In this document: piece by piece, positions 1 to 64,000 of the stretch
Numbering within the stretch: the stretch's first letter is position 1
Layout of the letters: each line of letters opens with the position of its first letter
Virus record (IMG/VR): IMGVR_UViG_3300025121_000014
Span: 32,001 to 96,000 of that record
Length of the DNA: 64,000 nt
DNA from: a virus
Taxonomy: Duplodnaviria; Caudoviricetes
Direction: 5' to 3' (one strand)
Program-made: the position numbers and the translations under genes
The notes under the pieces: model-generated
What the model was told of the DNA's origin: nothing
Databases searched by the model: none
Seen by the model: the letters and a program-made list of their open reading frames with translations, nothing else

Positions 1-603
1 GTTTAGCAAAATCAACAGCATCTTTATATTGGTTTGCTTGCGCACCGCCTTCTTCTTCTGTTGTTTTATCATAAATATATATGATTTTATTATTACCAGA
101 AATTTTAAAATCTATAGATTTTGTTGATAATGATTTATCATAATTAAGGTTATTAATATACATCAATTTACCATCACATAAATATAAAGCATCATTTCCT
201 TTATCTGGTAATTTTACAATATTATAACCGTTATATTCTATAAATGATTTTTTAAAACTTTCACAAGTGTTTTGCTTTTTAGTGTTTTTAATTAAAATTG
301 ACATTATAATTTCATCAGCTTCAGTTAAATCATCTATTCTATCGTATGAAATTATTCTATCTATAAAATTATTACATTTAATTTCAATGTTATCTTTATC
401 TAGACCACTATTATATAATATACTATCTAATTTTTGAATATATTCACTTTTATTTTTTTCTTTTGTATTGATTTAAAAACTATTTTTAATTTATCTTGTA
501 ATTTTTCTACAGATAAATATCTTACTACCTTATTTAATTCTAATGGTATTTCACCATTTATTATACTTTCATTAACTTTATCAAAATTGATATTATTCGT
601 CAT
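1..603 (-). pseudogene. PD-(D/E)xK restriction-endonuclease-like gene, runs off the window edge, apparent frameshift near 460
   Basis: ATG at 603 reads MTNNINFDKVNE... and stops at TAG (428-426). A second frame, open from about 472 to the edge, carries KNTKKQNTCE...KSIDFKI...YDKTTEEEGGAQANQYKD, a REase-like KSxDF/GGAQxNQ signature. The switch lies in the A-rich run CAAAAGAAAAAAATAAAAG. Confidence 0.45.
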
Positions 604-755
604 CTCCGAATCACATATTATTTTTTAATCCTTTTTAACGGATTAATACTTATATATGATTTACTAAAATTAGTTTGTTTTTTTATTTTAGATTTCATAT
701 TTTTATTTTTCTATAAAATATAGTTTAAATCAAACAAATTGTTTAAAATTAATAT

Positions 756-805
756 ATGAACTATCCACTAAACTGAAGAATTAACTGTTTTCTTTTATAT
801 GTCAT
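756..805 (-). mobile_element. 50-bp non-autonomous IS200/IS605 mini-element (PATE/MITE-like, fused left and right ends)
   Basis: Minus strand reads TTTAT|atgacatata-AAAGAAAAC-agttaattcttcagtttagtgga-TAGTTCAT. It has the same target spacing, left-end motif, hairpin core (tcttcagttt) and right-end TAGTTCAT as the two full TnpB elements. Confidence 0.7.
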
Positions 806-881
806 ATAAAAAATTCATAATGAAGAAAACATTAAATGAATTTAAAAATTAATATATAGTTTTAAAAATAATATTAATCAA

Positions 882-1688
882 ATGATAATAAAGTTTAATG
901 AATATATATTGGAAGCAAAATTAACAGAAGGTTATGATGATTATATACGTCAATTTAATAGTATATATTCTTTAATTAAAGACATTGGTGGTACAGTTAA
1001 TCCAATTGAGTTGAAAGCTAAAAAATCTTTTTTAAAAAAAGATATAGATGCTTTTATAGAAAGAATAACAGAAGATAATATATCATCGACTGATATAGAT
1101 AAAATTCAACAATATATTAAAGATAAAAAGAAATTACTACATAAAAAATTATTTAATTTATTTGAAAATTTAGATAATATTAAAAGAGATATTAAAAGAA
1201 AAAAATTAAGAAAAACACAAGAAAGATTTGTCGAAGATAATCCAATAATTAATGGATTAAATAAAATAGATACATTAGAAAGTTTTTATAATAACATAGA
1301 GACTTTATTAAAAGATAATAGTAAAACTGATGTTCTATTTTTCTTATATGGTTTATTAGCATACTTCAATAATAATTCATTAAGTCGTGTAGATTTATTT
1401 AGTTTTATTTCTATGCATGATGATGAAATGACAGGAAATCTTATTAGAAATTTGAATTGGGAAATGGCAACATGGGATGATAAAAAATATGACCAATGGC
1501 ATTATATTGGTGGAGTTATGAATCAATTATTTAGGGGAACTGATAAATTTACAGATACAGATTTAAAAGAAGAAAATCCATATACTGATAGAGAAAATGC
1601 TATTTATGAAATATCAGATGAATTCTATTCATATATAAAATCAGTCTTAGTAAAATTTGTGGAAACTGGACAATTTGATTTAATTTAA
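882..1688 (+). CDS. Hypothetical protein with capsid-targeting-like N-terminus (MIIKFNEYILE)
   Basis: 268-aa ORF with TTAATATATA upstream at 849-858. It ends 7 bp before the CRISPR array. Confidence 0.75.
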   Translation: MIIKFNEYILEAKLTEGYDDYIRQFNSIYSLIKDIGGTVNPIELKAKKSFLKKDIDAFIERITEDNISSTDIDKIQQYIKDKKKLLHKKLFNLFENLDNIKRDIKRKKLRKTQERFVEDNPIINGLNKIDTLESFYNNIETLLKDNSKTDVLFFLYGLLAYFNNNSLSRVDLFSFISMHDDEMTGNLIRNLNWEMATWDDKKYDQWHYIGGVMNQLFRGTDKFTDTDLKEENPYTDRENAIYEISDEFYSYIKSVLVKFVETGQFDLI

Positions 1689-1695
1689 ATTATTA

Positions 1696-2325
1696 GTTGT
1701 ATCTACCTATCATTCCAAGGTTATATCCAACATTGGTAGTATAAATAGGGATGATTGTTATGTTGTATCTACCTATCATTCCAAGGTTATATCCAACGAA
1801 ACAAGTTTTTTCTGAATTACAGACACTGTTGTATCTACCTATCATTCCAAGGTTATATCCAACTAATTATAAAAATGAAAAGATAATGTAAGGGTTGTAT
1901 CTACCTATCATTCCAAGGTTATATCCAACACTGAATATTTATGGTATTCCGTCTGAAGCGTTGTATCTACCTATCATTCCAAGGTTATATCCAACTCGAT
2001 GGTAAATGCCTTAAACGGTATTAGAGTTGTATCTACCTATCATTCCAAGGTTATATCCAACCATAATCTAATAATGGAATATTACTCCCTCGTTGTATCT
2101 ACCTATCATTCCAAGGTTATATCCAACATATTGGGAAGGTGAACTATTAGCAGGTTCGTTGTATCTACCTATCATTCCAAGGTTATATCCAACGTATTAT
2201 GTGATACTTTTTGTTCTTTATCAGTTGTATCTACCTATCATTCCAAGGTTATATCCAACAAATGATATTTTTAATATACCTATGAACTTGTTGTATCTAC
2301 CTATCATTCCAAGGTTATATCCAAC
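1696..2325 (-). CRISPR. CRISPR array: 10 identical 36-bp repeats and 9 spacers of exactly 30 bp
   Basis: Repeat GTTGTATCTACCTATCATTCCAAGGTTATATCCAAC (+ strand) starts at 1696, 1762, 1828, 1894, 1960, 2026, 2092, 2158, 2224 and 2290 (66-bp period). Minus orientation is inferred from the adjacent effector and tracr-like region, not proven. Confidence 0.98.
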
Positions 2326-2476
2326 CTATGACCATTTAAATACTTAGTTTAAAGATAGTTAGTGAGTGCTTACTGAAATTAAAATATATAATAAAAATAC
2401 AAATGAAACATAAGTCTCTTTATTTTTTAATTTCTACCTCACCGTAAGGGCATACAATTGCCCCATCTAAATATTA
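2326..2476 (-). ncRNA. Candidate tracrRNA/leader between cas12f and the array
   Basis: Minus strand has the hairpin GGGCA-AUUGUA-UGCCC (2448-2463) and a 10/12 anti-repeat CTAACTATCTTT (2351-2362). Position and length are as expected for Cas12f1 tracrRNAs. Confidence 0.5.
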
Positions 2477-3739
2477 TCAAAGAACTTTTTCTTTATTTTT
2501 TAATTTATAATATTGTGTATTTTCATATTTATCAACATATAATTTTGATTTGGCAATATTATATGCTGCATTATAATCAGAATCTATATTTTCATTGTGT
2601 ATTTTACACTTATCATTTTGACATATAAATGTATCCCCATTTCTTTCCCCTATTTCCCCACATATAGAACATATTTGACTAGTATGATAAGGATCGACAA
2701 ATTTCAAGTTTATTCCATAAGAATCTACTTTATATTTTAACTTGTCTATAAAATTAGAAATTGGCCAATATCTAGAAAAAAATGAATTCTTATCAATATT
2801 TCTATTTAATAATTCCATATTAATCTGTTCTACTTTATACTTTATACAAAAATCAATAACCTGTTTACTTAATTTATGTAAAGCAGTATTAGTAAAATTA
2901 ATTTCTTTTTTTCTGATAGTGTCTAAATATTTTAATTTTCTATTTCTACCGTGTCCACCTTTTGCCATAACCATAGATTTCTGGTATTCTCTTCTTTTCT
3001 TATTAATATCCATCTTTACACGGATTAAATCATCAGAATGAATTGATTTTTGTACATGTATATTATCATTTAATCTTATTGATACAAATCGTCTAACACC
3101 TAAATCGATGCCACATACTCTACCTTTTACTTTTTCGTAATCTTCAGATTCTGTTTCATATGTAAATATTATATAATAATGTTTGTCTCTTTTATTGTAT
3201 GTTACGTTAAAAACTCTATTAATATTTAGTGATTTATCATTTTTATCCATTAATCTTTCTAATAGTTTTTTGTTACCACTTTTATCTTTACCAAATAATA
3301 GTTTAAAATCTAATCCATTTTTTATTCTTAATATGATATCATCATTTACATTATGAAAATTTGGATTAATCCCACCACTATTAAATTGGTATATAATAGG
3401 TGCTCCATATTTATATAATCTAGGTGTTCGTTTACCTTTAAATAATCCGTTTTTTATGTCATTAGAAAAATCTTTCTTAACCCTATGACATATATTAGAT
3501 AATATAGCTGTTGGGAATGTTGGATGCAAATCTCTTACAGAGTGATATACTTTTGTTGTTTTTGCAGATTTTACTGGAATAATACTTTCTGACAATTTTT
3601 GTTTTATAAATACCCATTCGTGTGAATATGCATCATTATATATTTTATTTGTTTGATACATTAAATTATTTATATAATCAAATGTATTTTTATTTAATGG
3701 CACTATTCTTATTTTTACTGCGGATATGTATTTATTCAT
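2477..3739 (-). CDS. cas12f: Miniature type V CRISPR effector, Cas12f1-like (TnpB-derived RuvC nuclease), 420 aa
   Basis: RuvC-I GIDLG, RuvC-II INMELL, Zn finger TSQICSICG...CQNDKC and RuvC-III DSDYNAA. The segment AKGGHGRNRKLKYLDTIRKKEINF resembles AsCas12f1 ARGGHGRDKRIKPIEQLRDKIANF as recalled. Directly adjacent to the array. Confidence 0.85.
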   Translation of the reverse strand: MNKYISAVKIRIVPLNKNTFDYINNLMYQTNKIYNDAYSHEWVFIKQKLSESIIPVKSAKTTKVYHSVRDLHPTFPTAILSNICHRVKKDFSNDIKNGLFKGKRTPRLYKYGAPIIYQFNSGGINPNFHNVNDDIILRIKNGLDFKLLFGKDKSGNKKLLERLMDKNDKSLNINRVFNVTYNKRDKHYYIIFTYETESEDYEKVKGRVCGIDLGVRRFVSIRLNDNIHVQKSIHSDDLIRVKMDINKKRREYQKSMVMAKGGHGRNRKLKYLDTIRKKEINFTNTALHKLSKQVIDFCIKYKVEQINMELLNRNIDKNSFFSRYWPISNFIDKLKYKVDSYGINLKFVDPYHTSQICSICGEIGERNGDTFICQNDKCKIHNENIDSDYNAAYNIAKSKLYVDKYENTQYYKLKNKEKVL

Positions 3740-3758
3740 ATTATTGTTTCTTTAATTA

Positions 3759-3790
3759 TAAAGATAAACTAAAAAATAATAAAAACCAAA
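3759..3790 (-). promoter_or_regulatory. Bacteroidota sigmaA-like promoter upstream of cas12f
   Basis: Minus strand TTTG-N20-TATCTTTA, one mismatch to the -33 TTTG / -7 TAnnTTTG consensus, about 20 nt upstream of the ATG. Confidence 0.5.
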
Positions 3791-3837
3791 TATTTTATAA
3801 AATATTTTATATATAGATGTAAAAATAAAAACATTAA

Positions 3838-6800
3838 ATGTTAGACTTTAAATTATTCGAAAATGTTGCTCAGGCTAAGTCTTTTTTAAGACAAAATAAT
3901 ATTCCTGAAACCGATTCATTATACCAATTAGTAAGAAAATCATTTAAAGGTAAAGAAGGTTATGTCGGTTGGATTACTAAATTAATATATCGTATGTTAG
4001 CTTTTGAATCTAACGGAAAATATTTGGCACTTGATAAAAATTCTTTGATTGATAGTACAGTTAATAGTAGTAATATTATTAATAATACTTTAAATCGCGC
4101 TAAAAGACAGTTTGATATATTACTTGATTATTTATCTGAAAAAGAAGTTATAGATAAATTAGAAAAACCTGTAATTGAATATGAAACATTCGAACAATTT
4201 GTTGATGCCTTTATAATTGCTGAAGATAAACTTAAAGCTAAAAGAATTTATGATGAATTTCCTGCTGAGCAAAAGAAATTAATTAATATAAACATTGATT
4301 ATAAATTATTAAAACAATTACATGATAAAAAAAATAAAAAAATATTTATTAAAAAAATATCATCGTATCATGATAGAAAAAATTTAATATCTAGAATAAC
4401 TGCATTTATTAATGAAGTAATCGATGATAATTTTAATAATAAAATAAAATATTTAAAAAATAATAAATTAGAAATTGTTCACCAGAGTGAAAAAGATAAT
4501 ATTATTATTGCTAAAATATTTAACTACCAACAATGTTCAATAGTAGGTGCTGAAACATCTTGGTGTATAGCAAGAGATTCTAATACTTATAGTAATTATA
4601 TAAAGAACGATTTAGATAGACAATATATTATTTATTTAACTGATAAACCACCAACAGATAATGAAAGTATTATTGGTGTTACTTTTAAATTAAATTCTTA
4701 TTATACTGCACATTATAAAGATGATGCATATTTAACTGAATCAAAACTTAATGAATTGTTTGAACAAAGAAAAGTTGATAAAAAAATATTTAAAATTAAA
4801 AAAAGTGAAATAAATGAACATAATATTAAAAATGTTAATCCATATGGTTTATTTAAATTAGGATTTACAAAAGATGAAATTATAAATAAAAAAGGTAAAG
4901 AATATTTAACTGGAATGCAAATTTTATTATTAAAAGAAATGGGGTTTACAAAAGATGAAATTAAAGAATATTCTCATTTTAGAGATCCATTAGAAGATAT
5001 AAAAAAAGTTGGATTTACAGAAGAAGAAATAGAAGAGTTGGTACCTAATTTAAAACAAAAAAATATTGAAGAATTTATAGAAGCTAAATTATCAAAAGAA
5101 TTTATAATGAAATATATAAATTTCGATACTTTATATGTTCATAGTTTATTACATATGTTTACAAAAGAAGAAATTTTAAATAATAAACAAGTATATGTTG
5201 AATCAGAATTAGATAGTTTTAATCAAGAACAAATAAAAAAATATGATTTAAATAATAAAGTAAGATTAGATGGTTATACAATTAGTGTAGATGAATTAAA
5301 AAAATATATTAAAACTGGTGAAATTTATAAAATTATAAATAGATTAGAACCAAAATCAATATATTTATTTAAATTAATTAATGCTGGTTTAAATTTAAAC
5401 GATTTACAACAAATAAAGAATCTTTATGAAAAATTAATTGATATTGATCGAGATTTTTATAAAAAACATTGTTATAAACCAAAAGAAGAAACGAAAACGA
5501 ACGAATATAGAATATATAGTTCGAATACATTTTATTTAGATCATACTATAAAAAAATTAAAAATATATAATATTACACCAGATGATATATCATTAGAAAA
5601 ATTAGAATATGTGTTAAATGGAATATCACATTTGGCGGTTCCAAGAGTTGTTAACTTTTTAATAGAACAAGAATATTCTTATACTGAACAAGAAATTAAA
5701 AATTTTTTACTTAAAATTATACATATTAATGTTGATAAAAAAGAACTATTTAAAAGTGGCATAGAAGCTGGTATAAATTTTTATCCAGAATTAATGATAT
5801 TTTATCTTGAAAATAACGATGTAATTGATCCACGTGAATTTGATACCGCTAAAAATCTTCTAAGCGAAAAATACCCAGATAAATGGGAAATTATTGAAGA
5901 TAAACAAAAAAAAGCTATATTTATTAAACATACATTACGTCAAGCAGGATATTTGGCTATAGGTTCACAATATGATGATTTTGGTGATTGGGATACTGAA
6001 CGCAAAGATTATGCATTAAACTTAAATTGGAAAAATGAAATGAAAGGTGAAAATGAATATTTAGCATATGTAGCAACAATAATAATTTTAGCATTAAATG
6101 ATGATTGGGAAAGTTTATATAAATTACCACAATGGGATTGGGGAGATAATACAACTAATGTTGGTGATAGTTTAGATAATTATAAAGTATATTTATCTTA
6201 TTTAGTTAGAACTATATTAGGTGCAAATGTTACAAAATCATATTCAAAATTTAGAGAAACAGACGAATTAACAAAAAATCAAATAAGTAAAATATATACT
6301 TGGATAATGAATTATGTATGGCCAACTATTGAAAATAAAGAACAACAAGAACCAGAATTACAATTAGCTTATTATCTTCTTGATAAAAAAAGATGGAATG
6401 ATTATTTACAAAGAACTAAAAAGAAAAAAATGAATTATTTTCGTAAAGATAGTTATTGGATATCATACTCTGATAAAAAAATCGGAACAAAAGAAATAAA
6501 AATGACATATAGATTTTATAACATTGCACAAGTTGTAGAATATTTATGTAATGATAGAAAATATATAAATTCACCATATTATAAAAGTATTCCTAAAACA
6601 AATATGGAATTAGATAAATTATTATTTGAATTCACAGATGGAATAACAATGGGTAAAAAAGAATTAAAAAAAACAATATCAACATTATATCGAATAAATA
6701 TTTGGAATGATAATAAAGATAGAACAAAAATAATAAATGATATATTTAATAAATATATTCCTATAATAAATGAAAGTATAATGACCAATTATGATAACTT

Positions 6801-6846
6801 TATATATAATTTAAAATTTAATAATCCTAAGAATGTTAGACTTTAA
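3838..6846 (+). CDS. Large hypothetical protein (1002 aa) with an SWCIA (PcfJ-like) motif and CTS-like N-terminus
   Basis: Long ORF containing CSIVGAETSWCIARD...QYIIYLTD. N-terminus is MLDFKLFE. Confidence 0.8.
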   Translation: MLDFKLFENVAQAKSFLRQNNIPETDSLYQLVRKSFKGKEGYVGWITKLIYRMLAFESNGKYLALDKNSLIDSTVNSSNIINNTLNRAKRQFDILLDYLSEKEVIDKLEKPVIEYETFEQFVDAFIIAEDKLKAKRIYDEFPAEQKKLININIDYKLLKQLHDKKNKKIFIKKISSYHDRKNLISRITAFINEVIDDNFNNKIKYLKNNKLEIVHQSEKDNIIIAKIFNYQQCSIVGAETSWCIARDSNTYSNYIKNDLDRQYIIYLTDKPPTDNESIIGVTFKLNSYYTAHYKDDAYLTESKLNELFEQRKVDKKIFKIKKSEINEHNIKNVNPYGLFKLGFTKDEIINKKGKEYLTGMQILLLKEMGFTKDEIKEYSHFRDPLEDIKKVGFTEEEIEELVPNLKQKNIEEFIEAKLSKEFIMKYINFDTLYVHSLLHMFTKEEILNNKQVYVESELDSFNQEQIKKYDLNNKVRLDGYTISVDELKKYIKTGEIYKIINRLEPKSIYLFKLINAGLNLNDLQQIKNLYEKLIDIDRDFYKKHCYKPKEETKTNEYRIYSSNTFYLDHTIKKLKIYNITPDDISLEKLEYVLNGISHLAVPRVVNFLIEQEYSYTEQEIKNFLLKIIHINVDKKELFKSGIEAGINFYPELMIFYLENNDVIDPREFDTAKNLLSEKYPDKWEIIEDKQKKAIFIKHTLRQAGYLAIGSQYDDFGDWDTERKDYALNLNWKNEMKGENEYLAYVATIIILALNDDWESLYKLPQWDWGDNTTNVGDSLDNYKVYLSYLVRTILGANVTKSYSKFRETDELTKNQISKIYTWIMNYVWPTIENKEQQEPELQLAYYLLDKKRWNDYLQRTKKKKMNYFRKDSYWISYSDKKIGTKEIKMTYRFYNIAQVVEYLCNDRKYINSPYYKSIPKTNMELDKLLFEFTDGITMGKKELKKTISTLYRINIWNDNKDRTKIINDIFNKYIPIINESIMTNYDNFIYNLKFNNPKNVRL

Positions 6847-6997
6847 ATTATTAGAATATTTAAATGCTTATAAAATAGATTATATTAATGATAATGATAG
6901 AAAAAGAAAACTTAAAAATATAGTTAATAATATATTCCAATTAAAAGAAAATACTATATCTAATTTTAATTTATTTAAGCATAAATTATTGATTTAA
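6833..6997 (+). CDS. 54-aa ORF starting with a copy of the preceding gene's 5' end (not in ORF track)
   Basis: Reads MLDFKLLEYLNAYKID...HKLLI*. Bases 6833-6852 are identical to 3838-3857 (atgttagactttaaattatt). Confidence 0.5.
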   Translation: MLDFKLLEYLNAYKIDYINDNDRKRKLKNIVNNIFQLKENTISNFNLFKHKLLI

Positions 6998-7324
6998 TTT
7001 TTTTCTTGGTATATAAGATGGTTCTTTTATACCATATTCTATAATTGATTTATATATCGGATTATTAAATTTATATAAAGTATTATCAGTATCAAATTTA
7101 GTTGTAATATATTTTTGTATATATACAAAATCTCTTTGAATATATGTTAATCTTTTATAATTTAAACTTATAAATATACATACAGGATAGTAAGAATTTG
7201 CTCTATTTCCGGAAAAACCAAGCCAATAAAAACCCTTATTAATAAGATATTTTTGTAGTTCATAATATTCATATTCATTAAAACACACAACTGCAATTGA
7301 TCCATATTCATATTTATATATCAT
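6986..7324 (-). CDS. Small paralogue 3 of a tandem family (C-terminal P-x-Y-x-P-R motif)
   Basis: MIYKYE...EPSYIPRKKLNQ, with ATGA overlap with the upstream paralogue. Confidence 0.75.
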   Translation of the reverse strand: MIYKYEYGSIAVVCFNEYEYYELQKYLINKGFYWLGFSGNRANSYYPVCIFISLNYKRLTYIQRDFVYIQKYITTKFDTDNTLYKFNNPIYKSIIEYGIKEPSYIPRKKLNQ

Positions 7325-7662
7325 ATCTTATATCTTGGTATATAATTTGGTACTTCAGTACCATATTTCAATATATGTTTAAGAATATTAATATTATTTT
7401 TATCATATATAAAAGTATTTATAAAATAATTATTATTTCTATTTCTGAAATTTATATATTCTCCTATATTTTTAAAAGAACTACCTTGCATGACGTGATA
7501 TGTAACAACTTTTTTATTTAAATAAATTAATAAATAAATTGGAAGTACATATGGAGTACTTAACATAACTGATATATTATTATCTACGAGAATGTTTTTA
7601 ATATAATTATAATCGATTATATCTATAACATTATATACTATAACATCATATTTAAATTTCAT
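7321..7662 (-). CDS. Small paralogue 2 of a tandem family
   Basis: MKFKYD...EVPNYIPRYKI, with ATGA overlaps on both sides. Confidence 0.75.
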   Translation of the reverse strand: MKFKYDVIVYNVIDIIDYNYIKNILVDNNISVMLSTPYVLPIYLLIYLNKKVVTYHVMQGSSFKNIGEYINFRNRNNNYFINTFIYDKNNINILKHILKYGTEVPNYIPRYKI

Positions 7663-8036
7663 TTTCTTTTACTTCTTGGTCTATAATCAGGAGTAGCAAT
7701 TTTAATACCTAAATTTATTATGTTTTTTAAAATGCTTAAATTATTTTTTTTATTAATTTTTTTATAAACAGTAGGATCTATATTATAATATATAATATTT
7801 CCATGTTCGTCATTAAATGTTGAAATTTTATTATTTCGTAAAAAATATCCATATATTGGATAATATATCGATATTTTTTTAACTATTTTAATTTGTAAAA
7901 AAATTACTAAATAATCATTATTAGATTCATAATTAGAAGTAAAACGATATCCTTTATTTATAAGATACGTTTTAATATCTTGAAAATCATCGTAATCTCT
8001 TGGTTTATAAATTACTACATTGTACTTATATTTCAT
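7659..8036 (-). CDS. Small paralogue 1 of a tandem family
   Basis: MKYKYN...ATPDYRPRSKRK. Confidence 0.75.
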   Translation of the reverse strand: MKYKYNVVIYKPRDYDDFQDIKTYLINKGYRFTSNYESNNDYLVIFLQIKIVKKISIYYPIYGYFLRNNKISTFNDEHGNIIYYNIDPTVYKKINKKNNLSILKNIINLGIKIATPDYRPRSKRK

Positions 8037-8088
8037 TCTTTCTTTTTTGACTTATGTGATGGTATCATAATATTATATTTATATATTG

Positions 8089-8119
8089 CAAAGATAGTAA
8101 AAAATAATAAGCATACAAA
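8089..8119 (-). promoter_or_regulatory. Consensus Bacteroidota sigmaA promoter
   Basis: Minus strand TTTG-N19-TATCTTTG(CA), an exact match to the -33/-7 consensus, upstream of the three-paralogue operon. Confidence 0.75.
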
Positions 8120-8137
8120 ATTGTTTATATTTAACTA

Positions 8138-9037
8138 TCATTTTAATCTATATCCTTTTTTAGTTTTTTCTAATATATTACAAATTGGTGCATTATTTTT
8201 AGCAAATTCATATCCATCTTTCCATAATTTAGTCATTTCTTTTTTATTAAAATTTAATGAATTTAAATTTGGAATATATGGAATACGATAAATATTTAAT
8301 TGTATATTTCTTTGTGTTCCTTCTAATTTACTTATTGATATATCATTGTTATTTATTTCAAAATTCATTAATGATATTGTTTTACTTGCAATATCAAATA
8401 TATTTTTAGATTTTTTGGTATCTTCTCTATATTCTGATGATAAAATAAAAATGTCGATTACATCACATTTTTCATCTATTGCTTTTTGAACTGGTATAGG
8501 TTCTAATATCCCACCATCTAAATATTCACATTCATTTTTTACAACAATATCAAAAGCAATAGGAACACTTGCTGATGCTAACATCCATTCACAAAAATCA
8601 AAATATGTTTCACGTCCTAATTTTTTATATTCTACTATCGATTTAGTCATATTAGATACCGTAATAAACACATCTTTACTATTTAAACTATAATAATCTT
8701 TTACGGTTAATATTTTTTTTATTTCTTTTAATAAATTAGATGCATCACCTAATGATGTTTTACCTAAAATTATTCTTTTTATTGCATTGAAAACTTTTAA
8801 TTTACCTTTTGAATTGTAAGGCACTACACTAAAAATATCACTATTAGTAACATTTGTATATTTATCTTTTAATTCATCTATTTTTCCAAGTGATATAAGA
8901 GGAATTAATAACGCTCCCGTACTTGTCCCAACCAATACATCCCAATCCATATTTTTTTCTTTCATAAGATATTCTACACAACCACCTGCAAATGAACCTT
9001 TTACCCCTCCCCCTGAGATTACTAATCCTCTTTTCAT
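8138..9037 (-). CDS. Patatin-like phospholipase
   Basis: Intact GGGVKG, GTSTG (GxSxG nucleophile) and DGG motifs. Confidence 0.92.
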   Translation of the reverse strand: MKRGLVISGGGVKGSFAGGCVEYLMKEKNMDWDVLVGTSTGALLIPLISLGKIDELKDKYTNVTNSDIFSVVPYNSKGKLKVFNAIKRIILGKTSLGDASNLLKEIKKILTVKDYYSLNSKDVFITVSNMTKSIVEYKKLGRETYFDFCEWMLASASVPIAFDIVVKNECEYLDGGILEPIPVQKAIDEKCDVIDIFILSSEYREDTKKSKNIFDIASKTISLMNFEINNNDISISKLEGTQRNIQLNIYRIPYIPNLNSLNFNKKEMTKLWKDGYEFAKNNAPICNILEKTKKGYRLK

Positions 9038-9276
9038 ATTAATATTATTATTTTAATATTATATATTAAATTAAAAAACTTTATATTATTTTGATAATAT
9101 AAAATTTAATTATTTAAATGCGATAATTTCAATCCAAATAATTTAAAAAAAGATAACTTCAATATGAAAACAATTAACAAAGTCAACTTAAACACAACAA
9201 AAAATCCTTTAATCTTTTAATAGAAGATATAAACAATTACTTAGAATTAAAATTCAAAACTTATAATAATCCATCA

Positions 9277-9933
9277 ATGTTCAATTCAATACATTGGTAT
9301 GATATGTTACAAACAATGAGTGCTATATTAGATAGATACTACAATATAGAAGATGTTATAGATGATTTTTATTATAATTCAGCAGTAACATATAGTGGGG
9401 GGTTTGTAGCATTATCTGATAAATATAAAGAAAGATTTATAAAAGATGTATATGAAGTATATATTATAACTTCATATCCACAGAGGATAAATAAATTGAT
9501 AAAGGAAAATAAATTATGGTTTAGTGATAAAAAATTAAAATATATTTATCATATATTATATGAACACACTAATTATGGTATATTAAGAAAATTATTTATT
9601 AATTATACTTATGGTTTAATAATATCTAAAAAATCAAAAATATATTCAAATATAGATTTAGGATTAGAAGTATCTGATTATTATAATAAATTATTCAAAA
9701 AAATTAGTGAAGAAGTTGATTATATCTATATCGATACTGATACTTTTTATGTAAAAGAAAGTGAAGTAGAAAAAATTATAAATCTTTTTTTAGATAATGA
9801 TATTATTAATTACGAATCAGATGGACCTTATAATTATATATTTTTTAGGAAAAAATCATATATTAAATTTGATAGATATACTATTCTTAGAAAATGTGGA
9901 ATAGAAGAAAAAGAAAATCCCCGTTATTATTAA
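9277..9933 (+). CDS. Minimal, probably inactive family-B DNA polymerase palm-like protein
   Basis: Motifs in PolB order: YSGGFV, ITSYP (motif A without Asp), RKLFINYTYG (motif B), YIDTDTF (motif C), KKSY. The frame is open from 9178, so the real start may lie upstream. Confidence 0.6.
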   Translation: MFNSIHWYDMLQTMSAILDRYYNIEDVIDDFYYNSAVTYSGGFVALSDKYKERFIKDVYEVYIITSYPQRINKLIKENKLWFSDKKLKYIYHILYEHTNYGILRKLFINYTYGLIISKKSKIYSNIDLGLEVSDYYNKLFKKISEEVDYIYIDTDTFYVKESEVEKIINLFLDNDIINYESDGPYNYIFFRKKSYIKFDRYTILRKCGIEEKENPRYY

Positions 9934-9947
9934 AGAGGATTTTTTAA

Positions 9948-10652
9948 TTATTTTTCTAATTCTTTTAACATTTTTATTAATTCAGGTTGTGGATGGCAAT
10001 CTGATTTATCTGATCTGTAAGAAGTATGTCCCCAAACACCAGATTTTCCTAAAAGAGCATCTCTTGAAATATCCCACATATCATCATTATAAGTTAAAGG
10101 AATATTAAATTTATCTTTCCAAAACAATAATAATTGTCTTGTAGTTTCAATTTGTTCATCTGTATATTTTTCAAAATATTTAAAACCTCTAAATGGTTTA
10201 TCATATATTTGAATATTATTAATATCTTTATATTCTTTATTATATGCATCATAATATTTACCATCATCTTTTAATACAAGTGGTCCTAATGAATCTAATT
10301 CAACACCAATAGATGCTTGATTAAGTATTTCATTATTAGCAATATACTGTCTTCCGTTACTATTTGTTTTAAATATAAAATCAATATCATTAGCTTGAAA
10401 TACAGGAACTTTTACACCTAAATGATGAGCCCATGCCGAATTTGTAGAATAACATTGGTATGGAATACCTTTCCAATCAATAATAATATGTGTTGATACT
10501 CTAGCATCATCACTTAACCACCAATTTATATCACCTTGTACTCCTCTATAACTAACCGTATGATGCAAAACAATTTGTTTTTTTTCTGTTCTTTCTTTAT
10601 AATATTGTTCTTCAGGATAATCCACACTTACAATTTTATCTAATATGCTCAT
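9948..10652 (-). CDS. N-acetylmuramoyl-L-alanine amidase (Amidase_2), probable endolysin
   Basis: IVLHHT, STHIIID, AWAH, SIGVEL and GH...KSDCHP Zn-amidase motifs. Confidence 0.88.
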   Translation of the reverse strand: MSILDKIVSVDYPEEQYYKERTEKKQIVLHHTVSYRGVQGDINWWLSDDARVSTHIIIDWKGIPYQCYSTNSAWAHHLGVKVPVFQANDIDFIFKTNSNGRQYIANNEILNQASIGVELDSLGPLVLKDDGKYYDAYNKEYKDINNIQIYDKPFRGFKYFEKYTDEQIETTRQLLLFWKDKFNIPLTYNDDMWDISRDALLGKSGVWGHTSYRSDKSDCHPQPELIKMLKELEK

Positions 10653-10669
10653 TATATTTTAATTATTTT

Positions 10670-11182
10670 TTATATTATCTTAAATTTAGATAATTTTTCT
10701 TTTATATTTTCATTATATTTAATTCTAATTAATTTAATATTATTATCTTTACAAAAATTATTTTTAATATTATCTAATTTTTTTCTATATTTAAAATCTT
10801 TTTGACCTCCCCAATGTTTTATAGGTTTAAAATGTTGTTCTCCGTCAAATTCTATACACAAATTATCTTTTGGTAAATAAAAATCAAACGGTAATATTCT
10901 TTTATATTTACATTTACCAAATTTTTTTTGTGTTTCAAATAGAATGTTATTATTATTTAATAAATTTTTTATTTCTCTTTCTCCCTTACTTTCATTACAT
11001 ATAGGGCATCCTGATCTATTTAAATGACTATTTGGAGTTTGTTCAAATTCTCCATGTTCTTTACATATAATTTTAATTTTAGTTTCGTTATTTTTATAAT
11101 TTACTAATGAGTAATCATATTTATTACTATGTATATTTTTAGCTCTTTCTACAATTTCTTTTGTAGTTAATTTTTTTGACAC
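10670..11182 (-). CDS. Homing-type endonuclease: DUF723-like Zn repeat plus PD-(D/E)xK domain
   Basis: YDYSLVNY...IICKEHGEF...HL...GCPIC, followed by LPFDFYLP...IEFDGEQH...LIRIKY. Confidence 0.8.
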   Translation of the reverse strand: MSKKLTTKEIVERAKNIHSNKYDYSLVNYKNNETKIKIICKEHGEFEQTPNSHLNRSGCPICNESKGEREIKNLLNNNNILFETQKKFGKCKYKRILPFDFYLPKDNLCIEFDGEQHFKPIKHWGGQKDFKYRKKLDNIKNNFCKDNNIKLIRIKYNENIKEKLSKFKII

Positions 11183-11189
11183 TTAATTT

Positions 11190-11714
11190 TTAATTATTTT
11201 TTTGTAAGAATTTCTTTTTTATTTGTTTACGATATTCTTCTCTTGATAATGTTTGATCAATAGAATATCTTTTGCCATTATTTTTTTCATCAGTAGCAAT
11301 CCAATTTTCTTCATTTTTTAATTGTTCGTTAATAATATTTTGATTTTTGTCTTCTGTTTGTTTTTCTTCAGTTTCAAAGTCATCTATTTTTCTAAGAGTT
11401 TCTAAGATATAATTTTTTAAATCCACAATATCTTCTTTTTTAAAAGTAATTTCATAAATATCATCATCTTTAAATATAATATATGAATCATTTTCCATTC
11501 TTACATCTTCATAAAAATTTATTCTATCTCCTATTCTACCGAATTTTAATATATCACGATTAAATAATCTTTTATATTTAATTGTGAAATCGTCTAATTT
11601 CCTAAACTCGTCTTTTGTGGATCCTACTATTTTTCGGGATTTACCAAAATCTAATGTAAAGAAATCCAATCCACGAAGATTTCTCAGAAAGTAAGTACTT
11701 GATACTATTATCAT
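11190..11714 (-). CDS. Hypothetical protein
   Basis: 174-aa ORF in the minus-strand operon leading to the amidase. Confidence 0.7.
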   Translation of the reverse strand: MIIVSSTYFLRNLRGLDFFTLDFGKSRKIVGSTKDEFRKLDDFTIKYKRLFNRDILKFGRIGDRINFYEDVRMENDSYIIFKDDDIYEITFKKEDIVDLKNYILETLRKIDDFETEEKQTEDKNQNIINEQLKNEENWIATDEKNNGKRYSIDQTLSREEYRKQIKKKFLQKNN

Positions 11715-11732
11715 ATGTAATTTATTATATTT

Positions 11733-12212
11733 TTAAAATGTTGATGAGTCTTCTAAATCACTATCAGAATCTGGTAATGTTTTAGCTGTTGCTTCCTCAC
11801 TTGTTTCTGAGTCTAATTCAGAAAATAATTCAAGAATTTTATCTTCGTTTATATCTTTTACATTAACATCTTTTCCTAGTGTTCTATAAAGATTTCCATC
11901 GCTATCATATTTTTTAACTTTAATGTAGCAATCTGTTAATTGGTCTTGTGCTACATCTTTTAATGAAATAATTATATATACTTGATAATGAAATTGATCA
12001 TCATCAAAATCAAACACTAAATTTTTATCTGGTTCATTTAAATTACTAATATTAATATCCCCTAGTGTAGCTCCATTAAGTGATAATGATCCATTTATAA
12101 ACCAATCATTAATATTTTTCGTTAATTCTTTAAAGAAAGATTGAATCATATAATCAGGTGTTTCAATATATTTCTCATTAAGGAATTCAGAATATTTTTT
12201 TATATTTTTCAT
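11733..12212 (-). CDS. Acidic hypothetical protein with CTS-like N-terminus (MKNIKKYSEFLNE)
   Basis: 159-aa ORF with the shared N-terminal motif. Confidence 0.75.
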   Translation of the reverse strand: MKNIKKYSEFLNEKYIETPDYMIQSFFKELTKNINDWFINGSLSLNGATLGDINISNLNEPDKNLVFDFDDDQFHYQVYIIISLKDVAQDQLTDCYIKVKKYDSDGNLYRTLGKDVNVKDINEDKILELFSELDSETSEEATAKTLPDSDSDLEDSSTF

Positions 12213-12302
12213 TTATTAATATTTTTGTTTGATTATATATATAAAATTGTATTTCATTAATTTATATATAAAAAAAATAGACTTAAAAAAAATAATATTT
12301 TT

Positions 12303-12506
12303 ATGAAAAAACAAGAAAGAAAGAAAGTAGAACATTATAGCATACTTAAAATGATATTACGAATTTTAACACTTGCAATTGCAATTTGGGCATTAGTCAT
12401 AGCATATCAAGCTAAACAAACAGCCGAATGGGTGAATATTAAACAAGATAATGTTATTGAACAATTATTATTTAATAATAATTCACCAATAATTAAAAAA
12501 AATTAA
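12303..12506 (+). CDS. Small single-pass membrane protein
   Basis: Basic N-terminus followed by hydrophobic ILRILTLAIAIWALVIAY. Confidence 0.65.
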   Translation: MKKQERKKVEHYSILKMILRILTLAIAIWALVIAYQAKQTAEWVNIKQDNVIEQLLFNNNSPIIKKN

Positions 12507-12519
12507 GTTTATAATAATT

Positions 12520-12885
12520 ATGAAAAATATAAAACAATTTGAACAATTTATTAATGATAATTTTAATAACCCGTTTAAAAGAAAAAACATAATTAGAATA
12601 ATTGAAAATCCACCAAAAGGTTCAATATATTCTGAACCACGAGAAAACGAGTTAGAATTTATTAAGTTAACTAATTTAGATAATGGTAGATGGAAAATAG
12701 AATTTAAAGATTATACTATGGAATATGGTTGGGGATTTTTTATTTATAATCAATTAGATAATGAAATTGAAGATATTGAAAGATATGGCTATGAACAACA
12801 ACAAATACCACATTATTTAGAACCAACAGAAGATACAATTATAGATATTAAAAAGATTATTCAAAAAAATAAAAAGAAGGTATGA
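12520..12885 (+). CDS. Hypothetical protein with CTS-like N-terminus (MKNIKQFEQFIND)
   Basis: 121-aa ORF with the shared N-terminal motif. Confidence 0.7.
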   Translation: MKNIKQFEQFINDNFNNPFKRKNIIRIIENPPKGSIYSEPRENELEFIKLTNLDNGRWKIEFKDYTMEYGWGFFIYNQLDNEIEDIERYGYEQQQIPHYLEPTEDTIIDIKKIIQKNKKKV

Positions 12886-13352
12886 AAAATATAAAAGGTT
12901 TTAATCAATTTTTAAATGAAGATGGTTCCACAACTGCTGTTGTAGGATCAGGAACTGCCGTAAGTGGTCCATCTTTTTCAAGTGTATCTGTTGCAGGAGT
13001 TAGCATAGACGGTGGGCATTCAACACAAGGGAGTAGTGGTGTATCTACATTAGGCAATGTATCTGGTATGGGAGATGTTGTTTCTGCTCAACCATCTGAT
13101 ACACCAGGTGATGTTGCTGGTAGTACTAAAGGATCAGGTGATATTGGACAAACTTTAAAACCATTTACTAAATCATTTCCTAATACAAGAAAGAAGAAAA
13201 AAGAAAAAAAGAAAAAAACTAATTCTGAAAAAGGAGCACAAATAGATAAATTTTACACTTCTAAATATTCAGAAAAATATATAAAATCTGGAAATGTAAT
13301 TCAAGATTGGAAAACATTTAATAAAGAAAAAAATGGTAATAAAAAAGTTTAA
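12882..13352 (+). CDS. G/S/T-rich low-complexity protein with CTS-like N-terminus (MKNIKGFNQFLNE)
   Basis: 156 aa with a G/S-rich middle and Lys-rich tail. ATGA overlap with the upstream gene. Confidence 0.7.
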   Translation: MKNIKGFNQFLNEDGSTTAVVGSGTAVSGPSFSSVSVAGVSIDGGHSTQGSSGVSTLGNVSGMGDVVSAQPSDTPGDVAGSTKGSGDIGQTLKPFTKSFPNTRKKKKEKKKKTNSEKGAQIDKFYTSKYSEKYIKSGNVIQDWKTFNKEKNGNKKV

Positions 13353-14467
13353 TATTTTTATAAATGAAAATATAACTAGTTTACTTAAAGGAAAATCTAA
13401 TGATGAAATGATTAAAGCATTAGAAGGTTTATCAAATAATAAGAAAATAGAATATATAATTGCATATCAATTAGATTATGATTTATTACCAAGAGATAAA
13501 AATGGTAGATGTATTTATCATAATAATGAAGATGAATATGGTGCTTATAGTTGTAATCTAACTGGTTATGGGATAAAAAAATTACCTGATAATTTAACAG
13601 TTCATGGTAATCTGATTTGTAATAATAACCCAGAATTAACTGAATTGCCTAAAGGATTAATCGTTAATGGTGATATGTATTTTTTTGATTATCCTAAAGA
13701 ATTAAAATTACCACATGATATACAATTAAGTGGAAAATATTATCATAGTATTAAAGGTAAAAAATTAATAATAGAAAATATAAAAGATTTACTTAAAGGT
13801 AAATCAGATGATGAAATTGAAAAAAAATTAAAAGTAAGTTCTGACGAAAATATAGCTCGTGGTGTGTTTAGTTATAATTTACCACTTAAATATTTACCTA
13901 AAAATTATGATAAATTAGTAAAAGATATTATTAAAGAAATAAAAGAACTTGTTAAAGAATATGGTGGTAATATTACTGTATATGATTTGGGTGTAGAAAG
14001 TATTGATTATGAAGGTGAAACACATTATTATGCAATATCTGTATTAACTACTGATTATGTATGGGTAGAGGAATATCTATTAACTGATTTTACTAAAAAT
14101 AGAACATATGAAGCACCATATGAAGAATTAAATTATTATCAATTAAGTGAAATAAAAGAAACAATAGAATGGGCAATTGGATCAGGAAATTTAGAACATA
14201 AATTATATGAAAGTGTTAAAGATTTATTAAAAGCAAAATCATATGAAGATGTTGAAAAACAATTAATTGGTTTATCGGATTTAGAAAGAATTATAAAAAT
14301 AGAAGAACACGATTTACCAAAAGAATATTTACCAAATAATTATAACGATATTAAAAAAATACTTATAAATGGTATTAAAAGCAAATTAAAACAGTTTAAT
14401 AATGTTTTAAATTTTTTAAATGATTTTGATTTACAAGACGAATTATATTTATACCCATATATTTTAT
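13333..14467 (+). CDS. 5' part of a modular LRR-containing CTS-like protein, interrupted by the TnpB element
   Basis: Three xE-(N/S)(I/V)xxLLKxKS modules and LPDNLTVHGNL repeats. It rejoins 15764-16308 in frame when the IS is removed (559 aa total). The annotated ORF runs on into the IS left end to 14562. Confidence 0.7.
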
Positions 14468-15763
14468 ACATCTTGTCAAAGAAAACCACCAAATCTTCAG
14501 TTTGGTGGATGAATTTGACTTCCAAAAACGGAAAAAACAGACTTTTAACTTTTAATATATAATTTAAAGGAAAAATAAAATATCTTTAAAAATGTTAAAA
14601 TCATATAAATACAGAATATACCCAAATCAAGCCCAAAAAGAACTTCTTTCAAAGATTTTTGGTCAAGTAAGATTTGTATATAATCTTGGTTTAGAAACTA
14701 AAATAACAGCATATACAGGAAACAAAAAAAATATTGATGTGTTTGATTTAAATAAGCAAATTAAAGAATTAAAAGATAATGAATGTGAATGGTTAAAAGA
14801 AAGCCCATCACAAGCACTTCAAATGAGTATGTCTAATCTAGATAATGCTTATACAAATTTCTTTAGAGGAAAAGGTTTTCCAAAATTTAAGAATAAATAT
14901 TCAAAACAATCATTTCAACTACCACAAGGTGTTTGGTTATCAGATAATAATAAACAAATTTTTATACCGAAATTAAAATTCACCGATATAGATTTACATC
15001 GTGAATTTAAAGGCGATATTAAAACTGTAACAGTAAGTAAATCAATAACTAATAAATATTATATATCAATTTTAACAGATAATTTACAACCTAAACCAGA
15101 AAAAAAACCAATTAAGTTAAATACAACAATTGGAATTGATTTAGGGATTAAAGATTTTGCTATCACTTCAGATGGAAAGAAATTCAAGAACCACGATTTC
15201 TTTAAATCTGCTTTAAGAGAACTAAGGGTTGAACAGCGATCTCTTAGTAGGAAAAAGAAAGGATCAAACCATTACAATCAACAAAAAATGAAAGTCGCTT
15301 TAATACACGAACACATTAAAAATCAAAGAGAAGATTATTTACATAAAATCAGTAAATATTTAGTTGATAATTATGACACTATATGTATTGAAAATCTTGG
15401 TGTATCTAATATGATTAAAAATCATAAATTATCTAAAGCAATATCAGATATGGGATGGAATAAATTTAAATCTATGCTTGATTATAAATGTGAATGGTAT
15501 GGTAAAAATTTAAGTGTGATTGGTAGATTTGATCCGTCAAGTAAATCATGTAGTTCTTGTGGGACAATAAATAAAGAATTAACATTAAAAGATAGAGAAT
15601 GGGTTTGTAAAGAGTGTGGTGTTAAACACGATAGGGATATTAATGCTGCAATAAATATAAGAAATTTTGGGTTGAGGAACCAACCTAGCGTCACACAAAG
15701 TGAATGGTTGCATTGTGCTTGTGGCGTAGAAACACACAAATCTTCAGTTTGTGTGTAGTTCAT
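14468..15763 (+). mobile_element. IS200/IS605-family TnpB-only (IS1341-like) element, 1296 bp
   Basis: Preceded by TTTAT (14463-14467). Left-end hairpin gtcaaagaaaaccaccaaatcttcagtttggtggatgaatttgac; right-end hairpin gaaacacacaaatcttcagtttgtgtgtagttcat. No tnpA. Confidence 0.85.
14592..15758 (+). CDS. tnpB: TnpB RNA-guided endonuclease
   Basis: N-terminal YKYRIYP HTH, GIDLG, ICIENL, CSSCG...CKECG and HDRDINAA. The stop codon lies inside the right-end hairpin. Confidence 0.95.
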   Translation: MLKSYKYRIYPNQAQKELLSKIFGQVRFVYNLGLETKITAYTGNKKNIDVFDLNKQIKELKDNECEWLKESPSQALQMSMSNLDNAYTNFFRGKGFPKFKNKYSKQSFQLPQGVWLSDNNKQIFIPKLKFTDIDLHREFKGDIKTVTVSKSITNKYYISILTDNLQPKPEKKPIKLNTTIGIDLGIKDFAITSDGKKFKNHDFFKSALRELRVEQRSLSRKKKGSNHYNQQKMKVALIHEHIKNQREDYLHKISKYLVDNYDTICIENLGVSNMIKNHKLSKAISDMGWNKFKSMLDYKCEWYGKNLSVIGRFDPSSKSCSSCGTINKELTLKDREWVCKECGVKHDRDINAAINIRNFGLRNQPSVTQSEWLHCACGVETHKSSVCV

Positions 15764-16308
15764 CTACTATAAGTAAAATTGTTAAAATAAAACAATATGG
15801 TTTAGATAAAAAATATATGCCATCAAAAGATGAAATTAAAAAAGAATTTGATAATTGGGGTAATAGTATACATAGTACAGATTTAAAAATTTATCATATA
15901 ATTATATTAGAATTACCATTTGATTTATTACCTATAAGAAAAGAACCGAGTAAATTAAAAACAATTTATAAAGGGAATAAAAATAAAATTATTTGTAGTA
16001 CAGAGTTAGATGTAAGTTATAAAAATATAACTAAATTGCCAGATAATTTAGTTATTTATGGTGATTTGAATTGTAGTAGTAATCAATTAACTGAATTACC
16101 AAAAGGATTAGAAGTATTTGGAAATTTAAAAGCAAGTTATAATAATTTAACCGAATTTCCAGATGATACAATAGTACACGGATATTTAGATATAACTGGT
16201 ACTAAAATAACTAAAATACCTAAAACAGCAGTAATTTGGGAAGCTATATATTCTGATTATAAGTTAAATTATTTTAACCCAAAATCTGATGAAGAACATA
16301 TATTATAG
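15764..16308 (+). CDS. 3' part of the IS-interrupted LRR protein
   Basis: STISKIVKIKQYGLDKKYMPS matches the helical module of neighbouring paralogues, and ITKLPDNLVIYGDL-type repeats follow. The annotated GTG at 15751 lies inside the IS end. Confidence 0.7.
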
Positions 16309-16311
16309 AAT

Positions 16312-17016
16312 ATGAAAACATTTAAACAATTTATTAATGAAAATGTAAAAGATTTACTAACAGGAAAATCTGATGATGTTATTAGTAAAGAATTAGATAA
16401 ATTAAAAATACAAGATAAATTAAGATATATTCAAAAATATGATTTATCTGATAAATTTATGCCATCTGATAAGGAAATTAAAAATTATTTAAATAAATTC
16501 AGCACATATCAAATTATTGATAAAATACATTATTTAAATTTACCTAAAAAATTTATGCCAACTGATGAAGAAATTAAAAAATTAAAACCTTCGAAATTAT
16601 TAGAATTTATATCAAGAGGATGTATTTCTAAAAAATTTGAACCTACAAAAAAAGATTTAAATACATTTATGGAAAATATACCTAATGATATTAAAAATAT
16701 ATTGCAAATATATATTGATGCTGACGATAATTATGAATCAACAGGATTTTTTTTAAATTTTATTGATCAATTTACTACTTGTAAAAATTATTATAAATAT
16801 ATAATAGATATTGTTAATACTCACATAGAAGATTATTCTGACCATGAACCTAATCCATATTCACATATTAAATCTGATCAAGAAAAACTAAATTTTATGG
16901 ATTCTGATTTACTAATAGAATTTGTTGGTAATGGTATTTTTTATATTGATAGTAACACATATAATCATTTTATAGAAGATTTGAAAAAAACTAGTTGGAA
17001 TGATATAGTGGAATAG
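16312..17016 (+). CDS. Hypothetical protein with CTS-like N-terminus (MKTFKQFINE-NVKDLLTGKS)
   Basis: 234 aa. This is the closest match to the T4 IPII/IPIII CTS MKTYQEFIAE. Confidence 0.8.
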   Translation: MKTFKQFINENVKDLLTGKSDDVISKELDKLKIQDKLRYIQKYDLSDKFMPSDKEIKNYLNKFSTYQIIDKIHYLNLPKKFMPTDEEIKKLKPSKLLEFISRGCISKKFEPTKKDLNTFMENIPNDIKNILQIYIDADDNYESTGFFLNFIDQFTTCKNYYKYIIDIVNTHIEDYSDHEPNPYSHIKSDQEKLNFMDSDLLIEFVGNGIFYIDSNTYNHFIEDLKKTSWNDIVE

Positions 17017-17053
17017 ATTTAACAAGTTAACGAAAATATTTATTAATTTTTTT

Positions 17054-17091
17054 AAAAATCTATTTTTAATATATATTAAAAATAGATTTTT
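17054..17091. repeat. Perfect 38-bp palindrome centred on a TTAATATATA motif
   Basis: aaaaatctatttttaatat|atattaaaaatagattttt. Confidence 0.9.
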
Positions 17092-17095
17092 TGCA

Positions 17096-17539
17096 ATGAT
17101 TTATAAATTTAGTGAATTTGAAAGATTAAATGAGGAAACAAAACCAAGTAAAATATATAAAAATGTTATGTTTGATGATTACGAAATTAGAATTGGTCGT
17201 AATAGTCAGGTCAATGATATATTAACATTTGAATATGCTAATGATAATGATTTATGGTTTCATGTTAGTGGATACCCTGGTTCACATGTTGTAATAAAAG
17301 TTAAGGAAAATCAAGAAACACCAAACAAAGTTATTTTAGAAGCTTCTAGATTAGCTATTTATAATTCTAAGGCAAAAGGAAAAGGATTAGTTAAAGTAGT
17401 CTATACAGAAAGAAAAAACGTTACTAAGACCGATAAACATAATCCAGGGCAAGTTAGTGTTGATTATAGTAAATCAAAATTTATAAAAATAGAAGTTTTA
17501 AAAAAATATAATATAAATGAAACATATAAAAATATTTAA
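17096..17539 (+). CDS. Stand-alone NFACT-R (DUF814, RqcH-type) RNA-binding domain protein
   Basis: IRIGRNSQVNDILTF...DLWFHVSGYPGSHVVIK...ASRLAIYNSKAK...VVYTERKNV. CTS-like N-terminus MIYKFSEFERLNE. Confidence 0.85.
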   Translation: MIYKFSEFERLNEETKPSKIYKNVMFDDYEIRIGRNSQVNDILTFEYANDNDLWFHVSGYPGSHVVIKVKENQETPNKVILEASRLAIYNSKAKGKGLVKVVYTERKNVTKTDKHNPGQVSVDYSKSKFIKIEVLKKYNINETYKNI

Positions 17540-18050
17540 AGAATTTTTTGATAAAGAAAAATTAGATAAAATACCAAATCAATATTTAAATACAATTAAT
17601 GAAAATGTAAAAAATGTTCTTCTACCTAAATCAGATGATGAAATTAAAAAAGAATTATCTAAATTAGATGTATACGATAGAATAGAAGTTATTACTAAAA
17701 ATAATTTATCACCAGAATATTTACCATCAAAAGAAGAAATTGCAAAAGCACATGAAGAAAAATATAATTCATATAGCGATAAATGGTCAAAAGGATATTT
17801 TAATACTGAAACACTTAAAGTTAAAACACCATATTGGAATATTTATATTCCAAAATGTAAAAGTTGTGATGAAGTTACCGAATTAAAAAATTGTTTTATA
17901 GACAGACAAATGATAGGAAATGTTTATCAAACATTATGTAATTGTAGTAAATGTAATAAATATATATTACTTGACGAAGACAAATATGATGATTTAATGA
18001 GATATATAGAAAATAATAAAGAAGTAAAAGGAAATAATGATAAACTATAA
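17517..18050 (+). CDS. CTS-like protein with a C-terminal Zn-ribbon
   Basis: MKHIKIFKEF...INENVKNVLLPKSDDE; CKSC...CNCSKC. Confidence 0.75.
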   Translation: MKHIKIFKEFFDKEKLDKIPNQYLNTINENVKNVLLPKSDDEIKKELSKLDVYDRIEVITKNNLSPEYLPSKEEIAKAHEEKYNSYSDKWSKGYFNTETLKVKTPYWNIYIPKCKSCDEVTELKNCFIDRQMIGNVYQTLCNCSKCNKYILLDEDKYDDLMRYIENNKEVKGNNDKL

Positions 18051-18084
18051 AAGGTTTAAATAAATTAAAATATTAGTATAGTTA

Positions 18085-19140
18085 ATGAATACATTTAAAC
18101 AATTTAATGAAAATATAAGAGATGTTCTTTTACCTAAAAGTAAAGAAGAAATTGGTAAAGCATTACAAAGATTTACAAATAATGATGATTTAATAAGATA
18201 TATAATAAAATATAAATTGCCATATGAATTTTTACCTAGAAATGAAGAAGGTAGATGTGTTATTAATAAAAATCTTTATTATGCTTCTTCAAATATTGAA
18301 ATATTACCGGATAATTTTACTGTTAATGGTATGTTAGATATATCATATTCTTCAATAAAAGAATTACCAGATGGTTTAATAGTTAGAGATGATTTATGGT
18401 GTTTAGATACAGATATAACTAAATTAAAAGATGATACAATAATTGGAGGTAAAACATTCTTTAAAACAACTTATAAAGTATATGAAAGTGTAAAAAATGT
18501 TCTTCTACCTAAATCAATTGATAAAATTAAAGATGCAATGAAAGGTAAAAATATTTATTCTAAAATATATACAATTAAAAATACACCAGATTTAGAAAAA
18601 ATTTTTAGATATCCATCTAAAAAAAAATTATATGATGTAATAAATAAACCATTTGAAAATTATGAACAAGTTTATAAAGATATAATAGATGATAAAAAAA
18701 TCAAATTTAGTAAAGTAAGAATGAATGATGTAGAATATTTTCAGTTATATCAATTAATAGTTGATTATATTAAAGTAATATGTAACACCGAAAAAAAAAT
18801 ATTTGAATTTGCACCTAATACACATGTTATTAGAGTTTTTGGTGTAATTTTAAATCATTTGGAATCTGAATATATATTTAAACCTGTTTATAAGGAAAAC
18901 GGATTTGATATTTTTAAATTAGCAAAAAAAATTTTTAATAGAGATTTATTATTGCAAAACGGTCATATAGAAGTAAATGATGCCTATAAAAAATATACAA
19001 AAAGTCAAATTAGAATAGATATTAATTCAATTAACTATAAATTTAGTGATATAACTTCACCATATTGGTCAAATTTACATGGTTGGGAGATAGAAAGAAA
19101 ATATGTTAAGAAACACGAAAGAAAATTCGGTAAAACATAA
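18085..19140 (+). CDS. Two-module CTS-like protein with LRR repeats
   Basis: MNTFKQFNENIRDVLLPKS, IEILPDNFTVNGML repeats, and an internal second module YESVKNVLLPKS. Confidence 0.78.
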   Translation: MNTFKQFNENIRDVLLPKSKEEIGKALQRFTNNDDLIRYIIKYKLPYEFLPRNEEGRCVINKNLYYASSNIEILPDNFTVNGMLDISYSSIKELPDGLIVRDDLWCLDTDITKLKDDTIIGGKTFFKTTYKVYESVKNVLLPKSIDKIKDAMKGKNIYSKIYTIKNTPDLEKIFRYPSKKKLYDVINKPFENYEQVYKDIIDDKKIKFSKVRMNDVEYFQLYQLIVDYIKVICNTEKKIFEFAPNTHVIRVFGVILNHLESEYIFKPVYKENGFDIFKLAKKIFNRDLLLQNGHIEVNDAYKKYTKSQIRIDINSINYKFSDITSPYWSNLHGWEIERKYVKKHERKFGKT

Positions 19141-19172
19141 TTAATATATAAATAAAAAATAATTGTGTTTTA

Positions 19173-19565
19173 ATGAAAAATATCAAAAACTTTGACAAAT
19201 TTATAAGTGAAAGTATTACTAATTTATTAACGTCTAAACCAAACGATGAAATCATTAAAAAACCTATAGGATATATGACATATAGAATATTAAAATTCGT
19301 TAGTGAACATCCAGAAGGTATTAGACGTAAAGATTTAATAAAAATGATATTTGATATAAAATACGAAGACACTTTAATAACTTATGATACAAGTAAACAT
19401 TCTAGGTTTTATAGTAGTTTCTTTTCTAATACTAATTTATTAAATAAAACAGGTAAAGGAAATAATGCTAAATGGTATATAAACGCAAATGGTTTAGATA
19501 AATTAAAATATTATGAAAAAAAATTTAAAGATTATGATATTGAAAAAATTAAAAAAATAATTTAA
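19173..19565 (+). CDS. CTS-like protein with a possible winged-helix domain
   Basis: MKNIKNFDKFISE; ILKFVSEHPEGIRRKDLI...WYINANG. Confidence 0.7.
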   Translation: MKNIKNFDKFISESITNLLTSKPNDEIIKKPIGYMTYRILKFVSEHPEGIRRKDLIKMIFDIKYEDTLITYDTSKHSRFYSSFFSNTNLLNKTGKGNNAKWYINANGLDKLKYYEKKFKDYDIEKIKKII

Positions 19566-19570
19566 ATATT

Positions 19571-21079
19571 ATGTTACTTAAAAAATATAATGATTTTATG
19601 ATTGACAAATTACTTTTAGAATCATTAAATGAATTTAAATTTATTTTATCAGGTCGTTTAAAAAATATATTAAAAAATATAAATAGTGAAATATCTGATG
19701 CATTACTAGCATTACATAATGATGATGATTATAAAAGTAAAAAAACGTTTATAGATATTAATGAAAGAGATGATGAAACTTTAACATTAATTCAAGCAAA
19801 TAAAGCTACTGAAATATTAAAAATAGATAATCAAGAATATTTAGATAATAATCCTTATTCAATACAGCGATATAAAAAATTAAAATCTGATCATGATGTA
19901 TATAATAAACATAGAATATCCGTAAGAGTAGGTCGTTTAATTAATTATTTATTTCCTAATAGATTTCCTAGTGCTTCACCAACAGATATTACCAAAAAAT
20001 CAAAAGATATTGAAAATTTTGTTAGAATGTATAAATCTATTGTTTTTCAAAACGAAAGATTTAAATTATTAGATTTGGTAAATGGTGATAATATATCATA
20101 CTGGTATGATTGTAATAATTATGATAGTAGTGATTCTGGATCATTAGGTAGTTCTTGTATGGCAAGTGTATATGAAGAATATTTTGAAATATATGTTAAT
20201 AATCCAAATACTATACAATTATTAATATTATATTCTGATAATTCTAAATCATATATATCTGGAAGAGCCTTAGTTTGGACATTATATGAACCAGAAAATG
20301 GTAGAAAATATATGGATAGAATTTATACAAATGATAGTTCAGATGAACAAGTATTTATTGATTATGCTAAAGAAAATGGTTGGTTATTTAGATCATCACA
20401 AGGTTGGAATAATACTGATATTGTTGATTCATTAACAAATCAAACTATTAATACGAATTTAATGGTTCGTACAACTAAAGACGATTATAGTTATTATCCT
20501 TGGATGGATACTATGTGTTATTATAGTCCGGAACTTGGAATTTTATCTAATAAATCAAATAATTTACGACTATATCTGCAATCACAAGATGGTTCAAGTT
20601 CAACAAATAGTGATTATTATGAAAATGAAGATGATACTTATATATTTAGTAAATATGAAGGGGAAGATATACTTCGAAGAACCGCAGTATATTGTTATTA
20701 TGGAGATGATTGGGTTCATACATCAGTAGCCAAAAGAGTATTTAATGCGGGATTAGTAACAAATCCAGATGGGACTAATAGAATTTATTCTATTCCTGTA
20801 CATCCTGATGTTGTTAGATCATATATTCCTGATATTAATTATGATAAACATTTTCCAAAGAAAAAATGTATTTGGTCAATTTATTTAAATGCTTGGATTT
20901 TTAAAGATAGTAAAGTAAAAATATATCTAGATGTAAATAGAGAAAAATTTGGATATGACCACAAAAAACGTAAAGATATAAATTTTGGAAAAGTAGGTAG
21001 AGTTCATTATGTAATTGAATTACTTGAAAAAAATGAAAATGATCAATGGAAATTAAAAAAAGAAAATGAAAAAGTTTAA
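19571..21079 (+). CDS. Phage hypothetical protein with SCM/RALVW/MDRIY/YPWMDT motifs and CTS-like N-terminus
   Basis: 502 aa. Motif set recalled from large-phage hypothetical proteins; function unknown. Confidence 0.75.
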   Translation: MLLKKYNDFMIDKLLLESLNEFKFILSGRLKNILKNINSEISDALLALHNDDDYKSKKTFIDINERDDETLTLIQANKATEILKIDNQEYLDNNPYSIQRYKKLKSDHDVYNKHRISVRVGRLINYLFPNRFPSASPTDITKKSKDIENFVRMYKSIVFQNERFKLLDLVNGDNISYWYDCNNYDSSDSGSLGSSCMASVYEEYFEIYVNNPNTIQLLILYSDNSKSYISGRALVWTLYEPENGRKYMDRIYTNDSSDEQVFIDYAKENGWLFRSSQGWNNTDIVDSLTNQTINTNLMVRTTKDDYSYYPWMDTMCYYSPELGILSNKSNNLRLYLQSQDGSSSTNSDYYENEDDTYIFSKYEGEDILRRTAVYCYYGDDWVHTSVAKRVFNAGLVTNPDGTNRIYSIPVHPDVVRSYIPDINYDKHFPKKKCIWSIYLNAWIFKDSKVKIYLDVNREKFGYDHKKRKDINFGKVGRVHYVIELLEKNENDQWKLKKENEKV

Positions 21080-21140
21080 ATAATTTATAAATGAAAATTT
21101 AAAATATAATAAGTATAACTTAAAAATAAATGAAAAATAA
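21066..21140 (+). pseudogene. Degenerate CTS stub (MKKFK*FINEN...)
   Basis: Near-identical to 21404ff (MKKFKQFINEN) but with CAA changed to TAA. Total 25 codons. Confidence 0.55.
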
Positions 21141-21395
21141 ATGAAAAGCATAAAAAAATTTAATAATTTCTTAAATGAAGGATTAAGCACAAGTAATAAA
21201 TTAGAAATAAAATATGTTAATATACATGGTGAAGAAATGATATTAAAATATGATGGAGTAGAAAGTACATTTTTTCATAGTGACATAACTGACATACCTA
21301 TTCCCTTACGATCTACTACTTTAGATGATTTTATTTTAAATAATGAAGAACAAAAAGTAATTGATTGTTTTTTATCTTTAGTGGATATAAATTAA
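21141..21395 (+). CDS. Small CTS-like protein (MKSIKKFNNFLNE)
   Basis: 84-aa ORF with the shared N-terminal motif. Confidence 0.7.
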   Translation: MKSIKKFNNFLNEGLSTSNKLEIKYVNIHGEEMILKYDGVESTFFHSDITDIPIPLRSTTLDDFILNNEEQKVIDCFLSLVDIN

Positions 21396-21403
21396 AAAAG
21401 AAA

Positions 21404-21934
21404 ATGAAAAAGTTTAAACAATTCATAAATGAAAATATTAAAGATTTACTTAAAGGTAAAACAGAAGAAGAAATAAATAAAAATATAATTAATTTAAGTT
21501 CTTATGAAAAATTAAAATTAGCAAAAAAATATGAATTTAAATTATCAGATGTCGATGAAAAAGATGCTATTAAATCTGCGCTTATATATAATCCTGAAGA
21601 ATTAATTTTAGATTTAAAATATGATTATGATGATTTATCTAAAATAGTTTCTGATGAAGAAATTAAAAAAGGATTAAAAAGTATTACAAAACGTTTATTT
21701 AACATTATGAAAGGTAATAACAGAGAAAATGCATTTGAAGAATTAGAAAAAGTAGTATTTTATCTTTTTAAAAATGGATATCTATATGATAACACAGATA
21801 CACTTGGTAATTTATGGTTTAAACATAAAACATATGATAAATATAAAGGTGGTAGCACTACTTGGAATGGATATAATACATTAAGTGATGCGATAGATTA
21901 TGTTACTAGGATGCAAAAATTAAATAATTCATAA
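21404..21934 (+). CDS. CTS-like protein (MKKFKQFINE-NIKDLLKGKT)
   Basis: Start moved from the track's TTG at 21365 to ATG 21404, where the motif begins. Confidence 0.75.
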   Translation: MKKFKQFINENIKDLLKGKTEEEINKNIINLSSYEKLKLAKKYEFKLSDVDEKDAIKSALIYNPEELILDLKYDYDDLSKIVSDEEIKKGLKSITKRLFNIMKGNNRENAFEELEKVVFYLFKNGYLYDNTDTLGNLWFKHKTYDKYKGGSTTWNGYNTLSDAIDYVTRMQKLNNS

Positions 21935-21984
21935 ACGATAATATTAATAATTCATTTAATCTACATTTTTTAATATATAATAAT

Positions 21985-22068
21985 AAAAAATATTGTAAAG
22001 ATAATAATATAAATCTTTTAAGAATTAAATATGATGAAAATATAAAAGAAAAATTAAATATTGTTTTA
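21985..22068 (+). pseudogene. C-terminal remnant of a DUF723/PD-(D/E)xK homing-type endonuclease
   Basis: Reads KKYCKDNNINLLRIKYDENIKEKLNIVL, against FCKDNNIKLIRIKYNENIKEKL in 10670-11182. No start codon. Confidence 0.65.
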
Positions 22069-22096
22069 AAAACAAAAAAAACAAAAAAGATAAAAA

Positions 22097-23413
22097 ATGA
22101 GTAAAATGATTAAATTAGATAACAAAATAACAGAAGAAGAATTTATACAAAGTTTATCTGATAAAGAACTTATCATCTATGAAGATATCCAGGGATCGAA
22201 AGTTTACGTGAAGTTTGATGGAGATAGATTTATTATAAAACCACGAAGTTTTAAAAATGAAGAATTAAATTTTGTAGATTTAGCAGTACAACGCTATTAT
22301 AATATGATTTTCGCGTTCTTCCATTCACTTCCACGATATATTACAGATATTATAAATAGAAACTGGTGGTTCTGCTTTCAGTATCTTTACGATGAATCTG
22401 GAAGCCATACTAAATATAATAAAATACCTAAAAATAATTTAATATTAACATCAATAGTAAAAGGTAGTAAACATAAATTTAATTATGATGAAATAGTAGA
22501 ATATTCTAATTTATTTGATGTTGAACCATTACCTGTAATTTTTAAAGGTGAACTATTACCAAAACAATTAGAAGTTATTGCATTATTTTTAAAATCAAGT
22601 GTAGAAGATTTAAAATTTGTATTTGGTGATGATAATTTTGCAAAATTTTTCTATAATATTTTAAATGTTAAAATAGAAAATTCTTTTTTAATGGATAATA
22701 ATTTTAATGATAATTTAGAAAAAATTATTATTAGAATTGACGGTGATGATAGATTTTCATTTGAAATATTGAACCCGTTATTTAAGAAAAATTTAAGTGA
22801 TAATGCAACTGAATATGCACAAATATTTAGTTTAATTATTGTTAACTTTTTAGAATTTTTACAATTAAAAAATATTAAAAAATATAAACCAAAAGGATTA
22901 ACAAAAGATGAAATGTATATTAATTTAATATCTATAATTTTTAATGAATATATGGATAATATTAAAGATGATATTAAAGATTGGGAAATATCTATTCCTA
23001 AATTTATTAAAGATGATAAATTTAAATTAAATACAAATTTAATTAGAAATAAAATAACAAAAGAATATGTTCAATCTAGTGAAAAAATAGAATATCTTTT
23101 TAAAATAATTCTTGGAAATTTTAATAGGTATCGTAATGAGAATAAGATTATGGGTGTCTTTACAGAAAAAACTGTTGAATTACTTAACAAAAAAGTTGAA
23201 GAAATTAATAAATATTTAGAAGAACAACTTAAAATATACAGAGATTACCGCTTCCAACAGATTGATTTGCTGAACTTTAGGGATTACTTTGATTTAAAAT
23301 TTGATAAAGATGCTTCGGGAACCATATATCCAGATATTTCGGTCGAATTTGAAGATGAACAAGAAACTGAAACAAGTAAAAAGGGAAAGAAAGGTAAGTG
23401 GGAAAAAAAATGA
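22097..23413 (+). CDS. RNA-ligase (Rnl2-type nucleotidyltransferase)-fold protein, probably catalytically degenerate
   Basis: YEDIQGSK (motif I with Lys replaced by Asp), FCFQY, PLPVIFKG, LEKIIIR and FEILNPLF occur in ligase motif order. Confidence 0.5.
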   Translation: MSKMIKLDNKITEEEFIQSLSDKELIIYEDIQGSKVYVKFDGDRFIIKPRSFKNEELNFVDLAVQRYYNMIFAFFHSLPRYITDIINRNWWFCFQYLYDESGSHTKYNKIPKNNLILTSIVKGSKHKFNYDEIVEYSNLFDVEPLPVIFKGELLPKQLEVIALFLKSSVEDLKFVFGDDNFAKFFYNILNVKIENSFLMDNNFNDNLEKIIIRIDGDDRFSFEILNPLFKKNLSDNATEYAQIFSLIIVNFLEFLQLKNIKKYKPKGLTKDEMYINLISIIFNEYMDNIKDDIKDWEISIPKFIKDDKFKLNTNLIRNKITKEYVQSSEKIEYLFKIILGNFNRYRNENKIMGVFTEKTVELLNKKVEEINKYLEEQLKIYRDYRFQQIDLLNFRDYFDLKFDKDASGTIYPDISVEFEDEQETETSKKGKKGKWEKK

Positions 23414-23599
23414 TAATTTTAAAAATTATCTTTTAAGTTAATACCCCTTTTAATCAAATCATCTTTTATTAAATTTTCAATATATTTTGATTTAGTACTA
23501 TAATACCCATTTAGATAATATTAATGTATATACGATAGAAAACATTTGTAAATTAACAGATGAAGAAGAATTTATAAGTTATAAAAATTTTATTTAAAT

Positions 23600-23615
23600 T
23601 GTTCCACGTGGAACA
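23600..23615. promoter_or_regulatory. parS (ParB/Spo0J-binding) site
   Basis: TGTTCCACGTGGAACA inside a perfect 24-bp palindrome at 23596-23619. Confidence 0.8.
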
Positions 23616-23620
23616 ATTTT

Positions 23621-23650
23621 AAAAAGGTCAGTTCAATTCTGACCTTTTTT
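23621..23650. terminator. Intrinsic terminator, probably bidirectional
   Basis: aaaaaggtcag-ttcaatt-ctgacctttttt. Confidence 0.75.
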
Positions 23651-23702
23651 GTTTATGCTAATTTTAAATTTAATATATAGAAATAAATTTAAAATATTTT
23701 AA

Positions 23703-25100
23703 ATGTCAAATCAAACAATTAGGATAGCAGAGATACTTAAAAACCTTAATTTATCAAATGTAAATATACCATATGATTCATATTCTTTAACAAAGTTGAA
23801 ATTAAATACAACTACAACAACAAGAACTATAAAATATGGATTTTTAGGTGATGATATAACATTCTTATTATTAAAAATTACTTATGATGATCAAAATCCG
23901 TTTTCCATAATTGAAGAAAATCAAAATATAGAATATTGGTTTGAAGATGAACCAACAATAATAAGAAAAGCACATAAACTATTACTTTTTACAGGAAATT
24001 CAACACATAGAATTCCACAAATTTATTTAAAAAATACTAGTGGATTAAAAGTTGATATTGATATTTTAATGGCTAATTTATCACAATCAGATATAGATAT
24101 TTTAACATTCCCTAATAAAATTATTACATATTCAGGATTATATTATAATTCCATTCGTTCAAATACATATTGGAATGCAACCGCAAATGTTAGTGGATCG
24201 TCACAATTTGAAATATATGATTTAGATGATGTTAGATTATTATCATTACCTTATTTAGATTTACCAACATTCAATTTAAGTGGTAAAAAAATTACTATAA
24301 TATTAACAGGTACAACATATATTTTAGATTTTGTTAATGAATTTGAAATGTATCAAGCAAATAGTAGAATGTTATGGGTTATGGAAGAAGAATATATTAG
24401 ATATTTATCTAAAACTAATCCTACATTAGATATTATTGAACCTACATTTATTTTAAATAATAATATAACTCCATTAGATTTAACTGGTAATACATATATT
24501 TATCAATATATTACAGGAACTACAATAATTAAAGACGATATATTATTCCACTTTATAAGCGGAATTATAGATAATAGAGATGGTATTATAAATATAAGTG
24601 GATGTACTGTTGAAATTTATGATAGTAATATGGTTTCATTAACTGGCATTACAGAAAGTGGTGATTATAATATTATAATTTATATAAAAGATAATGCTAA
24701 TAATATCATATTAGTAAATTATATTTTAAAAGTAGGTGCATATGTTATTATTGTAGAAAACGAAACATATATATTACCTACTGAAAATACTGAATTAAGT
24801 GTTATATATAGTGGTAGTGAAAATACAACATCTAATTTAGTTATAAGTGGAACAACAATAATAATATCTAATTCTGGTGGTAGTTTTGTTTGGGATTTAG
24901 GTGGTATTGATCAACATATATTTACATATATCGGAGAAACTATAATAGTTACTATTTCTAGTATAAACTATACTATTACTTGGAATGGATATGGTAGTTT
25001 AGTATTTAATTTAAAAATGATTACTGACTGGTTATTGAGTTCTGGTTATTGGGATAGTTCTAAAATTTGGGATAGTGACGAATATTGGATTAGTGCTTAA
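23703..25100 (+). CDS. Putative virion structural protein, paralogue of 27847-29565
   Basis: Shares LLKITYD...KLLLxTGNSTxRxPQIYLxN...FEMYQAxSRxLW with 27847. C-terminal GYWDSSKIWDSDEYW. Confidence 0.7.
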   Translation: MSNQTIRIAEILKNLNLSNVNIPYDSYSLTKLKLNTTTTTRTIKYGFLGDDITFLLLKITYDDQNPFSIIEENQNIEYWFEDEPTIIRKAHKLLLFTGNSTHRIPQIYLKNTSGLKVDIDILMANLSQSDIDILTFPNKIITYSGLYYNSIRSNTYWNATANVSGSSQFEIYDLDDVRLLSLPYLDLPTFNLSGKKITIILTGTTYILDFVNEFEMYQANSRMLWVMEEEYIRYLSKTNPTLDIIEPTFILNNNITPLDLTGNTYIYQYITGTTIIKDDILFHFISGIIDNRDGIINISGCTVEIYDSNMVSLTGITESGDYNIIIYIKDNANNIILVNYILKVGAYVIIVENETYILPTENTELSVIYSGSENTTSNLVISGTTIIISNSGGSFVWDLGGIDQHIFTYIGETIIVTISSINYTITWNGYGSLVFNLKMITDWLLSSGYWDSSKIWDSDEYWISA

Positions 25101-25143
25101 ACTACAACCAAATTAAAAATAATATAAAAAAAAATAAAATAAA

Positions 25144-26661
25144 ATGGCAAAAATAAATCAATTCGTAGATGGTGAAATAGGTTCATCTATATTATCTAAA
25201 ATAAATGAAGCAATGAAAACTGTCGAAATATCTGGTGATGTTTTATCAGGAGATGGGACTAGTGGAAATACACTTACGGCGGATTCTTATACAAAATCTT
25301 ATATAGATAATGTATTAACTGTATCTGGCGGAACAACATATACTAGTGGAAATGGAATTACAGTAACAGGAACAACTATTAATTTGGGTGGCACATTAGA
25401 TGAAGGATCAACATATATATTAGGACAATCTTTTAATAGTTCTTTAATTATAGGTGATGAAATAAATGCAAGTCAAAGGTTAAGTTATTTTAATGTAATT
25501 ACTGATCAAAATGATATTAGTTATCAAAAATTAACTCTAGATGAATCTGGTGTTAAATTAACAGATATAGATTTATCTAGTGATGAATATAGTCGGTTAA
25601 CAGTTAAAGATCACGGAATTTATGCAAATACATCTAAAATAATAGGAATTAAACCTAATTTTCAAATTGGTGAGTCTTCATCTAGCACTAGATTTAGAAA
25701 TTTTAATTTTTATGGAACTTTAGTTGGTGGTGATTTATATGTTGATTTTGGAACAGATGAAAATGCTGAATCATTTTATGTTAAATCTGGAAATAATATA
25801 AATTTTAATGATAAAAAATCTAGCTTGGAAATGCTAATTGATGAATTAACATTATCAGTAAGTAATTTAACATCAGAAAATAGAGTTACTTTAGCTTTTC
25901 ATGAAACTAGTCTAGATATATATACTAATAGTGGTACTACATTCGGTGGTATAAAATATCTATATGATTATTCTGATAATTATACAAACAGATCTTTAGT
26001 AGATAAATCTTATGTAGATACTGCTATTTTTAATTCTGGTGGAACTTCATATACTAGTGGAAATGGAATTACAGTAACAGGAACAACTATTAATTTGGGT
26101 GGTGATTTAACAGCAAATACTATAATAGAATTAACGGGAAATGAGTATACATTAATAATACATACTATAGTAGATCAGTATTATACCAAGTTTAGAGCTG
26201 GTGAAATTGATGTATCGTCTGATGATGAATCACTTAAAGCAGTACATAATATATTAGGATTTTATGTACAAAGTAATAATTATAATATTCAAATAAACAA
26301 TAACCAGATACAATTTGGTAATAATTATACTAGTTATTTAACTACGAATATAAATTCTAGTTCTATTATTGTTAATAGTGGTAATCCTACTTTTTCGGGA
26401 TTGACGTATTCATCAGATTATTCTGCTAATTATACAAATAGAAGTTTAGTAGATAAATCTTATGTAGATAGTTATTATATATCTGGATTTACAGATGATA
26501 TTCCAACAAATGCAGAAATAGTAGCAGTATTAGGAACAGCTTCATCTAAAGGTGCAGGTTTTAAAGCAACTCTTAAAGATAATACAGGTACATCATTGAC
26601 ATATTTTGTTGTATCTGATGGTACTGATTGGTATTATTATACAGGAACAAAAGCGGTATAA
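25144..26661 (+). CDS. Tail-fibre-like protein
   Basis: MAKINQFVDGE N-terminus is shared with 50611 and 54930. YTNRSLVDKSYVD repeats. Exact 55-bp internal duplication at 25337-25391 and 26048-26102. Confidence 0.7.
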   Translation: MAKINQFVDGEIGSSILSKINEAMKTVEISGDVLSGDGTSGNTLTADSYTKSYIDNVLTVSGGTTYTSGNGITVTGTTINLGGTLDEGSTYILGQSFNSSLIIGDEINASQRLSYFNVITDQNDISYQKLTLDESGVKLTDIDLSSDEYSRLTVKDHGIYANTSKIIGIKPNFQIGESSSSTRFRNFNFYGTLVGGDLYVDFGTDENAESFYVKSGNNINFNDKKSSLEMLIDELTLSVSNLTSENRVTLAFHETSLDIYTNSGTTFGGIKYLYDYSDNYTNRSLVDKSYVDTAIFNSGGTSYTSGNGITVTGTTINLGGDLTANTIIELTGNEYTLIIHTIVDQYYTKFRAGEIDVSSDDESLKAVHNILGFYVQSNNYNIQINNNQIQFGNNYTSYLTTNINSSSIIVNSGNPTFSGLTYSSDYSANYTNRSLVDKSYVDSYYISGFTDDIPTNAEIVAVLGTASSKGAGFKATLKDNTGTSLTYFVVSDGTDWYYYTGTKAV

Positions 26662-26724
26662 AATAAAAATTATAATATAATTATATTTAATATATAGAAT
26701 ATAAAAATACATATGTAAATATAA

Positions 26725-26892
26725 GTGATATTACAGATAATTTTTCAAATTAATGATGTATGGAATAATATTGAAGAAAATCCAAAAATTGATTTAAGAT
26801 TTACAAATATAAATCCTATATATTTAGTTAATCTTGGTGAAATGGTAGATGCCGATTTATTAACAGACACATTTAATAATAGTATTTTATAA
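26725..26892 (+). CDS. Possible 55-aa ORF or truncated gene
   Basis: GTG-started open frame downstream of TTAATATATA (26687-26696), ending where the convergent nuclease ends. Confidence 0.25.
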   Translation: MILQIIFQINDVWNNIEENPKIDLRFTNINPIYLVNLGEMVDADLLTDTFNNSIL

Positions 26893-27792
26893 AATAGAGA
26901 TTTTTGATAATTTATCTTTAATATTTTCATTATACCGGATTCTAATTAATTTAATATCATTATTTTTACAATAATCAGTTTTAATTTTATCATTTATTTT
27001 TAATTTCTTAAATGTTTTTAAACCACCAAAGAATTCTATAGGTTTGAAATGTTGTAATCCATCAAATTCTATACATAAATTATTTTCTGGTAAATAAAAA
27101 TCAAAAGGTAAAACATTTATATTTCTACAATTATTAAATGTTTTTTGAACTTCATACTTTATATTGTTTTTTTCTAATAATAATTTTATTTTTAATTCAC
27201 CTATAGATTTTTGACAATCTGGGCATCCATGATTATTTAAATGTTTTGTTGGTTTTTGTTCAAATTCACCGTGTTCTGGGCATATAATTTTAATTTTAGT
27301 TATAATATTTATGTAATTAACTAACGAATAGTCATATTTAAATCCTTGTTTTTCGTTAGCTTTTTTTATAAACGATTTAGTATCATATTTACCAACTCCA
27401 CCGCAATCAGGACAACCATTACCATTTAAATGTGAATTTGATATTTGTTCAAATATACCATGAATAGGACATATAATTTTAAGTTTGGTATGATTATTTT
27501 TATGTTCTTTTATTAATGAATAATCATATTTATTACCATGAATTTCTTTAGCTTTTTTTATAAATACTTTTTTAGTTAATGCTAATTTACTTGCTTTATA
27601 TTTTATTGCACATTTTGGACAACCTTGACCACCTATATGACATTGTGCTTTTTGTTCAAAACTTCCATGTATAGAACAAATAACAATTATTTTTGTTCTC
27701 ATATTAATATATTTTGTTAAATCATAATTGTATTTATTATTGTGGATCTTAGAACATTTGTAAATAAAATCTATTTCATTTAATCTTTTCAT
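26887..27792 (-). CDS. Homing-type endonuclease with three DUF723-like repeats and a PD-(D/E)xK domain
   Basis: Three YxYxx...IICPxHGxFEQ...H...GCPxC repeats, then LPFDFYLP...IEFDGLQH. Likely start is ATG 27792. It lies antisense within the structural module. Confidence 0.8.
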   Translation of the reverse strand: MKRLNEIDFIYKCSKIHNNKYNYDLTKYINMRTKIIVICSIHGSFEQKAQCHIGGQGCPKCAIKYKASKLALTKKVFIKKAKEIHGNKYDYSLIKEHKNNHTKLKIICPIHGIFEQISNSHLNGNGCPDCGGVGKYDTKSFIKKANEKQGFKYDYSLVNYINIITKIKIICPEHGEFEQKPTKHLNNHGCPDCQKSIGELKIKLLLEKNNIKYEVQKTFNNCRNINVLPFDFYLPENNLCIEFDGLQHFKPIEFFGGLKTFKKLKINDKIKTDYCKNNDIKLIRIRYNENIKDKLSKISIL

Positions 27793-27846
27793 ATATTGAA
27801 AATTAATTTTAATATATAAGTATATATTAAAAAATAAAATGTAAAT

Positions 27847-29565
27847 ATGTACATCCAACCAAACAAAATGTTAAGTAATTCATCAAGAGTAATTAGACCA
27901 TTTAAATGTAGCTTTTTAGCAACAGAAGGACCAAACATTTTAGGAAAAATAGATTTAGCAAATATAAATATTTTATATGAATCTCAAGCAACTGCTAGAA
28001 TGATATTAAATCCACAATCTGTAAATCAACCAATTTTATATGGTAGTTTAGGAAATAATGTTACTTTTATATTATTAAAAATTACTTATGATGAAACTGA
28101 TCCAAAATGTCAAATTGAAGAAGAACAATATATTAGTTATTGGATGGAAGGTGAACCAAATATTATTAGATATGCACATAAATTATTATTATTAACTGGA
28201 AATTCTACAAATAGAGTTCCTCAAATATATTTAAATAACCCTTCTGACTATACTATTTATATAGATGTTCTAATGGCTAATTTAACACAATCTGATATTT
28301 CATTTGAAGATGTTACTAATGAAATTGTTAATATTACTGGACTTTATTTTAGTAATGTTATTTCAGATACATTTTGGAATACTGGAGAAAGTATTAGTGG
28401 TTCTACAATGTTTACAATTACTGATATTACTGATGAAATACAAGTTAGTATACCATATACTGATATTCTTACATATACATTAGATACTACTAATTTTGAT
28501 ATATTAATTACAACTACTGGTAAAACTATAACATTAGATTTCTTATCAGAATTTGAAATGTATCAAGCACATAGTAGAATATTATGGGTACAAGATAATC
28601 CAACAATTAGATATTTAACATCTACTGAACCTACATTGGATTTAATACCACCTGTATTTACTATGAATAGTGGTGCTACACCTACTACTCCTAGTGGAAG
28701 TACTTATGTATTTCCAGTAACTAGGGATGGTAGTGGTAATGTTAATATATCATCATCAACAGTATTATACTGGTTTATCAGTGGAATTACAGATAATAGA
28801 GATGGTATTTTAGCTATATCTGACGCAACAATACAAATAAGAGAATCTGGGTTGGTTTTACCATTAACTGAAATAATTGAAACTGGTACATATGATATAA
28901 TAGTTTATATAAGTGATAACGCAACAAATAAAACATTAGAAAATTATATAATTTTAGTAGATGATATTGGACCAATTATTACATTTACAAGTAAAGGTAG
29001 TGGTGTAACATTTGATATGACTATTCCAGATGATACACAAATACCAGCATCTGGTATAACTATTGATGATATTATTAGAGAAACAATTGATTCAGTATAT
29101 GATGCAGTAGATGGTACAATACCAAATTCTTCTGTTAGTATAATTATATCAGGTGATACAGGTATAACATATGTATTTGAACCTGGTCAATATAGTATAA
29201 ATTATTCTGTTACTGATGCTTCTAATAATACAACAACATATGATAAGACTATGGTAGTAACAGGTTCTATTGTAATAAATAGTGGAGAAACTTATACATT
29301 AGGTATGGCTATTACTGGTACGTCATTTATATTTAATGCACCTAATACTGGTGATACTGCTACTATAATAATAAGTGGAGAAACTAATGTAATTGCATCT
29401 AACTCTGGTGGAAGTTTTGTTTGGGATTTAGGTGGACTATATGAATATACATTTACTACAGAAACTGAATCTACAAGTGTTACAATCCAAGGTTCCGATT
29501 ATACTATTACATATGATGGATCAGGAGTTGATACATTATTATTTACAATTGATAAATTAACATAA
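27847..29565 (+). CDS. Putative virion structural protein with Ig-like C-terminal repeats
   Basis: Paralogue of 23703-25100. Contains DxxxPxxT...DxxDG...YSVTDASNN Ig-like patterns. Confidence 0.7.
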   Translation: MYIQPNKMLSNSSRVIRPFKCSFLATEGPNILGKIDLANINILYESQATARMILNPQSVNQPILYGSLGNNVTFILLKITYDETDPKCQIEEEQYISYWMEGEPNIIRYAHKLLLLTGNSTNRVPQIYLNNPSDYTIYIDVLMANLTQSDISFEDVTNEIVNITGLYFSNVISDTFWNTGESISGSTMFTITDITDEIQVSIPYTDILTYTLDTTNFDILITTTGKTITLDFLSEFEMYQAHSRILWVQDNPTIRYLTSTEPTLDLIPPVFTMNSGATPTTPSGSTYVFPVTRDGSGNVNISSSTVLYWFISGITDNRDGILAISDATIQIRESGLVLPLTEIIETGTYDIIVYISDNATNKTLENYIILVDDIGPIITFTSKGSGVTFDMTIPDDTQIPASGITIDDIIRETIDSVYDAVDGTIPNSSVSIIISGDTGITYVFEPGQYSINYSVTDASNNTTTYDKTMVVTGSIVINSGETYTLGMAITGTSFIFNAPNTGDTATIIISGETNVIASNSGGSFVWDLGGLYEYTFTTETESTSVTIQGSDYTITYDGSGVDTLLFTIDKLT

Positions 29566-29588
29566 AAATAATTTTATTCTTATAAAAT

Positions 29589-29621
29589 GTGTATTTTTTT
29601 AATAAAAGTACACTTTTTTTT
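29589..29621 (+). terminator. Intrinsic terminator
   Basis: gtgtattttt...aaaagtacac stem followed by a T run. Confidence 0.55.
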
Positions 29622-29672
29622 ATTTTAGACCACATTTATATAATATATAAATAAAAAACAAATTAAAAAATT

Positions 29673-30137
29673 ATGAAAAATAGAAATTTATACGAATATC
29701 TTGAAGCATTAAATTCTGTATCAGAATTAAAAGGGGTGAAATTCGCATTTACTGTTATTAAAAATAAAAAGAAATTGGAAGAGGAATTAAAAAATTTAGA
29801 AGAAGCAATTAAAGCATCAGAAGAATTTACATCATACGAAAATCAAAGAATTCAATTATGTAATGTACATAGTGAAAAAGATGATAATGGACAACCAATT
29901 ATAGAAAATAATAGATTTAAAATAATAGATTTAAATAAATTTGATGAAGAATTAAATTCATTAAAAGCAAATTATTTAGAAATTATTTCAGATAGAGAAA
30001 AACAAATTAATGAATATAATCAGTTATTAAATGAAGATTGTTCTTTAGTTTTATCTAAATTAAATTTTGAAGATTTACCACAAGAAATTACGACACAACA
30101 ATTAGAAACAATTGATTTCATGATTAATTTTGATTAA
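29673..30137 (+). CDS. Acidic coiled-coil hypothetical protein
   Basis: 154 aa, E/K/N-rich, flanked by a promoter-like motif and a terminator. Confidence 0.75.
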   Translation: MKNRNLYEYLEALNSVSELKGVKFAFTVIKNKKKLEEELKNLEEAIKASEEFTSYENQRIQLCNVHSEKDDNGQPIIENNRFKIIDLNKFDEELNSLKANYLEIISDREKQINEYNQLLNEDCSLVLSKLNFEDLPQEITTQQLETIDFMINFD

Positions 30138-30160
30138 CACCTATTTTGAAAAAATTTATA

Positions 30161-30194
30161 AAAAAGACTAATTTTAAAATTAGTCTTTTTTTTT
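30161..30194. terminator. Intrinsic terminator (perfect palindrome)
   Basis: aaaaagactaatttt|aaaattagtcttttt followed by additional T. Confidence 0.75.
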
Positions 30195-30246
30195 ATTTTT
30201 TAATTTGTAATTTTTAATATATAAAGAAAAATATATAATAATTACA

Positions 30247-31149
30247 ATGGGTAATTTATCAGCAACCGAACAACAAAAATTATCATATTTTCATGCATTA
30301 AGCAAAAGTTTAACAGAAGCTACGCAAAATGTATATGAAAGTAAATATAAATCATCACATAATGTTTCATTAAATGATGTATGGAATAGTTCTATTAATC
30401 CTGCATTTACTTATACAGATGCTATAACAGAAGCAAGTGCTAATTACGCAGTTACTGCTTTTGTTCAAGTAGAATTAGATATGATTTATGGATCAAATGG
30501 ACAAGCATATACTTATATATCTGGTGGTACATTTAAAGATAATTCTTATCCAGTTGAACAAAGAGGTCAAGTTACAACAGGTGGTAAATTTATTAGACCT
30601 TGGATTTCTCCAGTTGATGTACCAGAAGCATTAACAAATGAACCTAGTTATGGTTTTCAATTAAGATTATTTCAAGGGAATGGTACAGAAATATATCAAA
30701 CACAAGGTGCTTGGACAGTAGATTATTATTCTGGAATAATTCATTTTTCAGAAGGTTATACACCTACTAATATGGGATGGGGTAGTATTAAAGCTACTTT
30801 TTTCCAATATACAGGAAATTATGGTGTATCTGTTTTAAATGATGGAAAATTATCAGGTGCAAATATTGGAATGACAGCAAGAAATACATCAGTAGTAGCA
30901 CCAAAAGCAACTGATATAAAATTATTACAATCTAATGTAACAGGTTCAGCAGTAAATGTTTATGTTAATGGTGTACAAATGTTAATAGGAACAGATTGTT
31001 ATTTTTCAGCAGATGGATTTACAGAGAAAACACCTGGTCAAGAAGCAATAAATGATAGTTTATATTGGAAATATACTGGTTCTATTCCAAATGCAGGATT
31101 TGAATTAACAACTTCTGATAAAATTTCATTTGTTTATATTAATAAATAA
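30247..31149 (+). CDS. Putative virion structural protein
   Basis: 300 aa. GxWxVDxxSGxxxF...FxxYxGxxG segment is shared with 32907. Confidence 0.7.
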   Translation: MGNLSATEQQKLSYFHALSKSLTEATQNVYESKYKSSHNVSLNDVWNSSINPAFTYTDAITEASANYAVTAFVQVELDMIYGSNGQAYTYISGGTFKDNSYPVEQRGQVTTGGKFIRPWISPVDVPEALTNEPSYGFQLRLFQGNGTEIYQTQGAWTVDYYSGIIHFSEGYTPTNMGWGSIKATFFQYTGNYGVSVLNDGKLSGANIGMTARNTSVVAPKATDIKLLQSNVTGSAVNVYVNGVQMLIGTDCYFSADGFTEKTPGQEAINDSLYWKYTGSIPNAGFELTTSDKISFVYINK

Positions 31150-31206
31150 GAATTGAAATGAAATATTTATATATAATAAAAAAAGACAAAAAATAATTAA
31201 AACAAA

Positions 31207-32880
31207 ATGCCAAAAATTCAAGGAAAACAAATAGCAGATAAAACAATAGATCAAGCAAATATATTATTGACTACACCAACGATAACTGATACGTTATCAG
31301 CAGTAACAGTAGAATATGTAACTACTGCTATATCAGCAGTTACTAGTACAAGTGGTATACTTGGTATACCTACTGACGGTTCATATTCTGATGGTATATT
31401 TACTGATTGGACTAGTGGTACAACAGTTGCTAATATGGCTGATGCTGTTAACGAAATGCTTTTATTATTGGCACCTTCACCTCCTTTAACAAGTTGGGAT
31501 AATGTTTTTAGTAATTTAAATATTGGTGGTACTTTATACGAAAGTATGAAAATAGCTGGTGGAACAACAACAACAACATCTTCTATAACAACAAATACTA
31601 CACCCGATATATCAGTTAGTGTTATTAGTTTAACAGGATCAGCAGCAAGATCAAGAGATGGTGGTATTTTTACTCTAAGTGATACTGTTCATAGTACCAT
31701 AGAAACAGTAACTTTAACAACAAGTTCTGTTACTAAATCTAGTGGATGGATTAGATATACAATAGCTGATCCATATTATGGGATAGCAGGTCAAGCTGGT
31801 TTTTGGACGGGTGTTACCGCATTCAGTTTAACTGATAGTACAAGTGCATTTACACCAAGTGCTACTTTAAGAACACTAACTTTTGCTCATCCTGGTACAG
31901 ATACACCAGAAACAAAAAGTTTTTATGTAGATGAAGTTGCAAGTACAGTAGTAGTAACAACTAATAGTGAAACTATGCCTACTATGTCATCTTATATATC
32001 AGGTATTCCAACTTTATCATATGGACAAAGTATTACAAATGTTGATTTTGATATTGCAGGAGCAGTTAAATGGTTTTATAATCCTACTATATGGAAAATA
32101 AATGGATCATATGTAGTAGATACTGGATGGTCTGTACCAACAGGTGTTCCAGCAGCAAATGTAACATATAATGAAACAGGCGCATCTGTAAATATTGCAA
32201 ATAATGTATTTAATGATAATAGTTTTTCGTATACTTTAAATGGAAGAAATATACAGGGAACATCTGATACAGATGTAGTTACAAAATCTACATATAGAAT
32301 TGATACAAAATCTGTTGAAACTAGTAGAAAATTATCTGGTACAGGTCCATTTCCTACAACTGCTTTATCTAATTATTATTATGGTACTTGGGTATCTTCA
32401 TCAGATTTAACCACAGGAGATTGGGTTAGAGAATTAATGATGAAAGAAGGAAAATATCAATGGCCAGGTAGTATTGATTATTCCGCTTATGGAGGACCTA
32501 ATTATTTATCTGTTACTGGTGGTGACACACATGTAGATTCACTTAATTATAGATGGGCTTGTTTTAGTGTTGGTTCAGTATCAAATGATACTAATTTTAC
32601 ATTTACTATAAATGGTGTAGAAAATTTTGGTTCAACAAATATAATAACTGGTATAAAATTATATGTAAGAGTAGTTGGTGCAACTGGTACAGCCTGGTTA
32701 GATGCTAATGCTGCTTGGGGTGGTGCTACTGGTGATAGTGATGGAGATGCTATGTTGGTGTTTGGTGAATCAACAGTAACAACAAGAAAAGTTACATTTG
32801 GATCAGTTAGAACAGGTACAGTATATGTTAGAATCGGTTTACAATCAGGTAGTACAAAGAAATTTACAAGTATAAGTTAA
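31207..32880 (+). CDS. S/T/G-rich putative virion structural protein
   Basis: 557 aa. MPKIQGKQI N-terminus, beta-rich composition. Confidence 0.7.
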   Translation: MPKIQGKQIADKTIDQANILLTTPTITDTLSAVTVEYVTTAISAVTSTSGILGIPTDGSYSDGIFTDWTSGTTVANMADAVNEMLLLLAPSPPLTSWDNVFSNLNIGGTLYESMKIAGGTTTTTSSITTNTTPDISVSVISLTGSAARSRDGGIFTLSDTVHSTIETVTLTTSSVTKSSGWIRYTIADPYYGIAGQAGFWTGVTAFSLTDSTSAFTPSATLRTLTFAHPGTDTPETKSFYVDEVASTVVVTTNSETMPTMSSYISGIPTLSYGQSITNVDFDIAGAVKWFYNPTIWKINGSYVVDTGWSVPTGVPAANVTYNETGASVNIANNVFNDNSFSYTLNGRNIQGTSDTDVVTKSTYRIDTKSVETSRKLSGTGPFPTTALSNYYYGTWVSSSDLTTGDWVRELMMKEGKYQWPGSIDYSAYGGPNYLSVTGGDTHVDSLNYRWACFSVGSVSNDTNFTFTINGVENFGSTNIITGIKLYVRVVGATGTAWLDANAAWGGATGDSDGDAMLVFGESTVTTRKVTFGSVRTGTVYVRIGLQSGSTKKFTSIS

Positions 32881-32906
32881 TAAAAAATAAAAAATAATAA
32901 AATAAA

Positions 32907-34946
32907 ATGGCAATATCAGAACAACAAATAGCGGAAAAATTATATAAAAAGTTAATAGGAGTAGCTGACACCGAATATCCATTAACAACTAGAAATTTTA
33001 ATGAAGAACCGTATCAAAGTTATTATAAAGTATTACCTGATCAAATATGGGCTCAGGCTGATAGTATTCCTAACACTGCACCAGTATTAGGAGATTTGGT
33101 AACATTAGGAGTAGTAAAATATTTCGATTTATTACAATTAAATGGTATTTCTGGTTCAGATGTTGGTTTCTATCATGATGATTTAAAAGATGCCATTCCA
33201 TTTAATTATGGTGATGGTACTTCATATTTTTATTCGTTATTTGCTAGTGATGGAACAACACCTATTTATTTCGGTGATGGTGATTGGATTGTTGATGTAG
33301 AATCTGGTGTCTTGACATTTTATAGTACTCCTAGTGTTACTGTTGGTTATTCTTCTCCACCTAGAATTCGATTTTATAAATATGTGGGTACAAAAGGTTT
33401 ATCAAGTGGAAGTACATCTGGAACAGGTGCAGCCATTACTGTTAAAGATCCCGTTACATTAGCATCTACAGTTAATATTACTGGTTATACGAATGGTAAT
33501 AGTGGGTTTACTTATTTACCAGAAACTATTGATGGTATAAGTACTTCTACTTTACCAGAAGCAGGTAGAATATTATTAAAAAATCAATCAAATTTACAAC
33601 AAAATGGTATTTTTCAAATATCAGGTACAACTTTAATAAGAGCAACTGATTCTGATGCAACTAGTGGAGAAACATCTATAAACGATTATGTTTTTGTTTT
33701 GTCTGGTGATACTCTTACAGCATCATCTTGGATATTGGCAACAACAACAGCAGTTGATATAACTGACATTAATCCATATGTAGATGAACAAACTTGGAAA
33801 TTATTTTCTAGTGGTGTTCAATATACAGCAGATGGAAATGCATTAAAATTATTAGGTAATCAATTTTATGTTGAATTGGATGAAGTAACATTAGGAGATT
33901 CTGGTTTACAACAAGGTGTGGATGGATTAAAAATTGAAACATCTATATTATCTGACATAAATACCATACCAGATTTAACAAGTGATATATTAGTGGTAAG
34001 TGGTTATACAACAGCTTTAAGTGGTTGGACTGGAAACTTATCAGCCGATATTGTTACATTAAGTGGTTGGTCAGGTAATTTAGCATCAAGTATATCAACT
34101 AATATTACTAACATATCTAATTTAAGTGGATGGACAGGTTCTATAGAAAGTAGAGTTACTATTAATGAAAATGATATTACAAGTAATGATTCTGATATTG
34201 CAGAATTAAGTGGATGGACAGGAAATTTAGCATCTAATATCGTTTCTTTAAGTGGATGGACAGGTTCTATTAATACACAAGTAGAAACTAATGTTATAGA
34301 TATTGCTGCTTTAAGTGGATGGACAGGAAATTTAGCATCTAATATTATTTCTTTAAGTGGATGGTCTAGTGTTTTAGCGGCAGATATTATTATTAATGCA
34401 AATAATATTTCATCTAATACTGGTTCTATTAATACAAATATTACAAACATATCTAATTTAAGTGGATGGACAGGTTCTATAGAAAGTAGAGTTACTATTA
34501 ATGAAAGTGATATTCTAGAATTAAGTGGTGCAACAGTAGATTTAAGTGGTGTAGCAGGTTCTGGTTTAACATATACATCAGGTGATGCAAAATTAAATGT
34601 AAAAGTAGACGATTGGACAATTAAAATAACAACTAATTCAGGACTAACAACACCTATTATATGGATGCAAGTAACTAGTAGTGCTACTATATCGGGTGTA
34701 GCAGGTTCAACAGGTATAGCATTAAATTATGATCCAGTTGGTTTTGTATCAGCTTATATAAATGGTATAGAATATAGAGTGAATCCTACAACAGCATCTA
34801 GTACTACTAATATACCATTTTATTTCGATACTGGTATTCCAGCACAAGGAAGCATATTATGGTTTAATCCAGTCGAAGCAGGATTTGATGTAGTAGCAGG
34901 AACAGATTATATTGTAATAAAATATAGTTATTTAATGGATTTATAA
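32907..34946 (+). CDS. Tail-fibre-like protein with an LSGW(T/S)G repeat shaft
   Basis: VKDPVTLASTVNI...GRILLKNQ...NGIF fibre motif. About 10 LSGWxG repeats, with an exact 61-bp repeat at 34110-34170 and 34446-34506. Confidence 0.75.
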   Translation: MAISEQQIAEKLYKKLIGVADTEYPLTTRNFNEEPYQSYYKVLPDQIWAQADSIPNTAPVLGDLVTLGVVKYFDLLQLNGISGSDVGFYHDDLKDAIPFNYGDGTSYFYSLFASDGTTPIYFGDGDWIVDVESGVLTFYSTPSVTVGYSSPPRIRFYKYVGTKGLSSGSTSGTGAAITVKDPVTLASTVNITGYTNGNSGFTYLPETIDGISTSTLPEAGRILLKNQSNLQQNGIFQISGTTLIRATDSDATSGETSINDYVFVLSGDTLTASSWILATTTAVDITDINPYVDEQTWKLFSSGVQYTADGNALKLLGNQFYVELDEVTLGDSGLQQGVDGLKIETSILSDINTIPDLTSDILVVSGYTTALSGWTGNLSADIVTLSGWSGNLASSISTNITNISNLSGWTGSIESRVTINENDITSNDSDIAELSGWTGNLASNIVSLSGWTGSINTQVETNVIDIAALSGWTGNLASNIISLSGWSSVLAADIIINANNISSNTGSINTNITNISNLSGWTGSIESRVTINESDILELSGATVDLSGVAGSGLTYTSGDAKLNVKVDDWTIKITTNSGLTTPIIWMQVTSSATISGVAGSTGIALNYDPVGFVSAYINGIEYRVNPTTASSTTNIPFYFDTGIPAQGSILWFNPVEAGFDVVAGTDYIVIKYSYLMDL

Positions 34947-34964
34947 TTAAATATTAACATTTTT

Positions 34965-34997
34965 AAAAAAGGGAAGATTAATCTTCCCTTTTTTTTT
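34965..34997. terminator. Intrinsic terminator (perfect palindrome)
   Basis: aaaaaagggaagatt|aatcttccctttttt followed by T. Confidence 0.8.
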
Positions 34998-35046
34998 AAA
35001 TAAAACCCTACTTAAATAATATATAAATTAAAATTTAAAACTAATT

Positions 35047-36144
35047 ATGAATGTTGCGATAACTTTTGGTGTAACAAACCCTAATTTTAGTGTTTGGAGT
35101 AGTGGTGCATTACAAAATGTATTTTTCTTATACATGATATTAAAAAATATTAAAGATATTAATGTTTATCTTGTTAATTTTGGTATTCCAATTGATGAAC
35201 TTAATGGAGATGAAATATTTAATATAAATGAATTCGAATTCACAAAATGGGATGATATTAAAAATAAAGTAGATTTATTTATAGAAGCAGGAATAAAAAT
35301 TAATGTAGAAATAACTAAAGAATTAAGGTTACGTGGAACTAAAATTGTTATGTATCGTATAGGAAATGCTTATATTTTAGATAATGAAGATATTCTTTTT
35401 AATCCATCTAATAACGAAATTTATAGTGATATTTATGATGAAATCTGGACATTACCACATCACGAAAAAACAAGTAAATTTTATTTAGAAGAAATTTATA
35501 AATGTCCTGTTAAAATATTACCTATGATATGGGATACATATTTCATCGATAAATATAATTTAAGTTTAAAAGAAAATGGTATGAATCCTTTTTTCAAATT
35601 TGAAGGATGGATAAAAAATAAAAAAAATATAACTATTTTTGAACCAAATATAAATGCAATTAAAACATCTATTTATCCAATGTTAATTGTAGAAAGGGCT
35701 TATAATAAAAGACCTGAATTATTTGGAAAAGTTAGAGTATTAAACTCTATGAAATATAATCAAAATAAAAAATTTGTTTCCTTAGTAAATAAATTAAATA
35801 TTAAAAGATATGGCATAGCCACATTTGAAGATAGATTTAATACACCATATATTTTATCTAAATATACTGATATTGTAGTTTCTACACAATGGGAAAATGA
35901 ATTAAATTATTTATATTTTGATGTTCTTTATAATAAATATCCATTAATTCATAATTCACCAAGAATTAAAAAAGCAGGATATTATTATAAAGATTTTGAT
36001 ATCGAAACAGCAAGTGACCAATTAATTAAATGCATTATAAAAGATGATAGTAAATTAAACGAAAGACGAACTAATAATTTATTAGAAGAATTCTCTATTT
36101 ATAATATTGAAAATATAACTGCTTATGAACTACTACTACACTAA
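35047..36144 (+). CDS. DUF2827-like (GT-B glycosyltransferase-like) protein
   Basis: IFEPNINAIK...YP, VVSTQWENELNYLYFDVLY...PLIHNS...GYYY. The last 5 codons come from the IS right end. Confidence 0.7.
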   Translation: MNVAITFGVTNPNFSVWSSGALQNVFFLYMILKNIKDINVYLVNFGIPIDELNGDEIFNINEFEFTKWDDIKNKVDLFIEAGIKINVEITKELRLRGTKIVMYRIGNAYILDNEDILFNPSNNEIYSDIYDEIWTLPHHEKTSKFYLEEIYKCPVKILPMIWDTYFIDKYNLSLKENGMNPFFKFEGWIKNKKNITIFEPNINAIKTSIYPMLIVERAYNKRPELFGKVRVLNSMKYNQNKKFVSLVNKLNIKRYGIATFEDRFNTPYILSKYTDIVVSTQWENELNYLYFDVLYNKYPLIHNSPRIKKAGYYYKDFDIETASDQLIKCIIKDDSKLNERRTNNLLEEFSIYNIENITAYELLLH

Positions 36145-37508
36145 AGATGTAGTAGTTTCTGGAACATAATGTTCCTTCTCTTTAAGCGTTTCACAGATTA
36201 CGCCAGATTTCTCTAGTCTTATTTGGTCTCCGCGCTCGTAATCAGTCGTTCCAACTGATATATTTATTCTATATCCTTCGTTGAGAATATTAGTTGCTGC
36301 GTTAAAATCTCTATCGTGTTTTTCACCACATTTGGAACAAATCCAATATCTATCTTTGATTGTTAAATTATTGTTTATCCAACCACATTTAGAACAGGTT
36401 TTAGATGAAGGAAAGAACCTATCTATATGAACTACAGATTTATCATTCCATAATGATTTGTAATCTAAAACTTGAACGAATGTTCCCCAACTAACATCAC
36501 TAATTGCTTTTGATAGTTTATGATTTTTCATCATTCCTTTTATATTTAAGTCCTCCAAGTAAATTGTATCAAATTGTTTGATTAAATTAATGGTTGTTTT
36601 TTGTATTAAATCCATTCGTGAGTTAGTAATTTTTTCGTGTATTCTTGCTATTTTAATTCTTTGTTTTTCATAACGAACTGATTTAATGGTCTTTCGTGAT
36701 AGATATTGTTGATTTAATTTTAAAATCCTTTCGTAATGTTTTAGAAATCTATGGTTCTTGATTTTCGTTCCATTAGACAACACTAAAAAATCTTTTATTC
36801 CTAAATCTATTCCTACTGATAATCCTGTTTTATTAACTGAATTGTATTCCATTTCAGTTAAAATCGAAACAAAGTATTTTCCAGTAGGTTTTTTTAATAT
36901 AGAACAATGTTTGATTGTTCCTTTTATTTTTCTTTCCATTATCATTTCAATACCATTTCTAAACTTTGGTATGATTAGTTTATCTTTCTTTACTGAAACA
37001 AATTGGGGTATAGTAAATGAATTTTTCGATTTCCTTGATTTAAACTTTGGAAATTGTGTTCTTTTTTTAAAAAAACCATCATAAGCAGTATCTAAACAAT
37101 TTAAAGAAAATTGAAGTGTCTGTGAGTTTATTTCCTTCAACCATTTCTTATCATCGATTTTTTTTAATTGTGTTAGTTCTTTTGATTGGTCATAATAATT
37201 TAAAGTTTTCTTATTGTTTAAATATTCATCTTTTCTTTGATTTAAAAAATAATTATATACGAACCTCACTGAACCAAAGTGTTTATTCAATAACACTTGC
37301 TGTTCTTGTGTTGGTTCTAATCTAAACTTATATGTATATTTAATTGTTTTCATCTGTTTTTATGTTAAATTTTATTCTAACATAACTATATATAATTAAA
37401 AATATATTACTTTTTTCCATTTTTAAAAATGGTTTAAAATAATTAAAGAGTTAGGTGTCAAATTCATCCATTAAACTGAAGATTTAACGGTTTTCTTTGA
37501 CAGATTAA
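36125..37508 (-). mobile_element. IS200/IS605-family TnpB-only element, 1384 bp
   Basis: TTTAT target at 37509-37513 (minus strand). Left end gtcaaagaaaaccgttaaatcttcagtttaatggatgaatttgac; right end gaaactactacatctttagtgtagtagtagttcat. Confidence 0.85.
36136..37353 (-). CDS. tnpB: TnpB RNA-guided endonuclease
   Basis: YTYKFRLEP, GIDLG, IYLEDL, CSKCG...CSKCG and HDRDFNAA. Confidence 0.95.
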   Translation of the reverse strand: MKTIKYTYKFRLEPTQEQQVLLNKHFGSVRFVYNYFLNQRKDEYLNNKKTLNYYDQSKELTQLKKIDDKKWLKEINSQTLQFSLNCLDTAYDGFFKKRTQFPKFKSRKSKNSFTIPQFVSVKKDKLIIPKFRNGIEMIMERKIKGTIKHCSILKKPTGKYFVSILTEMEYNSVNKTGLSVGIDLGIKDFLVLSNGTKIKNHRFLKHYERILKLNQQYLSRKTIKSVRYEKQRIKIARIHEKITNSRMDLIQKTTINLIKQFDTIYLEDLNIKGMMKNHKLSKAISDVSWGTFVQVLDYKSLWNDKSVVHIDRFFPSSKTCSKCGWINNNLTIKDRYWICSKCGEKHDRDFNAATNILNEGYRINISVGTTDYERGDQIRLEKSGVICETLKEKEHYVPETTTSLV

Positions 37509-37668
37509 ATAAATATTTATAAAATGTTGATTGTATATTTTTTACATATAATTCATCGTATTTAATTCCCATTACAATATATTTCTCTATTAACATAATT
37601 AATTATTTTTATTTAATTATTGTATATTTTTTTCGGTTAATAATTTTTAATATATAATAAAAAAATAG

Positions 37669-40455
37669 TTGTTCACAATGTCATCTAAAAGAATTAAAAA
37701 TAAACAAATTTTAGTATCATCTAATTTTGATTTTAACAGTAATAGAATTATAAATTTATCAGAGCCAAGTGGAGTTACAGATGGTGCAACTAAAAATTAT
37801 GTTGATACAAGTATATTAGAATTTGCTGCAATACCTCATGAACCAACTGGTTTTCAAGTTAGTCAAAAGGAAGCATCTACAATATATGTTTCTGGTAATA
37901 CTTTTTATATTATGCCTATTGCTGAATCTTTTGATTATTATATTGCAGGTCAAAAGTTTACAAGTACTGGTGATACTATAACAATTACTAACGTTGAAGG
38001 TAATCATTTCTTTTATTTTAATGATGACGTTTTAACACAAACTACAACATTTAATAGTGATATTATTTTTACATACGCTTATGTTGCTGAATTATATTGG
38101 AATGTATCTGAACAAAGAGTTATTCATTTAGGTGAAGAACGACATGGATTAGTTATGGACGGTACTACTCATGCATATTTACATAATAAATTTGGAACAA
38201 CTTATATATCTGGTTTAGGTCTTGGTGATTTTACAATTACTGGTGCTGCAGCTTCATTAGATGAACATGCACAATTTTCTGTATCACAAGGTCAAATTTG
38301 GGACGAAGATATTATACATATAATAGAAGATAGTGCAACACAACAAATATCATTTCCTTTAAATTGTCCTGTATTTTATAGAAGTGGGACAACTTGGAAT
38401 TCATATACTGGTGGAACTTATGCAACTGGTAATACTTTTGCTATTATTAATTATGATTTTAATAATGCTAATTTATTAGCTTATAATTTAAATACTCTTG
38501 GTGATTGGTCATTAGTCGAAGTAGGTAATAATCAATTTGTTTTATCACATATATTTGCAACTAATGATGTTAATACACCAATAATTGCAATATTAGGTCA
38601 AGAAACTTACGCAACCGCAGGTGATGCTAGATCAGGAGCTAATGTAGAAATGGGTAATTTAATTACAAATGGGTTATCATTCCAAGAATTTGTACCAATG
38701 GCAACAGTAATATATCAAACTGCTTCTGCTTATACTAATACACCAAAAGCAAAAATTGTACAAACAGATTTAGGTGATAATTATGTAAATTGGTTAGGTC
38801 AATCATTATCACCAACTTCTGCACCATCGGATCACGGTTCATTAGGTGGATTAAATGATGATGACCATTTTCAATATGCATTATTAGCTGGTAGAGGTAA
38901 TGAAACATTAACTATCGATAAAGTTTCTGGTTTAGCTAATCCTACAAATGATACTGATGCTGTTAATTATGGATTTTTTAAAGATAATACTGTATCATCT
39001 GTAAGTGGAGGTACTTTTTTATCAGGTGTAACAATATTAGGCGATTTTCATGTATCAGGCACAACAACATTTGTAAATACACAACAATTAAATGTTGCAG
39101 ATAATATTATAACTATTAATAGTGGTGAAACTGGTGCAGGTGTTACTTATACACAAGCTGGTATTCAAGTAGATAGAGGTTCATTAGACCCATATATTTT
39201 TATATTTAATGAAGTAAATGATACATTTAGAATTGGTCAAGCAACTATAGATACACCAAATACATTTGATTTAACTGATACACAGGCTGTTGCAACACGT
39301 GAAGATTTACCAATATTAGGTGGTATTCCTTATTGGAATTATGATATATCTAGATATGATACAATAGGTGGATTTAAATATGATATTAATAATGATTTTA
39401 TATATTTAGGAAACTCAGTAAGTCCATTGACAGGTATTAGTATGTATACATTAAATACTACTATGGTTGGTAATATATGGTTAGATAATAGTGGAGTTAC
39501 ATTAAAAGCCACAAGTACATCTGCAACTAATTTTGCTATGACTAATACAACTATGATAATTAGTTCTGATTATGGTTCATTTGAAGGTATTAAATATGAT
39601 ATAGATTATTCAGCAAATTACACATCAAGAAGTTTAGTTGATTATAATTGGTTAACAACAACATTTTTATTAGATGGTAAAGGTACTACTGCTAATAATA
39701 GAACTATCGATTTAGGGGGAAGTATTACATCAGGTGAAACATTTATTATAACTTGTAATACAGAAAATAATTTTACCACAACGTTTACTTTAGGTGATAG
39801 TGGTAATGATCAAGCTAAAATGAATTATGTTATAAGCGGTGTTCATTCAGATGATCCAGAATTATCAGTATTAGCATATACTACTGAAACAGGTGAAGAA
39901 ACAAAATATCAAGTAATTAGTCAAGAACGTCAAGATAGCCCAGTATTATATAGAAATATTATTGAATTAGCAGCGGGTTCTGGTACAACATCAATGTCAT
40001 TTATTGTTGGTAGTGGTAATTTTAAAATATATGATAATAGAACTAGTGATACAAGAGGTATCGAATATGATTCCGATTATTCACCTTATTTTTCAAATAG
40101 ATCATTAATCGATAAAGATTATGTAGATGGCTTAAATACATTTATATTCCAAACACAAAGTGGAATTACAGGTAATACTATATTAGAATTTCAATGTCCA
40201 TTAAAATATAGAATTACATCTATTATAGCGGAAGAAACTATAGGTTTTATTGCAGGAAATGTATCAATAGGTATATCTGCTTGGTCAAATGAAATTGTAA
40301 ATAGTGAAACTATTGATGCTGATGATGTAATTGATTTACCGATTGGTCAAAAATTCTTCTCATTAGTAGCTAATACGGATATTTATGTTAGTTCTACTGC
40401 ATTTGGATCAGGTCAATTATCTCTTTATTTTAAATTTGAAAAAGTTGTAGAGTAA
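37669..40455 (+). CDS. Tail-fibre/virion protein
   Basis: DGATKNYVD, HGSLGGLNDDDHFQY and ADNIITINSGE...AGIQVDRG fibre motifs. C-terminal domain is shared with 40582 and 50611. Confidence 0.75.
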   Translation: MFTMSSKRIKNKQILVSSNFDFNSNRIINLSEPSGVTDGATKNYVDTSILEFAAIPHEPTGFQVSQKEASTIYVSGNTFYIMPIAESFDYYIAGQKFTSTGDTITITNVEGNHFFYFNDDVLTQTTTFNSDIIFTYAYVAELYWNVSEQRVIHLGEERHGLVMDGTTHAYLHNKFGTTYISGLGLGDFTITGAAASLDEHAQFSVSQGQIWDEDIIHIIEDSATQQISFPLNCPVFYRSGTTWNSYTGGTYATGNTFAIINYDFNNANLLAYNLNTLGDWSLVEVGNNQFVLSHIFATNDVNTPIIAILGQETYATAGDARSGANVEMGNLITNGLSFQEFVPMATVIYQTASAYTNTPKAKIVQTDLGDNYVNWLGQSLSPTSAPSDHGSLGGLNDDDHFQYALLAGRGNETLTIDKVSGLANPTNDTDAVNYGFFKDNTVSSVSGGTFLSGVTILGDFHVSGTTTFVNTQQLNVADNIITINSGETGAGVTYTQAGIQVDRGSLDPYIFIFNEVNDTFRIGQATIDTPNTFDLTDTQAVATREDLPILGGIPYWNYDISRYDTIGGFKYDINNDFIYLGNSVSPLTGISMYTLNTTMVGNIWLDNSGVTLKATSTSATNFAMTNTTMIISSDYGSFEGIKYDIDYSANYTSRSLVDYNWLTTTFLLDGKGTTANNRTIDLGGSITSGETFIITCNTENNFTTTFTLGDSGNDQAKMNYVISGVHSDDPELSVLAYTTETGEETKYQVISQERQDSPVLYRNIIELAAGSGTTSMSFIVGSGNFKIYDNRTSDTRGIEYDSDYSPYFSNRSLIDKDYVDGLNTFIFQTQSGITGNTILEFQCPLKYRITSIIAEETIGFIAGNVSIGISAWSNEIVNSETIDADDVIDLPIGQKFFSLVANTDIYVSSTAFGSGQLSLYFKFEKVVE

Positions 40456-40581
40456 AACTATGATTAAGATTTAATAGACAATATTTACCGATAAAAATTT
40501 TTATTATTTTTTTTGCTGTATTAATAATTTAATTTACTGATGTTATTATTTTAATATATAATAAAAAAGAAATTAAATCCA

Positions 40582-41160
40582 ATGGCTAAGAAAACCTATC
40601 CTATAATACATTTAAAAGATTTGTCAGATACACCTTCACCTACACCACCAGTAGGTTATGTATTTATTTATAGTAAATCAGATAATAGATTATATTTAAA
40701 AGATTCTGATGGTATAGAATCATTAGTTAGTGGTAGTATACAAAGTGCTTTAGATAGCGAAATGTCTGGGCTAATTGATAATGATATTATTAGATTTGAT
40801 GCCACTTTACAAAAATTTGTTAATGTTGCAGCATCTGAATATGATGGTTTATTAAGAATATCTGATACTAATATTTCAAGTGATAAACAATTAACAATTA
40901 TTATTCCTGCTGGTTATGTAATTGATGAATGTATTATTGTAGAAACATCTGGTTATACTGCGGGTAATATTTCTTTAGGTACATCAGTTGGAACAACTGA
41001 AATAATAAATAATTATACTATTAATGCTAATGATGATAAAATTGTACCAATAGGACAACAATATTTTAGTAGTGTAAATACTACAAATTTATATATTAGT
41101 AGCACTGCCTGGGGAGATGGTATTATTAATATTTATTTGTTAATAAAAAAGATACTATAA
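40582..41160 (+). CDS. Small virion protein made of cassettes shared with fibre genes
   Basis: C-terminal half (KFVNVAASEYD...AGNISLG...PIGQxYFS...LYISS..WG.G.INIYLL) is nearly identical to the C-terminus of 50611. Confidence 0.75.
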   Translation: MAKKTYPIIHLKDLSDTPSPTPPVGYVFIYSKSDNRLYLKDSDGIESLVSGSIQSALDSEMSGLIDNDIIRFDATLQKFVNVAASEYDGLLRISDTNISSDKQLTIIIPAGYVIDECIIVETSGYTAGNISLGTSVGTTEIINNYTINANDDKIVPIGQQYFSSVNTTNLYISSTAWGDGIINIYLLIKKIL

Positions 41161-41168
41161 AATAACAA

Positions 41169-44100
41169 ATGGCTGTATTATTAAATAATAATATTTCAAC
41201 TAATCAAAATGAAATAGTTTTAAAACATAATAGGGGAGTTGAATTAAGTGGGGGTACTGATGTAGTCACTTGGTCTTCTATTGAAACTGGTTGGGTATTT
41301 AAACAAGAAACAGAAGCCAATAGACCTACTTATAATGATACAGAAAAAGCAATTGAATTTAATGTTGATATTACACAATATTTGAGAGCTAATAAATCAT
41401 TTGATTATTCACAAAATTTTATATTCGATGGATATATAAAACTAAAACAAACTGGTTATACTATGGTATTCATATGGCAATATGATGATCCATATACAAA
41501 TAATTATATTGATTTACTTTATTTTTCACTTGGTTATTTTAAAGTAGGTGTATTAGGACAAGTAGTAAGATATCAACAAGCATTCGCTATTATACCAGAT
41601 TATTGGTATCATATATTAATTCAATATGATAGTGTTTCGTATACATTATTTGTAGATGGAAAATTTTATGCTTGTTATGAACTTGCACCTAGTGGTTATG
41701 CAACTGAAATGCCATTGGAAATTGGTAGAAGTAGCACCCCTTCACAAAGACCTGATTGTTATATTAGTCAAATATCTATAAAGAACGGATATAAAGATAT
41801 ATTTAGTGGTTGGAATGGTTCATCTCTAAATTATTCTGGTGGTGAACAAGTATTTACACCACCTCTAAGAATGGGAACAATTGTACCTATATTAGATTTA
41901 AAATCAGAACTTTATAAAAATCAAAATATTTTATATACAACTGGAAATTATGTTTACCAATGGAAAGATGAAGATGATAATATGGCGCTTCAACACGAAA
42001 TTGGTTATCAACCAATATATAATTTAACAAATGGATTAACATTTGATGGTGTAAATGATTTTATGTCAATTACACATAATGATAATTTTAATTTAGGTAC
42101 AAATGATTTTACTATAATTACTAAATTTTATATTAAATCATCTGCAAAATTAGATTATATATCATTATTAAGTAAAAAATTAAATAATAATAATTTAGGT
42201 TGGTATTTATATTTTAGAAATCAAAATGATGTAGATAGATATAAATTAGGTTTCGGTTATAGTGGGGAAACATATACAGATATTTTATCTTCTGAATTAG
42301 CTTATCTTGATACTTGGCACGAAGTATTAGTACAAGGGGATTCATTATATTTATCAATATTTGTTAATGGTTATTATGCAGGTAATATAAATAGAGAAAA
42401 AATATATGATTCTACTACTAATTTATTAATCGGAAAACACGATAGTACAAATGTAAGATTATTAAATGGTTATATTGATGAAATATCAATATTTCCATAT
42501 TATAGATACGATATTAGTGGTTTAACAGAAGGTGATTTTGTTTATGAACCATCATTAAGACAAAGTGCAGTAGCACCACCACCTAATTCAATAACATTTA
42601 TAACTAATAAATTCGGTAATTTTGAACCAGTCATTACTACAAATGATGCAAGTATAGGTACTTGGCAAGTTTTTGGTGTTGGAACACAAACATCTAATAA
42701 TCCATCATTTACATTAAATGGTGTGGATAGAACAGTATCTTTAACTATTGCAGATTATACAAGATTAACAAGTATTATTTGGGATGATGAAGCAATTAAA
42801 GGAACATTAGATATTTCTTATTTAACTGCTTTACAAGATACTATAAAATTAAATGATAACCCAACATTATCTACTATAATTTGGCCTACACTTTCACAAA
42901 ATATTACTACATTTTGGTTAAATGGTTGTGCTTTTGAAGAATTAAATTTAAGCAGTTTAACCACAATTAGAGGTGATTTAAGACTATGTAATAACCCAGA
43001 CTTATCTTCTATCACATTACCTCCAATAACAGCGTCAGTGATACGATTTGACCTTGATAACTGTAATTTCACTACTATTAACATAGGTAATTTACAAAAT
43101 TTAAGTGGAATACTTCAAATTCACGAAAATAATAATTTAGTTGGTATAACATTACCTTCAAGTTCTAATTTATTCTCTTTATTTAGTGCATATAATTGTA
43201 ATTTTACATCATTAAATTTAAGTAATTTAACAAATTTAGGAGGACAATTATTATTATCTGGTAATACAAGTTTATCGACTTTAACAATGCCTACTTATAG
43301 TGCAGTATTTACTGAAATTGATTTATCATATACAAGTTTAGGTGTAATTTCATGGGAAAATTTTACAGCAGATAATAGTAATATATTAATTAAAGTTAAT
43401 GATTGTTCATTAACACAAGATGAAGTTAATGAAACATTAGTAAAATTAGATACAGAAGGTTGGACTGGTGGAACATTATACATTGATGGAAACAATGCAG
43501 GACCTGATGTTGTTAGTGGTGGATTTGATGGAGTAGCTGCTAAAATTAGTTTAAGTGGAAAATCTTGGAATATTTATATAAATCCTGATAGAATACTTTT
43601 TGAATTTACAACAAATAAAACTGGTTCTATTACACCAGAAATACAAACTACATCTGATACTAGTAATTGGTATTTAAATGATGAATATTATCAAACAAAT
43701 AGTCCATCATTTACAGGATTAACTGGTGTTGAATTAGATGGTATAATGGAATTAGATGATTATAGTGTAGTTACTTATATTGATGTTAATAGTGATGATT
43801 TAATAAATCAATTAGATTTTTCTTTATTAACAAATACATCACAATATCGTTTTTATAGTAATAGTAATTTAACTGGTGTTACTTTTCCAATAACAAACAC
43901 TACTATAACTTATTTATATGGTTATTCTTGTAATTTAACTGGAACTTTAGATTTATCTACATTAACTGGATTAGGTGGTGATATTAAACTATATTCAAAT
44001 CCAAATTTAACTGAAATAATAAATCCTGTTAGTTCAGGATTAATTACATTCTATTATGCATATTCATGTAATTTAACTGGAACTTTAGATTTATCAGGAT

Positions 44101-47100
44101 TAACTGGATTAGGTGGAAGCTTTAGCGTTTATTTAAATGCTAATCTAACTGAAATTATAAATCCAGTAAGTTCAAAAACTTTTACAATATATTATGCATT
44201 TTCATGCAATTTAACTGGAACATTAGATTTATCTGGATTAACTGGATTAGGGGGTAATTTTAGAGTTTATTCAAATGCTAATCTAACTGAAATTATTAAT
44301 CCAGTAAGTAATAGACTAATAACTTACTACTATGCATTTTCATGCAATTTAACTGGAACTTTAGATTTATCAGGATTAACTGGATTAGGTGGTCAATTAT
44401 CTGTACGTTCGAACCCAAACTTAACTCAAATAATTAATCCAGTAAGTTCAAAAACTTTTACAATATATTCTGCCTATTCTTGCAATTTAACTGGAACTTT
44501 AGATTTATCAGGTCTAACTGGATTAGGTGGGAGTTTTTATGCATATAGTAATCCCAATTTAACTGATATTATTTTTCCATATACTGAAAATTCATTTACA
44601 AGTATAATGGCATATTCTTGTAATTTAGGATTATTAAATTGGGAAGTATTAGCAACAGGTGATACAAGTAATTATGTAGATATACAGTTACAAGACAATA
44701 ATATGACTACTACTGAAGTAAATGGTAATTTAGCTAAATTAAATGAAACTGGTTGGTTAAGTGGAATTTGTTATATTGATGGAACAAATGCTGGTATTGA
44801 TACTATATCTGGTGGTTTTAATGGTGTTCAAGCAAAAATAGATTTAGAAGAAAAAGGTTGGACTGTTTATACTAATGCCGAAATACCTACATTAATTCTA
44901 TATACTACAAAAACCGGAACATATTCACCATATATAACAACAGGTACTACTAATACTGCAACTTGGTTCTTACAAGGATATAATTCACAAATAACTAATA
45001 ACCCATCATTTACTGGTTTAACTGGACAATTTTTATATTCAGCCATACAAATATCTGATTTTAGTTATATTACTGGTTTAACAGCAAATAATCAAAACAT
45101 ATCAGGAACTTTAGATTTATCATTATTAACAAATTTATCATTATTTGATTTCGGTAATAATAATCAATTAAATAGAGTAATATATCCAAATGATACACAA
45201 CAAATTACTTTATTTGATTTTAGTTATTGTAATTTATATGGTGATTTAGATATTAGTAGTAATACAACAGGTATTATAAATTTAAGTGGTTTAACTGGAT
45301 TAAGTGGAGATATAAGATTTATATCTAATAATAATGTAATTGATATTATTTTTCCTGTATCATCAGAATTAATAACAAATCTAAATTTAAGTCAATGTGA
45401 TTTTACAAATTTAAATTTATCTAATTTATCTAATTTAAGTGGTGATATAAACTTATTTGGAAATGAATCATTAAGTGGATTAACATTACCTTCTACTACA
45501 CAAACTATAACATCAATTGATTTATCATATTGTGATTTAGGTATTATAAATTGGGAAATATTATCAAGCGGTTCAACTAATGATGATATTATTATTAGTA
45601 TGCAAAATAATAATATGTTATCAGAAGAAGTAAATGAAACATTAACAAAATTAGACATTTTAGAATGGTCTGGTGGAACATTAAATTTAGGTGGAAATAA
45701 TAATCCTATTGATTCTTTCTCTGGTGGTTATGATGGAATAATAGCATATAATAATTTATTAACTAAAAATTGGACAATAACTGTAAATACAGTATTATCT
45801 TTTACTACAAATAAAGTAGGTACATTTAGTCCATCTATTGTTATAAGTGGTTCAAGTATATCTACTTGGGGTTTAAGTGGTTATACATCACAAACAGGTT
45901 CAACAGCATCATTTACTGGTTTAACTGGCGATGAATTAAATGGATCATTATATATTAATGCATTTCCAACTATAACAGAAATAGATTTATATAATGAAAA
46001 TATAATAAATACATTAGATATAATTAAATTAACAGATACTACAATATTTAATTTATCATTTAATTCTGGTTTAACAAATATAAATAATCCTTCTAATAAT
46101 CAATCAATTGAAATATATTATGCTAATGATTGTAATTTAGAAATTTTAGATTTAAGTTCATTAATAAAATTAGGAGGTGATGTAAGATTACATAATAATT
46201 ATACTTTAAGTGGTATTACATTTCCTTCAAGTTCAGAAGCATTTACTAATTTACATCTTGATAATTGTGATTTCAGATTATTAGATTTAAGTAATTTAAC
46301 AGGATTGGGTGGTTCTGTTATATTAACAGGTAATACTAATTTAACAGGTGTTACATTTCCTAGTTCAAGTGAAGCATTTACATATTTATATTTAAATGAT
46401 GTTGATATAAATAGTACATTATTTTTAAATGATTTAAATGGATTAGCAGGTGATATTAGATTACAAAATAATAGTAATATGACTGCTGTTATTTTCCCTG
46501 AAAGTTCTGGTGTTACTACAAATTTATATATTGATAATTGTGATTTAACAGGATTATTATATTTAGATGGAATGACAGGATTAGCAGGTGATATTAGATT
46601 ATATAATAATTTAAATTTAACAGAAATTATATTCCCTATAAGTTCTAGTGTTATTACAAATTTATATGCTTATAGTTGTGATTTAACAGGAACATTAGAT
46701 TTAAGTACTATGACAGGATTAGGTGGTCTCATTAGATTCAATAATAATATTAACTTAAATAGTGTTATATTCCCTATATCAAATGAAACAACACAAAACC
46801 TATATGCTTATGGTTGTGATTTAACTGGAAATATAGATTTAAGTACAATGACAGGATTAGGTGGTGCTGTATATTTTCATAACAATACTAATTTAACAGG
46901 TATTACTTTTCCTACATCAAGCCAGTCTTTATCTTTATTATCTTTATATAATTGTAATTTAACAGGAACAATAGATTTAAGTGGATTAACAGGCTTACTG
47001 AGTGCATTTAGATGTTATAATAATCCATTATTAACAGATATTAATTTACCAGTAGTAACTGCGGCATTTACAACATTTGATGCATATTCTTGTGATTTAG

Positions 47101-50100
47101 GTGTAATTCAATGGTATAGATTATCTGGTGGAACATCAAATAATATAAATATCCAGTTACAAGATAATAATATGATTAGTGCAGAAGTAAATGAAAATTT
47201 ATATTTACTTGATCAAACAGGTTGGTTAAATGGTACTTGTACTATTAATGGCAATAATGAAGGTGCTGATACAAATTCAGGAGGATTTAATGGATTAGCA
47301 GCAAGGGATAATTTAGTAGCAAAAGGTTGGACAATAACAATTAATGCACCAAATGAAAGTGAAATTTTAACAATGACTTGGAATGTACCTTCTGGAACAT
47401 CAGTATCTATTCCTCAATTAAATGGGTATAATTATGATTATTATATTGATTGGGGTGACGGTAGTTCAGAAGAACATATAACAACATATGATGGCACAAG
47501 CCATAATTATACAGAAAGTGGTTTAACAGAAATTAAAATAGTAGGTACATGTGAAACATTATATTTTAATAATATTGCTACTGAAAGAACTTATGTTTCA
47601 GGTATTACACATTGGGGAAATACTCAGTTAAAAATAGTTAATTTTTATGGATGTAGTAATTTAGCAACATTACCAAGTGGTACAACAGAAGAAGCTAAAT
47701 TAACAGAAGTTACAACATTTACTAATTTATTTAGAGATTGTTATGCATTAACAGAAATACCTAATTTAATATTTAGTGGATGTACAATACCAACTGATTT
47801 TTCATATTTAATAAGAAATTCTGCTATTTCATCATTACCAAGTGGATTACTTGATGATTGTGTATCAGCTACTAATTTTTATTATGCATTAAGTAATAGT
47901 AGTTTAACTACTATTCTTAGTGGATTATTTGATAATTGCCCATTAATTAATAACGTTGCTAGTTTATTTCACGATGGTTCATCATTTACAACAATACCAT
48001 CTGGATTATTTGATAATTGTCCATTAATTACTAATTTTAGTTTTACTTTTTATAATACAGCAATAGATTGGATTCCTTCTGGTTTATTTGATAATAATCC
48101 ATTGGTTACAACTTTTTATAATACTTTTACTAGTTGTAATGCTTTAACGGGTATTACAGAAGGATTATTTAATAATAATGTTAATGTTCAAAGTTTTGGA
48201 TCTACATTTTATGGAAATATTGGCATATTGAGTATTCCTGATGGATTATTTGATTATTGTACAGGTGTTACTACTTTTGCATCAACATTTCAAAGTTGTG
48301 GAGGTTTAACAAATATCCCTTCTGGATTATTTGATAATTGCCCATTAGTTAATACTTTTGATTCTACTTTTTATTATGCAAATGGTATAACATCAATACC
48401 TACTAATTTATTTGATAATAATCCATTAGTTACAACTTTTGTGGCTACTTTCTTTTATTTACCATTAACATCAATTCCAACTGGATTATTTAATAATAAT
48501 CCTTTAGTAGAAAATTTTGGATCTACATTTTATGAATGTCCATTAACATCAATTCCAAGTGGGTTATTTGATAATTGTTCTGGTGTTACAACTTTTGCTG
48601 CAACATTTTATGGAACTAATATATCAATAATACCAACAGACTTATTTAATAGTCAAACAGGTGTTACTACTTTTGAATCAACATTTCAAGATTCAAATTT
48701 ATTGACTACTATACCATCAGATTTATTTGATACAAATTTAAATGTTGATACTTTTTATAGAACATTTTACTCTTGTGCAATTGTTTCTGGTGATGCTCCT
48801 GATTTATGGATAACACATTCAGGTGCAACTGGAACAGAATGTTTTGCAACTGATATAGAATTATATAATTATGAATTTATACCTACTGATTGGGGTGGAT
48901 TAGGTTATGAAGTAGCAGTATCATATACAACAAATGCACCAAGTACATTTACACCAAGTGTAACTTCTATTCAGACAGTGAATTGGAGTTTAAGTGGATT
49001 TAGTGACCAATTAACAAATAATGCAAATTTCACAGGATTATCTGGTGCAACTTTATATGGTGAATTATCGAATTCTAATATAACTGGAATTACTACAATT
49101 GATATGGCTGATGAATATTTAGTTGGAAATGTTAATTTAGTTGGTTTAACAAATGTTACTGATTTTGTGTTTTATGGAAATAGTGAATTAACAGGATTAA
49201 CATTTCCATCTACTAATGTAGTTATTACTAATATTCAATTATCTGGTTGTTCTCTTGGTGTATTAAATTGGGAAGATTTATCAGGTCAAACTTGTGATGA
49301 TATTATTATTAATATGGATGATAATAATATGACAACAGCCGAAGTAAATGAAACATTAGTATTATTAGATCAAACGACTTGGACTGGTGGTACAATTAGT
49401 TTAAGTGGTGCTAATGATGGTTATGATTCAGGTACAGGTGGTTTTGATGGTACTACTGCAATAGCTAATTTATTAGGAAAAGGTTGGAATGCAACTATAA
49501 ATCTAGCACATGTTGTAGAAATGGGTTATTGGAATGATGATGGTTTTTGGGTTGATACAAGTCCTTGGTTAGATGATACTTACGATCTTATTGAAGAATA
49601 TAGAACAGTATATAATTCAATGACAACTAAACCTAGTGAATCAGTTACATTAGCACAAAATACATTAGTTGAAAGTTTAGTAAATGCTGGGGTTTGGGAT
49701 AAATTAGATGTATTTTATAATTTTGCAAATGAAATTAATACTGCAGGTGAAGCACAAATAAATTGGAAAACTCCAGGTACACGTAACGCTACTTTGGTTA
49801 ATTCACCAATATTTACATCATTAGCAGGGTTTTCGACAAATGGTAGTAGTTCTTATATAAACACTAATTATACACCTAGTACACATCGTGTAAATTATTC
49901 ATTAAATAGTGCTTCTATGTTTGTATATCCTACAACAGTAACAGAACCATTAACACAATCTATGTATGATATTGGTGTGTTAGGAGGACCATCATCTGGG
50001 TATATTTCGGCTAATTTTTATAGTGATAATATGGCCAGGGTTGAATTAAATACAAACGTAGATTGGACTGTTTCTTCATCACAGTATACAGGATTTTTTG

Positions 50101-50348
50101 TTCTTAATAGAACTGCTTCAAACTCAACAACATTATATAGAAACAAAACATCATTAGGTTCAACTTCAGCCGCTTCAGCAGATTATCCTGCTACAACATT
50201 GTATGTGGGGTGTTTGCACCATTATTTTTCTGGTGCAACAAGTTTTGCTAGAAAAAGATATGCATTTGCTGGTGCAGGAGCTAGTTTATCCGTTGATGAA
50301 ATAACAGTTTTAACAGATGCTTGTAATACATATTTATCATCTACATAA
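41169..50348 (+). CDS. Giant 3059-aa receptor-binding/virion protein: LamG domains, 46-aa LRR arrays, PKD-like domain, BspA-like IPSGLFDNCP repeats
   Basis: LTFDGVND...WHEV...LNGYIDEI (LamG), CNLTGTLDLSGLTGLGG repeats, YIDWGDGS (PKD-like) and IPSGLFDNNPLVTTF repeats. Confidence 0.85.
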   Translation: MAVLLNNNISTNQNEIVLKHNRGVELSGGTDVVTWSSIETGWVFKQETEANRPTYNDTEKAIEFNVDITQYLRANKSFDYSQNFIFDGYIKLKQTGYTMVFIWQYDDPYTNNYIDLLYFSLGYFKVGVLGQVVRYQQAFAIIPDYWYHILIQYDSVSYTLFVDGKFYACYELAPSGYATEMPLEIGRSSTPSQRPDCYISQISIKNGYKDIFSGWNGSSLNYSGGEQVFTPPLRMGTIVPILDLKSELYKNQNILYTTGNYVYQWKDEDDNMALQHEIGYQPIYNLTNGLTFDGVNDFMSITHNDNFNLGTNDFTIITKFYIKSSAKLDYISLLSKKLNNNNLGWYLYFRNQNDVDRYKLGFGYSGETYTDILSSELAYLDTWHEVLVQGDSLYLSIFVNGYYAGNINREKIYDSTTNLLIGKHDSTNVRLLNGYIDEISIFPYYRYDISGLTEGDFVYEPSLRQSAVAPPPNSITFITNKFGNFEPVITTNDASIGTWQVFGVGTQTSNNPSFTLNGVDRTVSLTIADYTRLTSIIWDDEAIKGTLDISYLTALQDTIKLNDNPTLSTIIWPTLSQNITTFWLNGCAFEELNLSSLTTIRGDLRLCNNPDLSSITLPPITASVIRFDLDNCNFTTINIGNLQNLSGILQIHENNNLVGITLPSSSNLFSLFSAYNCNFTSLNLSNLTNLGGQLLLSGNTSLSTLTMPTYSAVFTEIDLSYTSLGVISWENFTADNSNILIKVNDCSLTQDEVNETLVKLDTEGWTGGTLYIDGNNAGPDVVSGGFDGVAAKISLSGKSWNIYINPDRILFEFTTNKTGSITPEIQTTSDTSNWYLNDEYYQTNSPSFTGLTGVELDGIMELDDYSVVTYIDVNSDDLINQLDFSLLTNTSQYRFYSNSNLTGVTFPITNTTITYLYGYSCNLTGTLDLSTLTGLGGDIKLYSNPNLTEIINPVSSGLITFYYAYSCNLTGTLDLSGLTGLGGSFSVYLNANLTEIINPVSSKTFTIYYAFSCNLTGTLDLSGLTGLGGNFRVYSNANLTEIINPVSNRLITYYYAFSCNLTGTLDLSGLTGLGGQLSVRSNPNLTQIINPVSSKTFTIYSAYSCNLTGTLDLSGLTGLGGSFYAYSNPNLTDIIFPYTENSFTSIMAYSCNLGLLNWEVLATGDTSNYVDIQLQDNNMTTTEVNGNLAKLNETGWLSGICYIDGTNAGIDTISGGFNGVQAKIDLEEKGWTVYTNAEIPTLILYTTKTGTYSPYITTGTTNTATWFLQGYNSQITNNPSFTGLTGQFLYSAIQISDFSYITGLTANNQNISGTLDLSLLTNLSLFDFGNNNQLNRVIYPNDTQQITLFDFSYCNLYGDLDISSNTTGIINLSGLTGLSGDIRFISNNNVIDIIFPVSSELITNLNLSQCDFTNLNLSNLSNLSGDINLFGNESLSGLTLPSTTQTITSIDLSYCDLGIINWEILSSGSTNDDIIISMQNNNMLSEEVNETLTKLDILEWSGGTLNLGGNNNPIDSFSGGYDGIIAYNNLLTKNWTITVNTVLSFTTNKVGTFSPSIVISGSSISTWGLSGYTSQTGSTASFTGLTGDELNGSLYINAFPTITEIDLYNENIINTLDIIKLTDTTIFNLSFNSGLTNINNPSNNQSIEIYYANDCNLEILDLSSLIKLGGDVRLHNNYTLSGITFPSSSEAFTNLHLDNCDFRLLDLSNLTGLGGSVILTGNTNLTGVTFPSSSEAFTYLYLNDVDINSTLFLNDLNGLAGDIRLQNNSNMTAVIFPESSGVTTNLYIDNCDLTGLLYLDGMTGLAGDIRLYNNLNLTEIIFPISSSVITNLYAYSCDLTGTLDLSTMTGLGGLIRFNNNINLNSVIFPISNETTQNLYAYGCDLTGNIDLSTMTGLGGAVYFHNNTNLTGITFPTSSQSLSLLSLYNCNLTGTIDLSGLTGLLSAFRCYNNPLLTDINLPVVTAAFTTFDAYSCDLGVIQWYRLSGGTSNNINIQLQDNNMISAEVNENLYLLDQTGWLNGTCTINGNNEGADTNSGGFNGLAARDNLVAKGWTITINAPNESEILTMTWNVPSGTSVSIPQLNGYNYDYYIDWGDGSSEEHITTYDGTSHNYTESGLTEIKIVGTCETLYFNNIATERTYVSGITHWGNTQLKIVNFYGCSNLATLPSGTTEEAKLTEVTTFTNLFRDCYALTEIPNLIFSGCTIPTDFSYLIRNSAISSLPSGLLDDCVSATNFYYALSNSSLTTILSGLFDNCPLINNVASLFHDGSSFTTIPSGLFDNCPLITNFSFTFYNTAIDWIPSGLFDNNPLVTTFYNTFTSCNALTGITEGLFNNNVNVQSFGSTFYGNIGILSIPDGLFDYCTGVTTFASTFQSCGGLTNIPSGLFDNCPLVNTFDSTFYYANGITSIPTNLFDNNPLVTTFVATFFYLPLTSIPTGLFNNNPLVENFGSTFYECPLTSIPSGLFDNCSGVTTFAATFYGTNISIIPTDLFNSQTGVTTFESTFQDSNLLTTIPSDLFDTNLNVDTFYRTFYSCAIVSGDAPDLWITHSGATGTECFATDIELYNYEFIPTDWGGLGYEVAVSYTTNAPSTFTPSVTSIQTVNWSLSGFSDQLTNNANFTGLSGATLYGELSNSNITGITTIDMADEYLVGNVNLVGLTNVTDFVFYGNSELTGLTFPSTNVVITNIQLSGCSLGVLNWEDLSGQTCDDIIINMDDNNMTTAEVNETLVLLDQTTWTGGTISLSGANDGYDSGTGGFDGTTAIANLLGKGWNATINLAHVVEMGYWNDDGFWVDTSPWLDDTYDLIEEYRTVYNSMTTKPSESVTLAQNTLVESLVNAGVWDKLDVFYNFANEINTAGEAQINWKTPGTRNATLVNSPIFTSLAGFSTNGSSSYINTNYTPSTHRVNYSLNSASMFVYPTTVTEPLTQSMYDIGVLGGPSSGYISANFYSDNMARVELNTNVDWTVSSSQYTGFFVLNRTASNSTTLYRNKTSLGSTSAASADYPATTLYVGCLHHYFSGATSFARKRYAFAGAGASLSVDEITVLTDACNTYLSST
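43929..44630 (+). repeat. 138-bp tandem repeat array (46-aa LRR units) inside the giant gene
   Basis: tg(t/c)aattta... unit starts at 43929, 44067, 44205, 44343, 44481 and 44619. Confidence 0.9.
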
Positions 50349-50369
50349 TAAAAAAATAAATTTTAAAAA

Positions 50370-50579
50370 ATGATAATATTAGACGAAACACAAAAAGATC
50401 AAGTGAAAGGTAATTATGGACAATGGAAAGCATTAGATCCAATTGAAATACAGGGTAATTTGTGGATATTACCTGAAGAAGTTTTAGAAGATAATGATTA
50501 TTCAAGTATATTTGAAATATTAAATTATTGTGAACAAAGAGAAGTATTAGAAAGTGAACTAATCATATATAATATTTAA
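50370..50579 (+). CDS. Small acidic protein following the giant fibre gene (possible assembly partner)
   Basis: 69 aa, LDPIEI...LWILPEEVL. Role inferred from position only. Confidence 0.65.
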   Translation: MIILDETQKDQVKGNYGQWKALDPIEIQGNLWILPEEVLEDNDYSSIFEILNYCEQREVLESELIIYNI

Positions 50580-50610
50580 ATTTAATATATAAATAAAATA
50601 TAAATAGACA

Positions 50611-52302
50611 ATGGCAAAAATAGATCAATTTACGAATGGTGAAGGTGGATTAAGTGTAAGAACTAAATTAAACGAAGCTATGAAAACAGTAGAAGTTACT
50701 AGTGGATATTTCACTGGTGATGGTACTGTAGCTACACCTCTTGTTGGTCATTGGTCGGGTGATACTACAAGTATTACATATACAGGATATTTACAATTAT
50801 CAGGTGTTTCAGCACCAAGCCCTATTGTTGGTAGATTATATTCTGGTGTTGATGGACATTTATATTATTCTTCTGGTAGTACTTTTATTCAAATTGATAA
50901 TCCTGGTGTTGATTGGGGTAATGTTAGTAGTGATATAATACCAGATACAACAAGTACTTATACAATAGGTTCTACTACTAAATTATTTTCAATAGTTTAT
51001 ACACCCAAAATAAAATATGAGTCTACGGGAACATTAATACAAGCTTTTGGATCTAATAATTATTTCATTGGAAGAGGAGGAAATGAAACTCTAACAGGTA
51101 CCGATAATATAGTAATAGGTTATTATGCAGGAAATAATTTAACATTAGCAACTCATAATATAGTAATAGGTTATTATGCTGGAAATGATATTACAGAAGC
51201 AGATAATAATATTCTTATTGGTAGACTTGCAGGTGATATTATTAATACAGGTGGTGATAATGTTATAATAGGTGCATATGCTGGTAGAAAATTAACAACC
51301 GATATTGGTGCTGTAATGGTAGGTCATGAAGCTGGTTCATATGCTTCAGGAAGAAATGATTTTTTTGGGTATCAATCTGGAAAAGGTGTAGATGGTCAAA
51401 GTACAGGTTCTAATAATGCTTCTTTTGGTTATAGATCATTATTAAATTTTACTACTGGTGTTCAAAATGCTGCGTTTGGTGGATATTCATTATCTAGTAT
51501 TACAACAGGGAATTATAATACTGCAATTGGATATCAAACATCGTACTTATTATCAGGTGGATCCTATAATACACTACTTGGTTATAAAGCTGGGTATGAA
51601 TCATTAGTAGGATCTAATAATATATTTATAGGTGCAAATGCAGGTTATAATGAAACAGGAACAAATAAATTATACATACATGCACAAAGTACATCTTCTT
51701 CTGATTCAAATACATCATTAATTTATGGTGAATTTGATAATTTATTTATTAAAATAAATGGTCATTTAAAATTAAAAGCAATTTCCGAGCCAACAGCAGA
51801 AAATGGTTTATTATATGTAAATTCTACTGATTCACATTTATATTATTCATCTGGAACTACTTATATTAAATTATCTGATAATATTATAAATTCTGATAAC
51901 TTATCTAATTTACAAGAAGGTGATATGTTATCTTATGATTCTACTACTGGTAAATTTATTAATGTAGCTGCAGAAGAATATGATGAATTAATTAGAATAT
52001 CACAAACAAATATATCAGGTAATACTCAGTTAAATGATTATGTATCAGCAGGTTATGCTATTGATTTTTGTGTTATTAAAGAAACATCTGGAAATTCAGC
52101 AGGAAATGTTTCATTAGGATTAGTTCAAACTGGTTCAACAGAAATAATTGATAATTTTTCTGTTACTGCAAATTATAATGGAGAAATCCCATTAGGTCAA
52201 TTATATTTTAGTGATACAGTTAATACTGACTTATACATTAGTTCTGATAATTGGGGTACAGGTAAAATTAATATTTACCTATTATTAAAAAGAATAATAT
52301 AA
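50611..52302 (+). CDS. Tail-fibre-like protein with 14-aa NxxxGxxA beta-roll repeats
   Basis: NIVIGYYAG/NTAIGYQT repeats, with N- and C-terminal cassettes shared with other fibre genes. Confidence 0.8.
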   Translation: MAKIDQFTNGEGGLSVRTKLNEAMKTVEVTSGYFTGDGTVATPLVGHWSGDTTSITYTGYLQLSGVSAPSPIVGRLYSGVDGHLYYSSGSTFIQIDNPGVDWGNVSSDIIPDTTSTYTIGSTTKLFSIVYTPKIKYESTGTLIQAFGSNNYFIGRGGNETLTGTDNIVIGYYAGNNLTLATHNIVIGYYAGNDITEADNNILIGRLAGDIINTGGDNVIIGAYAGRKLTTDIGAVMVGHEAGSYASGRNDFFGYQSGKGVDGQSTGSNNASFGYRSLLNFTTGVQNAAFGGYSLSSITTGNYNTAIGYQTSYLLSGGSYNTLLGYKAGYESLVGSNNIFIGANAGYNETGTNKLYIHAQSTSSSDSNTSLIYGEFDNLFIKINGHLKLKAISEPTAENGLLYVNSTDSHLYYSSGTTYIKLSDNIINSDNLSNLQEGDMLSYDSTTGKFINVAAEEYDELIRISQTNISGNTQLNDYVSAGYAIDFCVIKETSGNSAGNVSLGLVQTGSTEIIDNFSVTANYNGEIPLGQLYFSDTVNTDLYISSDNWGTGKINIYLLLKRII

Positions 52303-52380
52303 TAACAACCCTATTATTAAAGCAGTGTTTAAAATATATCTTATGATATTTTATATATAATTAAAAAAATATAATTAAGA

Positions 52381-54909
52381 ATGTCATTTGTAAAGCAAAT
52401 TTATCCACGTATAAGTAATGTTTCTGTCAACAATCAAAGTGTAGAATATTTAGACTTAAGTGGTTTAACCGAACCATCAAATCCATCAATAGGTGGTAGA
52501 ATATATGTAGGTATTGATAGACATTTATATTATTCTAGTGGTACTTCTTTTGTTCAACTTGATTCATCTACTGTTAATTGGTCTGATTCATTAACATCAA
52601 ATCTTATCCCAGATACTGATGATGCATACGATTTAGGTAATGGAACTTATAGATTTAGAGATATTTATTTTAGTGATAATATTAAAATAGGAAATGATAG
52701 ATTTTTAACATACGGTGTAACAAACACAAATATTTTTTTAGGATTAAATTCAGGTAATTTAACAGGAACTGGTGGAAATAATGTTATTTTAGGTAATGTT
52801 GCAGGAGTTGCTTTAACTGATGGTACAAATAATGTATTATTAGGTTATCAAACAGGTGATGCTATTCGAGATGGTATAGGAAATATTTTTATTGGTGGTC
52901 AATCTGGTTCTGCTGTTGTAAGTGGAAATTATAGTGTAGGTATTGGATATCAAACATTACTTCTAAATAAAAGTACATCAATTATTGCTATTGGTGAATC
53001 AGCAGCTAGAGATACTATTGCAAGTGCTTATGGTATATTTATTGGATATCAAGCTGGATTAGGTAATGGTACAACTACAAATGGTCAATTTAATATTTCT
53101 ATTGGTGCTGAATCAGGTAAATTAGCAACATCTGCACATAATAATATTAATTTTGGTTATAAAACTGGTTATTCTAATTTAACAGGTTCATATAATATTA
53201 ATATTGGGCAACATGCAGGTTATAATGAAACTGGTAGTAATAAATTATATATTCATTCACAATCAACTACAACAGCAACAAGTTTAACTAGTTTAGTTTA
53301 TGGTGAATTTGATAATCATTTTTTGAGATTTAATGCTTCTATTGTTATATCTGGAATGACTGCACCTAGTCCACAAACTGGATTATTATATGTAGATACA
53401 GATAAACATTTATATTATTCTTCTGGTGATACATTTTTTCAACTTGATACAGGTGGTGATTTTTTATCTATAAATAGTAATATAATACCGAGTATAAATA
53501 ATACATATAATATAGGATCATCTAATTATGCTTGGAAAGACTTATATTTAACAGGAACTACATACACTAATACTATTATGGAATTTAACACAGATTTTGG
53601 TGTTACAATAGATTATGTATTATTAAAAGATAGTGGAATTACATTAGGTACAGGACCTGCTGTAAATACAATACAAACAACTATATCAGATTCAGATACA
53701 TCTATACCAACATCAGGCGCTGTAATTGATGCTATATCACAATCTACATTAGGATGGATTAATGCTTCTGGAACTCCATTAGTTAATCAAATTGCAATGT
53801 TTATTGATACCAATACGATAGAAGGTCAAAGTGGATTGACATGGAATGGTTCTACATTTATTGTCACTGGAACAACAAATACTGATACATTAGTTGCAAA
53901 TAATTATTTATCTATAACTAATACGGAAGGTTATTTACAATTTGCCGGAAATACCGTTAGAATTGGATATGGTATATCAACTAATACTGGTACAACTAAT
54001 TCTATTTTAATAGGTTATAATACTGGTGTTATTTTAAACGAAGGTGATAATAATATAGCTATTGGTACAAATACATTAAGTCAATGTGATAATTATTCAA
54101 ATAATGTTGTAATTGGTTATGGTGCAGGTACTTATGCTAATGCATCTAATAATACTTTTATTGGTTATCGTTCAGGATTAGGTGTAGATTCGTTAACAAC
54201 TGGTGATAATAATACAGCAGTCGGTTATGATACATTATACACATTAACAACAGGAACACAGAACACAATATTTGGTGGTTATGCTGCTACTATATTAGAA
54301 GACGGTTCATATAATACTATAATAGGTTATCAATCAGGATTTTTTAATACAGGTGGAACATATAATGTAATGTTAGGTTTTCAATCTGGTTATAATAATG
54401 AAGGTAATTTAAATGTATTTATTGGTAATCAAGCAGGATATAATGAAGTTTATAATAATAAATTATATATTTCTAATTCAAATGCTGATTCAACAGGTGC
54501 TTTAATTTATGGAGAATTTGATACACCACTATTAAGAATAAATGCACCATTAATAGTACCTACAATTAGTGGAAATGTTGGATTTAGTGATGTGGTAACA
54601 TTCAGTGGTCAAACTACTTATGTGTTAGATACTTTAAATGATACAGGTATTAATACAAATTGTAATAATGGTAATATTCATACAGTTACTTTAACAGGAA
54701 ATAGTATATTAAATTTACCAACAAATTCATTAGTTGGTTCAGTTCATCAATGGATTATTACGCAAGATGCTGGTGGAACAAATACATTAAATTTAACAGC
54801 ATTTACAATTATCGGAACAACAAAAACAATATCTACTGTATCAAATGCTATAAGTTTATTAATTGCAGTTTATAATGGTAGTAATTGGATAATGACAATA
54901 TCCACATAA
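52381..54909 (+). CDS. Tail-fibre-like protein with two beta-roll repeat blocks
   Basis: Two blocks, each ending GYNE..NKLYI...LxYGEFD. C-terminal domain is paralogous to that of 54930. Confidence 0.8.
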   Translation: MSFVKQIYPRISNVSVNNQSVEYLDLSGLTEPSNPSIGGRIYVGIDRHLYYSSGTSFVQLDSSTVNWSDSLTSNLIPDTDDAYDLGNGTYRFRDIYFSDNIKIGNDRFLTYGVTNTNIFLGLNSGNLTGTGGNNVILGNVAGVALTDGTNNVLLGYQTGDAIRDGIGNIFIGGQSGSAVVSGNYSVGIGYQTLLLNKSTSIIAIGESAARDTIASAYGIFIGYQAGLGNGTTTNGQFNISIGAESGKLATSAHNNINFGYKTGYSNLTGSYNINIGQHAGYNETGSNKLYIHSQSTTTATSLTSLVYGEFDNHFLRFNASIVISGMTAPSPQTGLLYVDTDKHLYYSSGDTFFQLDTGGDFLSINSNIIPSINNTYNIGSSNYAWKDLYLTGTTYTNTIMEFNTDFGVTIDYVLLKDSGITLGTGPAVNTIQTTISDSDTSIPTSGAVIDAISQSTLGWINASGTPLVNQIAMFIDTNTIEGQSGLTWNGSTFIVTGTTNTDTLVANNYLSITNTEGYLQFAGNTVRIGYGISTNTGTTNSILIGYNTGVILNEGDNNIAIGTNTLSQCDNYSNNVVIGYGAGTYANASNNTFIGYRSGLGVDSLTTGDNNTAVGYDTLYTLTTGTQNTIFGGYAATILEDGSYNTIIGYQSGFFNTGGTYNVMLGFQSGYNNEGNLNVFIGNQAGYNEVYNNKLYISNSNADSTGALIYGEFDTPLLRINAPLIVPTISGNVGFSDVVTFSGQTTYVLDTLNDTGINTNCNNGNIHTVTLTGNSILNLPTNSLVGSVHQWIITQDAGGTNTLNLTAFTIIGTTKTISTVSNAISLLIAVYNGSNWIMTIST

Positions 54910-54929
54910 TAAAAATAAAAATAATATCA

Positions 54930-57900
54930 ATGGCTAAAATAGACCAATTTGTAAATGGCGAGGGTGGTTTAAGTGTAAGAACTAAAATTAATGAAGCTAT
55001 AAAATCAGTAGAAGTTGATTCAACTTTAAGTGGAGATGGAAATATTGCTAGTTCATTAGGTGTTGTTTGGAGTGGTGTTAATTCTGATTTTTTACCTACA
55101 TCTGATTCTACTTATGTAATTGGTTCTGGTAATACTGCTTTTAAAGATATTTATATTAAAGGTCGTTTAAATATTAATAATGAAACAAATTATAATACTG
55201 ATTACGGAATTTGGTTTAATGATATTACAGGATTTTATATGGCTGCTGATGATATAATTTATTTATCATTATCTGGTGGTACAAAAACAGTAAGAATTAA
55301 TCAATATGGTATAGGTTATAATGTTACACCAACTGCTACTTATAATAATTATTTTCTAGGTACATTAAGAGCAACTACGAATATATCAGCAGGTGGCACT
55401 ATTACATCATTCGGCACTATTTATGCAAATGCAGAAATAGCAATAGGTGGTACAATAGGTGAAGGTAATTTTATTTGCCAATCTAGTACCGATAAAATAT
55501 CTATTTTAACAGGTGGTTTAGATACATTATCAACTGAAAATATATCCGGAACGGGTTTTACTTATATTAATAGTGTTTTAGAATTATCTGGAACAACTGA
55601 ACCAACACCAGGTGCTGGTAGATTATATTCTAATATAGACGGGCATTTATATTATTCATCTGGTGATACTTTTATACAAATTGATAATCCTGCTGTTTCT
55701 GTTAGTTGGGATGCTGTAGATGGAAATTTAATACCAACTTCTGGTAATACAATAGATATTGGTTCTGGTGATACTGCTTTTAAAGATTTATATTTAGAAG
55801 GAATAGCATATGTCAATAATATTACGGAATTTAATATAGGTTCTGGTATTACATTCGGTGGTAATTTATATAGTGATAAAATTATAATAGATCAAAATCA
55901 AAATTATGGTATAAATACTGGATTATGGTTTGGTGATGGTAATACTGGAATTTATGAAAGTGAAAATGATACATTAATCTTTACTACTAATACATTTCAA
56001 AGATTATCTATTAATAATTCTGAAATAGTAGCTAGTGTAAATTTTTATGCTGATGCTTCAAATCAATTAAATTTAGGCACAACAACAAGAAATTGGTTAA
56101 ACTTATATTTAGGGGGTTCTATATATAATGAAACCACTGAAATTATTAATATAAGTGGATCTTCAAATGTAGATTTTAAAATTCCAATTAGAGTAAATAC
56201 AATTAATGAATTAGATATTAATTCTGGTGTTACAATAGAGGGAGTTGAATTAAAAGATGGTGATTTAACATCTACTAAATCAGGTGGTGGATTAATTCAA
56301 TCAGTTGATAGTGATACTGGACATGTAGTTAGTTTTAAAGCACAAGGTGTTAATGAATATGTTAGAGCTGCTTTTCTTTTAGGTGATGAAGATAATAATA
56401 TTACTAATGGTGCTTTATGGGTTGCACCTGCTGGTACTACACAAGAACCAATATCATTAGAAGCATTGACAAATACTGATACCGTTGGGAATAATTCTAC
56501 AAAAAGAATTGGATTAAATATTACTACTACAAAAGGAGTTTTATATACAGGTAGGGCAGAAGGTAATGATGGTGATATACCATTAATATTTACTACACAA
56601 GGGGCAGTAGGAAGTTCTGCTATTTCAATTGATGGAGATACTAATCAATATGTAAATGTGCATACTAGATTAAAAACAGATTACATTTACGAATATACTG
56701 CTTCACAAGGAATTATTATTGGAAATGATGTATCAATATTACAAAATTTAACAATAGCTGGAAATATATCAGTAACTGGAACATATTTTACAAGTAGTGC
56801 AGAAACCTTTTTAGTAACAGACAATTTAGCTGTAATTAATTATGGTGAAACTAGTGCTGGTGTTACATTAGGTTTTGCAGGATGGGAAGTAGATAGAGGA
56901 ACATTAACACCTTATAGATGGGGATTTAGTGAATCTTCTGATACATTTGAATTAGGTGAATATTATATACAATTAACAACAGGTACAATAACAGGAGGCC
57001 CGTTTACTATTCAAGAAGAAATTTTACAAGAAAATACAGGGGCAAGAGGATACATTTATTCTTCTGATCAATCTACATTTGTAAAGATAAAAGGAACTTT
57101 TGGAACTTTTGATACTTCTAATGTTATATCTGGTTTAACATCTAATGCAACTTTTACACCAACGTTAGTTACTATTAATGATAGTCTTCAAGCTGTTGCT
57201 ACAAGACAAGATACACCTACTGATACTGGTGTAGCTTTTTGGAATTCGACCACTACTAGTTTTGAAACACATTCTGGACTTAAATATGTTTATGAAACAG
57301 GCATTTTAAATGTAAATATAATTAATGAATCTACGGATACATTAGGTGTTACAATAGAAGGAGTTGAATTAAAAGATGGTGGAATTAAATTAGTATCAGG
57401 TTCTACTATTAATACAATAGAAACAATATTAACAAACGATAATACACATATACCTACATCTAGTGCTGTTGTCGATGCAATTGCACAAACTTCACAAGGA
57501 TGGGTTAATACAACAGGAACACCTATAAATAATCAATTAGCTATATTTACAGATGATAATACAATTGAAGGTGTTACTGGATTAACATTTGATGGAACTA
57601 ATTTAGGTGTAGGAGTAGATTTTTCTACTAATAAAGGATTATATTTAATAAAAAACAATACAACTGGTTCTGAAATATATAGTTATGGAGCAGATATTAG
57701 ATCAACACATACTAATGAAGATACAGATTTAAATTGGTTAATTGGAATATATGCATCTGCTGAAATATCTGGTGTATCTAATGTAACAAATCTTGGTGCA
57801 ACCGTTGGTGGATATTTTTATGCTAAAAACTTAGGAACAGGATATTCAGATGAATTAATAGGTATATATGCTAAAGTTGATAATAATAGTAATAATGCAT

Positions 57901-60900
57901 CTAATAATAATCTTAGAGGTCATGAAGTTGCCGTATATAATTCAGGTGTTGTAAATAGAATTGTTGGTGCTCAATATTGGATAGAACAAGACGGTTTGTC
58001 AGCAACAGCAGATTATATTTCAGGTGTTCAAGTAAGTTTTAATGCTAATAAAGGATCAGTAACAAATCTTTATGGCATTGAACTTGGATTAGAACATAAT
58101 TGGACAAATAATGGTGGTACAGTTGATAATTCATATGCTATTTATATTGATGAATCTACTAATATAGGTAATATTTTAAGTTATGCTATATATTCAGCTA
58201 GTACAGGAACTTCTTATTTTGCTGGTAGTATTACAGGTTCTACTTTTGTAAAAACTGGTGGATTGTCTACTGAATTTTTAAAAGCAGATGGTAGTGTAGA
58301 TACAAATACTTATTTATTAAATGAAACTGATACATTTACAGGTACTCTAACTGTTGAAGGAATTGTTTCTATTAATCCAAGTGTAACTCCATCATCTGCC
58401 TTGCACGTTCAACCATCTACCGCATCAACTGATTTGGCTAGATTTTTTAATAGTGATTATACGACTGGTGTTGGTTCTGGTTTAAGAATTTATTCAGGTG
58501 CAATATCTGGTGATACATATATGAATATTCAAGTTTATGATGCTGGAGCTACTTCTACAAATAATTTAATTTTACAAGGTATTGGAGGATATGTAGGTAT
58601 AGGAACAACTGCACCAGAAAGAGCTTTACACGTACTTAATAATTCTTTTAATTTACAAGCTATATTTGAAAGAACATCAGCTAATTCTGATGGTGCAGTT
58701 GCTTTTAGAAATGATGCAACAAGTTGGACTATAGGAGTAGATGGTTCTGATAGTGATAAATTTAAAATCAGTAATAATTTTGGATTAGGAACAAATGATT
58801 TCTTAACTATTGATACAACTGGATATGTTAATATTAGAGGACTTACAGCACTATCTCCATCTAGTACATTATTTGTAGGTGGAACTGGTGTCGTAGTTCC
58901 TACTGTATCAGGAAGTAATTCTCAGTTTTTAATCACAGGAAATAATAATGCGATAGAATTTGGAACACCTGACATCATTAATGCTGGTTATGCGTGGATT
59001 TTGGCAAGACATAGACAAGTTGCAGCATCAGGTGGGTATTATTCAACTCTCCATTTACAACCAGTTGTTACAGGAACAATAACTGATTATGAAGGTGTTG
59101 CTATTGGTTATGACCCTACGACTAAATTAGCAAGTACAGTAGGATTGGCTGTTGCGTATAGGTTAGGTGTAGGAATGACTGCTCCTAATAATATGGTTGA
59201 TATTACAGATACTAATTTTGTTGCAGCCACACAAAATGCAGGATTAAGTTTAAGAGGTGGTAGTAGTGGTTCTGGATTATTTAGTTCTGCCATTGGATTT
59301 AGGATGTCTAATACTTCTGGACAAAGAGCAAGTATAGCAGGAGTTCAAGGAACTTCTGATGATGATCAAATGGGTTTAGCATTTTTTATTCACCCAAGTT
59401 CAACAGGCACAGATGCACAAGTTGAGGCAATGAGAATTAGTTATGATGGTAAAGTCGGAATAGGAACTACAGATGCTACGTCACCTTTGCATATATATCA
59501 AGATGATACAGCCACTACTGCTGGTGCAGGTTTAACTATTGAACAAGACGGAACAGGAGATGTAGTAATTCAATTTTTATTAACAGGACTTAAAAGATGG
59601 GTAGTAGGGGTGGATAATTCTGATGGTGATAAGTTTAAGATTGCCAGTAGTATTGATTTGGATACAGATGATCGTTTAGTAATTGATACAGATGGTAAAG
59701 TTGGAACAGGAACTTCTACACCATTTGCTAAAAATCACATAGTTGGTTCAAATGAAACATTCAGACTAAGTTCAGATAATGCAAATGAAGCTATAAATTT
59801 TAGATTTACAGAAGCTAAGGTAAATGATAATTACCAAGGGGCGTTTATAAATTATGATGGTGTTAATAATATATTAAATATTGGAGTACATCAAAGTTCT
59901 GATGCTTTAGTTGCAAATGATGTTAATGCTATAAGTATAGATAGAACAACAGGTAGAGTAGGAATATTAACCACAGGTGCTACAACTGCTTTAGATGTTA
60001 ATGGAGTAATTACAGCCACAGACGGAACATCTACTCAATGGAATACAGCATATACAAACAGATGGGAAAAAAATGGAACAGATTTATATTACACAGAAGG
60101 TAGTGTAGGAATAGGAATATCCGGTTCAACTTATCCTAAAGGATTAGATCTTTATATTAATGATAATTCTTCACATTCATATGGTGCATATTTTCATAAT
60201 TTTTCTACTGGTTCTAATAATTATTATAGATATGGGTTATATAGTAAAGCAGAATATTCTGGAACTACTACACAAACAGTAAATTATGGTGCATCTAATT
60301 ATTCAATTAATAGAAATAGTGCTAGGATAGAATTTGGATTAGGAACAGATTCTAGAGTTTATAGATATGATAACGGAACAGCTAATAATTTATATGGAAC
60401 ATCATCTACAATTTATGCTTATGGGACAGGTACAATAGATGACGCGTTTGGTTATTTTACAGATGTACAAACAATATCAACATCATCTAGTAATATTACA
60501 AGAGCAAGAGGATTATATATTAAAATAACTAATGCAAGTACAACAAATACTATATCAGAAGCAACGGGTATATCTGTAGGTGCAGCAGAAGCAGGATCAA
60601 AATGGACAAATAGTGGAACAGTCACATTATCACAAGGTATTTATATTGATAATTCAATTGATATTGGTATTACTAAATATGCAATTAATTCTCAAAGTTC
60701 AGGTACAAGTTTTTTTGCAGGTAATATGAATTTTGGTGGTCAAACTTATTTTAATTTGGATACATTAACAGATGCTGCTTCAATTACAACTGATTGTAAT
60801 AAAGGTAATTACCATACTGTTACTTTAACAGATAATAGGATATTAGCAGCACCGAGTAATCCACAAATAGGAACACATATATGGAAAATAGTTCAAGATG

Positions 60901-61040
60901 CAGGTGGAACAAATACATTAGATTTAAGTGCATTTACTATTTTAGGTTCAACTACTGCAATAAATTTAACTGGTAGTTCTGTATCTATTCTTACTGGTTT
61001 ATATGATGGTTCTATTTGGTATATGACAATTTTAACATAA
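54930..61040 (+). CDS. Long tail-fibre-like protein (about 2036 aa)
   Basis: Start moved to ATG 54930 (MAKIDQF). VGIGTT/LHV repeats and WxxGVDxSDxDKFKI modules. Confidence 0.82.
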   Translation: MAKIDQFVNGEGGLSVRTKINEAIKSVEVDSTLSGDGNIASSLGVVWSGVNSDFLPTSDSTYVIGSGNTAFKDIYIKGRLNINNETNYNTDYGIWFNDITGFYMAADDIIYLSLSGGTKTVRINQYGIGYNVTPTATYNNYFLGTLRATTNISAGGTITSFGTIYANAEIAIGGTIGEGNFICQSSTDKISILTGGLDTLSTENISGTGFTYINSVLELSGTTEPTPGAGRLYSNIDGHLYYSSGDTFIQIDNPAVSVSWDAVDGNLIPTSGNTIDIGSGDTAFKDLYLEGIAYVNNITEFNIGSGITFGGNLYSDKIIIDQNQNYGINTGLWFGDGNTGIYESENDTLIFTTNTFQRLSINNSEIVASVNFYADASNQLNLGTTTRNWLNLYLGGSIYNETTEIINISGSSNVDFKIPIRVNTINELDINSGVTIEGVELKDGDLTSTKSGGGLIQSVDSDTGHVVSFKAQGVNEYVRAAFLLGDEDNNITNGALWVAPAGTTQEPISLEALTNTDTVGNNSTKRIGLNITTTKGVLYTGRAEGNDGDIPLIFTTQGAVGSSAISIDGDTNQYVNVHTRLKTDYIYEYTASQGIIIGNDVSILQNLTIAGNISVTGTYFTSSAETFLVTDNLAVINYGETSAGVTLGFAGWEVDRGTLTPYRWGFSESSDTFELGEYYIQLTTGTITGGPFTIQEEILQENTGARGYIYSSDQSTFVKIKGTFGTFDTSNVISGLTSNATFTPTLVTINDSLQAVATRQDTPTDTGVAFWNSTTTSFETHSGLKYVYETGILNVNIINESTDTLGVTIEGVELKDGGIKLVSGSTINTIETILTNDNTHIPTSSAVVDAIAQTSQGWVNTTGTPINNQLAIFTDDNTIEGVTGLTFDGTNLGVGVDFSTNKGLYLIKNNTTGSEIYSYGADIRSTHTNEDTDLNWLIGIYASAEISGVSNVTNLGATVGGYFYAKNLGTGYSDELIGIYAKVDNNSNNASNNNLRGHEVAVYNSGVVNRIVGAQYWIEQDGLSATADYISGVQVSFNANKGSVTNLYGIELGLEHNWTNNGGTVDNSYAIYIDESTNIGNILSYAIYSASTGTSYFAGSITGSTFVKTGGLSTEFLKADGSVDTNTYLLNETDTFTGTLTVEGIVSINPSVTPSSALHVQPSTASTDLARFFNSDYTTGVGSGLRIYSGAISGDTYMNIQVYDAGATSTNNLILQGIGGYVGIGTTAPERALHVLNNSFNLQAIFERTSANSDGAVAFRNDATSWTIGVDGSDSDKFKISNNFGLGTNDFLTIDTTGYVNIRGLTALSPSSTLFVGGTGVVVPTVSGSNSQFLITGNNNAIEFGTPDIINAGYAWILARHRQVAASGGYYSTLHLQPVVTGTITDYEGVAIGYDPTTKLASTVGLAVAYRLGVGMTAPNNMVDITDTNFVAATQNAGLSLRGGSSGSGLFSSAIGFRMSNTSGQRASIAGVQGTSDDDQMGLAFFIHPSSTGTDAQVEAMRISYDGKVGIGTTDATSPLHIYQDDTATTAGAGLTIEQDGTGDVVIQFLLTGLKRWVVGVDNSDGDKFKIASSIDLDTDDRLVIDTDGKVGTGTSTPFAKNHIVGSNETFRLSSDNANEAINFRFTEAKVNDNYQGAFINYDGVNNILNIGVHQSSDALVANDVNAISIDRTTGRVGILTTGATTALDVNGVITATDGTSTQWNTAYTNRWEKNGTDLYYTEGSVGIGISGSTYPKGLDLYINDNSSHSYGAYFHNFSTGSNNYYRYGLYSKAEYSGTTTQTVNYGASNYSINRNSARIEFGLGTDSRVYRYDNGTANNLYGTSSTIYAYGTGTIDDAFGYFTDVQTISTSSSNITRARGLYIKITNASTTNTISEATGISVGAAEAGSKWTNSGTVTLSQGIYIDNSIDIGITKYAINSQSSGTSFFAGNMNFGGQTYFNLDTLTDAASITTDCNKGNYHTVTLTDNRILAAPSNPQIGTHIWKIVQDAGGTNTLDLSAFTILGSTTAINLTGSSVSILTGLYDGSIWYMTILT

Positions 61041-61055
61041 AAAAAATTAAAAAAT

Positions 61056-62012
61056 ATGATACCTGCTCCAATAAGTAATTTTCAGAATTTTAACTAGTAT
61101 AGATTAGCAGCATCAATAGACGACGGAGATGAATATAATGGTCTTTATTATGATGGAACTTATATTTATATAGCAAGATCAGTAACTGGTTTATCAGTTT
61201 ATAGTTTTAATGGGACTGGTTTAACTTTATTAGATACAGATGATGATAGTGCAGGTGTTGATTTTAACGGGGTTACTGGATATGGTAGTTATATTTTTGT
61301 TACAAGTTCAAATTTTCCTAATGCTGCAAAATATAATGGGTTATATGCTTATTCTTTTAACGGAACTACATTAACAAAAATAACAGAAATAACACAAAGT
61401 CAAGGTGGTGATGATACTTATGGTGATGTAAATACTGATGGTACTTATATATATGTTAGTAGATTATATAAAGGTTTTGATGCATACTCTTTTAATGGTT
61501 CAACATTTACATATAAAGATAACAATCAAACCTATTTATCTTTAAACGGAGATGTTTTATGTAGTGGTGGTTATATTTATGTTACAGGAACTAATGGGAT
61601 ATCAGCATTTTCTTTTAATGGAACTACAATTTCAGGAATAACAACAATAGAAAATTATACATTAGCAGATAGATATGTAACATCTTATAGTGATGGAACT
61701 TATATTTATGTTGGTGGATATCTTGATGGATTATTTGTATATACATTTGATGGAACTGGTTTTACATATATTACTGAAAATAAACAAGGATCAAGTGTTA
61801 GTTATAGTGGTGTATATGATGATGGAACTTATATTTATGTCGGTGATTCTATAGGCACTGATACAATTAAAAGATATAGTTTTAATGGAACGACTTTAAC
61901 TTATGTAGATGCTTTAACAAATCCAGGTGGAACTTATTCGTTTTTAATATATGATAATTATATATATGTTAGTGCAAGTTTTACAGGACTTAAAGTATGG
62001 AAAATATTTTAA
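61056..62012 (+). CDS. Beta-propeller (DGTYIYV/YSFNGT repeat, LVIVD-like) protein with an in-frame TAG at codon 14 (missed by the ORF track)
   Basis: ATG in a typical A-rich context, TAG at 61095-61097, then about 300 open codons with roughly 7 repeats, ending TAA 62010-62012. Confidence 0.75.
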
Positions 62013-62059
62013 AAAATAATTAAATATCTCTTGAATAATTAATTTTTATATATACATCT

Positions 62060-64000
62060 ATGAGTAAAATTTTAGAACTTTCAAGTAAATATATTTATAA
62101 TTCCATATTAGATAATAGTAATAGAATTGAAAAATTATATTCAAAATTAAATAATATTTATTTTGAACAAACAGGTTATACATCTAAACCTCAATATGAT
62201 AAAAAATTAGGAATTAATTTTGATAACGAAAACGGTTCTAGTACAATACATCTTATAAGTAATTATAACAGTACATTAAATTTATTAGATAATGATTTCC
62301 ATATAGAATTTTGGGTTAGAATTAATGAAACGTATGGTTATAATGTTTTATTTTCAAGGGTAAATTCTGGCTATACATCATATGCAATTATGTATATAGA
62401 TGAAATATTAGGATGGCCATCTAATTCATTAACATTAGCATTATCAAGTAATGGTTCAACATGGGATCAAAAAATCACATTAGAAAATATTAACAATTTT
62501 ATAACGTTTAAAAAAGAAACACATATCGCAATTTTTAGAAATGGTGATCAAATTAATATAACAATAAATGGTATTTTAAGAAAACAATATGATTTACCAA
62601 CTGACTATATAATTTATTCTAATATTAATGGAGTCCAATTTGCTAAATATGATACTGATGAATATGTAGAAAGCACTACGAAACCAAGAGGTAAATTATT
62701 AAATAATACTACCACATCATCTGGTGAAACATATGTAGTAAATGGTGATTCTTTTCCTCTTTATTCTACTTATGGTTCTATATATTCTCAATATCAGTAT
62801 GAATCAGATACAGAACAACGAACATGGTATGGTTTTATTACAAAAGGTGCAATTTGGGAATATAATATAACTACAAATACAGGAATTCTTTTTGATAATA
62901 CAACAACAGGAATAGGTGGAATTCATCAAGTAAATGGTGATCCATTACCAGATAAAAGTGTTTTGTCGTTTGCATATAACCATATTACAAAAAAATTATA
63001 TGTTGGTCAAACTTATACATTATGGGAATATGATTATATAACAAACACAGGATATATTATGGCATATAGTAATTTTTCAACACATTCATGGAAAGGTATT
63101 TCGATAGATACAGATATAAATAGATTGTATGGTTGTTATTATGGTGCAGGTCTTTTTATTTCAGGTGAAGGAATGCCAAAGTATTTTGATTTAAATATAT
63201 CTTATGATGTTAATAACATAGTAGTTAGTAGTGGTGATGTTTATACACCACATACAGCAAATCAAGTTAATTTTAATTATCAAAAATCTAAAATTGGAAC
63301 AACAAGTGCAGGAGAAAGTCCTGATTATGCTTGGTTATATGATATAGCAACAGAAAATGGTAAAAAATTAAATTATACAAATACAAATATAGGTGGAATT
63401 TATGAAGTAATTGGAGATCCAGCACCAAATACTGATGCAGAAAAATGTGATTGGTATATAGATTTATCCGGAAATTCTGTATTTATAGTTGGATATTGGG
63501 ATACAACTACAGGTGGTATATGGTTTTATAGTGAAATAAATAATACAGGAAAATTATATAATGTTATAAATACTTCACCTATTGGTGATTATGAAGTTAT
63601 AGGTGATCCACTACCTAATAATATAATTTATAATTTATCTGTTATAGATAATATCATATATGCAGGTACAAATTCTGGTATGTGGGTATATAATCCTAAT
63701 ACTAATATTGCTAAAACTTTTACAATAGTATCAACTGGAATAGGTGGTGATTATGAAGTTAATGGTGATGCATTGACATCTGATACAAATAAAGACACAT
63801 ATTTTACATATGTTTCTAAATTTGGTAATACTATTTATAAACCATTAGATACTGCCGATGGACTTTGGATTTATAAAGAATTTTCGGCTTCCTATTTAAA
63901 TGGAAATATTGATGATTTAATAATGTATAATGGAATTACAGGTTCAACTCCTTATAATTCATTAGGTTATAATTTAAACGATCAGATTTTTATACCAACA
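62060..64000 (+). CDS. LamG domain protein with an inserted beta-propeller-like region, truncated by the window end
   Basis: FHIEFWV...HIAIFRNG (LamG first half), repeated GxYEVxGDPLP blades, then YLNGNIDDLIMY (LamG closing strand). Open to 64000. Confidence 0.75.
   Translation, partial: MSKILELSSKYIYNSILDNSNRIEKLYSKLNNIYFEQTGYTSKPQYDKKLGINFDNENGSSTIHLISNYNSTLNLLDNDFHIEFWVRINETYGYNVLFSRVNSGYTSYAIMYIDEILGWPSNSLTLALSSNGSTWDQKITLENINNFITFKKETHIAIFRNGDQINITINGILRKQYDLPTDYIIYSNINGVQFAKYDTDEYVESTTKPRGKLLNNTTTSSGETYVVNGDSFPLYSTYGSIYSQYQYESDTEQRTWYGFITKGAIWEYNITTNTGILFDNTTTGIGGIHQVNGDPLPDKSVLSFAYNHITKKLYVGQTYTLWEYDYITNTGYIMAYSNFSTHSWKGISIDTDINRLYGCYYGAGLFISGEGMPKYFDLNISYDVNNIVVSSGDVYTPHTANQVNFNYQKSKIGTTSAGESPDYAWLYDIATENGKKLNYTNTNIGGIYEVIGDPAPNTDAEKCDWYIDLSGNSVFIVGYWDTTTGGIWFYSEINNTGKLYNVINTSPIGDYEVIGDPLPNNIIYNLSVIDNIIYAGTNSGMWVYNPNTNIAKTFTIVSTGIGGDYEVNGDALTSDTNKDTYFTYVSKFGNTIYKPLDTADGLWIYKEFSASYLNGNIDDLIMYNGITGSTPYNSLGYNLNDQIFIPT

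Follow-up and report, generated by a model that had tools for sequence, protein, structure and literature searches.

Two tnpB-only IS200/IS605 elements flanked by TTTAT and a probable 50-bp deletion relic in a giant groundwater phage

The DNA analyzed here, a 64-kb window (the whole stretch, 64,000 nucleotides), is part of a giant groundwater phage and is very AT-rich, with 25% G+C. The window holds two intact tnpB-only IS200/IS605 (IS1341-type) elements, A and B, which share one end-family. We consider it probable that they are mobilized in trans and that a 50-bp piece bearing the same ends (the mini-element) is a relic of deletion. Sequence comparisons strongly support TTTAT as the target, and predicted TAM, of this end-family.

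One end-family at three sizes

The features of the window are given below, with the evidence for each in brackets.

756 to 805, minus strand: mini-element, a 50-bp one-module derivative (match to left ends, then right-end tip)
806 to 810, minus strand: TTTAT flanking the mini-element (window motif count)
1696 to 2325, minus strand: CRISPR array, ten repeats of 36 nt separated by 30-nt spacers
2477 to 3739, minus strand: Cas12f-like CRISPR effector, 420 aa (protein models, structure-chain matches)
14463 to 14467, plus strand: TTTAT target and predicted TAM, outside element A and flanking its left end (window motif count, family-wide statistic, unoccupied homologous sites)
14468 to 15763, plus strand: element A, tnpB-only IS200/IS605 (IS1341-type) insertion sequence, 1296 bp (right-end hairpin plus TAGTTCAT)
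14468 to 14519, plus strand: left end of A (fold and covariation)
14592 to 15758, plus strand: tnpB of A, 388 aa (protein models, alignment to ISDra2 TnpB)
15732 to 15763, plus strand: right-end hairpin of A, ACACACAAA-TCTTCAG-TTTGTGTGT, then AGTTCAT (fold)
36125 to 37508, minus strand: element B, likewise a tnpB-only insertion sequence, its ends belonging to the same family as those of A, 1384 bp
36136 to 37353, minus strand: tnpB of B, 405 aa (46% identity to A TnpB, BLASTP)
37509 to 37513, minus strand: TTTAT target and predicted TAM flanking the left end of B (window motif count)
787-810 (minus), 14463-14486 (plus) and 37490-37513 (minus): matches to TTTAT-N10-AAAGAAAAC
756-763 (minus), 15756-15763 (plus) and 36125-36132 (minus): closing TAGTTCAT of the mini-element, A and B

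A, B and the mini-element share the TTTAT-N10-AAAGAAAAC start and the TAGTTCAT end, in agreement with an earlier reading of the window without database searches (the sequence-only reading), which had recognized one IS200/IS605 end-family at several sizes. The start pattern has three exact matches in the window as opposed to 0.01 expected from shuffles, none of 100 shuffles reaching three. The 8-mer TAGTTCAT taken by itself shows no enrichment (6 occurrences against 4.9 expected), and only its position is evidence.

The left end of A is composed of a variable linker (7 nt), an outer stem with the arms GTCAAA/TTTGAC, GAAAA as the guide block and, further in, the hairpin CCACCAAA-TCTTCAG-TTTGGTGG, and its DNA fold reaches -10.8 kcal/mol (z = -2.7). 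Both stems covary across 23 left ends, with seven pairs changed on both sides and 96% of the cells paired as opposed to 79% in shuffles. At the right end, the TAG stop of tnpB falls within TAGTTCAT, and TTCAT at 15759-15763, the final bases of the element, is the transposon-encoded motif (TEM); in the fold, the guide GAA pairs with the TTC of the TEM. Removing A in silico fuses the ORF from 13333 with the ORF from 15751 in frame into a 559-aa ORF. Element B lies antisense within the last codons of a DUF2827 gene, whose protein has 363 aa ending in ...AYKYL without B and 365 aa ending in ...AYELLLH with it.

TTTAT as target and the boundaries of the elements

According to the sequence-only reading, the three copies of the window fix the target. 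The motif was right, but settling it needed about 36 copies from outside the window together with unoccupied sites. We scanned IMG/VR, 185,579 genomes and JGI metagenomes with the pattern AAAGAAAAC-N7-TCTTCAGTTT, from which TTTAT was absent. Of the distinct true left ends recovered, 36 in all, 35 had TTTAT 9-12 nt upstream, at a distance of 10 nt in 24 cases, and one had ATTAT in its place; with a background of 0.0076 per position, P is about 4e-51 for 35 of 36 independent ends. The columns 5' of TTTAT reflect base composition alone, and the first bases of the elements are A (91%) and T (83%). Right ends (10 distinct and further ones read) close in (T/G)(A/G)GTTCA(T/C), with flanks that are all unrelated to one another.

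Unoccupied homologous sites keep TTTAT and diverge directly after it (L066 versus L053, L155 versus L197, L243 versus L102, L244 versus L210 and L232, and L038 versus L216). The right flank of L038, a palindrome-associated transposable element (PATE), is identical at 116 of 116 positions to L216, where this flank directly follows TTTAT. Likewise, the right flank of L176, a 46-50-bp piece of G002, restarts exactly after GGTTCAT and aligns to an uninterrupted 86-aa ORF in the related genome G001, with TTTAT at the junction. In seven comparisons with unoccupied homologous sites, the break falls exactly after TTTAT or after ...TTCAT, so both a flanking TTTAT and an end at ...TAGTTCAT, as read from the window, were borne out. 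Empty-site alleles for A, B and the window mini-element were searched for and none was found, and the boundaries of these three rest on the family-wide evidence.

One could place the true left boundary further in, for example after TGTCA, and take TTTAT for a conserved internal or spaced motif rather than an abutting target; the 7 nt after TTTAT indeed vary among A, B and L014, and strong conservation begins only at GTCAAAG. However, same-species copies at different sites have those 7-9 nt in common and diverge 5' of TTTAT, and GTC, which covaries with GAC, belongs to the outer stem of the left end. The unoccupied sites, which contain TTTAT and diverge straight after it, refute an inner boundary, to which we give hardly any credence, and with it the TGTCA junction that the sequence-only reading had named as the result that would count against TTTAT.

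TnpB proteins and proposed movement

The TnpB proteins of A and B are both intact. Each matches HTH_OrfB_IS605, OrfB_IS605 and Cas12f1-like_TNB, and the NCBIfam IS200_TnpB model scores 418 bits for A and 410 bits for B. The motifs GIDLGIKDF, (I/L)E(N/D)L and HDRD(I/F)NAA are conserved in both proteins (BLASTP of A versus B). A TnpB matches the ISDra2 TnpB structures 8EXA and 8H1J at E = 6e-75, and its motifs align to GVDLGIK, VEDL and HDRDENAA in a chain close to ISDra2 TnpB. In ISDra2 TnpB, these motifs contain the RuvC D-E-D triad.

We looked for tnpA within the 64-kb window and found none. A complete 640-kb relative, also a phage, carries an autonomous tnpA plus tnpB copy with the same ends: a matching left end is followed by an intact Y1_Tnp (119 bits), tnpB and a right end ...GGTTCAT. 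A and B each lie directly 3' of TTTAT, the target being outside the element, and their layout is a short variable linker, a two-tier left-end stem-loop, the TnpB gene, a right-end hairpin and AG-TTCAT, which includes the transposon-encoded motif. The unpaired GAAAA of the left-end stem-loop occupies the place of the DNA guide of IS608 and ISGst. We propose that a Y1 TnpA acting in trans would move the elements as single strands, cutting 3' of TTTAT at the left end and 3' of TTCAT at the right end. TnpB would carry an omega-RNA derived from the 3'-terminal part of tnpB plus the right end, with the 16-20 nt past TTCAT as its guide, and would cut the vacated TTTAT-flanked site, whereupon the copy would be restored. 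Because the TnpA target and the TnpB TAM coincide in ISDra2 and ISGst2, TTTAT is also the probable TAM of the A and B TnpBs.

A Cas12f-like gene and the ten-repeat CRISPR array adjoin the mini-element, as the sequence-only reading had pointed out for cas12f. The gene scores 145 bits with guided_TnpB and 87 bits, under the cut-off, with the Cas12f2 model. Among its best matches to solved chains are the Cas12f effectors 9NZO and 9NZR (E = 6e-44), the top two places being taken, slightly above these, by 8HR5 ('Transposase') and 9NZP, a TnpB.

The mini-element and the class of 46-50-bp pieces

The mini-element runs from a left-end linker through AAAGAAAAC and a degenerate stem (CAGTTAAT / TTTAGTGGA) enclosing TCTTCAG, the loop of the family, to the tip TAGTTCAT. 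It matches left ends across AAAGAAAAC and TCTTCAGTTTAGTGGAT and then changes to the right-end tip, and the earlier description of a left-end start fused to a right-end finish holds. It is not, as was also thought, built around one hairpin that could work as such: only 4 Watson-Crick and 2 G-T pairs are left of 9, the poorest stem of 14 minis, and its DNA fold (z = -0.04) is no better than shuffles. The piece is identical in all six other contigs covering the site, a single fixed locus. The sequence-only reading was right that the window has no tnpA, but the non-autonomous spread that it suggested is not supported by the mini-element, given the one fixed locus, the broken stem and the lack of recurrence. 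In DNA of 25% G+C, and with TAGTTCAT by itself not enriched, the mini-element might be thought a chance look-alike, or a truncated left end with a coincidental TAGTTCAT. Against this, TAGTTCAT follows the 3' arm at the spacing that is constant in the family. The expectation of 0.01 matches for the 14-base TTTAT-N10-AAAGAAAAC pattern, a window search with TCTTCAGTTTNGTGGAT that matched the three family sites only, even with up to 3 mismatches permitted, and the same build at 13 other loci effectively refute such a coincidence, which we hold to be exceedingly improbable.

These 13 further one-hairpin pieces of 46-50 bp, found in viral contigs, bring the class to at least 14, in a census that is biased and incomplete because the search pattern demanded exact TTTAT, AAAGAAAAC and TAGTTCAY. 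Nine of the 14 retain 8-9 of 9 Watson-Crick pairs, as would also be expected of a mobile element. The sister minis L143/L074 and L147/L153 are 92-93% identical over about 50-60 nt in unrelated flanks, which would be expected of transposition and equally of separate deletions in related parents. We found no locus that is occupied by the full-length element in one genome and by a mini in another.

The best and most likely reading of the 46-50-bp pieces, including that of the window, is that they are deletion scars of recombination between left and right ends and not spreading mini-transposons. The view of the sequence-only reading, extended to all 14 minis, would make them working one-hairpin non-autonomous mini-transposons, like REP sequences served by a Y1 enzyme, and REP elements show that such enzymes can use single hairpins as substrates (PMC8266576, PMC3479197). 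With a guide block on its 5' side, a lone hairpin would offer TTTAT for cleavage at one edge and TTCAT at the other, and pairing of the left-end guide GAAAA with both motifs is conceivable. The class is a recurrent one of highly uniform build and length, sisters lie in unrelated flanks, good stems persist in nine minis, and TTTAT and TTCAY are intact in every one, although the search demanded both. We nevertheless regard mobility of the minis as unlikely. No mini sequence occurs at a second site among the 14, even in genomes with six full-length copies; in G002, the six copies have an identical left-end start (TTTAT + ATTTTTGTG + AAAGAAAAC), whereas its three minis all differ. Several stems are mismatched chimeras of left and right arms (L010, L158, L179, L166 and the window copy, which does not fold): L010 joins a left arm CCGTTAAA of the B/L014 type to the right arm TTTGTGTGT of the right end of A, and L166 a G002 left arm to a G002 right arm, while L176 passes from a left-end linker into the G002 right-end hairpin. 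L146 combines a TTCAC tip with GAAAA, whereas the sole full-length TTCAC-ending element found has GAAG there. L176 and L166, both minis comparable with G001, are homologous to it on one flank only, which indicates breakpoints and not simple insertions, as the latter would give homology on both flanks. The dimeric TnpA of IS608 requires both the left-end and the right-end hairpin, and by analogy a single hairpin would not suffice.

Most likely, the deletion scars arose when the homologous modules of the left and right ends (GAAA(A)C, stem, TCTT(C/T)AG loop, stem) of one copy or two recombined, or when replication slipped from one module to the other, with loss of the interior as in solo LTR formation. 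If the guide is the sequence past the right end, a scar would escape TnpB because its TTTAT is followed by the linker and not by guide-matching flank; TnpA, too, should fail to act on a piece with one hairpin only, which would allow the scar to persist.

Comparison with known systems

ISGst2 from Geobacillus stearothermophilus has the TAM TTTAT and the TEM TTCAC; its donor joints were sequenced and the TAM of TnpB2 was measured (Meers et al. 2023, bioRxiv 10.1101/2023.03.14.532601). By sequence, the TTTAT/TTCAT motif pair of the phage family matches this known system. ISGst2 and its relatives, with TTCAC or TTCAT as TEM, resemble the phage family in several ways: the TEM departs from the TAM at positions 3 and 5, each hairpin is preceded on its 5' side by a block that corresponds in place to the DNA guide of ISGst2, a single TnpA would serve numerous tnpB-only copies in trans, PATE derivatives without ORFs occur and the TnpB TAM would equal the TnpA target. 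In contrast, their end sequences differ from those of the phage family, whose left-end pattern had no match in Geobacillus genomes in the 185,579-genome scan. The phage family is hosted by a giant AT-rich phage lineage and has an extra covarying outer stem in its left end.

With ISDra2 and IS608, the phage family shares the lack of inverted repeats and target duplication, the subterminal hairpins and insertion 3' of a short motif; A TnpB aligns with that of ISDra2 (E value above) with the motifs that contain the RuvC D-E-D triad in ISDra2 TnpB conserved. Unlike TTTAT, the insertion targets are TTGAT for ISDra2 and TTAC for IS608, and the window copies are without tnpA.

PATEs are known from Haloquadratum (PMC3119063), from Halanaerobium (a 271-nt example, PMC7290912) and from ISGst. 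They too are ORF-less derivatives retaining element ends, and the phage family also has typical ones of 323-437 bp in related contigs. The 46-50-bp pieces retain a single module without cargo, unlike the larger PATEs described (271 nt), and our literature search aimed at PATEs and REP/RAYT found no report of this form.

Solo LTRs offer an analogy of mechanism only: when the homologous ends, which are direct repeats, recombine, the element loses its interior, and a single hybrid end stays behind at the original site. The phage repeats differ in being hairpin modules of about 35 nt with only 13-17 nt of identity, for which homologous recombination and slippage of replication stalled at hairpins would be equally likely mechanisms.

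Finally, REP/REPIN sequences with TnpA-REP/RAYT are likewise short units, each a single hairpin with a conserved block on its 5' side, and are akin to IS200/IS605 ends; REP singlets are regarded as remnants of REPIN doublets (PMC8266576, PMC3479197, PMC3337134). The minis differ from these in not being high-copy, in having no dedicated RAYT that we could see and in bearing the full pair of TAM and TEM.

One end-family at three sizes

The sequence-only reading had placed two TnpB elements and a 50-bp mini-element of the window in a single IS200/IS605 family of ends, and our analysis bears this out. The string TTTAT-N10-AAAGAAAAC matches three times in the window against 0.01 matches expected, and TAGTTCAT closes all three units opened in this way.

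Units sharing the end-family in the window
14468-15763, plus strand: element A, tnpB-only, 1296 bp
36125-37508, minus strand: element B, tnpB-only, 1384 bp
756-805, minus strand: the mini, 50 bp

The window has a G+C content of 25.4%, a Pfam family is absent for most of its ORFs in a profile scan, and several groundwater metagenome assemblies contain stretches identical to it. A phage origin fits the gene content, namely an amidase, very large lectin/LRR proteins and, on a related contig, a portal gene.

Both A and B encode a full TnpB according to Pfam and NCBIfam matches, each with the OrfB_IS605 RuvC fold and a zinc-ribbon TNB domain; the two proteins are 46% identical, and the stop codon of tnpB in A is the TAG within TAGTTCAT. 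Their alignment revealed the common motifs GIDLGIKDF, (I/L)E(N/D)L, and HDRD(I/F)NAA, which we take to be the sites of the RuvC D-E-D triad, as in ISDra2 TnpB; those of TnpB A align to their counterparts in a chain close to ISDra2 TnpB. Subterminal hairpins lie at both ends of A and B, terminal inverted repeats and target-site duplications are absent, and the flanks at TTTAT|... and ...TTCAT| are unduplicated. Judged by these features, A and B classify as IS1341-type, tnpB-only members of the IS200/IS605 family.

Removal of A in silico leaves an open in-frame ORF of 559 aa, a weak sign that A split one gene, given that the protein is modular and its downstream part could stand alone. Removal of B leaves a 363-aa DUF2827 protein, compared with a profile of 362 positions, which is weakly consistent with the boundaries of B. 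The ORFs flanking A (window 13333-14562 and 15751-16308) consist of repeats of one module, which starts with K-S-D-D-E-I and continues in LPDNL leucine-rich units, and the downstream ORF opens with one more copy of this module. Many metagenome contigs of the same phage end inside A or B (window 14900-15260 and 37180-37490), which fits the presence of more copies elsewhere in the genome. A hybrid element, the counterpart of window 14475-15763, occurs in the ENA contig NODE_3522 (L014:2455-3820). On its left side, the flank (with ribonucleotide reductase and DnaB genes), the linker and the hairpin all belong to the B type; on its right side, both the end and the flank match A exactly. It stems either from recombination between two copies or from an assembly chimera across a repeat.

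Anatomy of the ends

Predicted DNA folds give the left ends of A and B two tiers: an outer stem, GTCAAA/TTTGAC, around an internal loop with GAAAA, and an inner hairpin of 8-9 bp with the loop TCTTCAG. The right ends are predicted to form a 9-bp hairpin, with the TTC of the terminal TTCAT pairing with GAA just 5' of it. Both left-end stems covary among 23 left ends from many contigs, with two-sided changes in seven pairs; 96% of the stem cells were paired, compared with 79% in shuffled sequences and at most 56% when the partners were slid. Right ends collected from relatives finish in (T/G)(A/G)GTTCA(T/C) in every case, and their flanks are unrelated. Searching Rfam gave no match in the window and no family fitting an omega-RNA. 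By analogy with ISDra2 and ISGst2, an omega-RNA derived from the right end would direct TnpB to cleave beside TTTAT.

Immediately 5' of the right-end stem, GAAG was found only in L007/L112, the sole full-length element ending in the transposon-encoded motif (TEM) TTCAC. GAAA stands at this position in 8/8 distinct TTCAT right ends of the same set, and further right ends agree. The pair GAAG/TTCAC versus GAAA/TTCAT could be guide-TEM covariation from A-T to G-C, as a single event.

TTTAT as the target

The left-end scan used the pattern AAAGAAAAC-N7-TCTTCAGTTT, of which TTTAT is no part, and covered IMG/VR, one genome per prokaryote species, and JGI metagenomes. TTTAT lies 9-12 nt upstream in 35 of the 36 distinct true left ends (at 10 nt in 24), the remaining one having ATTAT. 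With a background TTTAT rate of 0.0076 per position, 35/36 has a probability of about 4e-51, and the columns 5' of TTTAT show base composition alone. Same-species copies at different sites have a common linker after TTTAT and diverge before it, including the six copies in the 421-kb phage record G002. Moreover, element-free homologous sites contain TTTAT, and their similarity to the occupied site stops exactly after it.

Occupied loci and their unoccupied counterparts
L066 vs L053, 94%
L155 vs L197
L243 vs L102
L244 vs L210 and L232
L038 vs L216, 99%

The element in L038 is a PATE, an ORF-less derivative keeping both ends, and its right flank is identical in 116/116 positions to L216, where it stands directly 3' of TTTAT. 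For the mini L176 of G002, the right flank starts again exactly behind ...GGTTCAT; in the complete related phage G001, its counterpart is an 86-aa ORF without interruption, with TTTAT at the junction. The left-end, unoccupied-site, and right-flank comparisons therefore support TTTAT| as the junction, and the latter two rule out the alternative TGTCA|. Thus, the proposal that TTTAT is the target and that the elements are bounded as TTTAT|...TTCAT| is strongly supported by sequence comparison with relatives.

This boundary evidence comes from other loci, as no empty alleles of A, B, or the mini were found. Homologues of the upstream ORF were found solely in the identical, occupied form, and exact look-up of six flanking proteins returned about 25 contigs (ENA, JGI, Logan, NCBI), all occupied and many broken inside the elements. 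The flanks matched only distant paralogues in five related viral records, and the flanking genes have no close relative in IMG/VR. The right junction predicted for the L066 element had no match in a scan, and the right-flank homology of L249 stops at the edge of a gene belonging to a repeated family. Loss of A would join ...TTTAT to CTACTATAAG..., and loss of B would join ...TTTAT to AAGCAGTTAT... (minus strand).

The allele with the 356-bp PATE (L038:5327-5690) lacks a 66-nt coding stretch that sits between two TTTAT motifs in the PATE-free allele (L216:12274-12340). The left flank of the PATE stops at the first TTTAT and its right flank follows the second. The use of an alternative upstream target motif, or slippage between the two TTTATs, may account for this loss.

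A possible source of the transposase

As had been proposed, tnpA appears to be missing from the window: Y1_Tnp was not found in the ORFs of at least 100 aa, all of which were scanned except two overlapping ones (7980-8291 and 36758-37084). An intact Y1_Tnp (119 bits) is present in G001, a complete viral record of 640 kb, flanked by a matching left end (TTTAT + 9 nt + AAAGAAAAC...) on one side and by a 405-aa tnpB on the other, in an element with the right end ...GGTTCAT. A broken copy of this Y1_Tnp element is found in G002. Since the intact Y1_Tnp of G001 lies within matching ends, autonomous members of the end-family appear to exist in related phages.

One-module minis

The mini of the window matches left ends over AAAGAAAAC, the loop, and the 3' arm through GGAT, and TAGTTCAT follows the 3' arm at right-end distance; this homology to the end-family rules out a chance match. 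It is a real left-start/right-tip member of the family, as the sequence-only reading had it, but it has no intact hairpin. The arms are not complementary, with four Watson-Crick and two G-T pairs of nine, and the fold is no better than that of shuffled sequence (z = -0.04). The piece consists of one module, missing the outer stem partner of the left end and the guide block of the right end, and with its degraded stem it lacks the structure of a PATE. Nor is it multi-copy as a PATE would be: it occurs at one locus, with an identical sequence in every contig covering the site, and no identical mini was found at two sites among 14 minis. The mini had been regarded as a sign of non-autonomous spread; the single locus and the lack of recurrence speak against this and favour a relic, which is the best reading of the window mini.

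Further minis were sought in IMG/VR with the pattern TTTAT-N9-11-AAAGAAAAC-N15-45-TAGTTCAY, which left out the right-end type with the 3-A block GAAAC, as well as by pattern searches of five viral records and by scanning the collected loci a second time. We found 13 further minis of 46-50 bp with the family loop, one of them (L074:11550) on a contig from a JGI metagenome. With a 5' pattern of equal strictness, at least 106 full left ends were matched in IMG/VR, so that minis account for roughly one in ten left-end starts there (about 13 vs at least 106).

Such pieces could be a minimal mobile form of IS200/IS605 that is not yet described, in which one hairpin and guide block serves both TTTAT| and TTCAT|. 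Near-perfect stems in nine of the 14 minis and the unrelated flanks of sister minis would agree with mobility. We nevertheless consider it unlikely, because no mini sequence recurs even where the full element is multi-copy, and because several stems are chimeric: one half matches a left arm and the other a right arm of elements from that genome or a sister genome. In the L010 mini, a B/L014-type left arm is followed by the right arm of A; the L166 mini combines a left and a right arm from G002; and in the L176 mini, a left-end linker precedes the right-end hairpin of G002. Furthermore, L176 and L166, both comparable with G001, show homology to it on one flank only, so they are located at breakpoints, and the minis coincide with synteny breaks in two giant phages. 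On these comparisons, we favour the minis as deletion scars rather than mobile minis. Recombination between left-end and right-end modules, or slippage stalled at a hairpin, would yield exactly such a one-module product. Literature searches aimed at PATEs and REP/RAYT yielded no description of a one-module class, and this recurrent class is the only part of our results for which we could not find a prior description.

Several loci are more complex. At L151:130-352, a 49-bp mini has its own hairpin module repeated beside it, about 40 nt upstream, in inverted and degenerate form, and about 100 nt downstream a further right-end-like hairpin ending in CTTCAT adjoins apparent tRNA-gene sequences (judged by eye). 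At L184:1442-1553 (G002:340413-340524), a mini ending in TAGTTCAA, a mutated TEM, faces a shortened left end in an inverted, head-to-head arrangement, with about 12 nt between the two TTTATs. A second kind of relic is found in L170, L174, L162, and L185 (G002, G003), where left-end starts (TTTAT + linker + AAAGAAAAC) break off within the hairpin or right at it and give way to unrelated sequence. In L010:6062-6951 (G003:60255-61144), on a contig from a sister sample of the window's source, a 365-bp PATE and the 50-bp chimeric mini lie about 470 nt apart.

A Cas12f-like CRISPR locus

The mini and the TnpB elements do share the window with a cas12f-type effector, as had been noted. The gene at 2477-3739 encodes a small RuvC/TNB effector and adjoins a CRISPR array, as in type V-F. 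Its product reaches 87 bits with the curated Cas12f2 model, which has a cut-off of 450, and is therefore a Cas12f-like protein and no equivalog. The scanned ORFs of the window included no cas1, cas2, or cas4. The array region (window 1696-2325) varies between samples: L018 has 94.7% identity with 19 gaps over window 650-1995, and L020 apparently has fewer repeats than the window. Spacers may be gained and lost in the population.

Implications and comparison with known systems

The definition of the target-adjacent motif (TAM) and the ends makes two compact phage TnpBs (388 and 405 aa) directly testable; for TnpB A and B, we predict a TTTAT TAM and a guide that follows ...TTCAT directly. More than 100 left ends of the end-family are present in IMG/VR, and it is common in viral contigs, including those of giant phages. 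An element would leave behind a recognisable 50-bp scar in which the target motif is retained together with the tip of the element; provided that our inferences on guide and hairpin are right, neither TnpB homing nor TnpA should act on this scar. Scars would offer a simple handle on the loss of selfish elements and on phage genome rearrangement. Were the minis mobile after all, they would link insertion-sequence ends with REP-like elements as a phage-borne bridge; if read as scars, they would still provide a new, easily searchable marker of past TnpB-transposon loss and would also record the inter-copy recombination reshuffling giant-phage genomes.

For ISGst2 from Geobacillus stearothermophilus, the TAM is TTTAT and the TEM is TTCAC, and donor joints have been sequenced; its TnpB2 requires TTTAT for binding and cleavage, and some PATEs and about 50 copies without tnpA are present in the genome (bioRxiv 10.1101/2023.03.14.532601). 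The solo-tnpB elements of Sulfolobus islandicus are flanked by TTTAT, too. The phage end-family differs from ISGst2 in its end sequences, whereas the logic is alike, combining a TTTAT TAM, a TTCA(T/C) TEM, and a guide block 5' of each hairpin. Since ISGst2 follows the same logic, TTTAT would by analogy be a sound prediction for the TAM of the phage end-family, albeit not a new one, and the target claim is ordinary in that it repeats what is known from ISGst2.

Follow-up and report, generated by a model that had tools for sequence, protein, structure and literature searches.

A probable T4-type capsid-targeting tag at the N-termini of many proteins of a very large groundwater phage

A short N-terminal peptide shared by numerous genes in the 64,000-nucleotide stretch of phage DNA analysed here (the window) is likely to be a capsid-targeting and cleavage tag of the T4 type, carried by many more genes than the three that encode the internal proteins of T4. 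The window is part of a very large groundwater phage related to the 642-735 kb Mahaphage genomes; a 438-aa protein is 54% and 45% identical in the relatives LR756501 and LR756502. We take our results to suggest that dozens of different proteins, versus three in T4, are packed into the virions of this phage and of its giant relatives. The principle has been known since the 1990s; the novelty lies in the scale, in the host range of the mechanism and in a link between the tag and the prohead scaffold.

Form and specificity of the N-terminal motif

The consensus M-x-[IVL]-K-K-[FY]-x-x-[FY]-[IL]-N-E heads eight genes between positions 882 and 21934. A scoring matrix trained only on the tags of LR756501 and LR756502, with the window genes held out, recovered all eight (882, 12212 on the minus strand, 12882, 13333, 16312, 19173, 21141 and 21404; 15.6-24.4 bits), the best window gene outside this set scoring 3.8 bits. 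Five further genes (12520, 17096, 17517, 18085 and 19571) begin with variants: Asp replaces Glu at the cut position in 12520 and 19571, 17096 has a two-residue insertion that is conserved in 54 homologues, 18085 lacks one residue and 17517 is degenerate. Every tag in the window begins at the first ATG, and the N-termini quoted in a preliminary description of this DNA were all found where it had placed them, with an in-frame stop a few codons before the ATG in each case.

Among the 46 genes of the window, strong tags occur in 8 of the 26 located before 22 kb versus none of the 20 after it (p = 0.006), and none of these 20 genes (22-64 kb) carries a variant tag. Two AT-rich phages, G (30% GC, 638 genes) and K (30% GC, 219 genes), served as controls: against the 8 strong tags in 46 window genes they have none in 857 (Fisher p = 2e-11), and no gene of theirs reached 12 bits with the matrix trained on LR756501 and LR756502. 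The motif is specific to N-termini, matching none of the 176 internal Met positions of the window and yielding, in LR756501, 49 N-terminal matches versus 10 internal ones among roughly 210,000 positions (densities that differ 118-fold). In 78 matching IMG/VR stretches every exact match to the DNA pattern begins an ORF of 62-649 aa, some of these matches forming tandem four-gene arrays, and the motif is retained in contigs spanning 18-44% GC.

Exactly four positions of the tag are constrained, and they are the same as positions 4 and 7 (targeting) and 8 and 10 (cleavage) of the T4 tag. Both targeting positions hold F or Y in all eight strong and all five variant tags, the first aromatic residue lying 1-6 residues after the tag start throughout, as befits an N-terminal signal. 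The tag ends in (I/L)-x-E in the eight strong cases, in 17096 and, at a second site, in 17517; in 18085 it ends in F-N-E. Selection on the tag acts at the amino-acid level, since the aromatic positions are encoded by TTT, TTC, TAT and TAC and the I/L position by nine codons, and the 5' ends of the tagged genes are not DNA copies of one another. Mean column identity among 38 tagged proteins of LR756501 amounts to 9%, with Glu alone invariant. The tag lacks the hydrophobicity typical of secretion signals.

Tagged genes and the bodies behind the tags

The tagged genes, all on the plus strand except that at 12212, encode proteins of very different make-up (a slash marks the putative cut). The product of 882..1688 (268 aa; MIIKFNEYILE/A; 19.7 bits) has an orphan body, with no Pfam or PHROG family and no usable Atlas match. 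The minus-strand gene 11733..12212 (159 aa; MKNIKKYSEFLNE/K; 21.5 bits) encodes a protein with an acidic C-terminus, whose LR756502 counterpart has retained the tag (MKIRKFTEFINE) on a body 29% identical; gene order, with an adjoining amidase gene, is conserved in LR756501. The variant tag of 12520..12885 (121 aa; MKNIKQFEQFIND/N) scores only 3.8 bits because of the Asp at its cut position. It is followed by 12882..13352 (156 aa; MKNIKGFNQFLNE/D; 15.6 bits), with a G/S-rich body and a Lys-rich tail, and a tagged G-rich gene (MKRVITFTEYLNE/S) occupies the matching position in LR756501. Further along, 21141..21395 (84 aa; MKSIKKFNNFLNE/G) scores 22.2 bits, and 19571..21079 (502 aa; variant MLLKKYNDFMID/K) belongs to a large virus-only family: its 100 nearest Atlas clusters are 100% viral, none with a Pfam family, and some of its paralogues and orthologues in LR756501 and LR756502 are tagged (e.g. 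MVKKYFEFINE). The sequence TAATATATA lies 32 nt upstream of 882 and 31 nt upstream of 19173 and, more generally, 28-39 nt upstream of the tagged units 882, 17096 and 19173 and of eight tail-fibre-region genes; it is regular in position only, its 25 occurrences versus 19.9 by chance in AT-rich DNA being no excess.

BLAST groups the genes at 13333, 15817, 16312, 17517, 18085 and 21404 as paralogues. A module directly behind the tag, E/N-[IV]-K-D-L-L-x-G-K-S-x-D-E-I, was matched as a pattern in 13333, 17517, 18085, 19173 and 21404 and was discerned by eye in 16312; it is repeated within 13333 and 18085. The protein of 13333..14562 (409 aa; MVIKKFNIFINE/N; 21.5 bits) has three copies (residues 16, 152 and 297), with IIE/N and LYE/S in front of the internal ones, as well as an LRR-like stretch. 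The gene listed above as 15817 (15751..16308) is an untagged, LRR-like paralogue, 35% identical to residues 22-145 of the 13333 protein and weakly matched by Pfam LRR_1; a TnpB element (14592-15758) directly precedes it and occupies the expected place of its 5' end. The tag of 16312..17016 (234 aa; MKTFKQFINE/N; 21.8 bits) is the nearest of the set to MKTYQEFIAE/A of T4, as read from NC_000866. The degenerate start of 17517..18050 (177 aa; MKHIKIFKEFFDKE) is followed by TINE/N and the module at residue 33; the protein has a Cys-rich C-terminus and no family match in Pfam or PHROG. Two module copies follow the shortened tag of 18085..19140 (351 aa; MNTFKQFNE/N), and 21404..21934 (176 aa; MKKFKQFINE/N) has the top score of the window, 24.4 bits. 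The protein of 19173..19565 (130 aa; MKNIKNFDKFISE/S; 18.7 bits) shares nothing with this family except its module-like stretch after the tag.

The gene at 17096..17539 (147 aa; variant MIYKFSEFERLNE/E) is the clearest case of a tag on a recognizable domain, residues 25-121 matching Pfam NFACT-R_1 (3e-18). The tag is kept in the 54 homologues, at least 90% of which have Glu13. An AlphaFold2 model gives residues 1-16 low confidence, versus scores above 90 for the domain, which starts at about residue 20, so that the tag is predicted to lie outside the confidently folded domain. In LR756502 the NFACT-R homologue directly follows the major capsid gene and its tag is internal; two other homologues (P0017 and P0067) likewise have tags at internal domain boundaries. 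No other tagged body in the window gave an informative family match that would point to the anti-defence role offered as an example in the preliminary description.

By sequence comparison, six or seven window genes are paralogous and have the post-tag module in common, leaving about eight independent bodies. Similarity beyond the tag is confined to the six BLAST paralogues and, through the module, 19173, and at least seven tagged bodies have no detectable similarity to one another. The earlier picture of about 15 unrelated proteins sharing a tag is thereby narrowed to eight strong and five variant tags on partly related bodies, and what was called a large expandable cassette is in part one paralogous family, with tags also found genome-wide in the relatives. 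Of the labels given to the bodies, NFACT-R and G/S-rich hold up, the latter by direct inspection, LRR is weak, and Zn-ribbon and wHTH find no database support; the NFACT-R protein, whose tag stands apart from the folded domain, agrees with the idea that captured cargo received a grafted tag.

By the strict pattern each relative has 16-42 tagged genes, and the matrix finds up to 49; these make up about 2-5% of all genes and are dispersed over the whole genome, including a methyltransferase, a radical SAM enzyme and a nucleotidyltransferase. Some of these proteins may stay unpackaged, given that the set is some ten times the three of T4 and includes enzymes. Among orthologue pairs of LR756501 and LR756502 the strict tag is kept in 2 of 14, most partners still being tag-like.

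Head module, scaffold repeats and the match to T4

Both LR756501 and LR756502 encode, in T4 order, a portal (Portal_T4, 236 bits), a gp21-like domain that keeps its His (GEFDHPD) and Ser (VSSRAAG), and Gp23. The same portal, protease and gp23 arrangement is found on a third related contig from IMG/VR, and Portal_T4 is present in four of the five large contigs that carry tags and have a completeness of 48% or more. By extension from these relatives, the phage of the window presumably possesses a T4-type head module. In the relatives, protease and scaffold are fused, the scaffold consisting of 11-14 tandem units of 14 residues (N-I-x-Y-S-E-Y-I-A-E-N-L-D-K), all of which show the pattern of the tag, [FY]-x-x-[FY]-[ILV]-x-E. 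A proteome-wide scan for internal occurrences of this pattern placed the protease-scaffold fusion first in both relatives (14 and 11 sites), and the fusion of the third contig has 13 sites, no other ORF in the 20 kb that were scanned having more than one. The scaffold protein of T4, gp22, itself has a tag-like start, LKEQLIAE/A. The tag, sharing its pattern with the scaffold units, looks like one such unit placed on cargo.

In T4 (NC_000866), IPII and IPIII begin with MKTYQEFIAE and IPI with MKTFKEF. Mutagenesis there assigned residues 4 and 7 to targeting and residues 8 and 10 to processing, and Asp at position 10 stops cleavage and spares targeting (PMC9026906). Applied to T4, the relatives-trained matrix returned IPIII and IPII as sole matches (15.2 bits; next 3.8); applied to P-SSM2, it ranked PSSM2_115 and PSSM2_194 first. 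The latter (T4-GC190) begins with MKSFSQFLTE and S-SCSM1 ORF91 with MKSFLQFLKE, and according to the accounts in PMC3037559 and PMC9602691 the enzyme family of these two was detected by mass spectrometry in purified S-SM1, S-SCSM1 and S-CBWM1 virions. The homology to the T4 capsid-targeting sequence put forward in the preliminary description is thus supported by several independent computational lines: the T4 genome, the mutagenesis map, the matrix, the head module and the cyanophage virions.

Interpretation and comparison with known systems

In the mechanism that we propose, the short flexible N-terminal peptide would dock a new protein on the scaffolding core of the assembling prohead through its two aromatics, equivalent to T4 positions 4 and 7; a gp21-type serine protease would then cut after [IL]-x-Glu (T4 positions 8 and 10), and the mature protein would remain in the head with the DNA and probably enter the host at infection. 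Binding, cleavage, packaging and delivery are steps that we infer for this phage. A more tentative proposal, possible but short of probable, is that phages of the Mahaphage type use scaffold mimicry to equip their virions with a "starter proteome" of dozens of different proteins: the tag would amount to one 14-residue scaffold repeat unit, so that any protein gaining it would assemble with the scaffold, the fused protease would free the cargo in the head, and internal tags at domain boundaries would turn part of the cargo into polyproteins to be cut up in the head.

The resemblance of the tag to the scaffold's own repeat unit would equally suit proteins that act in the prohead core only, as assembly or scaffold-accessory components that are degraded or expelled at maturation and never delivered as effectors; gp22 of T4, with its similar start, is degraded, and a possible cut site before each internal module copy would chop the proteins up. 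We hold this to be unlikely, however, in that the bodies are diverse folded domains or enzymes (NFACT-R, methyltransferase, radical SAM enzyme) rather than scaffold-like, a tagged cyanophage enzyme occurs in mature purified virions, and T4 proteins with this tag remain in the head and are then injected (PMC3012670). The unusually large number of tagged genes might instead point to some other linear signal, for a phage compartment, membrane, secretion or regulated degradation, whose likeness to T4 is convergent. Such a signal is quite improbable given the match at all four functionally mapped T4 positions, the co-occurrence of the motif with a T4-type head module, the 11-14 repetitions of the same pattern in the prohead scaffold, the tagged enzyme seen in virions, and a tag that is not hydrophobic as secretion signals are.

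Nor does common descent readily explain the shared N-terminus as a domain of one multigene family instead of a transferable signal. Six to seven window genes are indeed paralogous, sharing at least 50 aa after the tag, and their family recurs on another IMG/VR contig (L117); yet the dissimilar bodies in the window, the 9% column identity and sole invariant Glu in LR756501, the still other bodies behind T4 and cyanophage tags and the position of the tag outside the folded NFACT-R domain make this reading very improbable. That AT-rich genomes often have MKK-type starts might suggest a nucleotide-level feature of AT-rich translation starts (an A-rich, unstructured 5' coding region) and no protein signal, but this is scarcely tenable: it is contradicted by the control genomes G and K, with zero genes at or above 12 bits, and by the codon analysis, conserved positions using many synonymous and F/Y-swapping codons, and the motif persists from 18 to 44% GC.

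Should the tag do here what it does in T4, sequence alone would suffice to list the proteins that the largest known phages, all of them uncultivated, package and probably inject, and candidates for first-minute takeover and counter-defence would thus be at hand; the recurrent nucleotidyltransferase in cyanophage virion proteomes would be explained as well. Were the scaffold-mimicry reading true, such sequence-only listing of injected proteins would extend over uncultivated giant phages and cyanophages. The likeness of the tag to a scaffold repeat unit offers a concrete loading rule, and the T4 protein-delivery toolkit could gain new tag variants.

Phages of the phiKZ type cut at (S/A/G)-x-E and remove longer propeptides. 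We know of no description of a common short targeting peptide of the present kind in them. Such giants, e.g. SPN3US, resemble the present case in their large heads, tens of packaged proteins and a gp21-related protease that removes propeptides after Glu (PMC5694885, PMC7411985, PMC10052503). The cyanophage NMNAT/cytidylyltransferase (T4-GC190) shares its tag start and presence in purified virions with what is proposed here, but occurs once per genome, unlike the many tagged window genes; so far as the accounts in PMC3037559 and PMC9602691 go, their authors drew no link to a targeting tag and reported no cleavage.

The closest parallel is the T4 capsid-targeting sequence itself (Mullaney and Black 1996, as summarized in PMC9026906 and PMC3012670), which like the window tags is N-terminal, 10-13 residues long, of the form M-K-x-[FY]-x-x-F-[IL]-x-E with a small or polar residue next, and combines aromatics at the targeting positions with I/L and Glu at the gp21 cleavage positions in front of diverse bodies. 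The portal, gp21 and gp23 module accompanies it in T4 and, for the window tags, is known from the genomes of relatives. Differences are the number of tagged proteins (three in T4, eight to thirteen in 21 kb of the window, 16-49 in the relatives depending on the criterion), the P2 residue (Ala in T4, Asn or Lys in the huge phages), the huge-phage cargo, which includes enzymes and reaches about 750 aa in length, and the union of protease and scaffold in one polypeptide; the huge-phage tags, moreover, are known from sequence alone. The hypervariable internal-protein loci of T-even phages (Repoila et al. 1994, as summarized in PMC3012670 and PMC9026906) likewise combine a conserved tag with fast-changing unrelated bodies, tandem genes and few orthologues between relatives. 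As these summaries present them, those loci encode few small basic proteins, whereas the tags of the relatives are genome-wide and the window cluster is partly a paralogue expansion with a post-tag module of its own.

Occurrence and constraint of the N-terminal tag

GC content across the window is very low, at 19-34%. Its tag-bearing region, 882-21934, holds about 26 mostly small genes and is followed, from 22 to 64 kb, by genes for giant tail-fibre-like proteins. A simple pattern for the tag (Met, 1-6 residues, then [FY]xx[FYL][ILMF]x[ED]) occurs in 10 of the 46 non-overlapping genes of the window, all ten before 22 kb, and at none of the 176 internal Met positions of the window; in every tagged window gene an in-frame stop lies a few codons upstream of the first ATG, at which the tag begins. 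Window DNA is present in groundwater metagenome runs. Its relatives include LR756501 (735 kb) and LR756502 (642 kb), which encode proteins 54% and 45% identical, respectively, to the 438-aa protein of the window (22097-23413); they are the largest genomes in the Mahaphage clade, with Bacteroidetes as predicted hosts (PMC7162821). A related-locus search of IMG/VR with the same 438-aa protein found none, exact DNA matching against IMG/VR and JGI metagenomes for the rest of the genome drew a blank, and GenBank phages gave no match by megablast with 11-22 kb of the window or by tblastn with two tagged proteins of 234 and 147 aa.

Both relatives were compared as whole genomes, with T4, cyanophage P-SSM2 and two AT-rich phages that are not T4-like (G and K) as controls. 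Genes matching a loose tag pattern number 51 in LR756501 and 22 in LR756502 and are dispersed genome-wide; in LR756501 the density of the tag at N-termini is 118 times the internal density. Alignment on the Glu residue revealed constraint at more positions than the search pattern required, with the consensus M-x-[IVL]-K-K-[YF]-x-[EQ]-F-[IL]-[NK]-E, the next residue being S, A, N, E or G. A position matrix trained on the tags of LR756501 and LR756502 only, with the window left out, gave eight window genes 15.6-24.4 bits (next, 3.8), ranked IPIII and IPII top in T4 at 15.2 bits (next gene, 3.8) and placed PSSM2_115 (17.3) and PSSM2_194 (16.6) at the top of P-SSM2, the highest scores being 4.3 in phage G and 11.7 in phage K (matrix-positive genes in the window versus phages G and K, Fisher p = 2e-11). 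An explanation of the tag at the nucleotide level is rejected in view of these control genomes and of codon use: all four Phe and Tyr codons are found at the aromatic positions and nine codons at the Ile/Leu position, which shows that the constraint acts on the protein. Nor are the 5' ends of the tagged window genes duplicates of a single DNA segment.

The tag also occurs in other phage contigs. An exact degenerate DNA pattern encoding M-K-K-[FY]-x-x-F-I-N-E matched 78 contig stretches in IMG/VR (18-44% GC), each time at the start of an ORF (62-649 aa), and among 14 large tag-bearing contigs, five reach a completeness of 48% or more, four of them with Portal_T4. Six contigs (L097, L103, L104, L118, L136 and L157) bear four-gene tandem arrays of tagged genes. 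We note that these arrays, on contigs of 21-24% GC, consist of genes of about 70-146 aa spaced by some 400 bp, with starts of the form MKKY(K/N)(E/Q)FINE and an upstream GCAAATAAATTTAA element in common.

Proteins behind the tags and their genomic setting

The preliminary description took the bodies behind the tags to be unrelated. This is borne out for seven of them (the products of window genes 882, 12212, 12520, 12882, 17096, 19571 and 21141), which have no mutual similarity, but not for 13333, 15817, 16312, 17517, 18085 and 21404, which are paralogues by BLAST. A post-tag module, E/N-[IV]-K-D-L-L-x-G-K-S-x-D-E-I (the slash marking the supposed cut site), is matched in 13333, 17517, 18085, 21404 and, as a module-like stretch, 19173, and was recognised by eye in 16312; 13333 has three copies and 18085 two, each internal copy being preceded by a possible cut site (IIE/N, LYE/S, VYE/S). 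The module is absent from LR756501 and LR756502 and present in an IMG/VR contig (L117). The domain labels first given to the bodies survived in part: NFACT-R was upheld for 17096 (3e-18), the leucine-rich repeat was weak, and neither Pfam nor PHROGs returned any other family for the tagged bodies. Atlas look-alikes place the 502-aa protein (19571) in a large, uncharacterised family confined to viruses; the same search with the 268-aa protein (882) returned nothing. Among 38 tagged LR756501 proteins mean column identity is 9% and the Glu is the sole invariant residue, and Pfam recognised a methyltransferase, a radical SAM enzyme, a nucleotidyltransferase and an Ig domain, one each, among them.

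The NFACT-R protein has 54 tag-bearing homologues (35-77% identity), at least 90% of which retain Glu13. In an AlphaFold2 model built from their alignment, confidence is low over residues 1-16 and exceeds 90 across the domain, which begins near residue 20; being conserved and outside the modelled fold, the N-terminal peptide behaves like a linear signal. The LR756502 homologue is encoded directly 3' of the capsid gene and has its tag internally, at a domain boundary, as do two metagenomic NFACT-R homologues, and such internal tags may serve as internal cut sites.

The element TAATATATA occurs 25 times in the window against 19.9 expected, and a promoter argument from its overall count was dropped because that count is not above chance. 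Thirteen copies nevertheless lie in the sense direction 28-39 nt before start codons (window 850-50591), among them those of three tagged units (882, 17096 and 19173) and eight tail-fibre-region genes. Judged by this fixed distance, the element is likely to be a phage promoter, and its placement would fit, without proving, co-expression of tagged units with virion genes.

Several other features of the window deserve mention. Genes of the tail-fibre region are assembled from common modules (23703-25100 and 27847-29565 are 48% identical; 25144-26661, 50611-52302 and 54930-61040 have in common the N-terminus MAKI(N/D)QF..G and C-terminal blocks), and one ORF there reaches 3059 aa. Two TnpB (IS200/605 OrfB) genes, 14592-15758 (+) and 36136-37353 (-), are 46% identical; the former separates two tagged-family paralogues, the downstream one of which (15751-16308) is without a tag. 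Within 1696-3739, a CRISPR-like array with ten identical 36-nt repeats (GTTG...CAAC) and 30-nt spacers adjoins a minus-strand gene for a TnpB/Cas12f-like protein of 420 aa (Pfam Cas12f1-like_TNB, 1e-15; OrfB_IS605), and no CRISPR adaptation genes were found within the window. Three adjacent small paralogues without the tag (6986-8036, minus strand; 112-125 aa) start MK(F/Y)KY.. or MIYKYEY.

A protease-scaffold fusion in the relatives

The head genes of both relatives follow the T4 order: a Portal_T4 gene (Pfam, 236 bits in LR756501 and 196 in LR756502), a gp21-like domain (23-24 bits, under the Pfam cut-off) and a Gp23 capsid gene (83 and 96 bits). Aligned to T4 gp21, the protease-like domain keeps the catalytic His (GEFDHPD; GELNHPP in T4) and Ser (VSSRAAG; VSSRGLG in T4) and has an N-terminal L-I-V-E similar to the L-I-E of T4; phmmer of the full-length protein against PDB sequences gave no gp21 match. 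The protease occupies the first 200 residues of a protein of 700-810 aa, the mid-part of which consists of 11-14 tandem 14-residue repeats, N-I-x-Y-S-E-Y-I-A-E-N-L-D-K (LR756501, L009:13913-16333; LR756502, 225272-227371). When every protein of the two genomes was scanned for internal [FY]xx[FY][ILV]xE, this fusion came top, with 14 sites in LR756501 and 11 in LR756502, the runners-up having 7 and 2. The tags of the relatives resemble the repeat unit of the scaffold itself. Portal, fusion and capsid genes are arranged alike in an independent IMG/VR contig (G011), where the fusion has 13 sites (L233:5470-7902), and the fusion family counts more than 1600 metagenomic members (1643 matches with the G011 query), certain of which carry PF03420 and PF20034.

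About 11 kb gained upstream of the window from encoding contigs did not reach a protease-like region, and none of the 120 fusion homologues listed, of 1643, lies on the 232,944-bp contig bearing the NFACT-R gene of the window. LR756501 also encodes a second, small gp21-like paralogue (11314-11850, minus strand) in which the catalytic His is replaced by Tyr and Ser-Ser by Arg-Pro; gene order in this region, which also contains a mini ORF with weak similarity to Portal_T4 (15166-15351), is conserved with the DNA directly upstream of the window.

Possible capsid targeting in cyanophages, and the T4 precedent

For one of the tagged families, 443 cyanophage records contain homologues. PSSM2_194 of P-SSM2 (158143-159417; T4-GC190, annotated as cytidyltransferase) starts MKSFSQFLTE, and its homologue in S-SCSM1, the NMNAT ORF91 (88819-90048), starts MKSFLQFLKE. 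Purified S-SM1 virions were found to contain T4-GC190 (PMC3037559), and the S-SCSM1 virion proteome includes ORF91, with relatives likewise found in two other cyanophages; the authors had no explanation for a metabolic enzyme in the virion (PMC9602691). A T4-like tag would account for the repeated, puzzling finding of these proteins in virion proteomes.

On balance, the best explanation for the window tags is that they act as T4-type signals for capsid targeting and cleavage, a reading we consider probable. The T4-type targeting principle is already known; more novel, and put forward tentatively as somewhat short of an even chance, is scaffold mimicry combined with a virion-borne 'starter proteome'. 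Our literature search found no mention of capsid targeting combined with huge phages or megaphages. In the translated T4 genome, IPII and IPIII start MKTYQEFIAE and IPI starts MKTFKEF.... A review of Black's work (PMC9026906) states that residues 1-10 of IPIII are enough for loading, that residues 4 and 7 are the main determinants of targeting and residues 8 and 10 those of processing, and that Asp at position 10 prevents cleavage while leaving targeting intact. If these rules transfer, the two Asp-ending window tags (12520 and 19571) would therefore be loaded yet remain uncut. Positions 4, 7, 8 and 10 of the T4 tag are exactly those constrained in the huge-phage tag. The window phage and its relatives have many more tagged genes than the three internal proteins of T4.

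Follow-up and report, generated by a model that had tools for sequence, protein, structure and literature searches.

A stretch of 64,000 nucleotides (the window) from a huge, AT-rich tailed phage of groundwater and soil metagenomes carries a type V-F1 (former V-U3) CRISPR–Cas12f1 cassette that is very probably functional. It consists of a gene for a compact Cas12f nuclease, a gap that is predicted to encode a tracrRNA of roughly 125 nt, and a CRISPR array (Table 1). The kind of locus was already known: V-F (Cas14) variants of huge phages, with a compact type V effector beside a short array and without Cas1, Cas2 and Cas4, were reported in 2020 (Al-Shayeb et al., PMC7162821) and were followed by later surveys (PMC11748809, PMC12607003), and the window provides a further example. 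The initial annotation of this DNA, which described a minimal Cas12f locus borne by a phage and devoid of adaptation genes, was upheld in this respect, and the locus is intact.

Table 1. Features of the Cas12f cassette (positions in the window; helix elements are given in the direction of the minus strand)
Feature	Positions	Strand	Remarks
CRISPR array	1696–2325	minus (reading strand)	10 identical 36-bp repeats, 9 spacers of 30 bp
Gap between array and cas12f	2326–2476		151 bp
tracrRNA–array junction (leader end)	2326–2344	minus	comparison of intergenic-region sequences
tracrRNA core (predicted, ends approximate)	2345–2470	minus	covariance model R2
Candidate anti-repeat, CTAACTATCTTT	2351–2362	minus	pairs with GATAGGTAG, which belongs to the 3′ half of the repeat as read on the minus strand
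tracrRNA helix	2443–2437 and 2368–2362	minus	GGTGAGG pairs with CACTCAC; long AT-rich stem between; anti-repeat next
tracrRNA GC hairpin	2464–2447	minus	
cas12f gene	2477–3739	minus	420 aa, ATG start; ORF list
Codon of D388	2576–2578	minus	read directly in the DNA
Codon of E309	2813–2815	minus	read directly in the DNA
Codon of D212	3104–3106	minus	read directly in the DNA
Possible sigma-70-like promoter of cas12f, TTTACA-N18-TATAAA	3794–3823	minus	by eye

The Cas12f protein

The protein falls within the size range of such effectors (about 400–700 residues) and is among the smallest Cas12f proteins in the comparison, next to RhCas12f (415 aa) and AsCas12f (422 aa). Its N-terminal half corresponds to the WED and REC domains, and is followed by a C-terminal split RuvC domain (D/E/D) that is interrupted by a zinc finger of the TNB type, with C357, C360, C373 and one more Cys. 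In an alignment of 27 relatives, the RuvC residues D212, E309 and D388 occupied invariant columns, as did C357, C360 and C373, and a HMMER alignment set the triad against the RuvC motifs of CnCas12f1. The open reading frame and these residues agree with the earlier claim of a 420-aa RuvC protein with three catalytic motifs.

Another explanation would be that the gene is a transposon TnpB of the common kind, equipped with an omegaRNA, and that an orphan array, unrelated or decaying, is its neighbor by chance. Observations that could be quoted for it are that TnpB families were also matched in Pfam (OrfB_IS605, besides Cas12f1-like_TNB at 1.3e-15) and in NCBIfam (guided_TnpB on top at 3e-42, Cas12f2 next), and that two true TnpB genes occur in the window. 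However, the PDB sequence search gave 2.2e-48 for CnCas12f1, 1.2e-44 for RhCas12f and 6e-44 for Al3Cas12f versus 3e-8 for ISDra2 TnpB, and the AlphaFold2 model of the protein (pLDDT 84) was matched by Foldseek with a TM score of 0.76 to CnCas12f1 versus 0.49–0.59 to TnpB, so that in both sequence and fold the protein stands nearer to the validated Cas12f proteins than to the TnpB of transposons. On a TnpB/Cas12f tree, a check put forward in the initial annotation, it forms together with two huge-phage proteins a fully supported clade, nested in a 97%-supported group in which an adjacent array was detected in 41 of 68 rows and which is separate from the two HTH-bearing TnpBs of the window. The nearest proteins share 39% identity; the IMG/VR contigs that encode them measure 422 and 676 kb.

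In the IS200/IS605 family, TnpB carries an N-terminal HTH, its omegaRNA ends at the right end of the transposon and takes the guide from the flanking DNA, and tnpA and IS ends are often present. The Cas12f of the window lacks the HTH domain (HTH_OrfB_IS605) that both true TnpBs carry, the CRISPR array stands where an IS end would be, neither tnpA nor IS ends were seen, and Pfam gave no transposase-family match in the flanking ORFs of at least 120 aa. With ISDra2 TnpB (IS200/IS605, PDB 8EXA/8H1J) the protein has a common ancestry and a RuvC and zinc-finger core in common, and in both the scaffold RNA comes immediately downstream of the gene, but the guide of the window system would come from a CRISPR array via a separate tracrRNA:crRNA duplex. 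Considering further that the RNA encoded downstream is matched by a model of Cas12f tracrRNAs and shows pairing with the repeat, that the gene–RNA–array unit recurs amid different flanks in other phages, and that ten identical repeats are unlike decay, a TnpB with a chance neighbor is hardly credible, and by its sequence and fold the protein is to be classified as Cas12f1 (type V-F1, former V-U3), not as a transposon TnpB. The two TnpB genes of the window are found at 14592 and 36136, each with an N-terminal HTH, and the canonical TnpB among the window’s genes has thousands of metagenomic relatives.

The validated V-F1 nucleases CnCas12f1 (PDB 8HR5), RhCas12f (9NZP) and Al3Cas12f (9NZO/9NZR) belong to the same family (TM 0.66–0.76) and share the RuvC and zinc-finger motifs, and RhCas12f is also of similar size. 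They differ in that their Foldseek identity to the window protein is 22–27%, that CnCas12f1 has about 85 N-terminal residues that are absent here, and that the validated proteins are bacterial, whereas the present one is encoded by a phage.

The tracrRNA and the array

The array adjoins the effector gene, starting 151 bp downstream of it. Its repeats follow each other with a start-to-start spacing of exactly 66, hence nine spacers of 30 bp, no two of which are alike; the ten perfect repeats and nine spacers described earlier were thereby recovered, as was the intervening region of 151 bp. On the minus strand, the repeat reads GTTGGATAT...GATACAAC.

The tracrRNA was predicted with covariance models. 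Model R2, built from 24 relatives with the window excluded, found its sole match in the window in the gap (21.5 bits, E 0.014, a modest value with rough calibration), and model R1, built from 12 Alistipes-type loci, ranked the same region first. Matches at the expected place and strand were obtained in the window and in the loci L003, L057, L001 and L090, stem 2 of the model contained 17 covarying pairs, and RNAfold gave −28.2 kcal/mol (z −2.43) for the region. Scans with Rfam and for tRNAs gave no match, and no RNA run was among the runs that hold the locus, which come from five groundwater and soil studies. The order of the elements, i.e., GC hairpin, UUAG-type linker, GAGG...CACUC helix and anti-repeat, is the same as in the validated sgRNA of Al3Cas12f (PMC13186708), although the AT-rich stem 2 is far longer, and the anti-repeat pairing weaker, than in the validated systems.

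Pairing of the candidate anti-repeat would leave a tail of about 7 nt of the repeat ahead of the spacer. The duplex with the gene-strand repeat amounted to −11.1 kcal/mol, a value equaled by 3.3% of shuffled repeats (the duplex being short and AT-rich, p ~0.03), whereas that with the plus-strand repeat amounted to −3.2 kcal/mol, which 97% of shuffles equaled; the predicted pairing is thus strand-specific. Its register is the same as in most of 16 relatives, and the gene-strand repeat was favored in 15 of the 17 loci.

The orientation of the array rests on this pairing and on the conserved layout because the repeat is quasi-palindromic, its plus strand being as similar or more similar to the repeats of the relatives (up to 28/36). 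One could imagine that the plus strand of the array is the one read, convergently with cas12f and perhaps by read-through of a 268-aa gene, with the plus-strand repeat end ...GGTTATATCCAAC as the handle. That end is similar to the one of Alistipes-type repeats, ...GAATATCCAAC, the 28/36 agreement is with an Alistipes repeat, and the 268-aa gene stops at 1688, 7 nt before the start of the array at 1696. Against this stands not only the preference of the anti-repeat but also the junction motif TTTAAAT..GGT..ATAG, which abuts the first repeat and is common to the window, L001 and L057, the gene-strand repeats of the latter two pairing at −12.7 and −19.9; furthermore, the arrays are co-directional in nearly all relatives with 36-nt repeats. 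Transcription from the plus strand is accordingly very unlikely, and the minus-strand reading of the repeat, as first proposed, is to be taken as the functional one. The gene-proximal end of the array is likely the leader end; in the relative L001, it is the gene-distal repeat that is degenerate.

Origin of the repeat format

In type VI-B systems, Cas13b with two HEPN domains is encoded beside the array, and the crRNA has a 3′ repeat handle and needs no tracrRNA. The initial annotation had held that a TnpB-derived effector adopted an array of this type, on account of the 36-bp repeats, 30-bp spacers and GTTG...CAAC ends. The geometry is indeed present, but it is not a type VI-B signature, since the Cas12f branch of the window and a II-C locus show it equally. 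The relatives are found in Alistipes, Rikenellaceae and Bacteroidales genomes and in three other huge phages, and in most of the close ones the tracrRNA and a co-directional array come directly after the gene, the repeats measuring 36 nt with GTTG...CAAC ends and the spacers 30 nt. Of the relatives whose repeats have 36 nt, in Bacteroidota as in huge phages, nearly all have this order and format. The format is common to the relatives and therefore belongs to this Cas12f branch; the repeat groups by its format with known V-F repeats, an outcome that had been named in advance as speaking against adoption, and the idea is also undercut by the pairing of the 3′ half of the repeat with the tracrRNA. 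Moreover, the gene adjacent to the array is a Cas12f with a predicted tracrRNA, and Pfam found no Cas13b or HEPN protein in the 41 ORFs of at least 120 aa in the window. As judged from these comparisons, the repeat format was inherited with the nuclease and was not borrowed from an RNA-targeting system. Repeat identity as such was 58–78% to the V-F relatives (either strand) and 64–67% to one II-C repeat, and distinguishes neither V-F repeats from II-C repeats nor the two strands. A 24-mer of the window repeat was absent from JGI metagenome contigs.

The phage, its promoters and the spacers

The locus is regarded as phage-borne because of PHROG matches in the window to virion structural, tail-spike and lysis families; its relatives in huge phages lie on IMG/VR contigs of 364–676 kb. 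Nothing near the window was matched in the GenBank phage collection, exact peptide patterns of the Cas12f protein gave no match in IMG/VR, and the flanks of the locus showed no synteny with those of the related phage loci. The identical Cas12f protein occurs on 5 contigs, and the locus in runs of 5 studies from groundwater and soil. That the window contains no cas1, cas2 or cas4, as the earlier reading had it, was borne out by Pfam scans of all 41 ORFs of at least 120 aa, and Cas1 and Cas2 profiles built from retrieved proteins found nothing credible in 331 six-frame fragments. No Cas1 was found in the whole records of the related huge phages either (estimated 98–100% complete).

A host-type promoter had been claimed for the cassette, and a sigma-70-like sequence can be picked out by eye upstream of cas12f. 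A sigma-70 consensus scan listed no site there, however, and promoter-like sites were no commoner than in shuffles (19 observed vs. 25.4), so the claim was not confirmed. The motif TAATATATAA, frequent upstream of the phage’s genes (13 occurrences vs. 0.8 expected), does not stand about 30 nt ahead of cas12f, its usual distance from a gene start, and no enrichment of the Bacteroidota −7 promoter motif was found upstream of the phage’s genes.

No credible match of the spacers was found in GenBank phages (all E ≥ 2), in the window and the retrieved loci with up to 8 mismatches allowed, or in five whole huge-phage records, and 22–24-mers of spacers 7, 5, 4, 6 and 2 had no match in IMG/VR. A 20-mer of spacer 7 was met on the 1.4-kb metagenome contig L144, where 23 of the 30 positions agree and the last ten are at chance level; this match was rejected because, by a rough estimate, a collection of that size should yield about one such 20-mer match by chance. 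Spacer turnover, proposed as a further check, was not seen: contigs from three other samples carry identical spacers, the sole variant being an array of 7 repeats in which three gene-distal units are missing, and the contigs of four runs held no array variants and no new spacers. A “skip” of 594 bases was traced to repeat collapse in a k=31 assembly.

Proposed mode of action

All three parts of the cassette lie on the minus strand and would be read in the order of nuclease gene (3739 to 2477), tracrRNA and array (2325 to 1696). The anti-repeat of the tracrRNA would then pair with the 3′ half of every repeat of the pre-crRNA, and the duplexes may be trimmed to guides with a short repeat-derived 5′ handle and a spacer. 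In the solved Cas12f structures, it is the guide RNA on which the two copies of a dimer are held. On the model of CnCas12f1, RhCas12f and Al3Cas12f, two copies of the protein would bind one tracrRNA:crRNA and recognize a 5′ PAM on double-stranded DNA, and a single RuvC site (D212/E309/D388) would cut both strands. As no Cas1, Cas2 or Cas4 was found in the window, the nine spacers would act as a fixed set, most likely directed against competing mobile elements or the host.

Possible supply of spacers by the host

In Flavobacterium columnare, type VI-B arrays are served in trans by the Cas1–Cas2 of a II-C system (Hoikkala et al. 2021, PMC8092290). The array there is likewise without its own cas1, has 36-bp repeats, spacers of about 30 bp and a GTTGT/ACAAC end, and is transcribed from the leader end; its effector is Cas13b, however, whereas that of the window is, by homology, the DNA-cutting Cas12f with a predicted tracrRNA, and the phage is tied to no particular host or II-C system, nor was any acquisition seen. 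It is conceivable, though doubtful, that the format of the phage array is an adaptation by which the Cas1–Cas2 of a host II-C (or VI-B-serving) system adds spacers in trans, adaptation thus being outsourced. Besides the experimental precedent, Alistipes-type genomes with related Cas12f loci have Cas1 on other contigs; the three of these that were retrieved belong to cas9–cas1–cas2 gene sets, and in one of them the array counts 13 repeats of 36 nt, with spacers of 30 nt and GTTGT...ACAAC ends. The repeat class also tends to track the host taxon across the clade, and different repeats stand beside two nearly identical huge-phage Cas12f genes. On the other hand, the format was inherited within the branch rather than adopted by this phage, resident arrays shared the geometry of the Cas12f array in only 2 of the 4 genomes checked, and a Cas12f repeat agreed with the II-C repeat of the same genome at a low 13/36. 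The constancy of the spacers across samples, with a 7-repeat variant that merely lost units, and the lack of enrichment of the Bacteroidota −7 motif speak against it as well.

A more general version, offered tentatively and with a similarly low expectation, is that arrays of the Cas12f1 (V-U3) branch, the one of this phage among them, copy the adaptation-competent system that resides in the host, II-C in Bacteroidota and others elsewhere, in the lengths of repeats and spacers and in the end motifs, so that host Cas1–Cas2 could load spacers, and that the array and the distal tracrRNA are swapped as a module when the host changes.

The reading preferred here, a V-F1 cassette with a format inherited in its branch, contributes a 420-aa Cas12f that is well delimited and apparently intact, together with a predicted tracrRNA, from a huge phage of very high AT content, and corrects the tempting over-reading of 36/30 GTTG...CAAC arrays as type VI-B. 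For compact genome-editing tools, as for work on the use of CRISPR by phage against phage or phage against host, it is of modest interest. The hint that Cas12f arrays without adaptation genes may follow the resident system of the host is the only part that might lead somewhere new; if it is true, host Cas1–Cas2 could supply spacers to a mobile, adaptation-less Cas12f cassette.

Anatomy of the locus and identity of its effector

The cas12f gene, the predicted tracrRNA and the CRISPR array lie together in the window (see the table). When coordinates, alignment and codons were rechecked, the initial annotation's description of the repeats, spacers, 420-aa RuvC ORF and gap proved accurate, the sole element left without confirmation being a "host-type promoter" for cas12f. 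The nine spacers, each of 30 bp, all differ, and 151 bp separate the ORF from the array.

Features of the window discussed in the text
Feature	Position	Strand	Remarks
CRISPR repeats	1696-2325	read on minus	10 identical 36-bp copies, start-to-start spacing exactly 66 bp
tracrRNA candidate	2345-2470	minus	covariance-model matches
cas12f ORF	3739 to 2477	minus	420 aa
T(A/T)ATATATA(A/G), examples	850-859, 3807-3816		
Three tandem paralogous small genes	6986-8036	minus	112-125 aa, C-terminal motif ending ..P.YIPR.K; no family match
ORF just upstream of first TnpB	13333-14562		409 aa, no Pfam match
Canonical TnpB	14592-15758	plus	HTH_OrfB_IS605 domain; very large metagenomic family (at least 8000 candidates; 73-96% identity among the matches listed)
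Canonical TnpB	36136-37353	minus	HTH_OrfB_IS605 domain
NFACT RNA-binding domain protein	17096-17539	plus	147 aa, E 3e-18; domain unusual for phage

In an alignment of the window protein with 26 relatives, D212, E309 and D388 are invariant, as are C357, C360 and C373; the first three, whose codons were read straight from the window DNA, line up with the RuvC motifs of CnCas12f1. Pfam recognized Cas12f1-like_TNB and OrfB_IS605 in the product; the N-terminal HTH domain of the window's two ordinary TnpBs was not among its matches. The closest solved structures by sequence were 8HR5 (CnCas12f1; 2.2e-48), 9NZP (RhCas12f; 1.2e-44) and 9NZO/9NZR (Al3Cas12f from Alistipes; 6e-44), the latter two nucleases being described along with OsCas12f (9NZQ) in a 2026 paper (PMC13186708), whereas the transposon protein ISDra2 TnpB reached only 3e-8. 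An AlphaFold2 model (pLDDT 84) gave TM scores of 0.76 to CnCas12f1, 0.69-0.73 to AsCas12f, 0.66-0.70 to Al3Cas12f and 0.44-0.59 to TnpB structures. In a maximum-likelihood tree, with the window's own two TnpBs as outgroup, the protein formed a fully supported clade with those of the huge-phage loci L001 and L057 (39-40% identity), nested in a 97%-supported group in which an adjoining array was detected in 41 of 68 rows, many of the other rows lying at contig ends or having arrays that the detector missed. The deepest branching order is unsure owing to long branches.

A predicted tracrRNA in the gap and the direction of the array

The region 3′ of the cas12f stop codon was compared across 16 related loci, which have an ordered series of elements in common: first a hairpin rich in G+C, then a brief linker, next a strand containing GAGG whose pairing partner CACTC comes further along and, lastly, a complement of the 3′ half of each locus's own repeat. 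The single-guide RNA published for Al3Cas12f has these elements in identical order. A covariance model derived from 12 Alistipes-type loci, which includes one stem with 17 covarying pairs, detected L090, a huge-phage locus, at E 1.7e-4 and ranked the tracrRNA candidate top in the window at 16.5 bits. A second model, from 24 relatives with L090 included and the window left out, found the candidate as its sole match in the window (21.5 bits, E 0.014) and also matched L057 and L001 directly 3′ of their genes. The folding of the gap stretch was beaten by just 3 of 200 shuffles (z -2.43). A conserved DNA motif, (G)TTCTTTGA(A/T)AT, overlaps the final cas12f codons and stop in the window (2479-2487, minus strand), L001, L057 and the related locus L008, and lies 30-40 nt 3′ of the stop in Alistipes-type loci; it may be part of the tracrRNA 5′ portion.

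The window repeat is quasi-palindromic, and its strand is undecidable by plain identity. For the 28 nt 3′ of CACTCA, pairing with the repeat on the minus strand amounts to -11.1 kcal/mol, a value equalled by 3.3% of shuffled repeats, but to no more than -3.2 kcal/mol with the repeat on the plus strand. On the anti-repeat stretch the minus-strand pairing starts at position 4, and on the repeat it ends at position 30, a register that matches most relatives, and the gene-strand repeat is favoured by anti-repeat pairing in 15 of 17 loci. Because of this pairing strength, the shared register and a tracrRNA/first-repeat junction conserved with L001 and L057, the degenerate repeat of the L001 array being the gene-distal one, we conclude that the minus strand encodes all three, gene, predicted tracrRNA and array, and that the leader is at the gene-proximal end of the array.

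Origin of the array format

When one genome per prokaryote species was scanned, 49 related loci came up, most of them from Alistipes, Rikenellaceae and other Bacteroidales and some from Clostridia; in IMG/VR the related stretches number at least 472. Throughout the Bacteroidota branch, as in the huge phages L001, L057 and L090, the array directly follows the gene on its 3′ side, co-directional with it, and has 36-nt repeats, ~30-nt spacers and mostly GTTG...CAAC ends. Since these relatives carry the same array format, the 36/30 geometry is, as judged from sequence comparison, native to this Cas12f1 branch and moves together with the tracrRNA predicted to read it, which contradicts the earlier proposal that a TnpB-derived effector had "adopted a VI-B-like array".

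Within this Cas12f1 group the repeat class tracks the host taxon (loci L005, L014, L046; L087, L095, L110, L117; L022-L048): 36-nt repeats with 30-nt spacers in Bacteroidota, 29-30-nt repeats with 35-37-nt spacers in Clostridia and their phages, and 29-nt repeats with 32-nt spacers in Chloroflexota and Desulfobacterota. The Clostridia class resembles type I-B repeats, and the Chloroflexota/Desulfobacterota class type I-E repeats. The huge-phage loci L001 (7263-7785) and L057 (7260-7843) have nearly identical Cas12f genes (tree branches of about 0.03) and a tracrRNA that is common as far as CACTCACTAAATACCTT, past which the repeats clearly differ; the distal anti-repeat and leader change in step with the repeat, and it looks as if array and distal tracrRNA were exchanged as one module.

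Adaptation, spacer turnover and targets

As the initial annotation had it, searches of the window found no cas1, cas2 or cas4. Cas1 was likewise not found in five related phage genomes (whole records, four estimated 98-100% complete), and no adaptation genes adjoin the Cas12f locus in bacterial relatives, where Cas1 occurs elsewhere in 7 of 10 genomes. The background that the initial annotation drew on is correct: Hoikkala et al. showed II-C Cas1-Cas2 adapting a cas1-less VI-B array in trans, and the 36-bp repeats there have a GTTGT end in common (PMC8092290). All three Alistipes-type genomes whose Cas1 region was inspected have a cas9-cas1-cas2 set (Pfam confirms two), one with a 36/30 array behind it whose ends are GTTGT...ACAAC, and in view of these sets adaptation in trans is still a tenable hypothesis for the Cas12f1 branch. 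Resident arrays next to Cas1 share the Cas12f-array geometry in only two of four genomes checked, with low sequence identity.

For this phage, nothing suggestive of acquisition was seen. An ENA groundwater assembly has an identical Cas12f protein and seven repeats, without three gene-distal spacers, the common spacers all being identical; contig pieces from three further samples have spacers 5, 6 and 7 unchanged and no new ones. The spacers gave no credible match in GenBank phages, the window, the related loci compared here or five whole huge-phage records, and 22-24-mers of spacers 7, 5, 4, 6 and 2 had no match in IMG/VR. A 20-mer match of spacer 7 to a metagenome contig was rejected (23/30 positions, the final ten at chance level).

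Phage context and expression

The window has 25% G+C and mostly ORFans, with PHROG matches to virion structural proteins, tail-spike proteins and a lysis amidase; a 3059-aa protein matches two phage families. The cassette occupies different sites in different huge phages, as its flanks are not common to L001, L057 or L090.

The motif TAATATATAA, also written T(A/T)ATATATA(A/G), lies ~30 nt 5′ of many window genes (~20-40 nt before the start codon). Across the 100-nt regions 5′ of 42 genes it was seen 13 times (0.8 expected); it is often followed by TATAAATA and is probably the phage's own promoter. Since TAATATATAA is missing at its usual ~30-nt position before cas12f, this gene may be expressed differently from the motif-bearing phage genes.

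Al-Shayeb et al. reported type V-F systems in huge phages (PMC7162821), and later surveys add more; the Cas12f locus of the window is real, intact and neatly delimited, and represents no new principle. By analogy with other phage CRISPR systems (PMC7162821), it would serve in attack on rival phages, plasmids or the host.

Follow-up and report, generated by a model that had tools for sequence, protein, structure and literature searches.

A cas12f-like gene and a CRISPR array stand close together in a stretch of viral DNA, separated by a gap of 151 nt (positions 2326 to 2476, read on the minus strand). What does this gap encode? The window that we analyzed, the whole stretch of 64,000 nt, covers positions 32,001 to 96,000 of IMG/VR virus record IMGVR_UViG_3300025121_000014. 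It is strongly AT-rich (21 to 31% GC) and was recovered from groundwater metagenomes; one of its ORFs has a virion-protein match in PHROGs, and its source appears to be a huge groundwater phage. A preliminary description, drawn from the sequence of the window, had proposed the gap as a candidate tracrRNA. Our analysis supports this proposal: the gap gives a full match to a covariance model of related scaffolds (R1, described below) and presents its elements in the order of validated Cas12f guides. We estimate a probability of roughly 85% that the gap encodes the tracrRNA of a compact type V-F1-like CRISPR-Cas12f system, in which each repeat is predicted to dock at two sites.

The Cas12f unit occupies ~2.1 kb and comprises a 420-aa nuclease, the putative tracrRNA of ~120 nt, and an array of 10 repeats. 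The cas12f-like effector gene (P0001, 420 aa; 2477 to 3739, minus strand) was identified from its Pfam, NCBIfam, and PDB sequence matches. In Pfam, P0001 matched Cas12f1-like_TNB (1.3e-15) and OrfB_IS605, and its best NCBIfam score was to the general guided_TnpB family (145 bits). The PDB sequence matches were 8hr5 (2e-48), 9nzp (1e-44), and 9nzo/9nzr (6e-44). Entry 9nzp is RhCas12f, of 415 aa, and 9nzo/9nzr are Al3Cas12f (PMC13186708); the 497-aa length and the aligned residues of 8hr5 agree with the CnCas12f1 entry in the supplementary table of the same paper. In an alignment of 30 homologues, the RuvC triad (D212, E309, and D388) and the cysteines C357/C360/C373 were invariant. With the triad and the zinc-finger cysteines conserved, the enzyme therefore looks catalytically intact. 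P0001 thus combines the RuvC D/E/D residues, a zinc-ribbon TNB domain, and similarity to characterized Cas12f1 proteins, the features by which Cas12f1 effectors are recognized, and by its sequence it is a member of the Cas12f1 clade, resembling CnCas12f1, RhCas12f, and Al3Cas12f. The Cas12f unit looks complete and is probably cutting.

On the other side of the gap, the CRISPR array (1696 to 2325, minus strand) consists of 10 identical 36-nt repeats and 9 spacers of 30 nt. The 3' terminus of the repeat reads ...AUACAAC, with UACAA at repeat positions 31 to 35. In repeat 1, the predicted pairing sites are UACAA at 2295 to 2291 and the long-duplex partner at 2313 to 2297, both on the minus strand. 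We assigned the array to the minus strand because the 3' half of the repeat is homologous to that of Al3Cas12f-type repeats ending in CCAAC and because of the complementarity to the tracr segments. The far end of the array lies just 7 nt from the stop codon of an ORF at 882 to 1688 (plus strand, 268 aa). Neither this ORF nor the one on the opposite flank (3838 to 6846, plus strand, 1002 aa) had a Pfam match, and we found no cas1, cas2, or cas4 near the Cas12f unit and no adaptation genes in its immediate neighborhood. The array had no match in the phage collection, and a search of viral_contigs for exact copies of the PAM-proximal 22-mers was negative for spacers 3, 5, and 6. Elsewhere in the 64-kb window there was no near protospacer, the best candidate having 8 mismatches.

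The gap sequence is identical in three independent assemblies, namely, the window and two further contigs, L001 and L002. L001, another assembly of the same phage, carries 7 repeats (array at 4415 to 4846) compared with 10 in the window. Its array is without the three spacers most distant from cas12f and the tracrRNA (window 1732 to 1893), and its gap and remaining spacers are identical to those of the window. The shorter array could reflect a deletion between repeats, assembly collapse, or turnover at the distal end.

Which elements of a tracrRNA can be recognized in the gap? Read on the minus strand, the gap passes from the cas12f stop codon through 12 nt, a hairpin (P1), a UAC linker, GGUGAG, ~70 AU-rich bases, CACUCAC (2368 to 2362), a 12-mer, and 25 nt to repeat 1. 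The P1 hairpin (2447 to 2464), which begins 12 nt past the stop codon, is supported by the MFE fold and by helix covariation; its arms, GGGGCA (2464 to 2459) and UGCCCU (2452 to 2447), enclose the 6-nt loop AUUGUA (2458 to 2453). Within this loop, UUGUA (2457 to 2453) is the putative pseudoknot strand, or short anti-repeat, and is the Watson-Crick complement of UACAA at repeat positions 31 to 35. This complementarity, on which the preliminary description had been built, is present; the loop is free in the MFE fold, and it covaries with the repeat end in 34 loop/repeat pairs. The predicted pseudoknot has 5 bp, and the A at loop position 1 stands unpaired opposite the terminal C of the repeat. 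The same A/C mismatch occurs in several relatives, for example where a loop AUUUUA accompanies a repeat end UAAAAC.

The second helix, P2, pairs GGUGAG (2438 to 2443) with 2366 to 2361 in the MFE fold. Its 3' strand, CUCACU (2361 to 2366), lies within a conserved CACUC(A/G) box and is supported by the MFE fold, by R1, and by covariation. The P2 core UGAG is invariant in the homologues, and the outer pairs covary. Between the P2 strands, the MFE fold places P3, an AU-rich inner stem-loop (2375 to 2434) with a 10-bp outer stem (2434 to 2425 with 2384 to 2375) and additional pairs; P3 is the variable region, conserved among relatives in neither sequence nor length. The long anti-repeat (2343 to 2362) is made up of the 12-mer, a bulge, and 5 further pairs, and its first two bases overlap the base of P2. 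The 12-mer CUAACUAUCUUU (2362 to 2351) forms 10/12 pairs with repeat positions 18 to 29, so that its earlier description as an anti-repeat to the middle of the repeat holds. Past a 3-nt AAA bulge, CUAAG (2347 to 2343) and CUUGG at repeat positions 13 to 17 form 5 pairs, one of them G-U, as read by eye. The anti-repeat ends ~17 nt ahead of repeat 1. A built-in single guide, with a partial repeat and spacer joined to the anti-repeat, is absent from the gap.

The MFE fold of 2343 to 2468 on the minus strand contained P1 with its loop unpaired, P2, and P3 (−27.2 kcal/mol; z = −2.96). The preliminary description had suggested co-folding of the region with the repeat: unconstrained cofolds of tracr and repeat, as well as the fold in cis, recovered P1, P2, and P3, but the long anti-repeat duplex was not chosen. 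Its caution about short matches in AT-rich DNA was fair. Among 60-nt windows of the 64 kb, the repeat:gap duplex energy ranks only near the 5th percentile and by itself is unremarkable. Since the short matches by themselves are not above chance, their weight comes from their context and from the comparison with related loci. Stronger duplex energies were seen at 20951 to 21010, 53021 to 53100, and 53931 to 54000, and we rejected these stretches as anti-repeats: they are partial look-alikes of the repeat inside large ORFs, resembling it at 20 to 30 matched positions with gaps, and look like chance similarity in coding DNA rather than solitary repeats. A search of Rfam over 1500 to 4200 returned no family match, just two chance-level sub-threshold matches.

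Is the structure shared by related loci? We assembled 244 of them from protein searches and three collection scans; a scan of viral_contigs with a single protein as the query gave no match, whereas profile-based scans did find loci. A simple array finder detected arrays in 108 of the 244. Many of the related repeats share the 3' half of the window's repeat but differ in their ending (CCAAC, UACAAC, UGCAAC, UGAAAC, GUAAAU, CAAAAU, and others), and the scaffold recurs in the gene-array gaps of related loci. The covariance model R1 was built from 22 aligned scaffolds, this phage excluded, with only the helices P1 and P2 specified. Searched against both strands of the 64-kb window, R1, whose seed loci were chosen by a motif search shaped partly on this window, gave a single match, at 2343 to 2464 on the minus strand (42.1 bits, E 1.4e-7), which spans model positions 1 to 104 of 104 and which we take as the tracrRNA core. 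Across the 244 cas12f-related loci, R1 gave 214 matches adjoining genes or arrays, all on the cas12f strand (214/214).

In the largest alignment (A7; 88 distinct rows), P1 and P2 were paired in 96.7% of cells versus 73.5% in shuffles, figures to be read in light of the fact that A7 and the other pair-count alignments were fitted to R1, which favors the structure. The covariation score of A7 was 0.58, compared to 0.155 in shuffles (0/500), and slid controls gave 0.08 or less. The slid controls and the many double changes argue that the P1 and P2 helices are real.

The number of scaffolds per locus varies. Many phage loci on IMG/VR contigs of ~12 to 190 kb (L168 to L185, L214, L216, and L229 to L236) have two or three scaffold copies per cas12f-like gene, with four in L216. 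Scaffold copies directly abut a short array in L178, L184, and L193 (distance, 0 to 1 nt). In the multicopy loci, the loops vary between copies (AUUUUG, AUUUUA) in step with the array that each precedes.

Do the two pairing sites follow the local repeat? Covariation across homologous loci had been named as a check on the tracrRNA proposal. For the pseudoknot, we took 34 distinct loop/repeat pairs, restricted to 6-nt loops and to repeats of 28 nt or more, the repeats being read on the cas12f strand. Each pair was scored by its longest antiparallel Watson-Crick run, with the loop set against the last 9 nt of the local repeat. This run averaged 4.71, compared to 2.88 ± 0.16 after re-pairing of loops and repeats, and none of 5000 re-pairings reached the observed value; with G-U pairs allowed, the means were 5.0 and 3.6, respectively. 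The window loop scores 5 (UUGUA/UACAA). Among the relatives, the loop and repeat end change together, as in GUUGGA/UCCAAC, GUUGUA/UACAAC, GUUGCA/UGCAAC, AUUUAC/GUAAAU, AUUUUG/CAAAAU, and ACUUCA/UGAAGU. For the anti-repeat, we calculated the duplex energy between the 34 nt around the scaffold 3' end and the local repeat. These regions paired with their own repeat at a mean of −14.2 kcal/mol, compared to −8.55 ± 0.48 kcal/mol when re-paired (0/5000), and for the anti-repeat region of the window its own repeat ranked first of 40. The loci with poor ranks carry an extra stem ahead of the anti-repeat, as in the RhCas12f type. Thus, loop and anti-repeat both track the local repeat. From sequence alone, the covariation of loop and repeat end in 34 distinct loci independently confirms that the pseudoknot is under constraint in Cas12f guide RNAs.

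The two proteins closest to P0001 (39% identity) are encoded by L003 and L165, on IMG/VR viral contigs of about 676 to 678 kb and 422 kb, respectively. The gaps of these loci (L003, 5264 to 5479; L165, 3761 to 3977) are ~65 nt longer than that of the window and contain additional hairpins as well as the CACUCACUAAA box in a second copy. The first ~113 nt past the stop codon are identical in the two loci; the repeats differ, and the anti-repeat segments differ with them. In both, by our own reading, a UUGGGU complementary to the repeat end, a possible pseudoknot strand, lies just 3' of the P1 5' arm, P1 carrying a large insertion, but the MFE fold prefers local hairpins instead.

How does the predicted RNA compare with known guides? 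Long bulged repeat:anti-repeat stems together with pseudoknot stems of 5 to 7 bp have been described for Cas12f1, and scrambling either of them abolishes AsCas12f1 activity (PMC11246509), in agreement with the earlier statement that two-site pairing with a pseudoknot is known for these enzymes. For Cas12 tracrRNAs as a whole, pseudoknot formation with the repeat 3' end has been described as general (bioRxiv 10.1101/2025.01.20.633832). The tracrRNA:crRNA pairs of Un1Cas12f1 and AsCas12f1 share with the window the two-site pairing and the pseudoknot with the repeat 3' end, but their tracrRNAs are longer, with five stems in AsCas12f, and the protein similarity is lower (E ~1e-19 to 1e-24). Active guide RNAs have been given for Al3Cas12f, RhCas12f, OsCas12f, and two further orthologues (PMC13186708). 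In our own reading of that paper, the guides of Al3Cas12f and RhCas12f run in the order pseudoknot hairpin, short linker, UGAG-type strand, inner stems, CACUC(A/G) box, and anti-repeat; the hairpin loop complements the last 5 to 6 nt of the repeat, and the box pairs with the UGAG-type strand. The P1 loop of the window occupies the place of the pseudoknot strand in these guides. The OsCas12f guide RNA has a CACUC-type core and an element order in common with the window.

The Al3Cas12f guide (Alistipes sp., 9NZO/9NZR) resembles the window in its hairpin with a 6-nt loop, its UGAG:CUCA helix, its inner stems, and a CACUCA box followed directly by the anti-repeat, with no stem 4; the 3' half of its repeat is homologous to that of the window. 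The 12-mer of the window corresponds in position to the start of the long anti-repeat in Al3Cas12f-like scaffolds. The loop-to-P2 segment of the Al3Cas12f guide recurs in three of the R1 seed loci (L101, L106, and L107). The pseudoknot of this guide, GUUGGA/UCCAAC, has 6 bp compared with 5 bp in the window, and its linker has 4 nt compared with 3 nt. Unlike the Al3Cas12f guide, the window lacks a 5' stem 1, has a single long AU-rich stem as its inner region, and carries a bulged and mismatched long anti-repeat. The protein is also shorter (420 aa versus about 506 aa), the aligned part starting ~70 residues later in Al3Cas12f. RhCas12f (Ruminiclostridium herbifermentans, 9NZP), at 415 aa, is similar in size to P0001. 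In its guide, as in the window, the pseudoknot hairpin is the 5'-most element, and the loop contains AUUUA where the repeat ends in UAAAU. The RhCas12f guide has a stem 4 between its CACUCGG box and the anti-repeat, and a stem 2 with a PAM-like sequence that is read by the second monomer; neither is evident in the window. Stem 2 is required in RhCas12f but dispensable in OsCas12f. On these comparisons, the predicted tracrRNA is of a well-known kind, its design is that of a textbook Cas12f1, and it opens no new biological question. Its distinctive traits are its compactness, with no stem 1 and no stem 4, and its weak pairing, with a bulged long duplex and a 5-bp pseudoknot.

On the basis of these results, we propose the following course of events. 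Like cas12f and the array, the RNA would be read from the minus strand, with its core extending from ~2464 to ~2343. Repeat positions 13 to 28 would dock on the anti-repeat at 2362 to 2343 to form the long duplex. Repeat positions 31 to 35, just before the spacer, would dock on the P1 loop to form the pseudoknot, so that the guide would be placed beside the scaffold. A Cas12f dimer would then bind the scaffold RNA and cut PAM-flanked DNA complementary to the spacer. We infer the transcription of the Cas12f unit, its RNA ends, processing, dimer binding, and cleavage.

Where might the transcript begin and end? A terminator scan of 1500 to 4000 found no terminator-like site, none following the anti-repeat, and no U-run behind the P1 hairpin. 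A simple scan found no sigma-70-like promoter inside the gap, promoter-like sites being no commoner than in shuffles; the best promoter-like site near the scaffold on the minus strand is at 2535 to 2507, within cas12f. Because these simple scans revealed no terminator past the anti-repeat and no promoter-like site in the gap, the scaffold may be cotranscribed with cas12f and/or the array. A possible promoter element lies just outside the gap: a conserved GTTCTTTGA motif (2477 to 2485, minus strand) overlaps the last two codons of cas12f together with its stop codon and precedes P1 by 12 nt. In 33 of 167 distinct related loci (among them L094, L100, L198, L085, L026, and L011), the motif precedes the scaffold by 4 to 77 nt, mostly 30 to 45 nt, with a chance expectation of ~0.015 per 120 nt. 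In the window and in L003 it overlaps the end of the cas12f reading frame, stop codon included; in Alistipes loci it is intergenic. Its conservation is therefore at the level of DNA or RNA rather than protein, and it may represent a promoter element or a 5' segment of the tracr.

One potential arrangement is that the tracrRNA has no gene of its own and forms the 5' leader of the pre-crRNA, with scaffold and array on one transcript on which the scaffold could fold back on repeat 1 in cis. The 12 nt from the stop codon to P1, the ~17 nt from the anti-repeat to repeat 1, and the negative scans for terminator-like and promoter-like sites in between would fit this arrangement, which we consider unlikely. 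The first spacer would then have an omegaRNA-like natural single guide, the other copies acting in trans, and a 420-aa phage Cas12f would exhibit a minimal form, intermediate between a transposon guide RNA and a fully split tracrRNA/crRNA pair.

Could the gap instead be the leader of the array and nothing else, with the hairpin serving as a terminator or stabilizer of the cas12f mRNA and the repeat complementarities arising by chance in AT-rich DNA? The position of the hairpin 12 nt past the stop codon would suit such a role, as would the place of the gap directly before repeat 1, where a leader is expected, and the complementary segments are indeed short, with duplex energies that are not exceptional within the window. 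But the hairpin lacks a U-run, no terminator-like site was found from 1500 to 4000, and the entire interval fits a structured family model with an E of 1.4e-7. Moreover, in relatives both loop and anti-repeat vary along with the local repeat, which neither a terminator nor a leader requires, and the close protein relatives are tracrRNA dependent. A gap without any tracrRNA is therefore very improbable.

Is the scaffold still in use? TnpB omegaRNA contains a pseudoknot, and TnpB omegaRNAs and TranC intermediates resemble the window in the related protein fold family (IS605 OrfB/TnpB) and in a scaffold at or just past the gene 3' end, on the same strand, that is followed by the guide-bearing part. 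Unlike in those systems, the guides in the window are supplied by a 10-repeat array, the repeat gives the pseudoknot strand in trans, and guide and scaffold are not fused. Strictly speaking, the element is not an omegaRNA, since its guides come from an array. We saw no transposon ends or tnpA near cas12f, and the window has an array where a TnpB omegaRNA would have a single fused guide at the transposon right end. It does have what marks a type V-F1 tracrRNA: a position adjacent to cas12f and the array on the gene strand, a short anti-repeat, a long anti-repeat, and a conserved scaffold core. A scaffold in decay, left over from a TnpB-type omegaRNA or an earlier tracrRNA, in a locus that is not RNA guided any more or where the crRNA alone suffices, might show an imperfect long anti-repeat, a protein scoring best against the general guided_TnpB family, flanking ORFs without Pfam matches and no cas1, cas2, or cas4 nearby, and spacers without a protospacer in the phage collection, in viral_contigs (spacers 3, 5, and 6), or in the window, all of which we found. 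Decay is, however, hard to reconcile with 10/10 identical repeats, with intact catalytic and zinc-binding residues, with an intact P1, P2, and CACUC box in a full-length R1 match, with a gap that is identical in three independent assemblies, and with an array, not a single transposon-end guide, behind the scaffold. We consider a relic highly unlikely.

The least probable alternative is an array transcribed from the plus strand, in which the repeat end used for pairing would form the 5' end of the crRNA handle, making the proposed pairings irrelevant: the repeat opens with GTTG and closes with CAAC whichever orientation is read, the repeats are identical, so that degeneracy gives no polarity, and the missing cas12f-distal spacers of L001 could hint at a leader on that side, but only 7 nt lie between that end of the array and the stop codon of the ORF at 882 to 1688, the minus-strand 3' half of the repeat is homologous to Al3Cas12f-type repeats whose crRNA polarity is fixed by active guide RNAs, the loop would by our own reading match the plus-strand repeat end at only 3 bases, and all 214 scaffolds lie on the cas12f strand, on which the repeats of the 34 loop/repeat pairs were read.

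Taken as the tracrRNA of a two-site Cas12f system, the gap settles the annotation of this Cas12f locus: nuclease, tracrRNA, and array lie together in one small unit. For the wider family, R1 provides a practical means of finding Cas12f tracrRNAs. A small Cas12f with a naturally short scaffold is also the sort of starting point that is sought for compact genome editors (PMC13186708).
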